Source: Leucoraja ocellata
Taxonomy: Eukaryota
Reading direction: 5' to 3'
Assembly (NCBI GenBank): GCA_036785375.1
Contig: JAWMAR010000710.1
Coordinates: forward strand, 310,001 to 374,000
Length of the DNA stretch: 64,000 nt
In this document: positions 1 through 64,000 of the stretch, piece after piece
Position numbering within the stretch: position 1 is the first letter of the stretch
Layout: each line of letters starts with the position of its first letter
Program-made: the position numbers and the translations under genes
The notes under the pieces: generated by a model
What the model was told of the DNA's origin: nothing
What the model saw: only the letters and a program-made list of their open reading frames with translations
Databases searched by the model: none

Positions 1-305
1 ATGAATATTGATTTTTCTAACTTCAGGTAGCCCCGCATTCCCTCGCTCTCCATCCCTCCCCCACCCAAACCACATTGTCTTCTCATTTTCACCCTACAAA
101 CAGCTTACAATGGCCTGTTTCCTTTATCATCATCACTTTTTTGTATGTTTATAATTCATTGTTCTTTATCTCTCCACATCACTGTCTATATCTCTCATTT
201 CCCATATTCCTAACTAGTCTGAAGAAGGATGTCAACCCGAAACATCACCCATTCCTTTTCTCCAGAGATGCAGCCTGTCCCGTTGAGTTACTCCAGCTTT
301 TTGTG
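1..305 (+). mobile_element. Penelope-like retroelement 3' end with hammerhead-like core (~219-246)
   Basis: Starts with ...MNIDFSNF, resembling the C-terminus of PLE GIY-YIG ORFs, followed by CTGAAGA...GAAAC and the recurrent tgagttactccagc tail. Confidence 0.6.
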
Positions 306-802
306 TCAATTGCCAGTGCTGTGGCTTGTTGGTCACTGTTTAAATGAGGACATTTCTTTTTGCACCAAGGGAAGATTGTAATCTTAGTTGTATTGTATTG
401 CATTTATTTTTGAAATGTTTATTATATCAATGATAATATTATACAATATATTATTTCTATTGAAGTCATTATATGGCAACTAATGATATTATAATTATTT
501 CTATTGTTGTCTTTATAAGGCTACGAATCATATTATAATTATTGTATAAGATATTTCTGAGTTAGTCTTCTCCCATTGATTTTGGTTCCTACTGTTGTAT
601 TGGGGATTTATTATGTGGAACGTATAAAAGTCCCCTGGTGGACATGTTGAGTTACCTGCTACTGCGATTGTCTGTGACACTAACTGTAGCCCCATTATTA
701 CACATAGCCCTGAGTGACTGGAGTATTCACATCAACACACAGGTTTACATGTGACATTATTAACAGGGAAACTCATTATAGATCCATGTCTCACCCACTC
801 AC

Positions 803-1139
803 CTTTGATCCCAAATATTTGATATTGTTTCAGGATTTGCTTCCTCGGCTGTGTTTTAGTCAAAGTGAAGAATCCCGCCCATTTAAATGCTTGTTTTTTA
901 ATGTCAGTTTACAAGTACTAGCATCCACACCCACCTCCTGGTTCTTGTCTCTGTCTCTCCAGCCATCGCCCCACTGGATGGCCCAATGCTTGTCCGCTCT
1001 GCTGCCAGTTAACACTGTCTGGATTCCCTGCCCTGAGTGTGGTTCCCATTCCCAAACAATGACGTTGCTCCAGGATTTTCCGGTCCATTTAACTTAATGC
1101 TGCCTCCATTATCCACAAAATAAATCAGATTTCTCTTTT
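803..1139 (-). pseudogene. V-like first Ig domain exon (D1) of the - strand paralog, with two frameshifts and no canonical Cys pair
   Basis: Acceptor ctttccaacag, donor AAAG|GTGAGT, 337 nt (339 minus two 1-nt losses). Reconstructed: KKRNLIYFVDNGGSIKLNGPENPG/SNVIVWEWEPHSGQGIQTVLT...CKLTLKNK/FKWAGFFTLTKTQPRKQILKQYQIFGIK. Confidence 0.65.
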
Positions 1140-1706
1140 CTGTTGGAAAGAGGAGCAATGAAGGAATTTAGAACACATTTCCTCCACCCCATGTCAGCAA
1201 TTTAAGATTTTGAATTCCATTCATTTCCAGAAAGCTTTGACCTTCCTCTGAAAGACATAAAGTGCTGGAGTAATCAGCGGGTCAGGCAGCATCTCTGGGG
1301 AACATGGATAGGTTACAATTTGTGTCAGAACCCTTCATCAGACAACTGTGAATCCGAAGAAGGTTCCTTACCTGAAATGTCACTTATCCATATTCACCAG
1401 AGGTGCTGTCCGACCTGCTGAGTTACTACAGCACTTTGTTTTTTTTCATTCCCTGTGAATCATTGTCTGAGAAATAGATTGTCGGAAGTTGGATAAGGGA
1501 GTTCAGTATTACGCCTGCCCATGCCCAGGTCATAGGTCACTAGCTATAAAGTTTCGGCAACAGTGGTGCTGCATTGTGTGCAGACTTGTGTTTCGTCCGT
1601 GGTCGGGGTCGGAGTGCTCTTGTTGCTGCTGGGCCATCCCATCCACGGTGTCCCATCCGTGTCCGGAGATGTCCGGGGTGGCCTTGAGCTGGCGGTGCGG
1701 CCTTGG

Positions 1707-1892
1707 ACTTTCAGCCGTGTGGGTGGGGGGGGGGGAATCATGGACGGTCCAGTAGCGGTTCTGCAGCGCTTGCGGTTCGGCAGCGTTGGTGGTTGCGGGG
1801 GTACGGGTTCAATCCTGGCAGCAAACGAGACGGGGTTATCCAGATGAGAGCTGGTCCAGTCTTCTCCCCCCCCCCACCCACACGGCTGAAAG
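1707..1892. repeat. ~30-bp inverted repeat (ctttcagccgtgtgggtGn...Cnacccacacggctgaaag) in intron 1 of the - gene
   Basis: Arms at ~1707-1737 and ~1862-1892. Homology with the paralog intron stops at the right arm, consistent with an insertion. Confidence 0.6.
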
Positions 1893-1977
1893 CAAGATTG
1901 ACAAAAGGGTGCGGGTTTACATGGACAATATTAAATTAAAGCATGGTGATTGTGACCGGTAAAGAGAAAGCACTTAC

Positions 1978-2074
1978 TCTGAGTTGAAACGGGTCGAAGC
2001 AGGAAAACAAAGTAACCGAACATCAAACCAATTGGCAAACTTCTGCAGATGAACCTCGGCTTCATTTTGTGCAT
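1978..2074 (-). CDS. Leader exon of the paralogous Ig receptor gene: MHKMKPRFICRSLPIGLMFGYFVFLLRPVSTQ
   Basis: Open hydrophobic leader with phase-1 donor CAGA|GTAAGT. Homology to the + gene (31753-31990) extends through the 5' flank and the first ~85 nt of intron 1. Confidence 0.8.
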
Positions 2075-2954
2075 TCTCTGTTTGGAAATAATGTGCAGTT
2101 TTAGACTTTGATCAGTAAATTGATAGTTGCCAAATGTTTTATTGAGTATAGCCAATAAAACAGAAACTTCGGCCTCATTTTGTGGATTCCCTGTGAGAAA
2201 TAACTTGCAGTTTTAGACTGAGCCTATCTGAGACACATATCTTCAGCACATTTGGACTACAAGTTGATCGGACACTGAAGGTGGCAGCACAAGTAGATAG
2301 GGTAGAAAAGAATGTGTATGGTATGCTTGCCTTCAATGCTAAGGCCATTGAACATCAGAGTCAGGAGTTCATGATGCTACTCCAGAGGACTGGTAAAGAA
2401 AAGAAGTTGAACATTTCTCATTTTTAATGTTTCCATTAAATGTGGACATTTTCATGCCATCCTGAATTATCCTTCAACTGACCCAATTGTGAGCCACTCC
2501 AGAGTCACCCACATTATTGTGCCCCATGGTCATGTACAGAACACACTGTATAAGGATCGCAGGTTGTCTCTGCTTGAGGAGGCTGGTGATACGGAGACAG
2601 CATTCTGTTTACTTGTTTCTAAAGACAAATCTTCAAATGCATTATTTTTGTTCTGGTGCTGCACACTGTGGGTCAAAGGCTGGACAATGTGGACAGGAAA
2701 ATTGCCCCATGTCCCGCACACTGTTACTGTGCTGAGGAATAAAACAACTATGTGACAAAGAGAGGTCCATCTAGGAATGAGGCTGATTGACCCACTGCAG
2801 ACATTGAGGACTGAGTCTGGTGGGTCACCCCTCATACAATGGAAGAGATATCACCCCGGGGGGGGGGGGGGGGGGGGGTGCAAATGACAGTCATGGGTGT
2901 ATTGTGTAAAGATGGGTGGAAAGACTACTGAGTGTGACACTATTGAATGTATAG

Positions 2955-5900
2955 CAGGCAGGAATGTATTCTGGCAGGCAGGTTTGTCACTGCTACACGG
3001 GTGGCTTTAAACTGAATAAGGGGGGTGGGGTGTTGAATGGGACAGTGGAGGATGGAGTTAAAGGGAAAGGGTTTCTTAAATGTGTGAGCGTAGAGACCGA
3101 AGGGTGTAAAATGAGGGTAGAAGAAATAGGTAGCAAGGTGAAAAGTAAAAGTGGCAGGCAGACAAAACCAGGGCAAAAATCAAAAAGGGCCACTTTTCAA
3201 CATAATTGTGTAAGGAGTAAGAGTGTTGTAAAAACAAGCCTGAAGGCTTTGTGTCTCAATGCAAGGAGCATTCGTAATAAGGTGGATGAGTTGAATGTGC
3301 AGATAGCTATTAATGACTATGATATAGTTGGGATCATGGAGACATGGCTCCAGGGTGACCAAGGCTGGGAGCTGAACATCCAGGGATATTCAATATTCAG
3401 GAGGGATAGACAGAAAGGAAAAGGAGGTGGGGTAGCGTTACTGATTAGAGAGGGGATTAATGCAATGGAAAGGAAGGACATTAGTTTGGAGGATGTGGAA
3501 TCGGTATGGGTAGAGGTGCAAAACACTAAGGGGCAGAAAACGCTGGTGGGTGTTGTGTACAGGCCACCTAACAGTAGTAGTGAAGTTGGAGATGGTATCA
3601 AACAGGAAATTAGAAATGCGTGCGACAAAGGCAAAACGGTTATAATGGGTGACTTCAATCTACATATAGATTGGGTGAATCAAATTGGCAGGGGTGCTGA
3701 GGAAGAGGATTTCTTGGAATGTATGCGGGATAGTTATCTAAATCAACATGTAGAGGAACCAACGAGAGAGCAGGCTATTTTAGACTGGGTATTGAGTAAT
3801 GAGGAAGGGTTAGTTAGCAATCTTGTTGTACGTGTCCCCTTGGGCAAGAGTGACCATAATATGGTTGAGTTCTTCATTAGGATGGAGAGTGACATTGTTA
3901 ATTCAGAAACAATGGTTCTGAACTTAAAGAAAGGTAACTTTGAGGGTATGAGACGTGAATTGGCCAAGATTGACTGGCAATTAATTCTAAAAGGGTTGAC
4001 GGTGGATATGCAATGGAAGACATTTAAAGACTGCATGGATGAACTACAAAAATTGTTCATCCCAGTTTGGCAAAAGAATAAATCAGGGAAGGTAGTACAT
4101 ACATGGATAACAAGGGAAATCAGGGATAGTATCAAAGCGAAGGATGATGCGTACAAATTAGCCAGAAAAAGCAGTATACCGGAGGACTGGGAGAAATTCA
4201 AAGACCAGCAGAGGAGGACAAAGGGCTTAATTAGGAAAGGAAAAATAGATTATGAAAGAAAACTGGCAGGGAACATAAAAACTGACTGCAAAAGTTTTTA
4301 TAGATATGTGAAAAGAAAGAGATTAGTTAAAACAAATGTAGGTCCCTTGCAGTCAGAAACAGGGGAGTTGATCATGGGGAACAAGGATATGGCGGACCAA
4401 TTGAATAACTACTTTGGTTCCGTCTTCACTAAGGAAGACATAAATAATTTGCCGGAAATAGCAGGGGACCGCGGGTCAAAGGAGTTGGAGGAATTGAGTG
4501 AAATCCAGGTTAGCCGGGAAGTGGTGTTGGGTAAATTGAATGGATTAAAGGCCGATAAATCCCCAGGGCCAGATAGGCTGCATCCCAGAGTACTTAAGGA
4601 AGTAGCTCCAGAAATAGTGGATGCATTAGTAATAATCTTTCAAAACTCTTTAGATTCTGGAGTAGTTCCTGAAGATTGGCGGGTAGCAAACGTAACCCCA
4701 CTTTTTAAGAAGGGAGGGAGAGAGAAAATGGGGAATTACAGACCAGTTAGTCTAACATCGGTAGTGGGGAAACTGCTAGAGTCAGTTATTAAAGATGGGA
4801 TAGCAGCACATTTGGAAAGTGGTGAAATCATTGGACAAAGTCAGCATGGATTTATGAAAGGTAAATCATGTCTGACGAATCTTATAGAATTTTTCGAGGA
4901 TGTAACTAGTAGCGTGGATAGGGGAGAACCAGTGGATGTGGTGTATCTGGACTTCCAGAAGGCTTTCGACAAGGTCCCACATAAGAAATTAGTATACAAA
5001 CTTAAAGCACAAGGCATTGGGGGTTCAGTATTGATGTGGATAGAGAACTGGCTGGCAAAGAGGAAGCAAAGAGTAGGAGTAAACGGGTCCTTTTCACAAT
5101 GGCAGGCAGTGACTAGTGGGGTACCCCAAGGCTCAGTACTGGGACCCCAGCTATTTACAATATATATTAATGATCTGGATGAGGGAATTGAAGGCAATAT
5201 CTCCAAGTTTGCGGATGACACTAAGCTGGGGGGCAGTGTTAGCTGTGAGGAGGATGCTAGGAGACTGCAGGGTGACTTGGATAGGCTGGGTGAGTGGGCA
5301 AATGTTTGGCAGATGCAGTATAATGTGGATACATGTGAGGTTATCCATTTTGGTGGCAAAAACAGGAAAGCAGACTATTATCTAAATGGTGGCCGATTGG
5401 GAAAGAGGGAGATGCAGCGAGACCTGGGTGTCATGGTACACCAGTCATTGAAGGTAGGCATGCAGGTGCAGCAGGCAGTAAAGAAAGCGAATGGTATGTT
5501 AGCTTTCATTGCAAAAGGATTTGAGTATAGGAGCAGAGAGGTTCTACTGCAGTTGTACAGGGTCTTGGTGAGACCACACCTGGAGTATTGCGTACAGTTT
5601 TGGTCTCCAAATCTGAGGAAGGACATTATTGCCATAGAGGGAGTGCAGAGACGGTTCACCAGACTGATTCCTGGGATGTCAGGACTGTCTTATGAAGAAA
5701 GACTGGATAGACTTGGTTTATACTCTCTAGAATTTAGAAGATTGAGAGGGGATCTTATAGAAACTTACAAAATTCTTAAGGGGTTGGACAGGCTAGATGC
5801 AGGAAGATTGTTCCCGATGTTAGGGAAGTCCAGGACAAGGGGTCACAGCTTAAGGATAAAGGGGAAATCCTTTAAAACCGAGATGAGAAGAACTTTTTTC

Positions 5901-6144
5901 ACGCAGAGAGTGGTGAATCTCTGGAACTCTCTGCCACAGAGGGTAGTTGAGGCCAGTTCATTGGCTATATTTAAGAGGGAGTTAGATGTGGCCCTTGTGG
6001 CTAAGGGGATCAGGGGGTATGGAGAGAAGGCAGGTACGGGATACTGAGTTGGATGATCAGCCATGATCATATTGAATGGCGGTGCAGGCTCGAAGGGCCG
6101 AATGGCCTACTCCTGCACCTAATTTCTATGTTTCTATGTTTTTT
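2955..6144 (+). mobile_element. CR1 LINE, 5'-truncated in ORF1, intact ORF2, (TTTCTATG)n tail
   Basis: APE and RT ORF plus 3' microsatellite tail. The empty site is visible in the duplicated copy at ~21130 (gaatgtatgg|acacaaagag); possible TSD tatag at 2950-2954 and 6145-6149. Confidence 0.95.
2964..6047 (+). CDS. CR1 ORF2: apurinic-like endonuclease plus reverse transcriptase
   Basis: Uninterrupted 1027-codon frame with CLNARS, ETW, GDFN, SDH (APE) and PGPD, NYRPVSL, DFQKAFD, GVPQGSVLGP, FADD (RT). The true start may be slightly downstream. Confidence 0.93.
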   Translation: MYSGRQVCHCYTGGFKLNKGGGVLNGTVEDGVKGKGFLKCVSVETEGCKMRVEEIGSKVKSKSGRQTKPGQKSKRATFQHNCVRSKSVVKTSLKALCLNARSIRNKVDELNVQIAINDYDIVGIMETWLQGDQGWELNIQGYSIFRRDRQKGKGGGVALLIREGINAMERKDISLEDVESVWVEVQNTKGQKTLVGVVYRPPNSSSEVGDGIKQEIRNACDKGKTVIMGDFNLHIDWVNQIGRGAEEEDFLECMRDSYLNQHVEEPTREQAILDWVLSNEEGLVSNLVVRVPLGKSDHNMVEFFIRMESDIVNSETMVLNLKKGNFEGMRRELAKIDWQLILKGLTVDMQWKTFKDCMDELQKLFIPVWQKNKSGKVVHTWITREIRDSIKAKDDAYKLARKSSIPEDWEKFKDQQRRTKGLIRKGKIDYERKLAGNIKTDCKSFYRYVKRKRLVKTNVGPLQSETGELIMGNKDMADQLNNYFGSVFTKEDINNLPEIAGDRGSKELEELSEIQVSREVVLGKLNGLKADKSPGPDRLHPRVLKEVAPEIVDALVIIFQNSLDSGVVPEDWRVANVTPLFKKGGREKMGNYRPVSLTSVVGKLLESVIKDGIAAHLESGEIIGQSQHGFMKGKSCLTNLIEFFEDVTSSVDRGEPVDVVYLDFQKAFDKVPHKKLVYKLKAQGIGGSVLMWIENWLAKRKQRVGVNGSFSQWQAVTSGVPQGSVLGPQLFTIYINDLDEGIEGNISKFADDTKLGGSVSCEEDARRLQGDLDRLGEWANVWQMQYNVDTCEVIHFGGKNRKADYYLNGGRLGKREMQRDLGVMVHQSLKVGMQVQQAVKKANGMLAFIAKGFEYRSREVLLQLYRVLVRPHLEYCVQFWSPNLRKDIIAIEGVQRRFTRLIPGMSGLSYEERLDRLGLYSLEFRRLRGDLIETYKILKGLDRLDAGRLFPMLGKSRTRGHSLRIKGKSFKTEMRRTFFTQRVVNLWNSLPQRVVEASSLAIFKRELDVALVAKGIRGYGEKAGTGY

Positions 6145-9100
6145 TATAGACACAAAGAGCGTTTGTGTTAGTTTTGTGTAGAAATATGGAACTGCAGATG
6201 CTATTTTACCAAGGAAAGACATAAAATACTGGAGTAACTCAGTGTGTCAGGCAGCACTCCTGGAGAACAAGGAGAGTTTCGAGTTGGGACCCTTCAGACT
6301 AGTTTCGTATATATGTTTTATTCTGAAATAAAGTTTATTTTTGAATATTAAAAATGTGAGGCTTGAAATTCAGAGAAATGTTCAAAGCTGCATGAAGAGC
6401 GGTCTTGCAATTTAACCACAATGATTTGTCTATTCTGAGCTCTGTGCTGTTTCACTTCCTGTTGTTTATCTCAACTAAATTTCACAATGTGTAAATAAAC
6501 TTCAGAAGTGTGAAGAACAAAGAAAACATCAAACCATCCCCAAACCTATTGAAACAAGCAAAAGAGAATTGGGGGAGCATTATTTGTCACTTTGAGCCTG
6601 TTCCATCATTCAAAACAATCTCATATTCCAATTCTCTCCCGTTAAATCTTGATGCATTTTATGTCAAATAAATCTATCCCCTAGAGTCAGTGACCTGCCA
6701 TCCAACAATTCTGGGTATGGATTGTGCTTGAATATTGTGGATATATTTTCTAGCACCGATGCAGTCATCAATGTAATGGGGATAGAGTTTGGGGATAGGA
6801 CCAGTGTACGCCTGGAACACAATGTATCTCTCATGTCTTTATCTCCAGGCTGTGAAGATCTTGGTGCAACTCTGTGACGTTAGGCTTGGAGAACACCAAA
6901 TGACATAGGGAAAAACTTATAATTGTGAAAATGTTTGCTGAAGGTTCTACCTTGAGTGAAATTGAGAACTCAGGAGAAGATTGCTCTTAATATTGGACAT
7001 CCTTTGTAAAATTTTAATAGCTTGATTATCATATGCAGCTCATTTGTGACCTCCTCAGTCCAACCTCCACCATGATCTGATGCAATTGAATATAGGTTTG
7101 AACTATCGGACCAGCTACAGCACGAACAGGCAAGAATAATGATCGTTCCCTTTATTACAAAACAAGCGATTCTGTTTGTGCCATTATCATAGACATTTCA
7201 AACATCACGCAGTCATTTGCTTGAACATGTGTTACAAGAAACAATTCTAAGTTCAGTTTTGAATAGCATTAATGATACTTGCCTTTGCCCAGGCTGGTTA
7301 GCACTCAGCAAACGCTTTTCTCTTTACCCCAGAAACTTGACACTGAACTAAACTGAGTTGAACATGAAGGGACAAAATATAGGGTTCAATCCTGACCTCG
7401 GGTGCTCTCTGGGTGGAGATAGCACGCTCCCTGTGGCCACGTGGATTTCCTTCAGGTGCTCTGGTTTCCTACCACATCCCACGAATGAGCGGGGTTGCAG
7501 GTTACTTGACCTCCATAATTTGTCTGGAGTGTGTAGGGAGTGGACGGGAAAGTGAGATAACAGAACTAGCGTGAACGGGTGATCAGTGGTCGGCGTGAAC
7601 GGAGGGTTGAAGGGCCTGTTTCCATGCTGTATCTCAAAACCAAACTAAATCAGATCACTACGGATGCAAGAAGATTGACATACAATCATCATTACAAACC
7701 AATAGATTCTCTCATTTCCCATTGCTGTTGACATTTTTTATCCTCCAAAAAACTTTTTTTTCCTCATTTCACATTTAAATCTTTTTATTTGAATTTCACA
7801 GCAATTTGCATACATACAATGATAACAGACAGTGACAGTCGGCATAATCGTGCAACAGTATGTAAGCGACCCTCAACGCCCTTACCCTTACCCACCTTCA
7901 ACCCACCTGAATCAGGTCGGAACCAAACGGGGACAAACAACACTCACATACATACACAACCACACAAATATGGTAAGATAAACGAAACAAAAAGTACTAA
8001 ATAAAAAAAAAAAAAAAAGGGTCACTAATAAGTAAATAAGTAGGCAATTAAATAATTCAGTGTGGGGGGGGGGGGGGGGGTTAAGGGGAGAGCAGCTGCA
8101 GTAGAGCAGAACAATGGTGGAAAGCGTTCAGTCCTCTTCCGAGTCCGGGGACAAGTTGAGAGAGTTAACAAGTTCAAAGAAAGGGTTCCATGTATCTAGG
8201 AATGTCTTGGTAGAGCCTTTGTGAGAGAACCTAAGTTTTTCAAGCTTTAAATTGTAAAGCACCTCCTTAATCCAGCGGGCGTGTGTCGGGGGACAGGGGA
8301 GCCTCCAGTTAAGCAAAATCAGTCTCCGGGCAAACAAGGTTGTAAAAGCTAGGACCCGTTTCACCGCAACAGAGAGGTTGGTGTTGGGAGGGGTACCAAA
8401 AATGGCTGACAGTGGGTTTGGAGGAATAGTCTGGCCGTAGGCTCTGCTTATCAAGTCGAAAGCACTCCTCCAAAAGGCTGCTAGCTTAGGGCAAGACCAA
8501 AACATATGGCTATGGTTGGCAGGGGATTGATTACATCTGTTGTAGGTGTCCCTAACAGCGGGGTAAATTCTAGATAATCTTGCATTTGTGTAGTGGACTT
8601 TGTGAAGGACTTTGCATTGGATTAGGCCATGATGGGCACATATGGATGAAGAATGGATCAAATCCAAGGCAGAGTCCCATTGCTGGTCTGTTAGTTTCGT
8701 ATTCAGCTCACCCTCCCACGCAGCTTTTAATGAGGTATGAGGCTTCAATATAACCGACCCTAACGAGCTATACAAAACAGAGATGCATTTCTTCCGGTTG
8801 GGATCTAGAGCTAAGATGGTATCGGTCAGGGTTTCAGGGGGGCGATTTGGGAAATGGGGGAATGTCTTCTTCACAAAATCCCTAATCTGGAAAAAACGAA
8901 AAAGGTGGGAGTTTGGGAGGCTGTAGTTGGACGAGAGCTCCGCAAAGGACGAAAAGATGCCATCCTTGTATAGGTTTTTGATACTACTGATACCGTTGCT
9001 ATGCCAGGTTTTGAATGCGGGGTATGTACTTGAAGATTTAAAGATGTGGTTTTTAAGCACTGTGGTCAAGATGGAAGGGCCTTGTAAACCAAAGTTTTTC

Positions 9101-11117
9101 CTGAGTTGACTCCATATCTTGAGCGAGAGGGACGCAATTGGGCCTGCACCCACAGATGTTATAGGAAGGGGGAGTTGGGAGCATAGGACAGACTGCAACG
9201 GGAGATGTGAACTCGCCTTTCCCATGTGTACCCAGGTCGGTAGGTGGTCGCAATCATCATTCATCCAATACAGGAGTTTTTGCAAGTTAGCTGCCCAGTA
9301 GTATCGCCTAAAATCAGGAAGTGCCAATCCACCGTCACTCTTAGGAGGCTGCAGTATCGCCTTTCGAATTTTAGCCGGTTTGCTACCCCATAAAAATTTA
9401 GATATTGTCCTTTCTAATTTATCAAAAAAAGATTTAGTGATAAGTATAGGGACGTGCTGGAAAAGATACAGGAATTTGGGTAAGACGACCATCTTGACCA
9501 GATTTATCCGGCCCATGAGGGATAGCGGTAAAACTGACCAGTGGTCAAAACCTCTTTCAGCTTTCTCAACCAGAGGCAGAAAGATTGTGCGGAACATATC
9601 AGATAAGGGTGTTGTGATAAAGACGCAAAGGTTGCGAAACCCGTCCTCTGCCCATTTGAATGAGGTTAAAGAGCGATGGAGCTGCTTAGCCAATGAGTTA
9701 ATCAGTAATAGCTCACTCTTTTGGTAGTTAAGTTTATTACCAGAATACGCACCAAACCATTCTAAAATATTCGTAATCACAGGGAGAGAGCTGACTGGGT
9801 TTGAGATGTACAGGAGCAGGTCATCCGCATACAATGAGACTTTATGAGTTGTGTCGAACCATGTAATACCTTTAAAGCCCTTCTCTGAGCGTAACCAGAC
9901 CGCCAAGGGTTCTATCGTGACAGCAAACAGGAGTGGTGATAACGGGCAACCCTGTCTGGTACCTCTTTGAAGGGGGAAGTGGGGCGACAGTGTGTCGTTT
10001 GTTTGTACTGAGGCAACCGGGGACGAGTATAATAGACTGACCCAAAGAATAAAACTGTTACCGAGGCCAAACCTGTCCTTCGATGTCGAGGGAGACCACT
10101 ATCTCCGGGGTCTCACTACTCGGTGAATGGATGATGTTAAGGAGACGCCTAGTATTGTGGGAAGACTATCGGCCTGGTATGAACCCTGTTTGCTCTAACG
10201 AGATAATAGAGGGCATCACTTGTTGAAGACAGAGCGCAAGGGCTTTAGAGAGGATTTTGAGGTCCACATTCAGGAGTGAAATTGGTCTATAGCTACTACA
10301 AAGCAGGGGATCTTTCTCCTTTTTAAGAATTAGGGAGATAGTAGCCCACGACAAGGTGGGCGGTAAGCGACGATGCAAAAACGCCTCATTGTACATATCT
10401 CTCAGGACTGGTGCGAGGAGAGCAGAGAAAGCTTTGTAATATTCTGCAGTGAAGCCGTCAGGGCCGGGTGACTTTCCGCTTTTCAGCGATGTGATGGCTG
10501 CTTGGATCTCAGCAAGAGTTATGGGACCACCCAAGTCTCTCGTGGCTTCATCGTCAATTCGTGGAAATGTCATACTACTGAGCATGTCACCTGCAGTGGG
10601 AGGACAATCGGAAGCGTATAGTTCAGCGTAGAATTTAGCAAATTTAGCCCACCCACGACAGATCATAGTCAAACTTCGGGACATTTCAGCACTTGAAGAG
10701 CTGATGAAAAAAATCAAATAAGGAGTGAAGATGACATTTGGAAACGACTTTATCAAACTCCTCCAGGGTTATCCCTATGAGATCGTGGAAAAGAGAAGAA
10801 AGCTCTCACAGACAAGACAGATTCTCCATGGAGTTAAAGATATCAGATGTGACGTTTTTTATCCAGCCAGGATGCGCATTACTTTCAAGGGAAAAGAGAA
10901 AACTTTCACTAATTCGGACGCATCTTATAAATATGCCCAAGAGATTGTGGCAGAAACAGAAGATTAATCAAGGCAGCGGGACGACATGGACAAATTCTTT
11001 CCTTTTATTACTTCACAGAGAACACCTGAAGATAAGGGAAGAAACACCATTCTCTAAAAGTTTAAAATGGAAGAGCATTTTCACGTGCACTGGTCTAGAC
11101 ACCTTATCTCCTTTGGA

Positions 11118-11917
11118 GGACAAAACACCAAACTGAAAGTTAACTCCCAAAATAACATCCTCCGGAAGCTGACCAACTCCAAATGGGGAGCCACAGCACA
11201 CACATTAAGATCTACTGCTCTGGCCCTGTGCTACTCCTCTACGGAGTATGCGTATCCTGTTTGGGAGAGATCATCCCATGCCAAGAAACTAGACCCAGCA
11301 TTGAATAACACCTGCCGCTCAATCACTGGCTGCTTGAAGCCCACCAACATAAACAACCTGCACCTCCTCGCTGGCGTTGCCCCTGCCGATGTGAGACGGG
11401 AAGTCGCCAGCCGAGTAGAGATGACCAAGGCCACCAGTGATGAACGCCACCTCCTCTACGGACGTGTACCCCCAGCCCAACGGCTGAAGTCCAGGAGAAG
11501 CTTTCTCAGCCATGTCCAGCCTCTAATAGCATCACGGGAAGAAACCAGACTCCAACTATGGACAAAAAGGCTTGAGGACGACCCCCCTCCTACTGACATG
11601 AGTATCCCTCCTTCTGAAGCCCTCCCTCTGGGCTCAGAAGCACCATGGGTCCAGTGGAAGATGCTCAACCACCTGAGAACAGGAACAGGGTGATCAAAAG
11701 CTGCCATGGCCAGATGGGGCTATGAAACTGGCCAAATCACCTCTGAATGTGGAGAAGAGGACCATACAATGCAGCACTGCCTTGTCTGCCCCCTACTACC
11801 CAACCAGTGCAGCCCAAAGGATCTTGCAGTGTTCAATAAAAACGCAAAGGACTGTCTAAAGGAATGGGAAACTGTCATATAACCAACCAGCTTCAAAGAC
11901 ACGGAAAGAAGAAGAAG
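11118..11917 (+). mobile_element. 5'-truncated Vingi/Ingi-like non-LTR retrotransposon
   Basis: WGATAHTLRSTALALCYS...PVW motif, C-terminal CCHC-like segment, (GAA)n tail, and 12-bp TSD atctcctttgga (11106-11117 / 11918-11929). Confidence 0.8.
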
Positions 11918-12434
11918 ATCTCCTTTGGATGCTTTGGATTTCAACTCAAGGACATTCTTTGTTCAAAATGAAAGAAAGACTGATAAGCAACGCAGAGACG
12001 AACAGCAGAGCCGAATGTGAAAAATATCACAAGGACAAATGGCGGTTAAAATGGCTATCTTAAAATAGCTTTACAAAATATAGAGAATTAACAATACTAA
12101 TATAGAAATATAAGTGGAAACGTAAATGTAATAATGTGTTAAAAAGACTGACTAGCTCGTATATAGAGCGAGACAATTAAGCAGGGATAAAGAAATAATA
12201 AATAACAAATTTTAGAATCAACGTAGATAATACTGAAAGTTTAAGTGCTATGTAGTTTGTGTGGGGAAGGGAGGAGACTCAGGCACCTGGCATAATTCCA
12301 GGAGCCTGATTCTGGTTAACCCTTTCAGCTAACAGCTTACTATTATCAAAGGTATAACGGTAGATGAAAGTGTTAGATATATAAATTTCACAGTAGCTGA
12401 ACACAAGATCTGATAAGTCTGAATGAAATATATA

Positions 12435-13198
12435 TAAATGGTGCCTGATTGGGAAAGGGGGAGATGCAGCGAGACCTGGGTGTCATGGTACACCAGTCAT
12501 TGAAGGTAGGCATGCAGGTGCAGCAGGCAGTAAAGAAAGCAAATGGTATGTTGGCTTTCATAGCAAGAGGATTTGAGTATAGGAGCAGGGAGGTTCTACT
12601 GCAGTTGTACAGGGTCTTGGTGAGACCACACCTGGAGTATTGCGTGCAGTTTTGGTCTCCAAATCTGAGGAAGGACATTATTGCCATAGAGGGAGTGCAG
12701 AGAAGGTTCACCAGACTGATTCCTGGGATGTCAGGACTGTCTTATGAAGAAAGACTGGATAGACTTGGTTTATACTCTCTAGAATTTAGGAGATTGAGAG
12801 GGGATCTTATAGAAACTTACAAAATTCTTAAGGGGTTGGACAGGCTAGATGCAGGAAGATTGTTCCCGATGTTGGGGAAGTCCAGGACAAGGGAGCTTAA
12901 GGATAAGGGGGAAATCCTTTAAAACCGAGATGAGGAGAACTTTTTTCACACAGAGAGTGGTGAACCTCTGGAACTCTCTGCCACAGAGGGTAGTTGAGGC
13001 CAGTTCATTGGCTATATTTAAGAGGGAGTTAGATGTGGCCCTTGTGGCCAAGGGGATCAGAGGGTATGGAGAGAAGGCAGGTGCGGGAGACTGAGTTGGA
13101 TGATCAGCCATGATCATATTAAATGGTGGTGCAGGCTCGAAGGGCCGAATGGCCTACTCCTGCACCTAATTTCTATGTTTCTATGTTTCTATGTTTCT
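12435..13198 (+). mobile_element. CR1 3' fragment, same young family as 2955-6144
   Basis: Near-identical to 5383-6140, with (TTTCTATG)n tail. Confidence 0.95.
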
Positions 13199-14026
13199 AA
13201 ATACGTCACAACTATGTGTTTTTGTTTCAAGGAAAATCGCAAAAGGGATCTACCAAGGAAGTTAGTAAAATAAGCACCCCCCAAATATCCAGTCCTGAGG
13301 TATGGATGTACCGTAATAAATAAGGGTATTAAAATCAGAGAAAATGCAAGATGATAAACAAAAGAAAATGGGAGGAATCACACTTTGTAGCTGGAATATA
13401 AGGGGTATTAATGAACCAATTAAAAGGGGCAAAATACTAGCTCAGTTGAAATCATATAACATGGATGTTACTTTTCTACAAGAAATGCATCTTAAACATC
13501 AAGATCAGATGAGATTGAGGGCGAATTGGATAGGCCAAACATTTCACTCCTCACATACTTCTAAATCCAGAGGCACCGCAATTATTATTCGCAAAGGAAT
13601 ACCATTCAAATCAAAGCACATTATATCAGATAAGGAAGGGAGATACCTTATAGTTACAGGAGAGATCCATGCTACGCCAATCACCTTGGTAAATATATAT
13701 ATGCGCCCAATTTTGATAATCCTCAATTTTTCAATAAAATTCTGAATACAATCGCAGAATTTAACTACCAGAATGTTACAATTGGGGGAGACTTCAACTG
13801 TGTTTTAGATCCGTACTTAGATAAATCGATGCAAAAACAAAGGGGTAATATGAAATCTAAAACTAGTGAACTCTTAAATACATATATAAAAAAATACAAA
13901 TATAGCAGACGTTTGGAGGATCGCGAATCCGACTGGAAGGGAATACTCGTTTTATTCAATGGTACACAAAACATACTCACGTATAGACTATTTCCTAGTG
14001 GATACAAAACTAATCCCTTATACTAT

Positions 14027-14207
14027 ATTTGCTATATTTAAGAGGAAGTTAGATGCGGCCCTTGTGGCCAAGGGGATCAGAGGGTATGGAGAGAAGGCAG
14101 GTACGGGATACTGAGTTGGATGATCAGCCATGATCATATTGAATGGCGGTGCAGGCTCGAAGGGCCGAATGGCCTACTCCTGCACCTAATTTCTATGTTT
14201 CTATGTT
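14027..14207 (+). mobile_element. Short CR1 3' end interrupting the endonuclease of the inner L1
   Basis: Matches ~5959-6140; TSD tactat (14021-14026 / 14208-14213). Confidence 0.9.
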
Positions 14208-17200
14208 TACTATGAACCCTAAATATCACACCAATACGATTTCAGATCACTCCCCGCTAACTTTCTTTTTAAAATTAGAAGGAATGTCTACGAACAAATC
14301 GTTCTGGAGGTTTAACTCGCAAATTCTGAAAGACCCACAAGGGAGTATATATCTAAAAAACAGATGGACCTATTTTTTGAGACAAACGATACACCAGATA
14401 TATCACCCACTTTACTATGGGAATCCTTCAAAGCATTTATTAGAGGAGTCATTATCTTGTATCAAGCTTTTCAAAGCAAAAAGAATAAGAATGAACAAAA
14501 ACAATTAGAAGAACAAATCAGACAACTAGATATAGATAATGCTAAAGATCCAACTATGGATAAACATAATAAAATTTAAATATTGAAATTTAAGCTAAAT
14601 AAATTATTGTCAGCGAGAGTTATAAGACTATTCCAAATTACAAAACAAGAACATTTCGAATTTGAGGATAAACCCCATAAACCTTTGGCACGCCCACTGA
14701 AAAAACGGGAAAAAGAACATGCAATTTTAAAGATTAAATCAGATAGAGGGGAATTATTAACACTACCTAATGATATCAATAAAAGATTTGCACAATTTTA
14801 CAAGAATTTATACACATCGAAAACGCTAATAGACAATAATAAAGTTTCAGAATTTCTGGACATGCTTCATTAATTCTAAGAGGATCAGTATGAATCTCCC
14901 CTAAGCTGGAATTAGCTGGAATGGAATTAGCCGTGAAGTCACCTCGGTTCTGGCCTGATGGGCCAAAAGCTTTCCAGCTTTATCCCAAGATTCAAAAAGT
15001 GTTGCCTAGATTTAAGCAATCGTAGCTTGGCTTTATTAGTAGACGTGAGGTCAAAGTCTGTTTGTAACCTAAGGCGTTCTCTATAAAGAGTAGGGTCTGG
15101 GTCAGATGCATATTTATCATCAATGTCCTTTATTTTTTGTAACAGGTCTGCCGTTTGGGACGTCTCGGTTCTTTTCAGGTTGGAGACAAAAGAGTTATGT
15201 TGGCCCCTAATATAGGCTTTTGAAGCTTCCCAGAGTACACCTCTTTCTATGTCCGGTGAGTCATTCAGCTCAAAATATAAGGTGATTTGGGAGTGCAAGA
15301 ATTGCATGTCGTGAGCCTCTGCTAGAAATGAGGAGTTGAACCTCCACTGTTTAAAGGGGTCAGTTTGTTTACGAAAGTGGAGATCGAGGGAGGTTGCAGC
15401 CTGATCTGATATGACGATGCTTTGATACTCGCTGGATTTGATTTTGGAGAGCAGTCTGTTATCTAAGAGAAAGAAGTCTATACGGGTATAGGTACGGTGC
15501 ATGTGGAAAAAAAATGAAAATAATTTAGTCGTGGGGAATGTATATCTCCATGGGTCTGTGAGCCCAAGTTGTTTGGAAAAAGCATGCAGAGTCTTACCTG
15601 ATTTAGAGGCTTTGTTCCAAGCTCTGTCCAGTATAGGGTCTTGGACCAGATTAAAATCTCCACTCACAATGACGTGGTGATTTTCAATATTTGGGAGAGA
15701 TGTAAAAAATTTGGTTACAAATGAGCTGTCATCCCAGTTGGGACCGTAAATGCTGGCCAATATGACAGGTGTGTCTTGCAGTTTGCCAGACACCATGACA
15801 AAGCGGCCAGCAGGATCCTCCACAGTTTTCTGTAGTTCGAACATAACGTTCTTACGAATCAGGATAGCAGTACCCCTAGCCCTATCATTAAATTTCGAGT
15901 GAAATAAGTGGCTAATCCAACCTCTCTTAAGCCGTGTTACCTATCTGTTGTGAAGATGGGTCTCTTGAATAAAAAATATATCGCCATTGAGCTGTTGCAA
16001 GTGGGCCAAGATCCAGTCAGTTTTGATAGGACTTCCCACCCCCCTCACGTTCCACTAGACAAATCTAAGAGTGTCGTTTGCGTTGGCCATACTTAGCTAT
16101 ATCCAAGCGAGTGGGCAGAGCGCTGTAGTACTACAAGTCGAGACGGAAGAGCACATCGAAGCCAGCTGCAGAGAGTGGGGATGTGGGGGGGGGAGTAATA
16201 AAAAGAAAAAAAAAGGAAGAAAAAAAAAGATACATACGCACGTACACACACAACAAACAAATGGGACACATATCACTTAGCCATCTTTCAAACCCGAGTC
16301 CCCGGACCTGAGATCCCCCATGTCCCAACTGAACCTTGAGTGCCCATTGCACCAAGGTGCGTTGTCCTCGCATCCGCATGGAGATATCCGATATTAACTC
16401 CCAATATTTCCACCTCCCAAAGCAACAAAATCGCTCAATGTCAGTAAAGTAACATAAAATGAAATAAGTATAATAATAATAATAACAATGATAATAATAA
16501 TTTGAAAAATAGAAAGTAGAAATAAAGTAAAGTAAACATAAATAAATAAATACAAAGTTGAAATAATAGTCATAGCAGTTGCACTGCCAATGTCATTGCT
16601 AACACTAATGGTAATGATAGTAGTGATGATAGTAATAATAAGACAAAGCAAATTAACAAAATGGCGATACTAAATAAGCAAGCCAACGTATAAGTGGAGC
16701 AAGAATAGCTTCCTTTGGTATTACATAGTATATCTTAAAATCGACAAGGTATAAAGAAAGAGTTAGCGTTAGAGAAGTTAGCAAGTTGCAAACTGGGCTC
16801 TTGGATTAAAGCGCAGGGCAAAAGAACATCAATTGAGTATTGTTAAACAAAAACGCTGTAGGAGCAGATTGGTATAACACAGCCTTGGCTGTAATGAGCT
16901 CTTATCAGCCCCAGACAGTCCGCTAGGAAGACTAGTGTAAACAAACTAGCCAAATGCTGGCAGCATTAGCAGCCAGCTGCTAAAAACAAGAAGGCAGAGA
17001 CCAGATCACGAACCACAAAGTGGGTCCCTTAAGCCCAATTTTATAGCATGTGCTGGTGAAGAATCTTTCAAGTATGATTACACATAAACATTATAAGGAA
17101 AAGTTGGTATAAGATAGTCTAGTATAATCAGCAAGGCCGAGTGCAAGTAGTGGCTAGTTGCTAAGAGCAGTCAAGCTAAAGTTAGTCCATAGTGTAACCG

Positions 17201-20074
17201 TAGATTAACCGGACCCCTTTGCCACTCGGGTATAGACGTACCGAGCAAAGTCAGTCGTCTGTTGGTCCCGGACTGCGTTGACGATAAGATGAGATGAAAT
17301 CCTGAGCGTCCTCGGGAGATTTTAGTCGTCGCCTCTTTCCTTCCCCGGCCATGATGAACAGCTTGGCTGGATAATGAAGGGAGGGTTTAAGACCCAGGTT
17401 GTATAGCTCTTTCATAACGTCTCAGTACGCAGAGCGTTGTTCAACTATCTCGGGACAGTGGTCTTTGAAAATGTGGATCGGGATATCCTTGTACTTCAGC
17501 TTACCCCTCTGCCTCCGAGCCTCACGCACCACCAACTCGCGGATCTGGTATCTATGGAAGCAAATCACAACTGCTCTGGGTTTCTCACCAGGGCTTGGCT
17601 TGGCTGTTAGCGTACGGTGGGCTCGGTCTAGCTCCGGGGCTAATTTCCAGTGTGTGTTCGCCAAGAGTCTCGAGCAGGAGTTGAGAGAAAAAAGCTGTTG
17701 TTTGGGGGCCTTCGATGTTCTCGGGGAGACCGACTATCCTTATGTTATTTCGGCAACTCCTGCCTTCCAGGCCGATAAAGCTTAGACTTTAGCTTGGCGT
17801 TCTCTTCGGTCACCGTAGTTAGCATTGTCACTATAGCTCGTATGTCTTGGCTGGTGGTATCGGCAAAACACTCTAATGACGAAAGACGGTGTTGGTGATC
17901 TAAAATAGTGGTCTGGATATTGTCCAGTTTCATTTCCCGTTTGGTGAACGCTGCGTTGAATTCTGCCAGTAGCGATACCTTGTGCTCTGTTAACATGGCT
18001 GCTAGCGTGGCCATGCCGATGCTGGTCGTCGGGTCTTCCGTCTTTTGCTCCTCTTTCTTTCCTCTGCCTGGCATCTTTACGGCGTGGAGAGGTGCAGTCA
18101 ATGGTGTTTAAATATTTATGGGTAGTTATAAAACTTAGGCTGAGCTATAATAAACGTCGGGGGTGAACAGGTCGGGAGCGTGGAAAAGTTCGACTACTTC
18201 ATCATGTCGCCCCCAACAGATCCACCTATTTTTTTTTTTTTTTAATGAGGTTCCATGTCTCAATGAGGTTCCATCTCACAATTTTGAGCTCAGTAAATTC
18301 CCATTTTACTTTGCCGAAATTAGGTTATACAAGATGAATTTTACACTGATGCAAACGCTTTCTACAGAAGTGACATCTGAATAATGAACAGGAGAGGAAG
18401 AGGAAGGTCCTGTACTTTCATAAGACAGCGTTAGTTATTGTGCAAAGTGAAACTGGGGAACTCAGTGTGTCGCCGTGCTTGGAGCTTTGCTGCCCAGTCT
18501 CTGGACTCGTTCATCAGTCTCTTCCCACAAGGTAGGCGACCTTACTACAGGTTCACTGCAAAGGAATGGTTTAAATGGGATCTAGAAACGGAACTCCGTG
18601 TTAAATAATTTCTAACGTGTGATATTCCACTGCTACAACCATTTATTAGACTGTTGCAGTCTGTTCTGCTTTAGATTTTACATAGAAACTTAATTAACAA
18701 TGAAGAAAGACACAAAATGCTGGAGAAACTCAGCGGTACAGGCAGCATCTCTAGAGAGAAAGAATGGGTGACGTTTCGGACCCAGACCTCTTCGACACGA
18801 AACATCACCCAATCCTTCTTTCCAGAGATGGTGCCTGTCCCGCCAAGTTACTCCTGCCGAGTTACTTTTGTGTTTATAATTGGTATAAAGCAGTGTCTGC
18901 AGTTCCTTCCAACACATAACTTTATCAATGTATTTTTGTCTCCATTGTTTCCCCATAGAAACTTAATGAAGCAAAATTACCAGCACCTGCCTATTTACAC
19001 AGTTGGGCTTGTTATTTGTTACCGGGTCAATATAATGTATCCATGCCAATGTGGATTTTATTTTTCCCATTTATCCGGCAATCCTCGGGCTCTGGGACTG
19101 TTTGAGGATGTTCAACGTCCTCGTTGTTCTGTTGCCCGTTCAATTAATTGACTGACTAGAGAGGTACAAACGAGTTAAAACCACTCTACCCGGGGCCGGC
19201 CTTTGGAGGTGTGGGGCCCAATTGGGAAATTGTTTCTGAAGATATATAAATAAATAAATAAATATAAATGAGCCATGTGGCGTGAGTAACATGACAATTC
19301 GGGCGAGAGTTCCTTTCACAGCGTGTGGGGAGTCTAGCCAGGGGTAAAGTTGCAAGAAGGGAAGGAGCGTTGAGATGGAGAGGGTCAGGTTGGTGCCAGT
19401 AACACTCACTCACCACTGCCGCGGCGCTGCGGGCGCCACCGCATTGTGGCCAGGGAGGGAAACAGCTTGTGTGGCTACGAGCGGCCTCCATCTCCGGACA
19501 GCGGAACCGACTGCCATCTCAGTGCCTTCTGCCGGCCAGCTCACCTCTGGCAGTGCTCTCCATCTGAACAGTGAGGGGACCAGCTGAAGAGCAAAGATCA
19601 TAGAGCGGAGCGGGTCAGCGGGTGATGGATAACATCACAGCAGGCGGTGAAGCTTACTACTGTGTCAGCGGGAACAAGGGATCAATTGAGGCACTGACAT
19701 ATGAAGTAAGCTCCAGTGCCCGCTGTCCTATTATCCATCGCACGCTGACCTGCTCTTGAGCTGGATGATCCCCGGCCGACCCCCTCCTTCTCAACCCTTC
19801 TGCCCACTTTACAGCTGCTTCCCATCAGCTGCTAGCAATGAGGGGTAGACTTGGCTATACCTCAGTACAGCAATCTCGTTCTTGATGTTGCTGTATTGAG
19901 GGATAACGGTCTATATTTCTTGGCTACCAACCTATCCTTCGGCCTCCAAGATGCAGGTACATTTTCTAGCAATGTTACAAAATTTTGAGATTTAAAAAAT
20001 GAAGTCTGCAATTTATCCAATCAGATAAAGCATAAAAAGAAGTTTAATTTGACACCTAATTCACTTTCATATCA

Positions 20075-20630
20075 CATTCATTCAATGTGATCGTGGCTGA
20101 TCATCCACAATCAGTATCCCGATCCTGCCTTCTCCCCATATCCCCTGACTCCGCTATTCCAGAGAACCTGCCTCCACCGCCTTCTGAGGCAGAGCATTCC
20201 ACAGACTCATCACTCTTTGAGAAAAAGTGTTTCCTCATCTCCGTTCTAAATGGCTTACTCCTTATTCTTAAACTGTGGCCCCTGGTTCTGGACTCCCCCA
20301 ACATCGGGGACATGTTTGCTGCCTCGAGCGTGTCCAAGCCCTTAACAATCTTATATGTTTCAATGAGATTCCTTCTCATCCTTCTAAACTCCAGTGTACA
20401 AGCCCAGCTGCTCCATTCTCTCAGCATACGACAGTCCCGCCATCCCAGGAATTAACCTTGTATACCTACGCTGCACTCCCTCAATAGCAAGAAAGTCCTT
20501 CCTCAAATTAGGGGACCAAAACTGCACACAAAACTTCATGTGCAGTCTCACTAGAACTCTGTACAACTGCAGAAGGACCTCTTTGCTCCTATATTTCATT
20601 CCTCTTGTTATAAAGGCCAACATGCCATTT
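20075..20630 (-). mobile_element. Older CR1 3' fragment
   Basis: Minus-strand ORFs give LLQLYRVLVR...QFWSP and LEFRRMR...IETYKI...RTRGHSL. Confidence 0.9.
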
Positions 20631-20696
20631 TTTAGCGCTAACGGCAGGTACTTGGGAAATGCGGTAACTCGTGAAGATCTTTCAACATGTTGAAAA

Positions 20697-23600
20697 ACTG
20701 TGCCCCGTGGTCATGTACAGCAGAGACTGTATAAGGATGGCAGGTTGTCTCTCCTCGAGGACACTGGTGATACAGAGACATCATTCTATTTACTTTTTTC
20801 TGAAGACAAATCTTCAAATGCATTATTTTTGTTCTGGTGCTGCCCATTGTGTGTCAAAGGCTGGATTATGAGGACAGGAACATTGCCGCATGTCCCACAC
20901 ACTGTTACTGTGCTGAGGAATAAAACAACAATATGACAAAGAGAGGTCCATCTAGGAAAGGAGCTGCCTGGCCCCCTCCAGACATTGAGACTGAGTCTGG
21001 TGGGTTACCCCTCATACAATGGAAGGGATATCACCCCAGGGGGGAGGGGGGGGGGGGGGGGGGGGAATGACAGTCAAGGGTGTATTGTGTAAAGATAGGT
21101 GGAAACACTACTGAGTGTGACACTATTGAATGTATGGACACAAAGAGTGTTTGTGTTAATTTTGTATAGAAATGTGGAACTGCAGATGCTGTTTTACTAA
21201 GGAAAGACATAAAATACTGGAGTAACTCAGTGGGTCAGGCAGCATTCCTGGAGGACAAGGATAGTTTTGATTTGGGACCCTTCAGACTAGTTTCGTATCT
21301 ATGTTTACTTCTGAAATAAAGTTTATATTTGAATATAAAAAAAATAAGGTTTGAAGTATGCAAGGATTCTGCCTTTCCCCATATCACATTCAGGACCTGA
21401 TGCAAAATTCAGAGCAATGGTCAAGGCTACATGAAGAGCGGTCTTATAATTTAACCACAATCATTCATCTATTCTGACCTCTGGGCTGTTTCACTTCCTA
21501 TTTTTTTATCTCAACTACATTTCACAATGTGTAAATAAACATCAGAAGTGTGAAGGACAAAGAAAACATCAAACCATCCCCAAACGTATTGAAACAAGCA
21601 AAAGAGAATTGGGGGTGGATTATTTGTCACTTTGAGCCTGTTCAATCATTCAAAACAATCTCATATTCCAATTCTCTCCAGATATATTTTGAAGCATTTT
21701 ATGTCAAATAAATCCATCCCCTAGATTCAGTGACCTGCGATCCACCATTTTCTGTGGGGTGAATTTCAATGGCTCACTATATTCTCAATGAAAAAAATTC
21801 TCAGCACCTAAATGTCTCACCCCTTATCTTGAGTCCAAAACCCCTTGTTCCAGATCCTAAGTCACTGGAAATATCGTCACGTAATAGTCTGTCTAGCTCT
21901 GCTTTGAATTTTGTTTAATTTGGAGAGGTCGTGTTTAAGTCTTCCAAACTCCAGTGACTACTGGCTCAGTTAGCTCTTCCTCTCCTTACACATTAGTCCT
22001 GCCATGCCAGGAATCAGTCTGGTCAGCCTTGGCTGCATTATCTCTATGGCTAAAAAACCCTTTCTCTGGTAAGAAGAGCACAAAGACATGTTTGGAGAGA
22101 CATGGTCCAGGCGCAGTCAATTGTGATGGGGTCAGTTGGACATGTTGGTCAGCATGTGTGCATTGGGTCAATGTGTCGATTGAGGGGGAGATGAGATGAA
22201 TTATGAAGAAAAAGATTCAGGAGCTGCGGAAAAATATCAAAACAGAGGGTGAAGCAGCAATAAAAATGAATTGTATTTCTCTGCAGAACTCACACAATCT
22301 GGGGGAATTGAGCTGTTAACTCGGATTAAGGAAGGAGACGGATTAGATTATTGTGACGATGAGGGATGACACTAACTCCTGAGCTGATGATGAGCGGCAC
22401 TTTGTGATTCCCTCCAGAATTTTTGCTTATGTCAATGTTTTTGGGTGTGGGCCTCAGTGCTCAGGCTTCCATTTTTAACCCATGAGGATGTGAACATCCT
22501 TATTTCACTGAGGTGTTTAATAAATAATGTAAATGATAGGAGTAGGCCTCACAAATAACGAAGGACCAGCAATGTATTTCCAATTTATGATGGTGACTAA
22601 CTGGGTCAACTTGTGCCACTCCGCTAACTTGACCAAGCAATTCTGGGTATGGATTGTGCTTGCATATTGTGGATATATTTTCTAGCACCGATGCAGTCAT
22701 CAATGTAATGGGGATAGAGTTCGGGAATAGGGCCAGTCTACTCCTGGAATACAATGTATCTCTCGTGTCTATATCTCCAGGCTGTGAAGATCTTGATGCA
22801 ACCCTGAGTTAGCCTAAGAGAACACCAAATGACATCGGGAAAAACTTGTGATTGTGAAAATGTTTGATGACAGGTTCGACCTTGAGTGAAATTGAGAACT
22901 CAGGAGAAAATTGCTCTTAGTATTGGACTTACTTTGTAAAATTGTAATAGCTTGATTATCACATGCAGCTCATTTGTGACCTCCTAAGTCCAACCTCCAC
23001 CATGATCTGATGTAATTGAATATCGGTTTGAACTATCGGACCAGCTACAGCATGAACAGGCAAGAATGTTGACCGTACGCTTTATTACAAAACAAGCGAT
23101 TCTGTTTGTGCAATTATCATAGACATTTCAAACATCACACAGTCATTCGCTTGAACATGTGTTACAAGTAACTATTCTAACCAGTTGTGAATAGCATTAA
23201 TGATACTTGTCTTTCCCCAGGCTGGTTAGCACTCAGCAAAAGCTTTTCTCTTTACCTCAGATACGTGACACTGAACTAAACTGAATAGAACTGGAAGGGA
23301 CACGATTTATTCCCAGACGTTGTGAAGGTCTTGGTGCAAACTGTACGGTTTGATTTGGAGAACACTGAAAGTTGCAGAAGAAATTAGATGATCATGAGAA
23401 TGGTGACTGGTGGTTTTACTTTGTGTGAAACTCAGGTGATAATTATACTCAATATTCAAATAACTGAATAATACAGCATTTTATGATCACATCTGTTCGT
23501 TTGTGTTCTCCTCAATCCAAAACTCACATTGTTGTAAACTGCCAAACCACCCACACCATAGTGGCACAAATGTCAAAGCTGCTGCCTCACAGTGCCGGAA

Positions 23601-25567
23601 ACCAGGGTTCAATCCTGACCTCGGGTGCTCTGTAGGTGTAGATAGAACGCTCCCTGTGGCCATGTGGATTTCATTCAGGTGCATTAGTTTCCTACCACAT
23701 CCCACGAATGAGCGGGTTGTAGGTTACTTGACCTCCATAAAGTGCCTGGAGTGTGGGGAGTGAATGGGAAAGTGAGATTGCAGAACAAGAGTGATACGGG
23801 TGATCAGTGGTCGGCGTTGACGGAGGGTTGAAGAGCCTGTTCCCATGCTGTACCTCAAAACCAAACTAAATCAGAACCTCACGAAAGATGCAAAAAAAAA
23901 GACACATACTCATCATTACAAAACAATAGATTCTCTCATTTTCCATTGCCATTGACATTTGTTATCCTCCAATAACCTTTAGAAAAATGAGGTTCCATAT
24001 CTCAACGCATCCAATGCATGTTTGAGCTCAGTAAATTCCCATCTTACTTTGCCGAAATAAGGTTTTACAAGATGGGATTTTACACTGATGCAAACGCTTT
24101 CAACAGAAGTGATGTCTGAACCCTGAGCAGGAGAGGAAGAGGATGGTCCTGTAGTTGTAACGGGTATAGCTTGGACCCAATAGCAGCACAGAATCAGGCA
24201 GGTATAATGGGTAATGAGCTTTATTACGATACTGTAACACAGAGTAGTAACACAGGAATGGGTACACCGTCCTCACACAGAGGCTCAGGATTGAGCGAGG
24301 GTTCCAAAGAGGGGCAGGCAGGAGACGTAGTCGGGGTAGCGGAAGGTCCGGTAACCAGGAGATCCAACACACGATGCAAACAAACCAGCGAGGGACAGAC
24401 GAAAGGAGAGTCGAAGCCAGTCAGGAAGTCGAGGAGCCGTTGCAGGGATACACCAAACAGCCCAGGAGAGAGGCAGACAGAAACCAGGAGATACGGGGCG
24501 AAGGCCGTGGTCAGGGACAGAAGGCAGAGGTGATATCCGGGAAGACGACAGGATGGAATGGTCAGGGGCAGGCAGGTTCAAATCTGTGTAGACAGTTGAG
24601 AAACCGCTGGAGAGTCTTGCATGAATGCTGAGAACAATCTGGCACTGTGTGAACGGTGAGGAGAGTCTATATAACGGGTTAATAGGTGATCAGAGGCAAC
24701 TGAGTGCAACAGGTGAGGAGAGTTAGGCTGATGAGAGGGGAGTGGCAGGCGTGGAGAAGGAGGGACTGGTGGAAAAGTACTGGGAGGTGAAGTGGATGAG
24801 AATGAGGAGAGGGCAGACTGTGACAGTAGTTTCATAAGACACAGCGTTAGTTATTGTGCAGAGTGAGATTGGGGAACTCAATGTGTCGCCGTGCTTAAAG
24901 CTTTGCTGCCCAGTCTCTGGACTCATTCACCAGTCTCTTCCCACAAGGTAGGCGACCTTACTACAGGTTCACTTCAGGAAAAGGAGTGGTTTAAATGGGA
25001 TCTAGAAACGGAACTCCGTGTTAAATAATTTCCAACGTGTGATATGTCACTCCTACAACCATTTACTAGACTGATACAGTGTGTTTTGATTTAGATTTTG
25101 CAAGGACATAGAAACTTAATTAATAATGAAGAGAGATACAAAATGCTGGAGTAACTCAGCAGGACAGGCAGCATCTCTGGAGAGAAAGAATGGGTGATGT
25201 TTCGGAACGAGACCCTTCTTCAGACCCAGACTTCATCGACCCATTCCTTCTTCCAAGAGATGCTGCCGGTCCCGCCAGGTTACTTTTGTGCCATATTCGG
25301 TATAAAGCAGCATCTGCAGTTCCTTCCAACACAAAACGTTATCAATGTATTTGTGTCTCCGTTGTTTCCACTAGAAACTTAATGAAGCTAAATTAGCACC
25401 ATCTACCATTTTACCCCTTTGGGCTTTCCAATTTGTTACCTGGTCAATCTAATGTTTCCATGCCAATGTGGTTTTATTTTTCCCATTTCTCCGGCAATCC
25501 TCTGGGACTGTTACCTGCTCAATTAATTGACTGACTAGTTAGTTACAAATGAGTTAAAACCACTCTG
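20697..25567 (+). repeat. Intergenic direct duplication, copy B
   Basis: Colinear with copy A. It retains ~0.9-kb and ~0.3-kb segments absent from A and carries its own solo LTR. Confidence 0.9.
24156..24825 (-). mobile_element. Solo LTR (Gypsy-like), 670 bp
   Basis: TG...CA termini, 5-bp TSD gtagt (24151-24155 / 24826-24830), absent from copy A at ~18412. TATA-like and AATAAA motifs lie on the - strand. Confidence 0.9.
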
Positions 25568-27034
25568 CTGAGAAGCAGGAAGGAAGTGGGTCAAGAATTT
25601 AAATGTCGGCGTACAGATGAGTCGTTTCAGTCAAGGCAAACCGTGGTTTAAAATGTATCCAGAAACTGAACAATGTTGGATGTCCATTAAACTGATTTAT
25701 CACTTGTTCAATCAGCTTGGTCCATTTTAGATTTTACAAGTGCATACAAACTTTATTAATTTTGTTTTGTCTCCTTTATTTCCCCCGTAACTGAATGGAG
25801 GGTGTTTCTCACAGCTAAATGACCAGCATATGCCAGTTTACAACTGGTTTCCTAGTCAATCTAAATTAAATATTTATTTTCCTGTTTCGCCGACAACTTC
25901 CTGGGACCTTCTGAGAATATTTAATGTCCCTTCCATTCTGTTGCCTCTGTTCAGTGACTCAATAGCGAGGTCTAATTTAGTTCATACCATTTATCAAGTC
26001 ATCGTAAGTAATTGGATCAAAAATTTAAAGGCGGAGTTCAGATGAGTGATTTCGGACAAGGCAAACCGATAGCGGTTGAATATAGTCGTGAAATCCCAGA
26101 TTACAGAAGTGACAATATTCCAGTTACCAAGTCCACCGAGCAAATGTAATTTCCCCGTGTAATTGTGGGTGGCCAATTCTACAGTGGCCCAGGGTCAGGA
26201 GTTTCAAATTGGCTGTACTCAATACAACATTCACCCAACTACAGGCCTGTACGGAGCTTTTCAAAAAGGGGGGTGGCATGACAGGATTACAAAAAACTTA
26301 ATGTAAAACAATGTGCGTGCTGCGCACATCACGAGCGCGAAGCGTGAGGTCCCTCGATGCCAGGGTCCAGGGCCCTGGAAGCTCAGGGGTTTTAGATGCT
26401 CTCTGATCCATTCTGAACCTTATTTTAGAGCATTTTTGAACCAAATCTATGACCAATAGTTCAGAAATTAACAGGTATCTGAGAGGTAGCTTTTTCACAC
26501 AAAGGGTGCTGGGTTTATGTAACGAGCTGCCAGAGGAGGTAGTTAAGGCTGGGACTATCCTAATGTTTAAGAGGCATTTGGACACGTAAATGGATAGGAC
26601 AGGTTTAGATGGATATGGGCCAAACGCGTGTTAGTGGGACTAGTTTAATTGGACATGTCGGTCGGTGTGGACAAGTTGGGCTGAAGGGCCTGTTTCCACA
26701 CTGCATCATTCTATGACTAAAAAGTGACGAAGAAAAATGCATGTAGATAAGTTGAGCAGATTTGAAAGAGGAGTGAAATGTAAAGGCAGAGAGAGGTTTA
26801 TGGGTGGAAAGGAACATAGGAAAGGAGGGGAGGGAGAGTGGGCTTGGGCAGATGGGTGAAGGGAAAATAGTCACAAAGTGCTGGAGTAACTCAGTGGGTC
26901 AGGCAGCATCTGCAGAAAATATGAATAGGCGACGTTTCACAGAGTGCTGGAGTAACTCAGCAAGTCAGGCAGCATCTGTGGAGAACATGGATAGGTGACA
27001 TGTAACTGAGTGCTGGAGTAACTCAGTGGGTCAG

Positions 27035-28119
27035 ATTCAGATTCAGATTCAATTTTAATTGTCATTGTCAGTGTACAGTACAGAGACAACGAAATGCATT
27101 TAGCATCTCCCTTGAAGAGCGACATAGCAAACGATTCGAATAAAAAAAAAATAATAAGTGTCCGGGGGGGGGGGGGTGATTGGCAGTCACCGAGGTACGT
27201 TGTTTAGTAGAGTGACAGCCGCCGGAAAGAAGCTGTTCCTCGACCTGCTGGTTCGGCAACGGAGAGACCTGTAGCGCCTCCCGGATGGTAGGAGGGTAAA
27301 CAGTCCATGGTTGGGGTGAGAGCAGTCCTTGGCGATGCTGAGCGCCCTCCGCAGACAGCGCTTGCTTTGGACAGACTCAATGGAGGGGAGCGTGGAACCG
27401 GTGATGCGTTGGGCAATTTTCACCACCCTCTGCAATGCCTTCCGGTCGGAGACAGAGCAGTTGCCATACCATACTGTGATGCAGTTGGTAAGGATGCTCT
27501 CGATGGTGCAGCGGTAGAAGTTCACCAGGATCTGAGGAGACAGATGGACCTTCTTCAGTCTCCTCAGGAAGAAGAGACGCTGATGAGCCTTCTTGATCAG
27601 AGTAGAGGTATTGTGGGTCCAAGAGAGGTCATCGGAGATGTTGACTCCCAGGAACCTGAAGCTAGAAACACGTTCCACCTCCGTCCCGTTAATGTGGATG
27701 GGGGTGTGCGTGCCGCCTCTGGACTTCCTGAAGTCTACAATGAGCTCCTTGGTCTTCTTGGAGTTAAGGGCCAGGTTGTTGTCAGCGCACCATGCTGCTA
27801 AGTGCTGGACCTCCTCCCTGTAGGCCAGCTCATCGTTGTTGCTGATGAGGCCAATCACCGTTGTATCATCTGCATACTTGATGATGGTGTTAGTACCATG
27901 TACAGGTGTGCAGTCATAGGTGAAGAGGGAGTAGAGGAGGGGGCTCAGCACACAGCCCTGAGGAACGCCGGTGTTCAGGGTGAGGGTTGAAGAGGTGTGC
28001 TTGTCTAACCTCACAGACTGGGGTCTGTTGGTTAGAAAGTCCAGTATCCAGTTGCAGAGGGAGGGGTCGATGCCCAGGTTACCGAGTTTGGTGATCAGTT
28101 TTGATGGAATAATGGTGTT
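27035..28119 (-). mobile_element. Rex1/Babar-type LINE, 5'-truncated, RT C-terminal part open (27187-28014)
   Basis: [24 protein letters not shown] and [11 protein letters not shown] motifs; (GAATCT)n tail; absent from composite copy 2. Confidence 0.9.
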
Positions 28120-29589
28120 GCAGCATCTCTGGAGAAAAGGTATAGATTATATTTCAGGTCAAGACCGTTCTTCAGTAATATTCATGATGTGACATGCATA
28201 GACATTCCTGAATGTTACCCAAACCATTGTGAGCTACTTTGTTACGGTGCTTGCCCTCTCCTATAATGTCTCTGCTGCCTTGTGTGATGCAGGACAGGAC
28301 ACAAGCTTTGGGGCATGGTGTGAAGCTGTTGCCGTCTGTCCCAGCCTGGTAAAAACCTGGATGGAGTGGATTTGGAGAGGATCTTTCCACTAGTGGGAGA
28401 GTCTAGGACCAGTGGCCACAGCCTCAGAATTATAAGACATTCCTTTAGGAAGGAGATGAGCAGGAATTTCTTGTCAGAGGGTGGTGAACTGTGGAATTCA
28501 TTGCCACAGACAGTTGTGGAGGTCAAGTCAATGGACATTTTCAGGAGATGATTGATAGATTCTTGATTGATATGGGTGTCAGAGGTAATGGGGAGAAGGC
28601 AGGAGAATGGGTTTGAGATGGAAAGATAGAGTCATAGGGTGATACAGTGTGGAAACAGGCCCTTCGGCCCAGCATGTTCCATCTGCACTAGACCCACCTG
28701 CCCACGTTTGATCCATATCCCTCCGAACCTGTCCTATCCATGTACGTGACTAACTGTTTCTTAAATGTTGCGATAGTCCCTGCCTCAACTACCTCCTCTG
28801 GCAGCTTGTTCCATACACCTACCACCCTTTGTGTGAAAAACATACCCCACAGATTCCTATTAAATCTTTTGCCGTTCACCTTAAACTTATGTCCTCTGCT
28901 CCTCAATTCACTTACTCTGGGCAAAAGACTGAACCATATCTATTAAAATCATGATTCTATACACCTCTATTAGATCATCCCTCAACCTCCTGTGTTCCAT
29001 GAAATAGAGTCCCAGCCTACTCAACCTCTACCTATAGCTCTGGCCCTCTAATCCAGGCAACATCCTCATAAATCTTCACTGTACCCTTTCCAGTTTGATG
29101 ACATATTTCCTATAACATGGTGCCCAGAACTGAACACAATACTCTGAATGCGGCCTCACCAACTTCTTATGCAACTGCAACATGACCTCCCAACTTCTAT
29201 ACTCAGCCTGACCCGCTGAGTTACTCCAGCACTCTGTGAAACGTCACAGAACAGGGCAAGATTAGCAAATATGCTGATGATACAGAAGTGAGTGGTTTTG
29301 CAGATAGTGAAGATGGTTGTGAAAGATTGCAGCTGGATCTGGATCAATTAGCCAGGTGGACAGAGGAATGGTTGATGGTTGCATGGTTCCTTGAAGGTCG
29401 TGTCGCAGGTATATCAGGTGGTCAAAAAGTATTTTGGCACTTTGGCCTTCATCAGTCAGAGTATTGAGTATAGAGGTTGTGAGGTCATGTTGCAGTTGTA
29501 TAAGACGTTGGTGGGACCGCATTTAGAATATTGTGTTCAGTTCTGGGCACCATGTTATAGGAAAGATATCAAACTGAAAAGAGTACAGA

Positions 29590-30705
29590 TATCCCCATCC
29601 TGGATCATTCCAATCAGGGTTGTGTCATCCGCAAACTTGAGAAGCTTGACAGAGGTGTCTGTGGAGGTGCAGTCATTGGTGTGGCGAGAGTAGAGTAGAG
29701 GAGAGGGGAGAGTACGCATCTTGCGGTGCTCCTATGCTGAGCATTTGCATGTCCAAGATATGCTTTCCCGCCTCACATGCTGCTTCCTGTCTGTCAGAAA
29801 GCTGGTGATCCACCGACAGAGGGGTTCAGGCACAGTCAACTCAGAAAGTTTGGAGCGTAGTAGCTCTGGCACAATGGTGTTGAATGCAGAGCTAAAATCA
29901 ATAAAACAAAATCCTCGCATAGGTCCCCTGGCAGTCTAGGTGCTGGAGGATGAAGTGCACGCCCAGATTGACTGCGTCATCCACAGATCTAATGGCCCAA
30001 TATGCAAAATGTAGATGGTCCAGCAGAGGGATTGTGATATTTTTCAGCTTGGCCAGCACAAGCCTTTCAACGGTCTTCATGACTACAGAGGTCAGTGTGA
30101 CAAGCCTGTAGTCATTAAGACCAGTAATCCTTACCTTTTGGGTACAGAGACAATTGTGGAAACTTTAAAGCAGGCAGGGACAGTGTATATTTGCAGGTTA
30201 AAAATGAGTAATTGGGTGTGAAGTGGTGATTGGAGTGGGGTGAGTGTAGAAGGGCCCAGTCTTTGCAGACTGAGGTCAGGCTGTGGGTGTGTGTGAAGTG
30301 TTGGTTTGGGTGGGAAATGGTCCACTCTTACCATACTAGAGTCTTGCCTTAAGTAGGTGTGAAGTGGTGAATGGGAAGGAGAGAGTGCAGGGTCCATTCT
30401 TTGCAAACTGGGGTCTGGCTGTATTTGTTGGGGAAGGGGTACCAGGGTTACGTTTCTGATTTTCAAACCTGCAGTAAAACTCATTCAGGTCATTCGTCAG
30501 CTGATGATTGCACAAAGAGCGGGGGCTTACCTCTTACAGCTGGTGATTTTCTTGCATGCCCTTTCAAACTGAAGATGAGTCATTAGCTGAGAACTTGCTC
30601 CTCAACTTGTCATAGTACCTTTATTTGGCAGCTCTGATTCCTCTTCTCAGCTCTTTATCGATTAGGCTAGCTTTTAACTCTTTAACGATTAGGCTATCGG
30701 CTTGA
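29590..30705 (-). mobile_element. Decayed Rex1/Babar RT fragment (counterpart at ~39728-40750)
   Basis: VPACFKVSTIVSVPK, RSVDDAV and [11 protein letters not shown] motifs with frameshifts. Confidence 0.8.
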
Positions 30706-30720
30706 CGCTTATTTGCCCCC

Positions 30721-30754
<34 letters not shown>

Positions 30755-31184
30755 ATCTCGAAAAAGAAATGTTACATCTGTATATAATGATCCCATTAAA
30801 ATGTGTATTTATGTCACAAACTATGGAATTCATTTTGTATTGTTACCAAGGAAAAGAAAGCAGTTCCAATTGTTTGATATTATTTGATATTTTTTAATAT
30901 TATTCATATGGAGAAAATATTATAGCTCTAAAACCTACCTTAATTTTGCAATCTCACTAAAGATAATCCCCCTCTCTCTCTCCCCTCCCCTCCCCATCTC
31001 TCTCTCTCCCCTCCCTTCCCCTCTCTCTCCCCCCCTCCCCCTCTCACATTCATTTTTGTATTGTTATCAAGGAAAAGAAAGCAGTTCCAATTGTTTGATA
31101 TTATTTGATATTGTTTAATATTATTCATATGGAGGGGGGGGGGGTACGAAGATGATGTGGCGCGGGCAAAGCGGGCGGGGGGAT

Positions 31185-31530
31185 GAATGTGGCGTGGGCC
31201 CAGCGGGGGTGGTGTGGGCCCAGTGGTGGTCAGCGAGGTTGGCATGGACCCAGCAGGGTGGTGTGGGCCCAGCAGGGTTGCGAAGACCCAGCGGGGGACA
31301 GCAGGGATGGCCTGGACCCAGCAGGGGGTGGCGTTGGCACAGCGGGTGGCATGGGCCCATTGGGTTGGCATGGGCCCAGCGGGGGTGGCGTGGGCCCAGC
31401 AGGGTGGCATGGGCCCATTGGGGTTGGCATGGGCCCAGCGGGGGTGGCGTGGGCCCAGCGGGGGTGGCGTGAGCCCAGCGGGGGTGGCGTGAGCCCAGCG
31501 GGGATGTGAGGGGAAGATGGCTTGGGCCCC
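31185..31530. repeat. GC-rich ~20-bp minisatellite (GGGCCCAGCGGGGGTGGCGT)n, short array
   Basis: Tandem units visible directly; they generate spurious Pro/Gly/Trp-rich ORFs. Confidence 0.92.
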
Positions 31531-31817
31531 GGTGGCGAGGGGAGCGGGCACCGCCACAGCGGTGTCCGGTGTTGGGGTTACAGCCGATCAGTTCAGATTC
31601 AGCCACTCCCACCCGGCGACGGGAGAACAGAGAACTGGCCGTTTCCAAAGTGGAAACGATTTATTTTCCCCGTTTTTTTTGGTGATTTTTTTCTTAGGGG
31701 GAAAAAGGGTGGTGCGGTCGCACCCAACGCACCCCCCCTTCGAACGGCCATGTAACTACCAATTTACTGATCCTTTGCGTAAACCAGCACGTCATTTCCA
31801 AACAGAGATTGCACAAA

Positions 31818-31905
31818 ATGAGGCCAAGGTTTCTCTGCGACTGTTTGCCAATTGGTTTGATGTTCGGTTTCTTTGTTTTACTGCTGTGACCTGTTTCCAC
31901 ACAGA
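31818..31905 (+). pseudogene. Leader (signal peptide) exon with premature stop: MRPRFLCDCLPIGLMFGFFVLLL*PVSTQ
   Basis: Hydrophobic leader, phase-1 donor CAGA|GTAAGT at 31906, and clear homology to the - strand leader at 1978-2065, which has CGA where this copy has TGA. Confidence 0.8.
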
Positions 31906-32009
31906 GTAAGTGCTTTCTCTTCACCGGTCACAATCACCTTGCAGTATGTTATCATTGTCCGCGTAAACCCGCAACCCATTGTCAATCTCGCTTTATTCTC
32001 CACGTCCCT

Positions 32010-32420
32010 GAATGTGCTGCTGCCTCACAAATCCACGCCATTCCTTGCTGGAGCTCCATTTCTGAGCCCCTCCCATCAGCCTCTCCTTCTCAAGCACTGA
32101 CACGGTCCTTATCAAAGTCAGAAATGCCTCCTGTGAGATTGTTGCAGAGTTAAACTCTCCCTCCCCATCCCGCTCAGCCTCTGTAGCCTTTGACACGATT
32201 GTCCACACCATCCTCCCCCAACACCTTCCCACCACAGTGCAGGCTGGTGGAACTGCCCTCGACTTATCGATCCAGTCACAGCCCGAGAACCACGCGCAAT
32301 GTCTTCACTTCAATCTCCTGCAAAGTTCCTTCAAAACCGGGTGGAGCTCCTCCACTACCACACCTCAAACCCCTATCCCCACCTCCGGCCCCCTGCCACT
32401 CTCTCCTCTTGTGTGATTAA
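32010..32420 (+). mobile_element. Highly decayed L2-like RT fragment
   Basis: Residual ...AFDTIVHTIL... and T(V)LIKVRN-like motifs. Confidence 0.45.
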
Positions 32421-33142
32421 ATATGCCTGGATCAGGCCAGGAAAATGTGCAGATGCCCCTGTGTATCGTGACCCTTCTTTAGTTGCGAATGGTCATCTGT
32501 CCATTTACTTCCACAGATTCCTGATCCACAAATTCCCTCCAACAGTTTGCTCTTTGCTCGTGTTTCCAGCATCTGCAAACTCTTGGGCCTCCACATCTTC
32601 TCCCTTATCTATTCTACATGGTACATCACAATAATCTCCAATAGATTTGTTTGCCATGATATCGCTTACATAAATTCAAAAAGACATTCTCTTATCGCAT
32701 AAATTATTTTTAAATATCCAAAACTGTTTTGGAACCCGGAAACACCAAACCAGGTTGGAAATTGAAATATTTTCATCCAGCATGTATCAAACAGGAAATT
32801 TAATATGTGGAAAAGATAAAGAGCTGTCATTTAGTCGAGAGAAACACCACTATTTTATTTTTTAATCAGTGGGAAGTAGCAAATATATATTTTTAAATTA
32901 TGCTTTTTTGGTCAAGACATCAACAATGTAATAGTTAGTTACTGTCCTTATAATAAATGATATTTTCAGCACACGTACTCCATGTCTGTCTCAAAGTATT
33001 TTTAAACCAATTACATAAATAGAATTATACGGAATTACATTTAAATATAAAGGGTAAATAGAGAAGTTGGTTTCTGAAGATAACATCAGCGTAAAAGAGG
33101 CAGGATCTGAGTTAGGCTCTGTTTACACTTCAAACTCAGCAA

Positions 33143-33342
33143 NNNNNNNNNNNNNNNNNNNNNNNNNNNNNNNNNNNNNNNNNNNNNNNNNNNNNNNNNN
33201 NNNNNNNNNNNNNNNNNNNNNNNNNNNNNNNNNNNNNNNNNNNNNNNNNNNNNNNNNNNNNNNNNNNNNNNNNNNNNNNNNNNNNNNNNNNNNNNNNNNN
33301 NNNNNNNNNNNNNNNNNNNNNNNNNNNNNNNNNNNNNNNNNN
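33143..33342. other. Assembly gap (200 N)
   Basis: Run of N. The round size suggests the true length is unknown. Confidence 0.99.
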
Positions 33343-33699
33343 ACATTTTATTTGGCAGAATATTAAAGAGTTCTGTGAACAGCTGGGCATCCAGCAGCCA
33401 TTACATTGTGTATACATATTTTGTATATAAAAGGGGACACCACATGGATCGGGGCCGATCTTCTGGGGTAACACTTGGGACTGTGCTGACCATCTGGAGG
33501 TGTCAATTTGTATGAGGCTGAAGTGCTTGGATGCGTAGAGACAAGGATCGGACCCACAGTGTTGGTTAGGTATTGTATAGGAATTTTGTTTGTGATTGAG
33601 AATAAAGAAGTTTAGTTGATCCAGGGGTGAGATTTAGGAGCATAATTGACTAACGTTGCGTTGACTAACGGGGTGAGATTTAGCAGCATAATTACAAAG

Positions 33700-34082
33700 T
33701 AAGCATGCAGGTACAGTAGACAGTGAAGAAAGCAAATGGTATTTTGGCCTTCATAGCAAGATGATTTGAATAGAGGAGAATAGAAATCGTACTGCAGTTG
33801 GACAGGGCCCTGGTGAGACCGCACCTAAAGTATTGTGTGCAGTTTTGGTCTCCTAGTTTGAGAAAGGACATTCTTCTTATCGAGGGTGTGCAGAGTAAGT
33901 TCACCAGATTAATTCCTTAGATGGCGGGACTGACGTATGATGAAAGAATGGATCGACTGGGCATATGTTCACTGAAATTTAGAAGGATGAGAGGGTATCT
34001 TATGGAAACATATAAAGTTGTGAAGGGATTGGACAGGCTAGATGCAGGAAAAATGTTCCCCATGTTCGGGGAGTCCAGAACC
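33700..34082 (+). mobile_element. CR1 3' RT fragment
   Basis: MAGLTYDERMDRLG...ETYKVVKGLDRLDAG. Confidence 0.85.
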
Positions 34083-34195
34083 AGCTTCCCAGCTGATATC
34101 CCAGAGCCGGGGGTTTGTTCCTGTGCAAACACAGAACATCTGTATCTCAGCATCTGTGGAAATCTAATTATTTGTTCCCTGACCCTCTCTTGCAG

Positions 34196-34522
34196 ATTTA
34201 CACAACAAGACGTACACAGTTTATCGCTCAGTCACGGGTCACAGCGAACTCGACCTGATTTGTGAAGCTTCTCCTCAGCTCAGTGAAACCAAATGGACTT
34301 GGAGATCACGTTTCCAGAATAAAGAGAAGTCTACTCTCAGGTCTGAGCCGATCCATGTCAACAGGAGCTACTTTGGGAACCGACTGGAAACCACAGAGGG
34401 AAATGTGAATGACAAGAATCTCCGTGTGAGGATTGTCCCCGTGCAGTTCGAAGATGCTGGAGTTTACACATGTTCCACGGGATCAAATAAATATGTGACC
34501 ATTGAACTAATCACAGTTACAG
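34196..34522 (+). CDS. IgV-set domain exon (D3-like): DLHNKTYTVYRSVTGHSELDLICEASPQLSETKWTWRSR...RVRIVPVQFEDAGVYTCSTGSNKYVTIELITVT
   Basis: Acceptor ctctcttgcag, donor AG|GTAGGA, 327 nt, phase 1-1, open frame. B-strand Cys, C-strand Trp and D-x-G-x-Y-x-C motif are all present. Confidence 0.9.
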
Positions 34523-35334
34523 GTAGGAGACTGGATGTTACTACTTTCAATAATTAAGTTACTGGTGTAGAGTTTCCAATCTGAGTACAGACTGCAATGT
34601 CAGCAGAAATTCCCTAGTTTGAATAATTATTTTATATCCAGAGCTTCCTATTCAACTTATTTGTAATTTGCTGAACTCAAAAGCTGCCTTAAACCAACGT
34701 TATTGGGAAGCACATCAAAATGTTGTTTTCATTTATTTTGCGGAAAACGCATTCTGTTTTATACATAAGAGAGGGAATATGATGAAATGTGATTCACATA
34801 GGTGCAAATGAGCTTCTATCGAAAATATTTTAAAAATTCTTCAACTTCTCTTAACACGTTCCCCAAGTTTCTTTGACCCCAAATGACCCATCCTAATTTT
34901 TGAAGGCTCACTGGAGGCTGAATGTATTTTGCGGAATTGATCAATTAATTTTCACCTGGATGAGTGTTATGGCCAGCAACGTGGCCAGTGGCAATGTTAT
35001 GGCCAGCTCTGTTGCCAGAGACTATGTTGTGGGCAGTGGTTGCTCTTAGTATGATGAATGATCATGGAAAATACACTTGGAGAGGTACATGGATGGGAAA
35101 AGGTGCAGAGGGATATGGGCCAAATGTGGGAAAATATTTTAGATGGAGCATCTTGGACGATTTGGGCTGAATGGACCGAATTGTTTTCATGCTGTATGAC
35201 TCTATGACTCTAACTCTTGTCGTGCAATATAATTTTACACACTTAGATCGTCAGATACTGGTGCCAAAGTACTGGGAATAACACAAGACAATCCAGACAA
35301 AATTCATTGTTTTACGATTTTCTTCTTTCCACAG

Positions 35335-35604
35335 TCACAACTGAACCATCTGGTGCAGTAACTGAGGGAAGAAACATTGCACTGACCTGCTCTGTGTCTC
35401 ATGTCACTGAGCCAATTAGACTGGTTTGGATCAACGATGAAGGCAAAGTTGTAGAGGAGAAAAATCTCATGCAAACAAAGCAGAAGGACAATTTTTTGCA
35501 GCTGATTATTGCAAAAGTTGATGGAGTAAGAAGGAACTGGACATGTGTTTTGTTTCATCAAAGCACAGCCAAGGTTTTCATTCCATATTATCTGCAGTTT
35601 AAAA
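35335..35604 (+). CDS. IgC2-set domain exon (D4-like) with WTC F-strand motif
   Basis: Acceptor ttctttccacag, donor A|GTAAGT, 270 nt, phase 1-1. Sequence VTTEPSGAVTEGRNIALTCSVS...LVWIN...LQLII...NWTCVLF; overlaps ORF 35307-35633. Confidence 0.9.
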
Positions 35605-36625
35605 GTAAGTGTCTTAGTTCCTGCTCTTCGTGATCGCGACACAGAGGTCTTGTCACTTGTTGCTATTCTTTTCGGATAACTTTTAACATTCCATGTCTTA
35701 CTGCAAGTAGAGCTCAATCATAGACATTTCCTTCAAACCTTTTGTCCATGCCTATAAGGTCACTTCTATTATAAGTAGTCCAGATCCCTGAAGCACATGG
35801 GAACACATGGATCACTACTGCTGGCAGACCACTGACCAAGACCTGTGTTGGTGATCTCATTGAAGGTGATCGTGAATTTCATCATCAATGTCTGTCCTTG
35901 TTGATAAGTGTCTCCAAAGGTATGAAAACTAGTCGTAGTATGGAAACCAGTGTGTCACTGTGAACCTTTTTGTCAAAGGTCAGTATAGTATAGTGGGCAC
36001 AGGCCCGTACGAAGCTTTCCAAACAGGGAGGTGGCATGACAGGATTACAAAAAATTTAATGTGAAATAGTGTGTGCACTGCGCAAATCATGAGCGTGAAG
36101 CATGAAGTCCCTCGATGCCCGGGCCCAAGGCTGTAGCTCTGTAGTTTTAGATGCTCTCTGATGCATTCCGAGCCTTATTTTGGAGCATTTTGGCACCAAA
36201 TCTTTGACCAATATTTCAGAAATTAACAGGAATCTGAGAGGTAGCTTTTTCACACAAAGGGTGCTGGGTGTATGTAACGAGCTGCCAGAGGAGGTAGTTA
36301 AGGCTGGGACTATTCTAATGTTTAAGAGTGCACGGATAGGACAGATTTAGATGGATACTAGACTAAGTGCACATGTACTAGACCATGTACACATGGGAGG
36401 GCTGGTCCCCAAATGCAAAATTCCACCTCTCCACCAATTCCAATATTTCTGGAGTGCTGGTATGGGTGTTGTTGGCTGCAGGGACTACAGGTCTCCAGAG
36501 GGCTAGTATGGATATTGTGGGTCAAATGGATTATTGCGGTGGCAGCTCAGTCCCTCAAGCCTGATGTGCTGGCAGCTCACTCACGGCTGGTGGGCTGGCA
36601 GTTGACTCACGGCTATTCCTTGAAA

Positions 36626-36885
36626 TTCCATTTCAAGCAGAGTGCAAAGCCACCAAATTCGAATCCATTTTCCTACCATTTCAAGCAGGGTGCAAGGCCA
36701 CCGAATTCAAATGCAATTTCCAACGACTTCAAGCCGGGTGCAAAGCCACCAAATTCAAGTGCAGTATCATACCACTTCAAGCAGGGTGCAAGGTCACCAA
36801 ATTTAAATGCAGTTTCATACGATTTTATGCAGGGTGCAAGGCCACCACATTCAAATGCAGTTTCATACCATTTCAAGCTGGGTGA
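36626..36885. repeat. 48-bp tandem repeat, ~5.3 copies, inside the Helitron
   Basis: The ttcaagcagggtgcaaggccacc unit recurs at 36632, 36680, 36728, 36776, 36824 and 36872. Confidence 0.92.
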
Positions 36886-37276
36886 AACCATCTTAAAACC
36901 ACCATAAAGCCACACAAAACACCATACTCACAGTTCAATAGACATTTAGTATGTTCAGTTGATTCACAGCTCAGACAGAGTTGTGACCTTTCCCTCCCCC
37001 ATCATGCAGAGACTGAGCAACACCCACACTTCCGGGTTTTATAATCCCTCCCCCTCCCACCGGAAAATATGTGGCCTTCATGGCATGATTGACAGGAGAG
37101 AGATTCTCAACATTTTTTAAACACTAATAACACTTTTAGTTTTCATTGATGGGAAGAATCCTCTGCACCTGATGAGCAGAGGGAGGCTGATTAAGATGGC
37201 CAAAAATCACAGCCGTAAGTGGTAGCATTGTATCTAAAATCTATATAGTGCAAACAGGAAGTTGTCAAGTTTAGCC

Positions 37277-37485
37277 AAACAACAATTTGCAGTGCCTTTT
37301 TACTTCAACCCAACGCCCCCCCCCAAACAACCATTTGCAGTGCCTTTTTACTTCAACCAAACCCCCCCCCCAAACACCCATTTGCAGTGCCTTTTTACTT
37401 CAACCCAAACCCCCCCAAACAACCATTTGCAGTGCCTTTTTACTTCAAACCCCAAACCCCCCAAACAACCATTTGCACTTCAAAC
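37277..37485. repeat. ~47-bp tandem repeat, ~4.5 copies, inside the Helitron
   Basis: aaacaaccatttgcagtgcctttttacttcaac-Cn unit repeated. Confidence 0.9.
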
Positions 37486-40400
37486 CAACAATATTTTCAT
37501 TTTCAAACCATATTAAGGGCACTCACAGTTCAGTAGACATGTGTTCAGTGTTATTCAGAGCTCAGAGAGACGTGACCCTCTGGCTTCCTCCATCTTGCAG
37601 AGTGAGTGAGGCACACCACTTCCTGGTTTTATAGTCCCTCCCCCTCCCTCCCGCAGGGGCAGCAGAGAGAATGGCGATTAAAAAAAAAAAACACTCATAT
37701 CTCTCAGATTTTTCATCGATGTGAAAAATCCTCTGGTCCAGGAAGGCGGAGGGGGGTTCTGAGCGAGATGGCCAAAAATGACGGCTGTATGTCGTGGCGT
37801 TCTCGCGGAAATCACAGTACAATGAGACAAAAGCAGTCAAGATCAGACTTTTAGTAATATAGATATGGGCCAAACGCGTGTGAGTGGGACTAGTTTAGAT
37901 GGGACATGTTGGTCTGTGTGGACAAGTTGGGCTGAAGGGCCTGTTTCCACACTGCATCATTCTATGACTAAAAAGTTACGAAGAAAAATGCATGTAGATA
38001 AGTAGAGCAGATTTGGTAGACGAGTGAAATGTAAAGGCAGAGAGAGGTTTATAGGTGGAAAGGAACATAAGAAAGGAGGGGGGAGAGTGGGCTTGGGCAG
38101 ATGGGTGAAGGGAAAATAGACACAAAATGCTGGGGTAACTCAGTGGGTCAGGCAGCATCTGCGGAGAATATGAATAGGCAACGTTTCACAGAGTGCTGGA
38201 GTAACTCAGCGGGTTAGACAGAATCTCTGGAGAACATGGATAGATGACATGTCACAGAGTGCTGGAGTAACTCAGTGTGTCAGGCAGCATATCTGGAGAT
38301 TATATTTCGGGTCAAGACCGTTCTTCAGTAATATTCATGATGAGGTATGCATTGACATTCCTGAATGTTACCCAAACCATTGTGAGCTACTTTGTTACGG
38401 TGCTTGCCCTCTCCTATAATGTCTCTGCTGCCTTGGGCAATGCAGGACAGGACGCAAGCTTTGGGACATGGTGTGAAGCTGTTGCAGTCTGTCCCAGCCT
38501 GGTAAAAACCTGGATGGAGTGGATGTGGAGAGGATGTTTCCACTAGTGGGAGCGTCTAGGACCAGTAGCCACAGCCTCGGAATTAAAAGACATTCCTTTA
38601 GGAATGAGATGAGCAGGAATTTCTTAAGTCAAAGGGTGGTGAACTGTGGAATTCATTGCCACAGACAGCTGTGGAGGTCAAGTCAATGGACATTTTTCAG
38701 GAGGAGATTGATAGATTCTTGATTGATACGGGTGTCAGAGGTAATGGGGAGAAGGCAGGAAAATGTGTTTGAGAGGGAAAGATAGATAGAGCCATAGTGT
38801 AATACAGTGTGGAAATAGGCCCTTCGGCCCAGCATGTCCCATCTACACCAGTCCCACCTGCCCACGTTTGATCCATACCTCTCCAAACCTGTCCTACCTG
38901 TCTAACTGTTTCTTAAATGTTACGATAGTTCCCACCACAACTATCTCCTCTGGCAGCTTGTTCCCCTTGTGTGAAAAACATACCCCACAGATTCCTATTA
39001 AATCTTTTACTGTTCACTTTAAACTTACGTCCTCTGCACCTCGATTCAACTACTCTGGGCAAAAGACAACAATATCTATTCAAATCATGATTTTATACAC
39101 CTCTATTAGATCATCCCTCATCCTCTTGTGTGCTCCATGAAATAGAGTCCCAGCCTACTCAACCTCTCCCTATAGCTCTGGCCCTCTAGTCCTGGCAACA
39201 TCCTCGTACATCTTCACTGTACCCTTTCCAGTTTGATGACATCTTTCCTATAACATGGTGCCCAGAACTGAATACAATACTCTGAATGTGGCCTCACTAC
39301 CTTCTTATGCAACTGCAACATGACCTCCCAACCTCTATACTCAGCCTGATCCGCTGTGTTACTCCAGCACTCGGTGAAACATCAGAGAACAGGGCAAGAT
39401 TAGCAAGTTAGCTGATGATACAGATATGAGTGGTTTTGCATATAGTGAAAATGGTTGTGAAAGATTGCAGCAGGAACTGGATCAATTAGATGGTGGGCAG
39501 AGGAATGGTTGATGGTTGCATGGTTCCTTGAAGGTTGTGTCGCAGGTATATCAGGTGGTCAAAGCGTACTTTGGCACTTTGGCCTTCGTCAGTCAGAGTA
39601 TTGAGTATAGAAGTTGTGAGATCATGTTGCAGTTGTATAAGACGTTGGTGAGACCACATTTAGAATATTGTGTTCAGTTCTGGGCATCATGTTATAGGAA
39701 AGATGTCAAATTGAAAAGAGTACAGAGATCCCCATCCTGGATCAGTCCAATCAGGGTTGTGTCATCTGCAAACTTGAGAAGCTTGACAGGTGTCTGTGGA
39801 GGTGCAGTCATTGGTGTGGCGAGAGTAGAGGAGAGGGGAGAGTACGCATCTTGCGCTGCTCCTTTGCTGAGCGTTTGTGGGTCCGAGATGTGCTTTCCCG
39901 TCTCACATGCTGTATCCTGTCAGTCAGAAAGCTGGTGATCCACCGACAGAGGGGTTCAAGCACAATCAACTCAGAAAGTTTGGAGCGTAGTAGCTCTGGC
40001 ACAATGGTGTTGAATGCAGAGCTAAAATAAACAAACAAAATCCTCGGAAATAGGTCCCCTGGCAGTCTAGGTGCTGGAGGATGAAGCATAGGCCCAGATT
40101 GACTGCATCATCCACAGATCTATTGGCCCAATATGCAAACTGCAGAGGGTCCAGCAGAGGGATTGTGATGTTTTTCAGCTTGGCCAGCACAAGCCTTTCA
40201 ACGGTCTCCATGACTACAGAGGTCAGTGCGACAAGCCTGTAATCTTTAAGACCAGTAATCCTTACCTTTTGGGTACAGGGACAATAGTGGAGACTTTGAA
40301 GCAGGCAGGGTCAGTGCATCTTTGCAGGTACTGGTTAAAAGTTAGTAATTGGGTGTGAAGTGTTGGTGGGGATGGAAAAGGGTCCACCCTTTTCATTACT

Positions 40401-40983
40401 GGAGTCTTGCCAGGTGTGAGGTGGTGAATGGAAAGGAGAGGGTACAGGGTCCATTCTTTGCAGGCTGTATTTGGTGGCTAGGGGGTACCAGGGTTACGTT
40501 TCTGATTTTCAAACCTGCAGTAAAACTAATTCAGGCAGTTCGTCAGCTGATGATTGTCCAAAGAGTGGGGGGCTTTCCTCTAATAGCTGGTGATTTCTTG
40601 CATGCCCATCCAAACTGAAGAAGAGTCACTAGCTGAGAACTTGCTCCTCAACTTCTCAGAGTGCCTTTCCTTGGCAGCTCCGATTCCTCTTCTCAGCTCT
40701 TCATCGATTAAGCTATCTTTTAACTCTTTAACAATTAGGCTATTGGCTTGATGCATATTTGCCCCCACCCCCACCCACCCCCCCCCCCCCCCCACCCCCC
40801 ACCCCCACCCCCAATATGGAGGAGAAAATATTATAGCTCTAAAATCTACCTTAATTTTGCAATCTCACTAAAGATAATCCCCCATTCCCTCTTCCCTCCA
40901 CATCTCTCTCTCTCCTCCCTACCCCTCTCTCTCTCCCCCTCCCACATCCCCTCATCTTTCTGGCGTGAGAGAGACGAAGATGA

Positions 40984-41728
40984 AGGTGGCGTGGGCCCAA
41001 CTGGGGTGGCGTTGGCCCAGTAGGAGTCAGCTGGGGTGGCGTGGGTCCAGTGGGGGTCAGCGGGGGTGGTGTGGGCCCATTGGGGTTCAGCGGGGGTGGT
41101 GTGGGCCCAGCGGGGGTGGCTTGGGCCCAGTGGGGGGGCATTGGCCCAGTGGGGGTGGCTTGGGCCCAGTGGGGGTGGCTTGGGCCCAGTGGGGGTGGCT
41201 TGGGCCCAGCAGGGGGTGGCTTGGGCCCAGCAGGGGATGGCTTGGGCCCAGCAGGGGGTGGCTTGGACCCAGCAGGGGGTCAGCAGGGGTGGCATGGACC
41301 CATTGGGGGTCAGTGGGGGTGGCGTGGGCCCAACGAGGGTGGTATGGGCCCAGCAGGGGTGGCTTGGGCCCAGTGGGGGTGGCTTGGGTCCAGCACGGGT
41401 GGTGTGGGCCCAGCGGGGGTGGCTTGGGCCCAACGGAGGTGGCTTGGGACCAGCGAGTGTGGGTTGGGCCCAGCAAGGGTGGCTTGTGCCCAGCGGGGGT
41501 GGCGTGGGCCCAGCGGTGGTGGCGTGGGCCCTGCGGGGGTCAGCAGGGGTGGCATGGACCCATTGGGGGGTCAGTGAGTGTGGCGTGGGCCCAACGGGGG
41601 TGGTATGGGCCCAGCGGGGGGTGGCTTGGACCCAGAGGGGGTGGCCTGGGCCCAGCAGGGGTGGTGTGGGCCCTGCGAGGGTGGCTTGGGCCCAGTGGGG
41701 GTGGTTTGGGCCCAGCGGGGGTGGCGTG
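40984..41728. repeat. Same ~20-bp minisatellite, expanded array
   Basis: About twice the length of the copy-1 array, at the equivalent position of composite copy 2. Confidence 0.92.
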
Positions 41729-42194
41729 GTGTTGGGGTTACAGCCCAAGGGGAGCGGGCCCTGCCACAGCAGCGCTGGTGTTAGGGTTACAGCCGCTGGG
41801 TTCAGATTCAGCCACTCCCGCCCGGCGAGGGAAGGACGGTCTCTCCCTTATCCAGGGCCAGAAATTTTTTTTTTTTTTCTCTTCCCCCTTGGGATTTTTT
41901 CTTACTCTGTGGGGAAAAAAGGGGGGTGCGGTCACACCCAACGCACCCCTCCTTCGGATGGCCATGGGGCAGCTTGGTGGAAGATCTTTGCCATGACACC
42001 CAAACTGTGGACCTTAAAGGTCTCAAAAGTAGTGAAAAATCACCTTAAAAATAGTTGTACAAGTTTCTTTCACCTGTTTTGTGCCGTAAAACATTACAGT
42101 GCTTGTAGCATCCACAATAACTTCACCAAAGGCTGCCATGCGAGAACAGAAGACGTGAGGGAGGGAATACTGATGTCTTCACCTTGTCTGACCA

Positions 42195-42820
42195 TGGTGA
42201 CGCAGTAGTAGGGTTGCTGCCTTACAGCGTCAGGGACCCAGGTTCAATCCTGACTACAGATGCTGTCTGTATGGAGTTTGTACCTTCATCCCATCACCTA
42301 CATGGGTTTTCTCCAGGATTTCTGGTTTTCTCCCAAATTCCAAAGACGTACAAAACCAGCAGGATGCTCCTCAGCTTCTTCCCGCAGGCTATAAGACTGA
42401 TAAACGGACTTAGCCCCCTGCCAAAGTATCGCGCACCAACCATCAACCTGGACACACTGCAGCAGCTGTCGATCGGAACGCCTGTTGATGTTTAGTAGAG
42501 AGTAGAGTGTTTAATTTAATTTGTTCATGATATATGTATTTTTATTTCTATTTACTTGTTGTTATTTGTACTGCACACTGAATGGACACTGGTTGAGCAA
42601 CGGTTTTTTGTTTCCTCTGGTATGTGAGTACTCAGGAAATGACAATAAAGATATACTGATACTGATACTGATACTGAAGTTTGTAGGTTAATAGGCTTGG
42701 TTTAATTGTATGTTGTCCCTGGTGTGTGTGGGATAGTGTTAGTGCACGGGAATCGCTGGTCGGTGTGGACTCGGCGACCCGAAGGGCCTGTTTCCGCACT
42801 ATATCTCTAAACTAAAATAA
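42195..42820 (+). mobile_element. tRNA-derived SINE interrupted by a Rex1-like 3' end with (ATACTG)n tail (~42352-42676)
   Basis: A-box/B-box-like head (ggtgacgcagtagtag...ggttcaatcc) and CR1-like tail gaagggcctgtttcc...taaactaaa. Confidence 0.7.
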
Positions 42821-43554
42821 ACACACCCTTTTCTCCCATTCCCACCCATCCATTAATCCCTGCCCATCATGTGGCCCCCAAGCCTCGGTGAAAGACATTT
42901 TGTATAATGCTGACAGAAGGCAAAGCACTGATCCCTACTGGAAACACCCAGGCACAAAGAAACAATCTCCACCACACATCGATCAATGAAGAGTCGGTGA
43001 AGCACAGTGGAATGTATCAATGTCCCAACAGGAACACTTTAATTCCTCCCAGATAATGACATCATGCAATCATAGAATTGTGAAATGGTTGTAGCACATA
43101 AGGTGGCAATTTTACCCATCATATCTACACTAACTCTCATCCAGAGCAACTCGCTAATTCTACCCCCTCTCCTTTTGCCATTAGATTGTAGCTTTTTCAG
43201 CGCTATATATTTATTCAATTCTCTTTGGAAAGCCACAATAGAACCCAGCTCCCCAACTGATACAGATAGTACACTTCAGACTCCAACTACCTGTTCCCTA
43301 AAAAGATTTTCCTCAAGTCATTCTAAAATGTTTCCCCCTTATTTTAAACCTATAACTTTTTGTCCTCAGCCTTTCCACTGAAGGGAGCATCCTTCCACAA
43401 TCCATTCTGTTCAGACTGAATAAATGATGCATTGTTGTGATGAAAGAACATTATTGACTCTTGTCCTTAAACTCTCTCTTCAGTGTGCCATTGTGATAAC
43501 TGGACAGAGAACAGCCATAAAAAGAATATCAATGATTACCAGCCATGTTTACAG

Positions 43555-43836
43555 CTTAGTTTAGAGATACAGCGCGGAAACAGGCCCTTCGGCCCACCGG
43601 GTTTGCACTAACCAGCAATCCCCACATATTAACACTATCCTACACCCACTGGGGACAATTTTTACATTTACCAAGCCAATTAACCTACAAACCTGTACGT
43701 CTTTGTAGTGTGGGAGGAATCCGAAGATCTTGGAGAAAACTCACGCAGGTCCCGGGGAGAAAGTACAGACAGCACCCAGTAGTTTGGATCGAACCAGGGT
43801 CTCCAGCACTGCATTCACTGTAAGGCAGCAACTCTC
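43555..43836 (-). mobile_element. tRNA-derived SINE
   Basis: Reverse complement of the same SINE family (B box ggttcgatcc, tail ctaaactaa). Related copies lie at ~7380-7650 and ~23560-23870. Confidence 0.75.
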
Positions 43837-44663
43837 CATCATTTGGTCTACTTGCAGACTGGGTGTTGAGCTGTCCTTAGAGGGCCAGAGATAATAATCA
43901 GTGAGTGAATAGATTTATTGGTGTGTGGAATTAATGCATGGATCAACCATCTCCAATTTTGCACTAAAAACACATGATGATGTGTTCATTAGGATTGCAA
44001 TAATAGTGCGTTCAACCTCATTGACATCAGTAGGCAATGGTTACATGCACAGTACAGTTTTAGTACTTGAAGACCAAAAATAATTTTAGGAGTTGAAAAT
44101 CTGAATTATCATAATAATCAGCAGGACAGATAGGAACTGTGCAAAGAGGAGCAAGCCAAACGTCCGTTCTTTGAATCTGACAACTTTTTTTCATCATAAA
44201 ACATGAACTCACTTATTTCCCTTTCCATGGGTACTGCTCAAATGGTTGAGTATTTCTAACGTTTATAGTTTTTGTGCTCCTGGTTAGAGAGGATTGAAGT
44301 TCACGGTCAATATCCTCTCTGTTTTCAGCATTGCTCATTCAACCATTGTTGCTGGCTCAGACTATGGTAGACATTTATCCATTGTACAGTGGGAAGTATC
44401 ACAGCTGAATCAGCAACTTTATCAGCCAACCATCAGCTCCCATCTCCTGCATGAGGAAGTCAGCTAATTGTAACCAAGAAATAGAAACTTGTGTGAATGT
44501 TTATAGTCTCTAACTGATGGGTACTGAGGCAAGTTGTGGCTCTCTGATCTTTCTGAGTCAGGTCAATTAATCTGGAAAAAAAAGACGTAATGTGCTGGAG
44601 TAACTCAACGGGTCAGGTGGAATCTCTATAGAACATGGATAGGTGAGGTTTTGGGTCGGCACC

Positions 44664-45090
44664 CAAGTCAAGTCAAGTCAAGTTTATTTGTCACATACAC
44701 ATACGAGATGTGCAGTGAAATGAAAGTGGCGATGCTCGCGGACTTTTGTGCAAAAAGACAAACAACCAAACAAGCTATAAACACAATCATAACACACATA
44801 TTCTATTACATAATAAATAATGGAAGGAAAAACGTTCAGTAGAGTTAGTCCCTGGTGAGATAGGCGTTTACAGTCCGAATGGCCTCTGGGAATAAACTCC
44901 TTCTCAACCTCTCCGTTCTCACCGCATGGCAACGGAGGCGTTTGCCTGACCGTAGCAGCTGGAACAGTCTGTTGCAGGGGTGGAAGGGGTCTCTCATGAT
45001 ATTGTTGGCTCTGGAGTTGCACCTCCTGATGTATAGTTCCTGCAGGGGGGGCGAGTGAAGTTCCCATAGTGCGTTCGGCCGAACACACTA
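44664..45090 (-). mobile_element. Rex1/Babar 3' fragment with (CTTGA)n tail
   Basis: caagt microsatellite tail and the HP...LFQLL(R)SG(K)RLR-type C-terminus on the - strand. Confidence 0.75.
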
Positions 45091-45216
45091 CCCTACATCA
45101 GACTAAAGGCCTGTGACCCGAAATGTCACCTGCCTAACCAGCCGAGTTTCTCCAACACTTTTATTGCTAAACTAGCATCTTCAGTTCTTTGTGTCTCAGT
45201 TAATCTGGATCACAAG

Positions 45217-46342
45217 TGTAGGGGTTTTGCGTTTCCTTTTATTTCACTTCGGGCCCAACTGCCCGAGTTATTCTCTCCCTTGTCGGAGGGTCAAACGGCC
45301 ACCACTCCACTCGAGCGGTTTCCAAGAGAGAGAATACAACAAAAGGGATTCCCCTAGTTCTAGACCTCGGAATTATGGTGGGATATGATAAAAGGTTGAA
45401 TTGACCAGAGTGTGCTGATGAGGGAAAACAGAAACCAAGATGGACTCAAAGCAAGTCTAAAATTTACAGGCTTTATTAAACAATAAGAAATCGAATCTCA
45501 CCAACACTACATAATACGTGGCTAAACTTATGCTTTAAACTAAGACTATGGACGGAAAACTATCGGGCACGTCGTAAAACTTACTTTACACAATTTTACC
45601 CCCCTTTCCCTTTATCTTCTCAACATCTATCCTATTTCGGGAATTTCACCAGGTCACTGGGGTACTTACAGTTGGGCTCACAAGCCGTCCAGCAGAGCAG
45701 AGAGAGAGCCTTAAAGTTGGGCTCACGAGCCGTCCAGCAGAGCAGAAAGAGAGACTTATAGTTGGGCTCACAAGCCGTCCAGAAGAGCAGAAAGAGAGAC
45801 TTACAGTTGGGCTCACCAGCCGCCCAGCAGAGCAGAAAGAGAGAAAGAGTTCTGGCTTGACTCCTGTTTTATACCTGAGCTTCCTTTGAAACCCCCAGGT
45901 GGTCCTCTGGATAAAAGGGTTATTTTGATGATTCCCAGTTTCGATCTGGCATGAACAATAGGCTTCCGATGATAAGGGGTTTGCTGATGTCATGATCCCT
46001 TAGCCTGATCATTATCCCATCGCCTGGATGGGCTCCTATTGTCTCGATGGATGGGTCGTCCAAGATGGTGATTGAGCTTGGGCTGGCCTGTTTACCACCG
46101 TCTGCTGAGGCTGGTTCCTTCCTTTGTTTATCCAAGATGATCTCATTATCTCTGTCTCAGCCCTTCCTGTCCACATCATTCGCATAGTTGTGTGATGCCC
46201 AAATCCACAGGCCAGTCAGGTTTGAATCTTTCTGTGGATTGGGGTTTTTTCCGTTGCAGCCAGCAAATCTGTCTTTTTAAAATATCCATGTCCTTATCCG
46301 AGTTCTTCCATAATTTTGGAGGATTTGCCCCAATAACTTACA
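45217..46342 (-). mobile_element. Solo LTR (ERV/Gypsy-type), 1126 bp, with internal 45-bp x4 tandem repeat (45671-45850)
   Basis: TGTAG...TTACA termini, 4-bp TSD caag (45213-45216 / 46343-46346), TATAAAA and AATAAA on the - strand. Confidence 0.88.
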
Positions 46343-46466
46343 CAAGTTAAACTCAAGACTTCTGATCAAAATTAGTCAGTGTGGTTAATGCCTGGTCATT
46401 GGAGGAGCTATTGAATGATGTCCATTTATTCTACAAATGTGAACTCTGTGTTTATTATTTTGACAG

Positions 46467-46574
46467 AGAATTACACCATTATATTCACCATTGTTGTAAT
46501 TATCGGGAGTCTGGCTGTTCTCCTCGTCATTATACTGGCAGTGGTGTTCTGTCAAAGAAAACGCAAGCCTACAG
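46467..46574 (+). CDS. Transmembrane exon: KNYTIIFTIVVIIGSLAVLLVIILAVVFCQRKRKPT
   Basis: Acceptor ttttgacag, donor AG|GTAAAG, 108 nt, phase 1-1. About 24 hydrophobic residues followed by Cys and a basic stop-transfer stretch. Confidence 0.9.
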
Positions 46575-47475
46575 GTAAAGTACATGAAGACATCCTGAAT
46601 GCAGCACAGATCCCCCAAATTATCAATGACAATGTTACCTTTGTTACAAGGAGAAAAGAACAATATATTTGGGATAAGAAAAGTATCTGTTTGTACTTAT
46701 GTTATTAAGAAATTGATTTCAGACCTTTTGTGGTCTTTTAAAACATTATTTATGCAATGTGGATTGTCCTGTCTACCTGTGTTGCCATGCGGAGAATGCT
46801 TAATGACATTAGGTGCTTTTCTGCAGTTATCTGATGCAGTTACCTCGATGAAGATGCTTTTTTTTTTTCTGTATCGTATCTCCATCTGCACTGTGGCCTA
46901 ACATTGAGGTGCTGGTGGTCCCTGTGGGGGATTGACTTTGGGAGCTCCAACCATGGGAGCCTGCGGATGTAACATCGTGGAGCTCACGGTCCCTTGGTTA
47001 GGGATTGACTTCGGGAGCTCCAAGCTGCAGGAGCTTCGACCACCCTGACCTGAAGGCTTCAATCGTCGGCTGCAGGAGCTTCTATCGCCCTGACTGCGAA
47101 TGGTTCGACTGCCCCGACCGCGGGAGAATAAAGAGTAAAGAAGATTAGACTTATTGCCTTCTATCACAGTGAAGAATGTGGAGAATCAGCTGAAGTGGAT
47201 GTTTATATTAACTTATGTGGTTGTGTGTCTTGTTGCTTTCTCTAGTATGACTATGATAAATTGAGTTTAATTGTACCTTAATTGGTGCATGTGACAATAA
47301 AATACATTTGAACCTTTGGATAAGAAAGGTTATGGTGCAATTGCAGGCAACCGGGACTAGCTTGGATGGGGCATCTTGGATGGTATAGACTAGTTGAGCT
47401 AAAGGACCCGGTTCTATGACTCTTTGACTTTATAAAAGGTGAAAACAATTTAAATGGTGTCCTCTTTCTGAACAG

Positions 47476-47574
47476 GTTTAGGCAATCAAAGTCAGAAAGC
47501 TCCACGATCAAAAAGAAAAACAGAAGGCGAATCTCACCTTTATGGCAACCCTGATGAAATTCAGCAGATGGCAG
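47476..47574 (+). CDS. Cytoplasmic exon 1: GLGNQSQKAPRSKRKTEGESHLYGNPDEIQQMA (YxN motif)
   Basis: Acceptor ctttctgaacag, donor CAG|GTAATG, 99 nt, phase 1-1, open frame. Confidence 0.8.
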
Positions 47575-48595
47575 GTAATGTGAAAACAAGAAACATAAGA
47601 GAAAATTCATAATATCTGTGTCAATTTTCTCATTCCTATTCTTTTTGCCATTAGTAATTTAAAAGTACATTTAAAATGTAGAAGAATTGTGATTTTATTT
47701 TGTTACAAACAAATCCCCTGCATAGTCCTTCTTTACAATTGTTGGTCTTATAAATGAGGAACATTCCTAAACTGAGAGCATGGGATGGTCTGATCACACA
47801 CGACCCTAAGATCACAATTGTGCCATCAAACGCTTACCCACCAAGACAGAACTCGGGGTAACGTGCCTGTCCCAGAGGTTGGTATCCGACATCCAGATTA
47901 CATTATATGTCATGTGAAGCTGGCTGAGCTTTAATTGAAGTGGCTCCTGAGAACAGTGCAGCAAAATGCAGGGAGAAACATTAGCCAATGTGTGTGGCTT
48001 TTCTCACCATTGATTCTGCCAAATGAAGGAAATTGTAGGGAACCCATCTCAAATTTAGCAGCTTTACAAAATTTGTCTCAATTTTCCATCTGCAGCATAA
48101 AAGCAGACGTCATAAATAGTAAGATTAAACGAGAACTTACCAGTTTGAAGTTTGATCTGTATTTTATGAGGAGTTACGATGAGGGATTACGTGAAGAAGC
48201 CCGCTAGGACGCATGCGTGTCATTCTTCAAAGCAGCGGTGTGAATTCACAGATAACTGTAATGACTAAACATAGTAAGATTAGAGAAGAGGTACCAGTTA
48301 AGTATATGATCAGGGTGGTAGCGGAGGGCACGTAATCCCTCATCGTAACTCCTCATAAAATACAGATCAAACTTCAAACTGGTAAGTTCTTGTTTAATCT
48401 TACTATTTTACTTCGGAGTCACGTGAGTGACTACGTGAAGATTTCAAAGCTCTGTGATTTCATGCCGTGGAAAAGAGTCCATGCACACGTCTGCCTTGAC
48501 TGTGGGAGGAATAGTGTAACATAATTGCACATGATTCGTTATTGAAATCATAAAATTTATTAACACAAATTATAACCCCATTTATGGGTTTTTAA

Positions 48596-49210
48596 TTAAT
48601 TTACAGAATTTAAATTTTTTTCTGCAAATGTTCCAGTTTTCCTCACTGGCTTATTATAAAATAACTGGAAAGTTCTTTCCCATGTCCATCCTGCTGCTTC
48701 AAGGACTTGGTCCATGGGCACATCCAGTTGTACTGCTGCCGATGTAGCTGCAGCCCTGGTGGAATGAGATTTGAACACGTTAGTATCCACCCCAGCCTGC
48801 GTCAGTACCTGTTTCAGCCATCTCGAGATCGTCTGGATCGTCACTTTTTTGTGAGGTTTTTTATGGCTGATCAGCAGTCCCTTCTCATTGCCTCTTAGGA
48901 TTTTTGTTTTCTCCATGTATAGTGATAGATGTTTAACTATATAGAGGCCGTCATCTGCAGGGTATGACCTAAATTGGATATTGAGGCCTGCTGATCCCTG
49001 TCTGTTCTGTTTTACTAGTTCGTAAATATGGAACGTAATATCGTCAGGTGAGGAGGTCATGTTGTCCAGTCTGAGTTTGTGCAGTGACTGAACCCTCTGT
49101 GCCATGACCAATGCCATTAACATGACTGTTTTAACGTTAGTCTGTGTAGGGACAGGGTAGATGCTGGTGACCAGTTCCTGAGTGCTTTCAGGACAATGCT
49201 TACATCCCAT
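48596..49210 (-). pseudogene. DIRS tyrosine recombinase C-terminal catalytic part
   Basis: AQRVQSL (catalytic R), HSTR, AGW and catalytic Y; frameshifted upstream. Confidence 0.85.
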
Positions 49211-49565
49211 ATATGGGAGTACCTGGTTTTTGGGGGGTTTGTGTTAAATATTCCCCTCATGAGCTTGGTTACCAGAGGGTGAGTCTCTACCGTGTAACGC
49301 TCTGTCCCTTGCCATAGGTATGTCGACAGGGCACTTCTGGCGCTGTTGATGGCACTGTAGCTGAACCCCTCATCATAGTGGAGGCCTGCCAGATATTCCA
49401 GAACAGATGGGATGTTGATATTTCTGTTGGTGATTTTGTTCTTATGACAGTATGTTTCCCACTTTCTGATGTAGACCAGATATTGTTTCTTGGTTGATTC
49501 TCTTTGGGCCGCCGAGATGATGTTTGCTGTTCGGTCCGTGAGTCCCAGTTGTAAAAGCGGTGTCT

Positions 49566-51274
49566 TTAAACTCTACAAATTAACAGGTTCAAGCTTTTAT
49601 GGCTTGGATGGCTATCCCCCGTCACGGGATGTAGTAGTAGATCTGGTCTGTGTGGGATTGTAATACATAGTTCTAATACCATGTTTTGCACCATGGGAAC
49701 CATGGTTGAGTAGGCCAATCGGGTACTACTAAAATACCAGACGCAGAGTCTTGTTGTATTTTCCTTAATACCCGACTGATGAGGCAGAAGGGAGGGAATG
49801 CGTAAATAAACCATTTCCCCCAATGCAACAAAAATGCATCTGTTGCCGCTGCCCCAGGGTCTGGTTCCCATGAAACATAGTTAGATATCTGGTTGTTTAG
49901 TCTGGATGCGAAAAGATCGATATTTGTAATATCAGAAAACATCGTTTTGTTTAACATCCATTCGGTGTTTTCATTAAATTTGCGTGACCTGGTGTCTGCC
50001 ACTAAATTTAGTCTCCCTGGTAGGTAAGTGGCTGATATCCAAATATATTTCTGGATGCACCATTGCCAAATTGAATTAGCGAGATTGTCACATGATATTG
50101 ATTTGTTGCCGCCCATGTGGTTGATGTATGCTACCACAGTGGTATTGTCTATTTGTAATCTAACATGCTGGTGGTGTGATCCAGTACAATATGACTTAAG
50201 GCCATGAAATGCACCCAACATTTCCAAGTAATTTATACCCAGTGTGAGTAAGAAGGATGCCTCCTGCGCTGTCCATCTACCTCCACAGCTGGTGATGGTA
50301 TTGGTGGCTCCCCACCCTAGTGCACTGGCATCAGTTTGTAGTACCATCGAAGGGTTACTGACAATGATTGGGTTGGAACAAAGCCAGATGTTATCTATCC
50401 ACCATTTTAGTTCCGTTTTGGCTTGGATTGGTAGTCTCATAGGTCTGTCAAAGTGACCTGCATTAATTTTTAGAGCTTAAATTTTGGCTCTCTGTAAGTT
50501 TTGGTAATGTAGAGGTCCAAATTGTATGGCTTGGAAAGCAGCCACCATTTTACCAATTACTTTAGCTACCAATCTGATGGATGGGTTTCTGATGTTAATG
50601 AGGTTACTGCATATCTCTATTATTTCTCTGGCCTTTTCCTTAGGTAGTGTCACTGTCATGTGAACTGAATCAAAGGTGAATCCCAAGCAGTCCATAGTAG
50701 TGGATGGTGTTAGTTTAGATTTAACTGGATGGATGATAAATCCCAGTTGTTCAAACAACTGTTTTGTGGCTGTTACAGTTAGTATGGCCAATTCCAAAGT
50801 TATGCCCACAATGAGTATGTCATCTAAATATGCCATAATCATGTGTTTGCGTTTCCGTAGAAATGCTAGGGCTGGTTTCAAGATTTTTGTGAACAGCCTG
50901 GGGGCTGATGTTAGCCCATTTGGCAGTGCTTTATATTGTCAGATTGTCCCATCCCGTTGAATTTTAACATCTGTGGTCACCTCGTATGGGTACTGAATAG
51001 TAAGCATCTTTTAAATCGATGCTAACCATGAAGTACCCTTTGAAATTAGTTGTTTAGCAGTAACAAAGGTTTCCATTTTAAAGTGAATATATTGTGCAAA
51101 TGTATTCAATTTTGTCAGACCTATGATGATGCGACAACCACCATCTTTTTTGGTTTTGGTAAATATATTGGACACGAATTCTAATGGTTCATGTCGCGTT
51201 AGCTCAATTACACCTTTTATGTAAAGCCGCTCCAGTTCAGCTTGTGCTTCTGTTTTTTCCTTATCAGAGAGCAC
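49566..51274 (-). pseudogene. DIRS pol: RT / RNase H / methyltransferase-like, fragmented by stops and frameshifts
   Basis: ORF pieces 51011-51274, 50477-50881, 49673-50440 and 49566-49871. Confidence 0.85.
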
Positions 51275-51467
51275 AAACTTTTGGTTTGGTTTATGTTGAA
51301 CTGGAGGGCTGTATAAACTCTATGGTATATCCCTGGATACTGCTTAAGATGTAAGTATTGGTGGTTAGCATGCTCCATGCATTCAAAAACCAGTATAGTC
51401 TTCCCCCAACCTCCCATATTATTTGGGGAACCAGACCCACCTACCTCCATTGCTACCAGTGGCAGGA

Positions 51468-52442
51468 CTACTTCTTCCTGAAGTTCTTCCGTTGCTGTTG
51501 TGCTGGTGCTTGGTTTTTCGGGTTGGTTGCTGGTGTTGTTGGGGTTCCCCGCATTTTCCAGGAAGGCCGGCCTGGGCCATGACCTAAAAAAGACTCATGT
51601 TTGGAGTGCCGTGCCCTCGAGCTCTCACCAGTGCTGCTGGTGGGTGCGTAAGGGTGCAGTCGTAGGCTGTGGTGGGTTTTTGCAGGGTGGGTTGTTCCTT
51701 TTATTAACCCCAAAGTTTTTGCTTCTTCGTCTAGCTCCTTTACCTGCTTCGACAAGTTGCCTCCGAACAGGAGAATGGATGGTTTGGTAGCTCCAGGTTT
51801 ACACAGTCCCGCGAATTTAGGATTAAGTGTCGGCTTTATGGCACTTTTTCTTATGCAGTTTAATTGGTGCTGCGTATTGCAGAACAGTGCCAGCGCGTCC
51901 TGTTGATCTTGGGACATAACCCTGTCGTCCACAGTGCGGGCAATTGCCGTTATTCCTGCAGTCAGCAATTTTAGGACTTTTTGAAGTTTCACGTCCATAC
52001 TTCTGACCCCTGGTCCGATATGTTTCCAGATGCAGCTGTTAATAATTGGGACGTTTAGGGAAATGCAGTTGTCTGGTGCCATATGTCTTCCTGTCGTATC
52101 CACTACAGCCTGTTCTTGTAGCTGGTTCAGTGACATATAGTCAATGCTGACAGCAAGCTTTGGCTCCAGATTTGCCCCATTTTGTTCTGGCTGTATGAAA
52201 TTTGCCACCATATCCAGCAAGTTTTCTTTGTCTTGCACCCCATGCACACTTGTATGTTTTTCCGCGGACCCCTCTTCCAAGTCAGCCCAGAACTGACTTG
52301 AAGTGCTCCCCTCTGATAAGGTGGAGACACTATGCAGCCCTTGGAAAGGTACTGCTGTGGGTTTGATATAGGGCCCACAGTGGCCTGACTCCAAATCCCG
52401 GAGCCGGTCACGCTGGAGCAGATGCTCCAAACACCGTTCCAT
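51468..52442 (-). CDS. DIRS gag-like ORF1
   Basis: 324-aa open frame at the element 5' end, upstream of RT. Confidence 0.7.
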   Translation of the reverse strand: MERCLEHLLQRDRLRDLESGHCGPYIKPTAVPFQGLHSVSTLSEGSTSSQFWADLEEGSAEKHTSVHGVQDKENLLDMVANFIQPEQNGANLEPKLAVSIDYMSLNQLQEQAVVDTTGRHMAPDNCISLNVPIINSCIWKHIGPGVRSMDVKLQKVLKLLTAGITAIARTVDDRVMSQDQQDALALFCNTQHQLNCIRKSAIKPTLNPKFAGLCKPGATKPSILLFGGNLSKQVKELDEEAKTLGLIKGTTHPAKTHHSLRLHPYAPTSSTGESSRARHSKHESFLGHGPGRPSWKMRGTPTTPATNPKNQAPAQQQRKNFRKK

Positions 52443-54174
52443 ACGGGTCCAGCGCTCTCAGTCGCTGGCCTCCCGTGGTGTATCAGAGTCGGACTCCTCC
52501 GAGTCCACGACTCTGTTTGTTTTGTGTTTTGCCTTGCCGTTCAGCCGCGTTGATTTGGCCGGCGCGACGAATACACAGGGCACAGCTGATCCCACTACGG
52601 GTGATCTTAGTGCCGACGGCTGCTTTTGCTGGCTGTCCGCTGCTCCGCGGTCCTCCCTGACCAGATTCGTCACAGCCCTCGTTGTCTTTTTCACTTTCTA
52701 CATTCTCCGTCTGTAGTGGGCAAAAAGGCAAAAGACCGCAGAGTAAGAACCTTACCTGCAATAGCGGCTTTTTTAATTGCCGCCGCGGGGGAACGTCCTT
52801 CCACCGCGTCTGACATTTTGCAATGCGTGTAGCGCAATGACACGCATGCGTCCTAGCGGGCTTCTTCACGTAGTCACTCACGTGACTCCGAGGTAAAATC
52901 CAAGCAATGGGTCCACTACAGACTCTATCAGAGTGCAGATTGAGATCAAGTAATGTTGTGTCCACTCTAACCCTATTCTCATTATTTCTCAGTGCAACGT
53001 TACACCTCACCTCCAACAGGCTTGTCTGTTCATCTACAGGAGCAATGCTCCTCTTTAACCGTCAGCACCTCTCCAGAGGAGCTGCAGTCAATGCAACCTC
53101 AGTTGTATAGCTGTGGTGCATGGAAGCAAGTTTTTACATGATTACTTGTGCCCTGAGGTCACTATGGACTCTTTCGCTGAGACATCAGCAAATCCCAGAA
53201 TCACAGAATGGTTACAGTAAAGAATGGGGCAATCTGGCTAATTGAGTCATAACCAGCTCTAAGAGCAATTAAATGTCACTTCCCCATCCTCGCCCAAGAG
53301 CCCTAAAATGATCTAGTTTCAGATACAAATTCAAGAATTAGCCTTCCCATGAGGAATGGAAGTCCAAGGTCCTCCTTGTACAACACAACCTTCTGACAAT
53401 AACATTTATGAAGAGGGCTTGGAATCTTTAGGGGATGGGCACATTGGCTGATGTTAAGGTCCCAACACAGATACTTTACTCTGAGCTATATCCTCTCCGG
53501 AGATTTTCAAGACAACAGAGAGATGTGGAATATGGAACAGTACAACACAGGAACAGGCCCTTTGGCCCACAATATCTGTATATTGGCCTGGCCATGCTCA
53601 ATGCTGATGCTCCAACTACCCGTCTGCTCCCTGGGTCCTACCACTACACTCAGCCAGCCTTCCTGTCAGTGCTGCCCCTCAGGCCCTCTCTCTGAAATGC
53701 CAGATAATAGTACCCACAGGATCACAAACTTTTTACTGAAGATCTTCAATGAACAATAGCCAGGACTAAGCCTACTATGGTTAGGACGTGTCACATTTGC
53801 CCAGGTAAAACCTGTTGAAGTTCATTCATTCTGAGCTATTGGAATTCTAGACTGGGAAATGTGCCGGCACTTTCACAATGAAGTTGACATTCATTGGTTT
53901 ATTATTGTCTCCTGCACTTAAGATAAAGTGAAAACTTTGCCTTGTGTACCATCCTAATATGGTCGTAATTTAGGAAACACTGTTTCTATGAACTCTGATT
54001 TTATACACATGGTCTTATCCCACCATTAAATGTCTCTGACACATCTGAAACCATGTTCCTGGTCATTCTGGTGTATCTGATTATTAATGGGTTACTGTTT
54101 AAACACTGGATTGCAGCTTCTTTAAAATCAAGCCGGATTAAAGTCTTAATCAGAAAATAATACTTATTTTCCAG

Positions 54175-54252
54175 AAATTAATGAGACCCCAGTACCTGAG
54201 ATGAGCCGTGTTGCTGAATATATGTCTGTGAGTAGGAAGACAAAGCAAGAAG
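54175..54252 (+). CDS. Cytoplasmic exon 2: EINETPVPEMSRVAEYMSVSRKTKQE (ITIM/ITSM-like AEYMSV)
   Basis: Acceptor ttattttccag, donor AAG|GTAAAT, 78 nt, phase 1-1. Confidence 0.8.
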
Positions 54253-54769
54253 GTAAATAGATGACTCAGTCAATGAATCTCTAGTTGTAGAGGTCTTGTA
54301 TTTGATGAAGCAACCTATTTCACATTTCACAGTTTTCTAACAAGAATGTGAGGAAGGAAATCGCAAGCACACAAACTAATTGATCAATGCAACAGTCTCT
54401 CTTGTGTCAATTCACCCCTTAGCCCCAAACTTCCTCATCCAACTGCAGGTCTTACTCTGCAATGGTTAATTGACTAATTTTCACTGGACTATCATGGTAA
54501 ACCCATGAATGTTGAGACATCACCATGAACAACATATTCACACTCCTAATTTATGTTGATCCTGATTTTATTATTTTATTTGATTAACAGCTTGGTTAGC
54601 AGCTCTGTAAAGAATGGACAACACTTACCCTTTCAAAATTCACCATCCCTTTCACAAAATATCATCTGGCATTAAATGCCTCCAATTCACTTTGCCAGTA
54701 GTTCAGACTTTGTTCAAAAGTGAAAATAACATCAACATTTCAGCTTGGTTTGAGCATCATTAATAGATG

Positions 54770-54935
54770 GTGGATAGGTGATGTTTCGGATCGAGACCCT
54801 TCTTTTGAGTCTGAAGAAGGGTCACGACCCGAAACATCACCTATACATGTCCTCCAGAGATGCTGCCTGACCTGCAGATGTACTCTAGCACTTTGTGTCC
54901 CTTTGTGTATTAACCAGCATCTGCAGTTCTTTGTT
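54770..54935 (+). mobile_element. Penelope-derived end with inverted duplication and minimal hammerhead-like core (54811-54838)
   Basis: CTGAAGA-A-GGGTC-AC-GACCC-GAAAC-ATC, preceded by its own imperfect reverse complement. Family members lie at ~1255-1440, 6170-6300, 18710-18910, 25135-25335, 26870-27034, 38120-38300, 44590-45190, 58515-58730 and 59995-60080. Confidence 0.6.
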
Positions 54936-55996
54936 TCTACGTTAGACAGCATTGTTTTTGCCAGAATTTAGACCACATTTCTGATGAATCAGGTGAACAA
55001 CAGAGTAATCTTTCTTGAAAAATCTGAAGGAACCTTTCAATAAATCAGCCATTGCTCATGTTTTAATGAGAAAAATATAAATTGGTTACCTTGTTCCACA
55101 GTATGGACCAATTGTATTCCACTGCAAAGGGTTTGGTTGTATTCATATATTGTCTTTCTACTGATGCAACAAAAGCTTTTCACAGAACCTCGGCACACAT
55201 GACAATAAACTAAACTGAACCTCAGCTGATCATATCTCCCCAAATTCCTTGAACTTAGTCCACATATGACTGGTCTCGAAGTATTCAAGAAGGAACTGCC
55301 AATTGAAAATCGAAACAAACAAAAGTGCTGGAGAAACTCAGCTGGTGCGGCAGCATTTAATTGCTCTCTAATTTGTGTTTTGCAGTCTTTTTTTCCGCTA
55401 ACCAGTGGTCTTTGTAATTTATGCTTCATTTAGGTGTTGTGCCTCTGATGCTGCTGCAGGCAAAATTATCATTGTTCCTATGCCTCGCCATTGTTGTGTA
55501 TCTGTCAATAAATTTAACGACTTAATTTGACTAACTCCTAAAATGTACTGAATGATTTGGCTCCAGCAAAATCTGTGGTAGAGAATTTCACAGTTTATTT
55601 TTTCTCATCATCTTAATCCTTATTGTCTCATGTCTTAAACCTTTACCCCTGGTCATGGTCTCCCCCAACAGGGAACATCTTTCCTCCATCAAGACTGGTC
55701 TACCTGTTGGAATTTTCTATGTTTCCATGAGAACCATTGTCATTCTTCTAAACTTCACAATCCAAATTAACACAAATTCTCTTCATAATTTCCACCATCC
55801 CAGGAAGATCAAAACAAGGAGGTTAAGAGATGTGACTTTTCATGGAGGGTTTTTTTCAAACTGCTGGAAGTACTCTATGGGTCGAGCAGCATCTATGGAG
55901 GGAAAGCGATGGTCAGCGTTTCGTATCATGACCCTGCATTGACTTCATCCTTTTTCAAATACAAATAAATTATTTGTTTCCAACTTATTTCCACAG

Positions 55997-56053
55997 ATGC
56001 AGAGGAAGATATTCATTATGGATCCATCTCCTTCCAGCCAAAAGCATCTGGTG
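55997..56053 (+). CDS. Cytoplasmic exon 3: DAEEDIHYGSISFQPKASG (ITIM IHYGSI)
   Basis: Acceptor tatttccacag; donor at 56054 (GTAAAA) or an in-phase alternative at 56051. Acidic residues followed by IxYxxI are typical of ITIM exons. Confidence 0.82.
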
Positions 56054-56775
56054 GTAAAATAGCTTTATTTAAATATGTTTTAATCTTTTGTCACAGTGAG
56101 GACTATTGGCACTGAGTAGTCTGATACCCTGCTGTCTTTGGCCACCTTACAACAGCGTTGGGCATTCCTGGGATAAAACCCCTCACTCTGCCCATCGACA
56201 TGAAGCGGGACAGTCAGCTGAGGCTCAGTTAGGAGCCCAATCTTCTCTGGGTGGGTTCAGCCTCCCCAGCCTTCTCCAAATGTGTTCGGGTCCCCTAAAC
56301 TACAGTGGGTGTGTTCTGGTCCCCTAACCTACTCTAAGTTGGTTCTGGTCCCCTAGCCTACTCTGAATAGGTACAATAGCCACTCCAGAGATCCAACCAG
56401 TGACATCCAGGCTGCTGTTACAGCACTGTTATGCATTGTCGTTGGTGATCAGAAGTGAAACCGAGACACCATTTATGCATTCTGAAGAACAATCTTCTGC
56501 ACAACTCCTGACTAAGCTAGAAGTGATAAGCACAATCCTCCTCGAATTACAAAGATGTCTTGTTCATGCTGACCATTCCTGCAGCTCACTGTAAATGCAG
56601 AGGTATGAGCATACAGATGGCAGATGGGTTTTCTGGAATTCAATGGCTTATTGATCTATTGTCAGGAAGAGCAAAATATAGTAAGCTTTAGACTTTTATA
56701 TTCCATTTGTCGTTTCCTTTGTCAACATAATCCACCAGTGTCATATTTTAATTGTGATGTTTGCATTTATTACAG

Positions 56776-56804
56776 GCAGCAGCGATAATCAAGCATCAGA
56801 CACT
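56776..56804 (+). CDS. Cytoplasmic mini-exon 4: GSSDNQASDT
   Basis: Acceptor tttattacag, donor |GTAAGT. The 29-nt length converts phase 1 to phase 0, exactly as the last exon requires. Confidence 0.75.
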
Positions 56805-56936
56805 GTAAGTATATTGATTCTTGTTGATGAAATCCCAGATCGTACACGTATATATTAAATTTGTAATCTGTTTACTGATCTAAACAGCGACAACAGCAAA
56901 TGTCTTAAATACAATTGGCATTTCTTTCTCTTTCAG

Positions 56937-57005
56937 AACCTTGTTGCTTCAAAGGAAGATGAGGCATCTGTCATCTATGCTCAAGTAACAAACACAAAAA
57001 CATGA
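56937..57005 (+). CDS. Terminal coding exon: NLVASKEDEASVIYAQVTNTKT* (ITIM VIYAQV)
   Basis: Strong acceptor tttctttctctttcag, phase 0, C-terminal VxYxxV, stop TGA 57003-57005. Confidence 0.85.
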   Translation, partial: NLVASKEDEASVIYAQVTNTKT

Positions 57006-59514
57006 ATACTCTGAAGAGAGTGGAAATTTATGACTTGGACTTTGACAAGTGCAAAGTTGCAATTTGTGGAATCGATTTTTTTACTTAATAATTTCTACAT
57101 ACTTTCACGAATGTACTTCCCCAGAGTTAACAAAATCATCACATTCATCATAACTTCTAAATAGTAACTTACAAAGAAGAATCACTTCTTTGAATACAAT
57201 TTCAGCTTTTCTTTTTTGCTTCTGCAGATGTTCTGTAAAACTGGACAGAGCAAGATCAGATAAACAATGTACAAGGATTGCAAGAAGGTAGATTGGAAGG
57301 TTGGGCATTTATCACTGGCATGCATGAGGTTGATCCAAGTGTCTGATAACAGTGGGGAAGACGCTATTCTTGAATCTGGTGTATGGACTTTCAAGCTTTT
57401 GTATCTTCAGCATAAGAGCAGCGTGGCGATAAGAGAATAACAGAGGTATAGGTGGTCCTTGATTATGTTGCCAGCTTTGCCAAGCCAGTATGAAGTATAG
57501 ATAGAGTCAATGGGGGTGAGTCTGTTTTGTGTGGTGGAATGGGCTGCGTTCATAACTCTCTGCAATCTCAGTCATCATCATTGCTCATTAGGATGCTGTA
57601 TGACTTGGAGGGGATCCTGCAGTTGGTGAAGATATCACCCAGTGTGGCTGAAACCCTTGTTGTTTGATGCCGTAAGTTTGGAAGATGCTGCCACAGTGGC
57701 TCTACTGAGTAAATACAATGCATTTTGAAGATGGAGCCCATGATGTATTACCAAACACACTATTTGGGGAATATTAAGAATTTACAGGAAGAAGATAAAA
57801 GGAGTGGGTTCTATCAGATGGAGCATGGACCAGAATGGATCTTAATGAGGAACAGGATCCATAACTAATTTGAAAGCTTAGAAAGTGATTATGTTTAACT
57901 TAAAAATCAACGGGAGAATATACCAGTTCCCACATTTAGGTGTCAATTTCAGATGTAAAAAAGCATTTTCTTGTGCAAGATAATACTCCTCACAACTGTA
58001 GTGGGCCATTACTCTTAATATCTTATGACTTGGATCATGCCCTGTGTCTCCTCTTTCTTGTATAGTGAACTTTTGTATGCTTGTCACAAACAACATTTTG
58101 CAGCAGAAGTGAAAATTGGCTCACACCAACTGCTCCTTCCTGTTTTGTGCAGGTGCTTGATTAGTAGCCTCCACTGTTTTATGTTTGCTCTGATAACTTA
58201 AAATAAAACTTCTGCTATCAGAATACATTGAAGGGAATTCTGGGCAGTTCTATTTGTGCAATATTGAAAACATAATTTGAAATCAGAAAGTTAAGAAGTG
58301 CTGACATTTCTTTTTAAAAGACTGAAGGGGTAATGAATAGTAACAACGGCAACATGTAGTTGTGAGAGTCATTAGAGGGAGATGCCAAAACTGTAGCAGA
58401 TAGTTATTACCCCAGGTAAGTGAGATGCCAGAAAATGTGGACAAGTCCTGGTTAGACCCCAGTTGTAAGATGATGTGCCATTCTGGGCAACACAACCTAC
58501 CAAGGGGCACAAGGAACTACAGATGCAGGAATCTTGCGTAGAACAAAAAGTGCTGGGACTCAGTGGATTAGGCAAACTCTCTGGAGGACATGGATAGGCA
58601 ACATTTTGGGATCCAAAATGCAAAGTCATGACATGAAACATTGCCTCTCCATAACCTACAGTGATGCTGCCTGACCCACTGAGATACTTCAGCACTTTGT
58701 GTTCTATAACCAGAAAGCATCTGTATTGTTTATGACCAATGATGACCAGATTCATCAGTATATTATTGGGACCATAGTAAAATTATGAGGAGTGATCATA
58801 CCAACTCATATTCAATTCCCAGGAACATAAAAGCCAAGGGAGCGAATTGATTCACAGAATATCAAGTAAATCTGCTGATGGGTGCCATATCCAGGATTTC
58901 TGCTGCCGTAGAGCTTTGTGTCGGAGGCCACAGAGACTCCATGACTGATCTTAGAACAGATGAATCATTTGTGGTCTGCATCATCTGTCACAGTTAATAC
59001 TGAAAGAATAACGGTCTGTGATTTAGATTCAGTTCCACCAATTGTGGCTCCAGCAAAAGCAGAAGCTGTATTGCCTTGAGCTCCTGTTTTAAACCCATTG
59101 CCTTGTTATATACTGTATATTGATTTGTTGTGTTGTTGCATTAATTTACTGAAGACCAGCAAATAAGAAGTTAATTGTTATGCATTTGGTGCATGTGACA
59201 ATTAAGCACTTGATATTCCATCTGAACTCGGATTGCACCAATCACATCCTGCGGTCTTCACCAGTTTCCCGGTGGTAGCTCAATAATGCAATGTGAGTGT
59301 CATATTGCAATGTTCCTGCTCTTTCAAACCAGCTCATGGACACGAGATGGGGAGTGGGGGAGAGAGAGAGGGAGGGAGCAAAACACAGAGAGACACAGTG
59401 TGAGTCGGTAGGAGAATGACCAACCTGCACACCAGGAAGAAGCCTCTTATTGCGGTCTGGGGCCCTCACTCATGATGGTGAGCTTAATGAAATTCTCAAC
59501 GTGTCATCGATCTA

Positions 59515-59635
59515 CATTCCTCAGTAAATGTAATTGTGTTTTAAACAAGTATTAATGACGCCGCGTGAATTTTATTCAAAGGCACATGGCGTCATTAATA
59601 CTTGTTCAAAACACAATAACATTTACTGAGGAATG
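59515..59635. repeat. Long inverted repeat (~48-bp arms, ~25-nt loop)
   Basis: cattcctcagtaaatg...taatgacgcc pairs with ggcgtcatta...catttactgaggaatg, with about two mismatches. Confidence 0.9.
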
Positions 59636-61844
59636 CGGATGGATGCAGATTGATGACATTGCATAACAAGGTGTTAACTACTTGCTGTTAAGAAGTGCTA
59701 ACAGTACCAGTTAACAAATCGTTTGTGTCTGATGGCCGTGCAGTGGTTGTTATACATGTTCGTTTAAAAAGAATCCGGATGGCGAATTAAAAAAAAATTT
59801 ATTTAACAAAGAGAATTCGTATTTCCATACGAAATACGGAACATTAGTGCGGGGCCCGCTTAGGCGTGGGGCCCAATTGGGAGCAATCGGTCAAATCGGC
59901 ATAAGGCCAGCCCTGCTTGGAGCAGCTACACAGTTCCATTCCCTTGATCAGGGAATCTTCAGGTGAGGAACAAAGGTAAGAACAAGGTAAAGTTTCTGAA
60001 GAACAGTCTCGACCCAAAACGTCACCTATTCTTTTTTCTTCAGACATGCTGCCTGACCCACTGAGTTACTCCAGTTTTTTGTAGTTTAACAATTTGCTTT
60101 TGCTCAACGTTTTAATTACTTCAAAGATTCTCTGATTTTATGCATGTTGTTTACTTTAAAATTCTTAATCATTTTATTTTGAATTGTTTATTTCATTGTA
60201 ATAAATACTTGTGAATGCCGAGGTTATTCAAAGCATTGAGAAGCCGGATTTACATGATCTGTAACTCTTCCTCCTGACACTCCAATGCCCCTTTAATCAA
60301 AAGGAAAACCATCACAGGTGTGCTTAATCCTGCTTGAGGTAATATAACCTCCTCACTGACCCCTGGGAATCTCTGGTCCATGACTGCTTCAAAAAAAGAA
60401 CAAGCATTTGGCATTGTATTGGGGCACTCTAATCCACACATTGGAAACAAAAATTCTGCTTAAGCAGTGGGAGGAGAACACCACCTCACAATCTACCCAT
60501 TGACCTCCCCGCCTTGTCTGGCACTTCCTGCCCCATCCATGGAAAGGTCTATGGTTCCAACATTGGCGTAAGCGGCTACCTCAGAATTCGCATAACTGGA
60601 GTGGACGCAAGTCTCGCTTAATCATAAGGGAGTTCCTGAGAAGAAGAGAATTGAACAGCAGAGTGCCGCAGCTGGTAGTATCACTGCCACACAGCATCAG
60701 TAACTCAGGCTCAATCCTGACCCACAGACACTGTCAGTGTGGAGTTTATGCACACCCCCACATCCCAAAGACATACAGGTCAATGGGTTCAATGATCATT
60801 GCAGATTGCCACTAGTTTGTTGCTGATTGGTGGAATATAGGGGGGAATTGACCCCCTTGACCATGTAACCAACATCTACTGCCCTCCCCATGTTAAGTCT
60901 CTTTGTCACACCCAATGACAACAGGTTCTGCTCGGCAGATTTAAGACCCCATGCACCAGGTACCATTGTTTCCTGCTTTTCCCTCAATCAGCTTCTCTTT
61001 TCCGCATCATTCGTGCCCTGAGCCTTCCAGCTGGGTTAGGGGGTTGGGGAGGGGTGATTGCAGGCCATGCACAGAGCATGGGGTCACACAGCGTTTGGGA
61101 TTTGGTTATAGTCGAAGGCTGCAGATGTCCCAGTAAAGTGAACGATCTGATATTGGGCATTGGTCCTAGATGACATAATATGCCTCTCTGAGTAAAACCT
61201 AAAGCATCTCCAATTATTATAAACTCTACAGTTTAACTTCATCGATAAACATCTCAATCGTTAAGCTCCAAGATTGTACTCAACTGAATTTATTCTGCAG
61301 TCAGACACTGTGCAGCAAGTCACTGTGCTGTCAGAAGAGTCAATACCCAACAGAGAATTTCAATGGAGACTGAAAGCTCTGTGCATGGACGATGATAGTA
61401 CCTATAATTGATTTATCTCCTCCAGTGAATGTGATGCAAAGGAAAGCGTTGGGGATCGCAGCCCGATTAATTGATTCAAAGATTCAGCATGGAAACGTCG
61501 ATCACTCGTTCACACCAGTTGCAGAGCTGGAGCAGATGGAGGAAACCCATATAGACACAGGGAGAATGTGCAACCCCCACATAGACAGCACTCAAGGTCA
61601 GGATCGGAGCCGGTTCTCGGGCGTTGTGAGGCAGCAGCTCTCCCAGCTTCTTCACTGTGCCGCTGTGTAATCTGCCTGTGCAAGCCCAGACAGCACAGCT
61701 TTACACCTTCCATTGTTCCAATGAATTATTATAGCTTTGTATTGGCTGCTCAGGGATACAATGTGTGAGATAACTCAAACCCCCTGCCCTAATAAACTTG
61801 CCTCTAACCCACACACAATAGTACTTAACATGCCCTCAGTGATT

Positions 61845-62140
61845 TTTTTAAATTTATTAACAGTAATATTTACAGTAAACAAAACCCACAACCATAATAC
61901 AAGTCAAACAACCTACACGACTATATTACAATCCTTATTGAGGATGACTTCCATCCTATGCGGTGCCAAACGGTCCCGGAAATTCCCCAGGGTACCTGTG
62001 GACAGCGCGTAGCCCCTCTCTACTACCACCCAGGCATAGACGTAACCCCAGAACCCTCTTGCGCCGGGCACCGTGATCCGCGGATGGCCAGCTTGGCCAG
62101 GCCCAGGAGCCACCCAACCTTGACATCTTCATCCCTCCAC
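61845..62140 (-). mobile_element. Tx1-like LINE 3' end
   Basis: ...ERGYALSTGTLGNFRDRLAP... C-terminus followed by an A-rich tail on the - strand. Confidence 0.55.
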
Positions 62141-62638
62141 TCTCCCCTATGCACAGATTATCCAATGATGAGGATGGTGTGTGTGAAGTACAGCCAGAAG
62201 GCAAGGAACAGCTCCTTTAGATGATGGACAGGGGCTGCAACCTCAAGGGGCTGTCCCACTGCGACAACATAATCTGCGAGTTTAGAAGAGTTTGCTTTTG
62301 ATTCAAACTCGCAGCATGGTTGACACGTGATCCTAGGTGGTCTTATGAGGTCACTGAAACTCTCCTTCATGCTCGAGGGAAGTTCTCGCATACTCACGGC
62401 CTCAGTTTGGTCGAGGAAGATTTTTCAGCATGTTGAAAATGTTTCCGTGAATAAAAATTGGGGGGTGAAAAGTGTCTCAACTCCTTCTCCCCCCTTCTCT
62501 CCCCTTCTCTCCCCCTCTGTTTTCTACCCCCCCCCCCCCCCCCCCCCCCCCAACGCGCTCTGTAAAGGACTTACCGTACACCGTGCAGCCGCCTTTTACA
62601 TTCCTGTTCATCGTGGGTGTGAATTTCAGACAGTGCTC

Positions 62639-62817
62639 NNNNNNNNNNNNNNNNNNNNNNNNNNNNNNNNNNNNNNNNNNNNNNNNNNNNNNNNNNNNNN
62701 NNNNNNNNNNNNNNNNNNNNNNNNNNNNNNNNNNNNNNNNNNNNNNNNNNNNNNNNNNNNNNNNNNNNNNNNNNNNNNNNNNNNNNNNNNNNNNNNNNNN
62801 NNNNNNNNNNNNNNNNN
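62639..62817. other. Assembly gap (179 N)
   Basis: Run of N. Confidence 0.99.
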
Positions 62818-64000
62818 TCGTGCTTTCATCGCTGACGGTTGATCCAGCTCAAGGTTTTTCAGGCGAGTGCCCTCGAGCTTGAAGGTCGCTGAAACATAGA
62901 AACATAGAAAATAGGTGCAGGAGGAGACCATTCGGCCCTTTGAGCCAGCACCGCCATTCATTGCGATATCAATGGCTAATCTTCCCCTATCAATAACCCG
63001 TGCCTGCCACAATTAAAAAACACATTTATTTTGCTTGCCCATGCATAGTGACCCAGCTCTTCCAATTCCCTTTCCAAACATCCTTCACTTTGGGTCCGAA
63101 CACGTTCAGAGTATGATGTTTCTACCAGGATACTTCTCGCTGAGTCTCTGCTGCTGTTGTTCAGCCTGGCGCTGACAATATTATTAATCAAGCAAAACAT
63201 CCTCTGCATTTGTTTGTTGTTTCCCATCTTATGCAAATTACAAAGACATTTGTTTTATACGAGGTTGCAACTCATGTACAACTGCACTGATTAAAGCAGA
63301 CGCATGTTCATAGTTCTATTCCCCAATATTTTACAAAGGTGTTCAAATCTGATCAACATAATTCCCAACATCCTGGCTGTGTATCTGAACAAAATACGTA
63401 TAGACGGATAGTATTTCCATAATGCTGGAGATTATCTACATATTGAATTGATATAATTTGATATAATTTAATTGCCACACAACCAAGGTCGGTGGAATTT
63501 GGGTTGCCAGCAGCGGTACAGTAATAAAGAACACAAAACCACAATACAAATTTTACACAAACATCCACCATAGCATTCATCACTGTGGTGGAAGGCACAG
63601 CCCTCCTTCATTTTCCCCCGTGGTCAGGACCTCCACCCTCCACAGCCATTGCTGCGGGCGTCCAGATGGTAAGGGACAAAGTCAAAGTCAAGGTGAGTCC
63701 AGGATCGGTTCTTCCCAACCAGAGACCGCGGCTTCAGGCTGGTGTAGGCCGCAGGCCGGCAGTTAAAGTTTTAAAGTACCTGCCGTGCCGCAGCCGGAAG
63801 CACCGCAGTCTGCAGGGCCGGCGGTCGAAGTTCCCCTCCAGGGGTGATGGTAAGTCCATACCACGCCCGCGGTAGATGTTGGCCAGAGGCGGTGGAAGCT
63901 TCTTCTTCCCCCGGGTCCCCCACGAGGGATCCCGGGCTGTAGACGCCGCACCAGCTGGAGTTCTGCAGACCGCTGCTTCAGGCTGCCGGCTGCCTTGGGC

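Follow-up and report, generated by a model that had tools for sequence, protein, structure and literature searches.

The window analysed here, a stretch of 64,000 nucleotides, carries exons of immunoglobulin (Ig) receptor genes on both strands, and within these 64 kb no genes other than the receptor exons were identified. On the minus strand the leader (signal peptide) exon at positions 1978..2065 is open, while in its plus-strand counterpart at 31818..31905 the assembled sequence has TGA at codon 24 (31887-31889) in place of the CGA of the minus copy. Both exons are 88 nt long, end in a phase-1 GT donor and coincide at 73 of the 88 nt. The similarity of the minus copy continues into the start of intron 1 (1889..1977, homologous to 31906-31994 on the other strand) and into the 5' flank (2066..2157, homologous to 26208-26241 plus 31753-31817). 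In a self-BLAST of the window it was registered as an inverted match of 1889-2128 with 31994-31754 (83% over 241 nt, E 2.5e-65), and the same comparison revealed a tandem partial duplicate of the 5' part of the minus leader (2052-2107) at 2165..2219 on the minus strand (84% over 56 nt). The displaced 5' flank of the plus leader (26208..26241, plus strand) matches the minus flank in 28 of 34 columns with a local score of 41, the runner-up in a scan of 1,200 windows of 200 nt having only 28. This flank was split from its leader by a composite insertion of 5.5 kb (26242..31752, plus strand). The insertion has inverted ends that match imperfectly, is accompanied by a target-site duplication of 5-6 bp and lies ~65 bp upstream of the plus ATG; a second copy of the same element is located at about 36000-41966. 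Thus, the inverted homology of leader, flank and intron 1 mentioned in the preliminary description of this DNA was reproduced, the part at 26208-26241 included. The two leaders, however, are separated by 29.7 kb of repeat-rich DNA (44% self-repeat), so that the "head-to-head" arrangement ascribed to them holds as divergent orientation and not as a common promoter; a shared bidirectional promoter is ruled out by this distance. An open LINE reading frame of 1,030 aa is located 1 kb from the minus-strand gene.

Exons behind the assembly gap and origin of the leader pair

Between the plus-strand leader and the next exon the assembly is interrupted by a gap of 200 N (33143..33342), to which the preliminary description makes no reference. 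Eight plus-strand exons follow it, all with canonical splice sites and in a single open frame. They encode a V-set Ig domain (34196..34522, Pfam V-set 30.6 bits, 96% to the Leucoraja erinacea protein LOC129701493, hereafter P0017), a C2-type Ig domain with a WxC motif (35335..35604), a transmembrane (TM) segment with an uncharged core (46467..46574) and a cytoplasmic tail assembled from five exons. The first of the latter contains a YxN motif (47476..47574), the second one tyrosine motif (54175..54252) and the third an ITIM of the form IxYxxI (55997..56053); tail exon 4 (56776..56804) precedes the last coding exon, which contributes a second ITIM, VxYxxV, and the stop codon (56937..57005). Over this V-C2-TM-tail part 335 of 344 aa are identical to P0017, by which the window is assigned to skates or to their near relatives. 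Based on its sequence, this part can be considered as an intact 3' half of the gene for a receptor that is predicted to be inhibitory. In the domain numbering of the family described below the two Ig exons of the plus strand are D7 and D8, and the V-type exon of the minus strand is D1.

Exons D1-D6 are expected at the site of the gap, and neither tblastn nor HMM search detected a match to any of them on the plus strand of the window, decayed copies included. Since the orthologs have D5-D6 (P0017) or D4-D6 (P0035) ahead of D7, the gap likely conceals six exons or more, and since it occupies the place of six Ig exons, the broken leader may belong to a gene different from that of the V-C2-TM-ITIM part, so that the plus-strand "gene" may in fact be two genes. 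The opposite assumption, implicit in the preliminary description, is that all these exons constitute one gene; it would have been inactivated by the TGA and by the insertion in front of it, possibly together with the loss of D1-D6. It is in line with the common strand and compatible phase-1 splice sites of the leader and the downstream exons, and also with the absence of a leader from the gene model of P0017; we estimate its chances as slightly less than even. What speaks against it, besides the domains preceding D7 in the orthologs, is the open state of the eight downstream exons with their canonical splice sites and close identity to P0017, as well as the fact that the leader has its closest L. 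erinacea counterpart in another gene, P0005 (25 of 29 aa). The stop codon is present in the assembled plus leader as was claimed initially, but the conclusion that both genes are inactivated is weakened, as the stop-bearing leader may not be a part of the open V-C2-TM-tail gene.

The gene on the minus strand has its own peculiarity. Its second registered exon (803..1139, minus strand, 337 nt with AG/GT ends) encodes a Cys-less V-type Ig domain, D1. With X placed at the breaks of the frame, its identity to the corresponding domain is 85% for A. radiata P0034 and 82% for L. erinacea P0011. Combination of a P0005-like leader (25 of 29 aa coincide) with a P0011/P0034-like D1 makes this gene a mosaic. 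Such a composition, as well as the limited extent of the leader homology, which amounts to no more than ~270 nt and does not go beyond the first ~90 nt of intron 1, would be natural if the two leaders were related by a conversion tract or by a moved fragment and the copies were not sister genes. An old duplication followed by erosion of the introns would look alike, however, and we regard conversion or transfer as a quite conceivable, though not the preferred, origin of the similarity. It is compatible with the general explanation given below and alters only the origin of the pair. An isolated duplicated fragment was rejected as an account of this pair.

In the D1 exon the reading passes through all three frames, and alignment to the D1 HMM attributes this to the loss of a single base at each of two sites, one near 1070-1072 and the other near 890-899. 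Both are situated in or beside short base runs, as might be the case if the frameshifts and the stop codon were long-read assembly errors in two intact genes. For comparison we used public contigs from four of 24 sequencing runs (X1, X2, X3 and X5; the longest records among the matches listed for positions 700-2300), the best-matching of which may come from the source sample itself. The first frameshift is spanned by gap-free contigs with 2-3 other differing letters in three of the four runs (X1, X2 and X3), and it is common to runs deposited under two organism labels; the X5 contig has one gap in the compared region. The second is crossed without gaps in X5 and also in X1, where the shorter side of the match has just 26-35 letters; at this site an extra base is present in one of the X3 contigs, which is in favor of an error, and in one X2 contig a further base is missing. 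Gap-free public contigs with the same frameshifts make an assembly error unlikely for the minus-strand exon. The same runs contain paralogs of D1, which differ at 15-17 of about 170 nt and have one gap, and leader paralogs matching neither copy of the window (10 differences where the plus copy has 21), one of which has lost a base inside the leader in three runs. Taking into account also the openness of the nearby LINE frame and the long terminal branch of the window's D1 in a quick tree (0.13 versus 0.008 and 0.029 for intact relatives), the assembly-error reading is largely refuted for the frameshifts and seems highly improbable as a whole. Of the lesions noted in the preliminary description, the two frameshifts are thus unlikely to be errors of assembly, and the nonsense codon is confirmed in the assembled sequence.

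A family of V-C2-V-C2 receptors in cartilaginous fish

With the D7 exon as a query 43 proteins were retrieved (proteins of 190-2000 aa were searched). All of them belong to cartilaginous fish and represent 19 species; 42 are annotated as uncharacterized or hypothetical and one as "obscurin-like". The unit of their ectodomain consists of a Cys-less V domain followed by C2, V and C2, and it is usually doubled, giving eight domains in most members; 4, 11, 15 and 16 domains were also found, and in P0034 D2-D5 are absent. In several species the LOC numbers of the corresponding genes nearly follow one another on a single contig, and this suggests that the genes form clusters.

The members differ in their predicted mode of signalling, although the TM and tail classes given here depend on automatic gene models. 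ITIM tails, mostly with two ITIMs, were found in 28 of the 43 proteins, and 22 of these 28 tails also contain the YxN motif. Four proteins (from sawfish, stingray, sawshark and catshark) have a lysine in the middle of the membrane segment and no ITIM, five others, all from Mobula, have an arginine in its outer part and likewise no ITIM, while the remaining six are either truncated or without a TM segment call. In sawfish both the ITIM and the Lys forms are present. Thus, the combination typical for paired receptors, i.e. related ectodomains joined either to an ITIM tail or to a charged TM segment with a short tail, is predicted for the family but does not show among its skate members: the activating-TM motif is absent from the window and from all seven skate records. 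The early supposition that paired activating members may lie nearby is therefore justified only in so far as charged-TM, short-tail relatives are predicted to exist elsewhere in the family. Altogether these data support the view that the exons of the window belong to a family of clustered multigene Ig receptors with lineage-specific duplications, pseudogenes, variable domain number and predicted activating members, and the multigene Ig-receptor cluster proposed from the window alone is supported by 43 proteins of 19 species.

Probable kinship to LAG-3/CD4 and comparison with named receptors

With a broad profile 378 representatives were obtained at E values not exceeding 0.001, and the best 150 of these 378 were examined. 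The relatives identified by species include 32 proteins from tarpon, eels and salmonids, 31 of which have no functional name. In bowfin, sturgeon and paddlefish five relatives with the same TM-Lys motif were found among the matches listed. Being compared with PDB, the broad profile had LAG-3 as its third match (E 8e-15) behind titin and NCAM1. A profile made of elasmobranch sequences only gave weak matches to PD-L1, PD-1 and neurotrimin, with neither CD4 nor LAG-3 among them, and a single V exon gave only generic Ig matches. By hhalign the probability was 99.6% for a profile of five LAG-3-like sequences, 98.5% for one CD4-like and 96.6% for one DICP-like protein, the depth of these targets being unequal and the CD4-, LAG-3- and DICP-like labels being assigned here by cysteine content and motifs of the tail. 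A quick tree calculated for 52 V-C2 modules separated 35 rows of the family from the CD4-like, LAG-3-like, DICP-like and ITAM-bearing rows (SH-aLRT 94, not starred).

Structural modelling gave a similar picture. For the four-domain model of P0034 (pLDDT 83.9) the top six Foldseek matches were LAG-3 or CD4, although at low TM-scores of 0.23-0.32 by query. In VIA comparison D3-D4 of this model were superimposed on D1-D2 of CD4 with Z 14.4 (178 residues, rmsd 3.6), and this value ties with that of the NITR11 V domain (Z 14.5, 120 residues, rmsd 3.0). The fold predicted by the same model for the cysteine-free D1 is that of a V domain. Taken together, profile and fold searches point to a probable kinship of the family with LAG-3/CD4. 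We therefore consider it likely that the window represents a part of a small cluster of LAG-3/CD4-related V-C2-V-C2 receptors operating by the mechanism proposed below.

The family is not CD4, LAG-3, DICP or NITR itself; each of these identities was rejected on the basis of their defining features. Similarity to LAG-3 and CD4 consists in the V-C2-V-C2 module, which is reproduced in the P0034 model and its Foldseek matches, in the WxC motif of the last C2 domain and in the best immune-receptor matches by profile and by fold. Each Ig domain of the family is encoded by an exon of its own, and the same is reported for D1 of shark CD4/LAG-3 in the accessible text of PMC10768021, which defines CD4 and LAG-3 by WxC in D2 and D4, by the Cx(C/H) motif of CD4 and by the single-exon tail of LAG-3 with (F/Y)xxL(D/E). 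In our family, in contrast, WxC is characteristic of D4 (29 of 30) and D8 (27 of 28) and does not occur in D2 (0 of 27) or D6 (0 of 31). The LCK-binding Cx(C/H) motif was found neither in the 28 ITIM tails nor in the tail exons of the window, and (F/Y)xxL(D/E) is present in one tail out of 28. Another feature of CD4 and LAG-3 is the conserved synteny of their locus. Unlike LAG-3 and CD4, the family is multigene with charged-TM forms, its module is usually doubled or more, D1 and D5 have no B-F cysteine pair, and the tail, with its two canonical ITIMs, is encoded by five exons. According to PMC6795676, several molecules of CD4/Lag3-like type that lack CxC were found in the elephant shark study, and these may include members of this family.

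DICPs resemble the family in clustering of V-C2 receptors, some of them with doubled units, in the presence of inhibitory, activating and ambiguous forms and in gene-content variation. In the accessible part of the corresponding source (bioRxiv 10.1101/2021.06.11.448072), which also describes this variation, four conserved cysteines are reported for each of the D1 and D2 domains of DICP. These extra cysteines are absent here: two cysteines were counted in 29 of 31 D7 and 25 of 28 D8 domains, and none in 23 of 25 D1 domains. Among the best 150 of the 378 profile matches DICP-like proteins scored about 55 bits, versus well over 100 for most members of the family, and fell outside the family clade. 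Linkage to the MHC is another feature of DICP. NITRs combine V with an I domain containing six cysteines, according to the same partly available source; such a domain was not found, no domain of the family having more than three. With NITR, KIR, LILR, CHIR and MDIR the family shares the pairing of ITIM and charged-TM forms, variable distal domains and pseudogenes, and differs from them in domain make-up and in the size of the cluster, which looks smaller here. Ectodomains of KIR, LILR and CHIR consist of C2 domains only, whereas D7 is a V-set domain and D1 is predicted to fold as one of V type. Skate MDIRs have CD300/TREM/pIgR-like domains as stated in the available portion of PMC3031540, and no protein of this name was found among the 43 matches, the comparison being made by name only. 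Thus, KIR, LILR, NITR and CHIR, with which the locus was compared at first, remain valid as functional analogues only, and the probable kinship is with LAG-3/CD4. No description of the family was found in the literature searched, which covered few subscription journals and included the accessible parts of PMC6523485, PMC11372145, PMC10751288, PMC6795676 and PMC3964593. Apparently this is an undescribed, ancient and CD4/LAG-3-related family.

Proposed function and turnover of the family

In the mechanism that we propose, ligand would be bound by D1 and D3, distal V domains whose sequence varies most (see below). Phosphorylation of the ITIMs would then recruit SHP-1/2, while the YxN motif may bind Grb2. 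TM-Lys receptors work with adaptors of the DAP12 type and TM-Arg receptors with FcR-gamma, so that DAP12-type signalling would be expected of relatives with the mid-membrane lysine, and FcR-gamma signalling of relatives with the outer-membrane arginine. Because of the kinship with LAG-3/CD4, a host self marker, MHC or MHC-like, is our first, though tentative, guess for the ligand. Going further, one can imagine that this unnamed paired-receptor family, sister to CD4/LAG-3, predating the split of sharks and bony fish and keeping TM-Lys from sharks to sturgeon and bowfin, might be an MHC-reading "missing-self" system of cartilaginous and many ray-finned fish, but this idea is speculative, and its correctness is doubtful.

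The main competing assumption on function is that the family belongs to the branch of thrombocyte receptors (G6F-like/G6B) and regulates thrombocytes rather than lymphocytes. Teleost G6F-like is said to have been linked to CD4/LAG-3 by Ohashi in 2010, and it resembles the family in its four-Ig unit and in the YxN motif of the tail, a Grb2 motif present here in tail exon 1 and in the above-mentioned majority of ITIM tails. The nearest clusters of the ESM Atlas are also of this kind: g6f-like entries occupy the top rows for P0034 by structure (TM 0.45 and 0.40), and the G6B cluster together with g6f-like (0.96) those for P0108 by features. These TM values, however, are below 0.5, and in a Pfam comparison of 58 members G6B (PF15096) was outside the 25 families matched most frequently. 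As far as the available text of PMC3528668 goes, G6fL has the YxN motif and signals via its own cytoplasmic ITAM, whereas our family has ITIMs or a charged TM segment, and on direct reading the four tyrosines of the window's tail form no ITAM. A role in thrombocytes is therefore rather improbable, and the receptor cluster related to LAG-3/CD4 remains the preferred explanation.

Germline receptors balancing activation and inhibition in leukocytes of sharks and skates are, to our knowledge, poorly known, and the family supplies named candidates for this control in both predicted signalling forms. Its existence also suggests that early in the history of jawed vertebrates a variable paired-receptor cluster was built with the CD4/LAG-3 module, which bears on the origin of both co-receptors. 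Two broken copies in the window are ordinary in themselves, and their value is that of a pointer to the family.

Unequal exchange between repeated modules may be the process by which copies of such genes emerge, recombine and are lost. In the tree of D7-D8 (44 rows) 11 rows of Mobula and Hypanus form one clade (100/100) with interleaved Arg-type and ITIM-type members, and skates are represented by three lineages, each common to two genera. There are two or three skate records per species, and the cluster of skates is apparently small, with about 3-4 genes of old lineages. Since these lineages cross genera and the first frameshift is found under two organism labels, the turnover should be moderate, in agreement with a small cluster whose genes are born and lost at no high rate. 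The rapid birth and death initially suggested was thus substantiated with regard to duplications and pseudogenes and not with regard to its rate, the skate cluster being small and slower than those of KIR/CHIR type. Variability at the protein level is distributed unevenly along the ectodomain: in 20 full-length proteins (column bootstrap) mean identity is 0.51 for D1 and 0.55 for D3, which are the most variable domains, and 0.65-0.79 for the other six.

Receptors with other tail types

Among the listed matches of the profile search, two members of the family of CD4/LAG-3-related receptors, P0073 and P0079, have short tails with YxN motifs at the end and without ITIM. This type of tail may represent a third signalling class of the family. 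Two unnamed receptors among the listed matches, P0090 and P0096, consist of repeated V-C2 units followed by an ITAM-like tail with YxN, and in the quick tree of V-C2 modules they are placed outside the family.

Mobile elements

A composite element of 5.5-6 kb with imperfect inverted ends is present in the window in two copies, one in the flank of the plus-strand leader exon (26242-31752) and the other in the intron between the C2-type exon D8 and the transmembrane exon (about 36000-41966). Both are bordered by target-site duplications of 5-6 bp and have in common internal LINE/SINE pieces, matching at 91% over 2.1 kb. This is probably a non-autonomous DNA transposon.

An intron between tail exons contains a retroelement (about 48100-52900) with inverted terminal repeats and minus-strand ORFs that are tyrosine-recombinase-like, RT-like and gag-like, which by these features is probably DIRS-like. 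An open LINE ORF2 of 1,030 aa at 2955-6047 (+), by its features presumably CR1-like, possibly belongs to a young copy.

Assembly gaps

By eye, the segment 33343-33520, directly right of the gap at 33143-33342, looks like a decayed integrase piece of an LTR element. A second assembly gap (179 N) occupies positions 62639-62817.

What the first reader, a model, noticed from the sequence alone, without database searches (positions are those of the whole stretch)
31818..57005. Hidden CD4/LAG-3-like Ig receptor with a multi-ITIM inhibitory tail
Seen: manual splicing gives leader + IgV (DAGVYTC) + IgC2 (LTC...W...WTC) + TM + ~118-aa tail with four tyrosines: HLYGNP, AEYMSV, IHYGSI, VIYAQV. Known: Trp replacing Tyr in the F-strand WxC of membrane-proximal C2 domains, in a V-C2 tandem, is a hallmark of CD4/LAG-3 D2/D4. 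CD4 signals through a CxC Lck-binding motif, absent here. I/VxYxxI/V is the SHP-recruiting ITIM consensus and YxN is the Grb2 SH2 consensus. Inference: this is neither canonical CD4 nor canonical LAG-3, but possibly an uncharacterised cartilaginous-fish family of inhibitory receptors built on a CD4/LAG-3-type ectodomain.
Basis: partly seen in the sequence, partly recalled or inferred. Interest (0 to 1): 0.9.

Follow-up and report, generated by a model that had tools for sequence, protein, structure and literature searches.

The report
Skate ITIM receptor, CD4/LAG-3-like family
This is a real skate gene copy for an immune-type surface receptor with an inhibitory tail, one of a large unnamed fish family whose outer part most resembles CD4 and LAG-3, but this copy looks incomplete and carries a stop codon in its signal peptide.

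Summary
Each of the eight exons from the V exon to the stop is 95-100% identical, in the same order and with matching junction codons, to Leucoraja erinacea RefSeq 'uncharacterized protein LOC129701493' (P0179). Three corrections follow.

- The leader has an in-frame TGA (31887-31889) where a paralog in the window and all four homolog leaders compared have Arg or Gln.
- The 'V-C2' pair is D3-D4 of a four-domain unit. The D1-D2 exons of the ortholog are not in the assembled DNA, and the N gap (33143-33342) lies in that intron.
- Only two motifs (IHYGSI, VIYAQV) are canonical ITIMs. HLYGNP is YxN and AEYMSV is ITIM-like.

The family is large and unnamed. It occurs in sharks, rays and chimaera, and also in sturgeon, bichir, coelacanth and teleosts. 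It has ITIM-tailed and lysine-TM short-tailed members.

A four-domain AF2 model of a shark member has LAG-3 and CD4 as its best Foldseek and VIA matches. A family profile aligns the D4 WxC to the WxC of LAG-3 D2 and D4. Unbiased searches give ties with nectin, CAR and CEA. No RNA support was found.

First readers of this scan flagged the same family at eight other places in this genome (unchecked).

The parts
31818..31905 (+). Leader (signal-peptide) exon, 88 nt, phase 1, donor GTAAGT. It has an in-frame TGA at 31887-31889 (MRPRFLCDCLPIGLMFGFFVLLL*PVSTQ).
   Evidence: Sequence. It is 83% identical over 241 bp to an inverted paralog that reads CGA (Arg) at that codon. Homolog leaders read ...FLLRPVSTQ or ...FLLQPVSTQ (P0089; P0141, P0162 and P0200).
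33143..33342 (.). Assembly gap (200 N) inside the intron between the leader and V exons. The D1 and D2 exons seen in the ortholog could lie here. It was not filled and not looked up.
   Evidence: N run. (depth 0 in the bin 33174-33307 in X1, X2 and X4; no spanning piece listed). (no D1 or D2 match on the + strand).
34196..34522 (+). V-set Ig exon, which is domain D3 of the family unit (LDLIC...WTW...DAGVYTC), phase 1-1.
   Evidence: Pfam V-set 4.1e-7. 96.3% identical to P0179 residues 192-299.
35335..35604 (+). C2-type Ig exon, which is domain D4 (ALTC...LVW...NWTC, the WxC motif), phase 1-1.
   Evidence: Pfam Ig_3 1.2e-5. 97.8% identical to P0179 residues 301-389. AF2 model of seven strands, pLDDT 83.
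46467..46574 (+). Transmembrane exon (uncharged TM IIFTIVVIIGSLAVLLVIILAVVF, then CQRKRKPT), phase 1-1.
   Evidence: 97.1% identical to P0179 residues 391-425.
47476..47574 (+). Cytoplasmic exon with HLYGNP (YxN, Grb2-SH2-type consensus), phase 1-1.
   Evidence: 100% identical to P0179 residues 427-458.
54175..54252 (+). Cytoplasmic exon with AEYMSV (ITIM-like, Ala at -2), phase 1-1.
   Evidence: 100% identical to P0179 residues 460-484.
55997..56053 (+). Cytoplasmic exon with IHYGSI (canonical ITIM), phase 1-1.
   Evidence: 100% identical to P0179 residues 486-503. The donor after 56053 is fixed by the ortholog's ...KASGGSS....
56776..56804 (+). 29-nt micro-exon (GSSDNQASDT) that shifts phase 1 to phase 0. 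Skipping it would end the protein at EPCCFKGR* without the last ITIM.
   Evidence: acceptor ttattacag, donor gtaagt. 100% identical to P0179 residues 505-513.
56937..57005 (+). Last coding exon with VIYAQV (canonical ITIM) and the TGA stop at 57003-57005.
   Evidence: 95.5% identical to P0179 residues 514-535.
48596..52442 (-). DIRS-like retroelement (tyrosine recombinase and reverse transcriptase ORFs) inside the intron between the HLYGNP and AEYMSV exons. It is not part of the gene product.
   Evidence: ORFs. Pfam Phage_integrase 9.9e-9 and RVT_1 9.8e-7.

Best explanation
The window holds a copy of a skate gene orthologous to Leucoraja erinacea LOC129701493.

What the gene is. It belongs to a large, unnamed multigene family of type I membrane receptors of cartilaginous and non-tetrapod bony fishes. 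The family's ectodomain unit has four Ig-like domains:
- D1, V-like without the disulfide
- D2, C1/I-like with YxC
- D3, V
- D4, C2 with WxC

Visible in the window are a leader exon, D3, D4, an uncharged TM and five small cytoplasmic exons. These exons carry YxN (HLYGNP), an ITIM-like AEYMSV, and two canonical ITIMs (IHYGSI and VIYAQV) whose tyrosines lie 35 residues apart.

Inferred mechanism. The ectodomain binds an unknown ligand. Src-family kinases phosphorylate the two ITIM tyrosines, and the tandem SH2 domains of SHP-1/SHP-2 dock there and damp signalling from activating receptors. The YxN site could recruit Grb2. Family members with a lysine in the TM and short tails would be the activating partners, acting through an adaptor. 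Because all upstream exons are phase 1-1 and the 29-nt exon shifts the frame, exon skipping could give soluble forms or forms without the last ITIM.

Shown: exon anatomy, orthology, family membership, motif content, and the best structural matches (LAG-3 and CD4).

Inferred: ITIM function, pairing with activating forms, and the isoform logic.

This particular copy, as assembled, has a nonsense codon in the signal peptide and no visible D1-D2 exons. It may be a null allele, a decaying copy, or partly unassembled.
For: Exon anatomy and phases.

Orthology: the 8 of 8 exon peptides from the V exon onward match P0179 at 95.5-100% in the same order, and the junction residues match.

Family:
- 80 hits at E<=1e-3 with the V exon alone. 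The top ones are 'uncharacterized' proteins of Scyliorhinus, Mobula, Narcine, Heptranchias, Pristiophorus, Chiloscyllium, Pristis and Callorhinchus.
- Bony-fish members.
- 144 hits with the family profile.
- Domain map D1-D2-D3-D4.

Tail classes: of the 154 family proteins among 209 fetched, 61 have a TM plus at least one ITIM (43 have two). 27 have the Lys-TM motif; the Lys-TM members that one search printed have ITIM-free tails.

CD4/LAG-3 likeness:
- AF2 model of P0087: pLDDT 83.4, pTM 0.81, continuous strands across D1-D2 and D3-D4.
- Foldseek ranks 1 and 2 are LAG-3 (7.9e-18 and 8.4e-18). Ranks 3, 4, 7 and 8 are CD4.
- VIA ranks 1-4 are four-domain CD4 (Z 15.5-17.6). Rat CD4 D3D4 fits at rmsd 2.5 A over 169 of 177 residues.
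- The profile hits LAG-3 at 2.2e-12 with WxC in register.
- The Atlas ranks g6f-like, CD4 and LAG-3 among the nearest named clusters of the sturgeon member.
Against: - No RNA support. In one oligo-dT RNA run of the sister species (about 5% of it read) the V exon had depth 0, the C2 exon at most about one read, and there were no joints.
- The leader has TGA.
- No D1 or D2 exon is present in the window.
- The neighbouring paralog's D1 exon lies in three frames, so the cluster contains decaying copies.
- Homology with the paralog starts only 64 nt upstream of the ATG, next to a GC-rich satellite.
- CD4/LAG-3 kinship is not exclusive. CEA (4.9e-15) and NCAM1 (1.3e-12) outrank LAG-3 in the profile search. 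PD-L1's hit (29.8 bits whole-sequence, one listed stretch) is of the same order as LAG-3's best single stretch, 26.8 bits.
- VIA-wide gives ties with nectin, MPZ, JAML and CAR.
- The single C2 model is unspecific in Foldseek.
- No Pfam C2-set or CD4 family hit at E<=0.1 in 7 of 7 members.
- The Atlas on the shark member is unspecific.
- SHP recruitment is inference only.
Confidence: 0.72

Rival explanations
1. The copy in this window is a pseudogene or null allele. It would be a decaying member of the cluster that has lost a working signal peptide, and perhaps D1-D2 and its promoter, so it makes no receptor even though the downstream exons are still open.
For: - In-frame TGA in the leader where the paralog has CGA and homologs have Arg or Gln.
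- No D1 or D2 exons on the + strand.
- The RefSeq model of the sister-species ortholog also lacks a leader. It starts inside D1.
- The adjacent paralog has a D1 exon split over three frames.
- Satellite and TE sequence abuts the leader.
- No RNA reads lie on the V exon.
- Three of the four differences in the C2 exon between the window and organism B change the protein (positions, decoded by hand).
Against: - All eight exons from the V exon onward keep open frames, AG/GT borders and 95-100% identity to the ortholog.
- The TGA could not be checked in independent reads. No variant row at 31887 was shown, but 28 rows were hidden and no listed piece spans it.
- D1-D2 may simply sit in the unread gap.
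- High non-synonymous change is also typical of live immune receptors.
Confidence: 0.4
2. The family is not specially related to CD4/LAG-3. It would be a CEACAM-like, or generic V-C2 adhesion-type (nectin, CAR, B7), IgSF family, and the WxC and the rod-like model would be convergent.
For: - CEA is the first PDB profile hit (4.9e-15) and CEACAM1 also scores.
- D1 lacks the disulfide, like a CEACAM N domain (alignment).
- NCBI auto-names include CEACAM5-like, CEACAM1-like, CD276 homolog, VCAM1-like and obscurin-like.
- VIA-wide ties nectin-1, MPZ, JAML, nectin-3 and CAR with CD4.
- D2 has YxC or no Cys, never WxC, and matches Pfam C1-set and Ig light-chain constant domains.
- A frame-shifting small cytoplasmic exon recalls the CEACAM1 long and short tails (recalled knowledge, not tested).
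Against: - The CEA score is summed over five weak stretches. Its best single stretch has i-E 7.2e-5, against 1.7e-5 for LAG-3.
- In Foldseek the CEA model ranks 48 at 4.1e-12, against LAG-3 at 7.9e-18.
- Two-domain fits to nectin, CAR, NTB-A and CD48 have rmsd 3.8-6.5 A, against 2.5 A for rat CD4 D3D4.
Confidence: 0.25
3. The exons are the second half of a longer eight-domain gene, with two D1-D4 units. The leader at 31818 would then be a relic of a former separate gene that is now skipped.
For: - Eight-domain and longer members are common (P0003, P0131, P0134, P0141 and the many 850-1030-aa proteins).
- Rhinoraja P0148 has a D4 in front of the unit that is 80% identical to the window's exons.
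- A relic leader would explain the tolerated TGA.
Against: No D1-D4 exons of an upstream unit lie on the + strand in the 31.8 kb before the leader. The only other family exons, a leader and a D1, are on the minus strand at 2074-786 and point away.
Confidence: 0.12

Closest known systems
Leucoraja erinacea LOC129701493, RefSeq 'uncharacterized protein' (P0179, 535 aa)
   Same: Ortholog in a sister species. D3, D4, TM and all five tail exons are 95.5-100% identical, in the same order and with the same junction residues. Variants of run X4 at 35484 and 35568 reproduce its residues.
   Different: P0179 has part of D1 and all of D2 in front of D3 and no leader. The window shows a leader (with TGA) but no D1 or D2. 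It is a computed model with no name, function or paper (one search found none).
CD4 / LAG-3 family
   Same: - Four Ig-like domains arranged as two rigid V-C rods with a continuous strand across each V-C junction in the AF2 model.
- Best Foldseek and VIA matches.
- WxC in strand F of the membrane-proximal C2 domain, aligned in register with LAG-3 D2 and D4. Takizawa et al. 2023 call WxC the motif most supportive of the family's V-C2 duplication (passages read).
   Different: - D2 has no WxC (0 of 186) and looks C1/I-like.
- D1, not D3, lacks the disulfide.
- The tail has no Cx(C/H) and no (F/Y)xxL(D/E). Instead it has YxN plus canonical ITIMs.
- It is a multigene family with activating-type partners.
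- No Pfam C2-set or CD4 hit.
- Synteny was not tested.
G6F-like (G6fL) of teleosts and mammalian G6F (LY6G6F)
   Same: Hughes et al. 2012 (PMC3528668, passages read) describe G6fL as having four extracellular Ig-like domains, one TM and a tail with a conserved YxN Grb2 site. The window's tail starts with HLYGNP, and YxN recurs in shark, pike, bream, sturgeon and bichir members. The two nearest named Atlas clusters of the sturgeon member are 'g6f-like' (0.97), and LY6G6F scores 0.95.
   Different: G6fL signals through an ITAM split over two exons and is a thrombocyte collagen receptor. This gene has ITIMs and no ITAM (0 of 12 bony-fish members scanned had an ITAM-like pattern). No G6f-named protein came back in two searches, so direct sequence kinship is untested. 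The statement that G6F-like resembles CD4/LAG-3 (Ohashi et al. 2010) is recalled. That paper is not held.
Paired inhibitory/activating IgSF receptor families (KIR, LILR, SIRP, CEACAM, fish NITR and LITR)
   Same: It works like them on paper. Closely related ectodomains come either with an uncharged TM and a tail of two ITIMs, or with a lysine in the TM and a short tail. The genes sit in TE-rich clusters with pseudogenes.
   Different: The domain types and order differ. No adaptor partner or ligand is known, and nothing has been tested at the bench. The comparison with these families rests on general knowledge, not on a call.

Membership tests
Unnamed fish four-Ig-domain receptor family (LOC129701493-type) | D3 (V) and D4 (C2, WxC) domains matching the family profiles, followed by a TM and a YxN/ITIM tail in the same exon order. 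| tested here: met
   V exon: 80 hits, best 1.4e-110. The exons align as D3 and D4. 8 of 8 exons are 95.5-100% identical to P0179.
Unnamed fish four-Ig-domain receptor family (LOC129701493-type) | Complete unit of leader, D1, D2, D3 and D4. | tested here: inconclusive
   The leader is present but carries TGA. There is no D1 or D2 on the + strand. The N gap lies in that intron and was not looked up.
CD4/LAG-3 | V-C2-V-C2 ectodomain of four Ig-like domains forming two rigid rods. | tested here: inconclusive
   Met for a family member in a predicted model. The window copy shows only D3-D4. D2 is C1/I-like rather than a short C2. It is a prediction, not a solved structure.
CD4/LAG-3 | WxC in strand F of both D2 and D4 (Takizawa 2023). 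| tested here: not met
   D4: NWTC in the window and W in 188 of 205 family D4 domains. D2: W in 0 of 186, Y in 123, no Cys in 50.
CD4/LAG-3 | Tail motif Cx(C/H) (CD4) or (F/Y)xxL(D/E) (LAG-3). | tested here: not met
   The tail exon peptides printed contain neither motif. The only Cys is the juxtamembrane one in CQRKRK.
CD4/LAG-3 | Genomic linkage to the CD4/LAG-3 region. | not tested
The scan's notes hold no COPS7A, USP5 or LAG3 word for this genome.
G6F / G6F-like | Four Ig-like domains, a single TM and a conserved cytoplasmic YxN. | tested here: met
   Family architecture. HLYGNP in the window. YxN in other members.
G6F / G6F-like | ITAM split over two exons (G6fL). | tested here: not met
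   No YxxL/I-x6-9-YxxL/I/V pattern in 12 of 12 bony-fish members scanned. By eye there is none in the window's tail either (peptides), which has ITIMs instead.
G6F / G6F-like | Direct sequence homology to a G6F or G6fL protein. | tested here: inconclusive
   Only a language-model neighbour list is available (g6f-like 0.97, LY6G6F 0.95). No G6f-named hit appeared, which were limited to 8000 word-sharing candidates. No G6fL sequence was on hand.
ITIM-bearing inhibitory receptors (functional class) | Type I membrane protein with an uncharged TM and at least one (S/I/V/L)xYxx(I/V/L) in the tail. | tested here: met
   IHYGSI and VIYAQV. The TM has no K, R, D or E. AEYMSV and HLYGNP do not fit the consensus.
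ITIM-bearing inhibitory receptors (functional class) | Tyrosine phosphorylation and SHP-1/SHP-2 (or SHIP) recruitment. | not testable with these tools
   Needs phosphopeptide pull-down or a cell assay.
CEACAM | N-terminal V domain without disulfide followed by A/B-type C2 domains, with specific sequence kinship. | tested here: inconclusive
   Family D1 lacks the Cys pair. CEA is the first profile hit but only by summed weak stretches. It ranks 48 in Foldseek. The window lacks D1.

The most novel reading that the evidence does not exclude
These genes are a third, previously undescribed lineage of the CD4/LAG-3/G6F group. In cartilaginous fishes it expanded into a large, fast-evolving cluster of paired inhibitory (YxN plus two ITIMs) and activating (lysine-TM) receptors, including doubled eight-domain forms. 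This would be the chondrichthyan counterpart of KIR, LILR or NITR, built on the scaffold that elsewhere gave the MHC class II co-receptors. MHC-type or other polymorphic ligands would therefore be a testable guess.
Probability: 0.3. Interest if true: 0.8.

Novelty: new variant of a known kind. Interest (0 to 1): 0.55.

Why it matters
If the family really shares ancestry with CD4, LAG-3 and G6F, it shows what else the V-C2-V-C2 scaffold became in early jawed vertebrates. It would be a multigene system of opposing inhibitory and activating receptors that tetrapods appear to have lost, since no tetrapod protein appeared in the lists.

That would bear on the origin of the MHC class II co-receptors. 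It would also bear on which receptors sharks and rays use for innate-type self/non-self tuning, a question for which few candidates exist.

The family is large, conserved from chimaera to teleosts, and has no name or paper that I could find.

The single copy in this window is of lesser weight. It may be defective, and its sister-species ortholog is already in RefSeq as an unnamed model.

Tried and rejected
- Paralogous Ig exons inside the window. tblastn of the V, C2 and TM peptides against the window found none (the C2 query there was in the wrong frame). Later tblastn with ten and then three homologs found only a leader and a D1 remnant on the minus strand at 2074-786.
- Single-exon searches against solved structures. 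The V exon gave weak FGFR, JAML and PD-L1 hits. The C2 exon gave titin (summed over six domains) and LAG-3 D2 at only E 0.28-0.73. One search repeated only to see the alignment.
- Foldseek with the window's C2 model alone was unspecific, with no hit at E<=1e-3. VIA-wide on it gave CD160 at Z 9.5 and rat CD4 D4 at Z 9.1 among many ties.
- The Atlas on shark member P0087 gave only generic Ig clusters.
- RNA evidence. The one reads call gave no exon coverage worth the name and no joints. It also neither confirmed nor contradicted the TGA.
- Alternative acceptors for the last exon were rejected. They give phase 2 or a stop (worked by hand). The 29-nt exon solved the phase problem.
- Selenocysteine or read-through at the TGA was considered and dropped, because homologs have Arg or Gln there.
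- Literature. Eight searches (and the finds) returned no paper on this family or on six of its LOC numbers. Ohashi et al. 2010 is not held. Its content is recalled, and only its title was seen in reference lists.
Those of Takizawa et al. 2023 may list shark CD4/LAG-3-family sequences that bear on the kinship claim.
Exon peptides were used one by one. Natural homologs (P0087 and the family alignments) stood in for the multi-domain questions.

Full report
**What is in the sequence.**

On the + strand between 31818 and 57005 lies a chain of small exons with AG/GT borders.

| Exon | Coordinates | Content | Source |
|---|---|---|---|
| V-set | 34196-34522 | LDLIC...WTW...DAGVYTC |; Pfam V-set 4.1e-7, |
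| C2-type | 35335-35604 | ALTC...LVW...NWTC | |
| Transmembrane | 46467-46574 | uncharged TM | |
| Tail 1 | 47476-47574 | HLYGNP | |
| Tail 2 | 54175-54252 | AEYMSV | |
| Tail 3 | 55997-56053 | IHYGSI | |
| Tail 4 | 56776-56804 | 29-nt micro-exon | |
| Tail 5 | 56937-57005 | VIYAQV, stop | |

All exons up to 56053 are phase 1-1. The last exon needs phase 0. Only the 29-nt exon (good acceptor, GTAAGT donor) reconciles the two. Without it the frame ends EPCCFKGR* before VIYAQV.

**The gap, tested first.**

The 200 N at 33143-33342 lie inside the intron between the leader exon (ends 31905) and the V exon (starts 34196). No reading frame crosses them, so the question is what they hide.

None of the listed contigs of runs X1, X2 or X4 spans the gap.

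**The leader.**

ATG 31818 to the donor after 31905 is 88 nt and phase 1, as expected for an IgSF leader. However, codon 24 is TGA, at 31887-31889.

An inverted paralog of this exon lies at about 2074-1978 on the minus strand. It is 83% identical over 241 bp. It reads CGA (Arg) there and gives an intact MKPRFICRSLPIGLMFGYFVFLLRPVSTQ.

Homolog leaders read LLRPVST in Pristis P0089, L. erinacea P0141 and Rhinoraja P0162, and LLQPVST in L. erinacea P0200. So the window's leader carries a nonsense change of the CpG-to-TpG type.

The reads call neither confirmed nor contradicted it. No row for 31887 was shown, 28 rows were hidden, and no listed piece covers the place.

**Orthology.**

The V exon alone, searched against 1.84 billion representatives, gave 80 hits at E<=1e-3. 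The top hits are 'uncharacterized' proteins of eight chondrichthyan genera.

A family profile then returned L. erinacea LOC129701493 (P0179, 535 aa). Exon by exon, its identities to the window are:

| Exon | Identity to P0179 |
|---|---|
| V | 96.3% |
| C2 | 97.8% |
| TM | 97.1% |
| HLYGNP exon | 100% |
| AEYMSV exon | 100% |
| IHYGSI exon | 100% |
| micro-exon | 100% |
| last exon | 95.5% |

The order is the same. The single residues between these blocks equal the split codons I predicted (V, K, E, D, G), except Ala for Gly at the TM/tail junction.

Two variants of run X4 (35484 A>G, 35568 G>C) reproduce P0179's Glu and Pro. Organism B is therefore most likely L. erinacea, and the window comes from a sister species about 1-2% diverged. 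Run X1's listed contigs match the window without a difference.

So a RefSeq model in the sister species joins exactly these exons. This supports the splicing by conservation, not by RNA of this species.

**What is missing.**

P0179 has 190 residues in front of the V exon: part of a first domain and a whole second domain. The window has no match to them on the + strand.

An HMM domain map of the fetched proteins shows a family unit D1-D2-D3-D4. The window's V and C2 exons are D3 and D4. The D1-D2 exons are either in the unread stretch or lost.

**The family.**

It occurs in sharks, rays, skates and chimaera. It also occurs in sturgeon, paddlefish, bichir, reedfish, coelacanth, eels, pike, salmonids and cyprinids. 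Nearly all records are 'uncharacterized'. A few carry automatic names: CEACAM-like, CD276 homolog, VCAM1-like, obscurin-like.

Many proteins carry two or more D1-D4 units.

Of the 154 family proteins among 209 fetched:
- 61 have a TM and at least one canonical ITIM in the tail (43 have two, 11 have three).
- 27 have a conserved lysine-bearing TM (the GYLLVKL type). The Lys-TM members that one search printed have short tails with no ITIM.
- 30 lack a TM or are truncated.

This is the pattern of paired inhibitory and activating receptors.

In the window's own tail, IHYGSI and VIYAQV fit the ITIM consensus. AEYMSV has Ala at -2. HLYGNP is YxN.

**Relation to CD4 and LAG-3.**

Evidence for:
- An AF2 model of the four-domain bamboo-shark member P0087 (29-sequence alignment, pLDDT 83.4, pTM 0.81) has long continuous strands across the D1-D2 and D3-D4 junctions.
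- In Foldseek against 350,542 PDB chains, ranks 1 and 2 are LAG-3 (7.9e-18 and 8.4e-18). Ranks 3, 4, 7 and 8 are CD4 (3.0e-16 to 4.7e-15). These lie ahead of pIgR (2e-14), Dscam (1.6e-13) and the CEA model (4.1e-12).
- VIA-align on Foldseek's top 1000 puts four-domain CD4 at ranks 1-4 (Z 17.6, 17.0, 15.6, 15.5), with the next at 14.2. Rat CD4 D3D4 fits D3-D4 at rmsd 2.5 A over 169 of 177 residues. TCR V-C chains fit at about 13 A.
- A 29-sequence profile hits full-length LAG-3 at 2.2e-12, third of 177,635 sequences. There are two stretches, in which the D4 WxC aligns with WGC of LAG-3 D2 and WQC of D4.
- Takizawa et al. 2023 name WxC as the motif most supportive of the family's origin. They also warn against over-reading it in a lamprey protein (passages).

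Evidence against, or tempering:
- CEA (4.9e-15, summed weak stretches) and NCAM1 outrank LAG-3. PD-L1's hit (29.8 bits whole-sequence, one listed stretch) is of the same order as LAG-3's best single stretch of 26.8 bits.
- The search that does not lean on Foldseek ties nectin-1, MPZ, JAML, nectin-3, CAR and rat CD4 D3D4 at Z 13.3-14.5, although CD4 has the lowest two-domain rmsd.
- The window's C2 model alone is unspecific.
- D2 never has WxC (0 of 186) and matches C1-set and light-chain constant domains.
- No Pfam C2-set or CD4 family scores at E<=0.1 in 7 of 7 members.
- The tail has neither the CD4 nor the LAG-3 motif.

I put the kinship at roughly even odds.

**G6F-like.**

A first-reader note on a neighbouring window used the word 'G6F-like'. 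Hughes et al. 2012 describe teleost G6fL as having four Ig-like domains, one TM, a conserved YxN and an ITAM split over two exons. It is a thrombocyte collagen receptor (passages).

The sturgeon member's nearest named Atlas clusters are 'g6f-like' (0.97, ranks 1-2), then CD4 and LAG-3 (0.96) and LY6G6F (0.95). The membrane-proximal YxN is shared. The ITAM is not.

Two database searches returned no G6f-named protein, so this remains a lead. Ohashi et al. 2010, which as I recall reported similarity of G6F-like to CD4/LAG-3, is not held.

**Expression.**

One oligo-dT RNA run of organism B, with about 5% of it read, laid 180 reads on 31700-35700. Nearly all fell on a high-copy repeat at 33576-34111. 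The V exon had depth 0 and the C2 exon at most about one read. No joint was seen. This neither supports nor excludes expression.

**Context.**

The window is rich in transposons:
- a LINE ORF at 2964-6047
- a DIRS-like element in the intron at 48596-52442
- GC-rich 20-bp satellites at 31299-31503 and 41088-41729

The minus-strand paralog's D1 exon lies in three frames. Eight other first-reader notes place similar genes 33.5 kb before the window and 253-337 kb beyond it, and on other pieces of this genome (unchecked). This suggests a large cluster with live and dead copies.

**Verdict.**

This is a real copy of an unnamed ITIM receptor gene of a widespread fish family whose ectodomain is best matched by LAG-3 and CD4, and perhaps by G6F-like. 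This copy is incomplete as assembled and has a stop in its leader. The family, rather than this locus, is the interesting thing.

Noticed in passing
window 786-2074, minus strand: A second, divergently oriented family gene starts here. It has an intact leader exon (about 2074-1978, MKPRFICRSLPIGLMFGYFVFLLRPVSTQ, donor GTAAGT) and a D1 exon remnant (about 1182-798). The tblastn pieces of that remnant lie in three different frames, so it has at least two frameshifts. The rest of the gene would lie before the window's start.
   Followed up: partly
window 48596-52442, minus strand: A DIRS-like retroelement sits in the intron between the HLYGNP and AEYMSV exons. It has ORFs with Phage_integrase (tyrosine recombinase, 9.9e-9) and RVT_1 (9.8e-7) domains, plus two ORFs without a Pfam hit.
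   Followed up: partly
window 2964-6047, + strand: An intact-looking 1027-aa LINE ORF with an endonuclease domain (Exo_endo_phos, 5.3e-12) and a reverse transcriptase domain (RVT_1, 9e-31).
   Followed up: partly
window 31189-31503 and 41003-41729: GC-rich tandem arrays of a 20-bp unit (CAGCGGGGGTGGC.TGGGCC). They lie about 10 kb apart in direct orientation and bracket the leader, V and C2 exons. The first array ends about 300 nt before the leader's ATG.
   Followed up: partly
window 33576-34111: A very high-copy repeat just upstream of the V exon. Its word depth reaches about 1e6 in three DNA-type runs, and it took nearly all RNA reads laid in the one reads call.
   Followed up: no
window 62639-62817: A second assembly gap (179 N) lies outside the finding.
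   Followed up: no
database proteins P0001, P0003, P0011 (not in the window): Some family members carry the D1-D4 unit two to five times in one predicted protein: 15 domains in Scyliorhinus canicula XP_038652085, and a 2139-aa protein in Anguilla. These may be real giant receptors or fused gene models.
   Followed up: no
skate family D2 domains (P0179, P0148, P0141, P0177): In these skate proteins the second Cys of D2 is replaced by Trp (LYTWEV instead of LYTCEV). D2 therefore lacks its disulfide. 50 of 186 family D2 domains have no F-strand Cys.
   Followed up: partly
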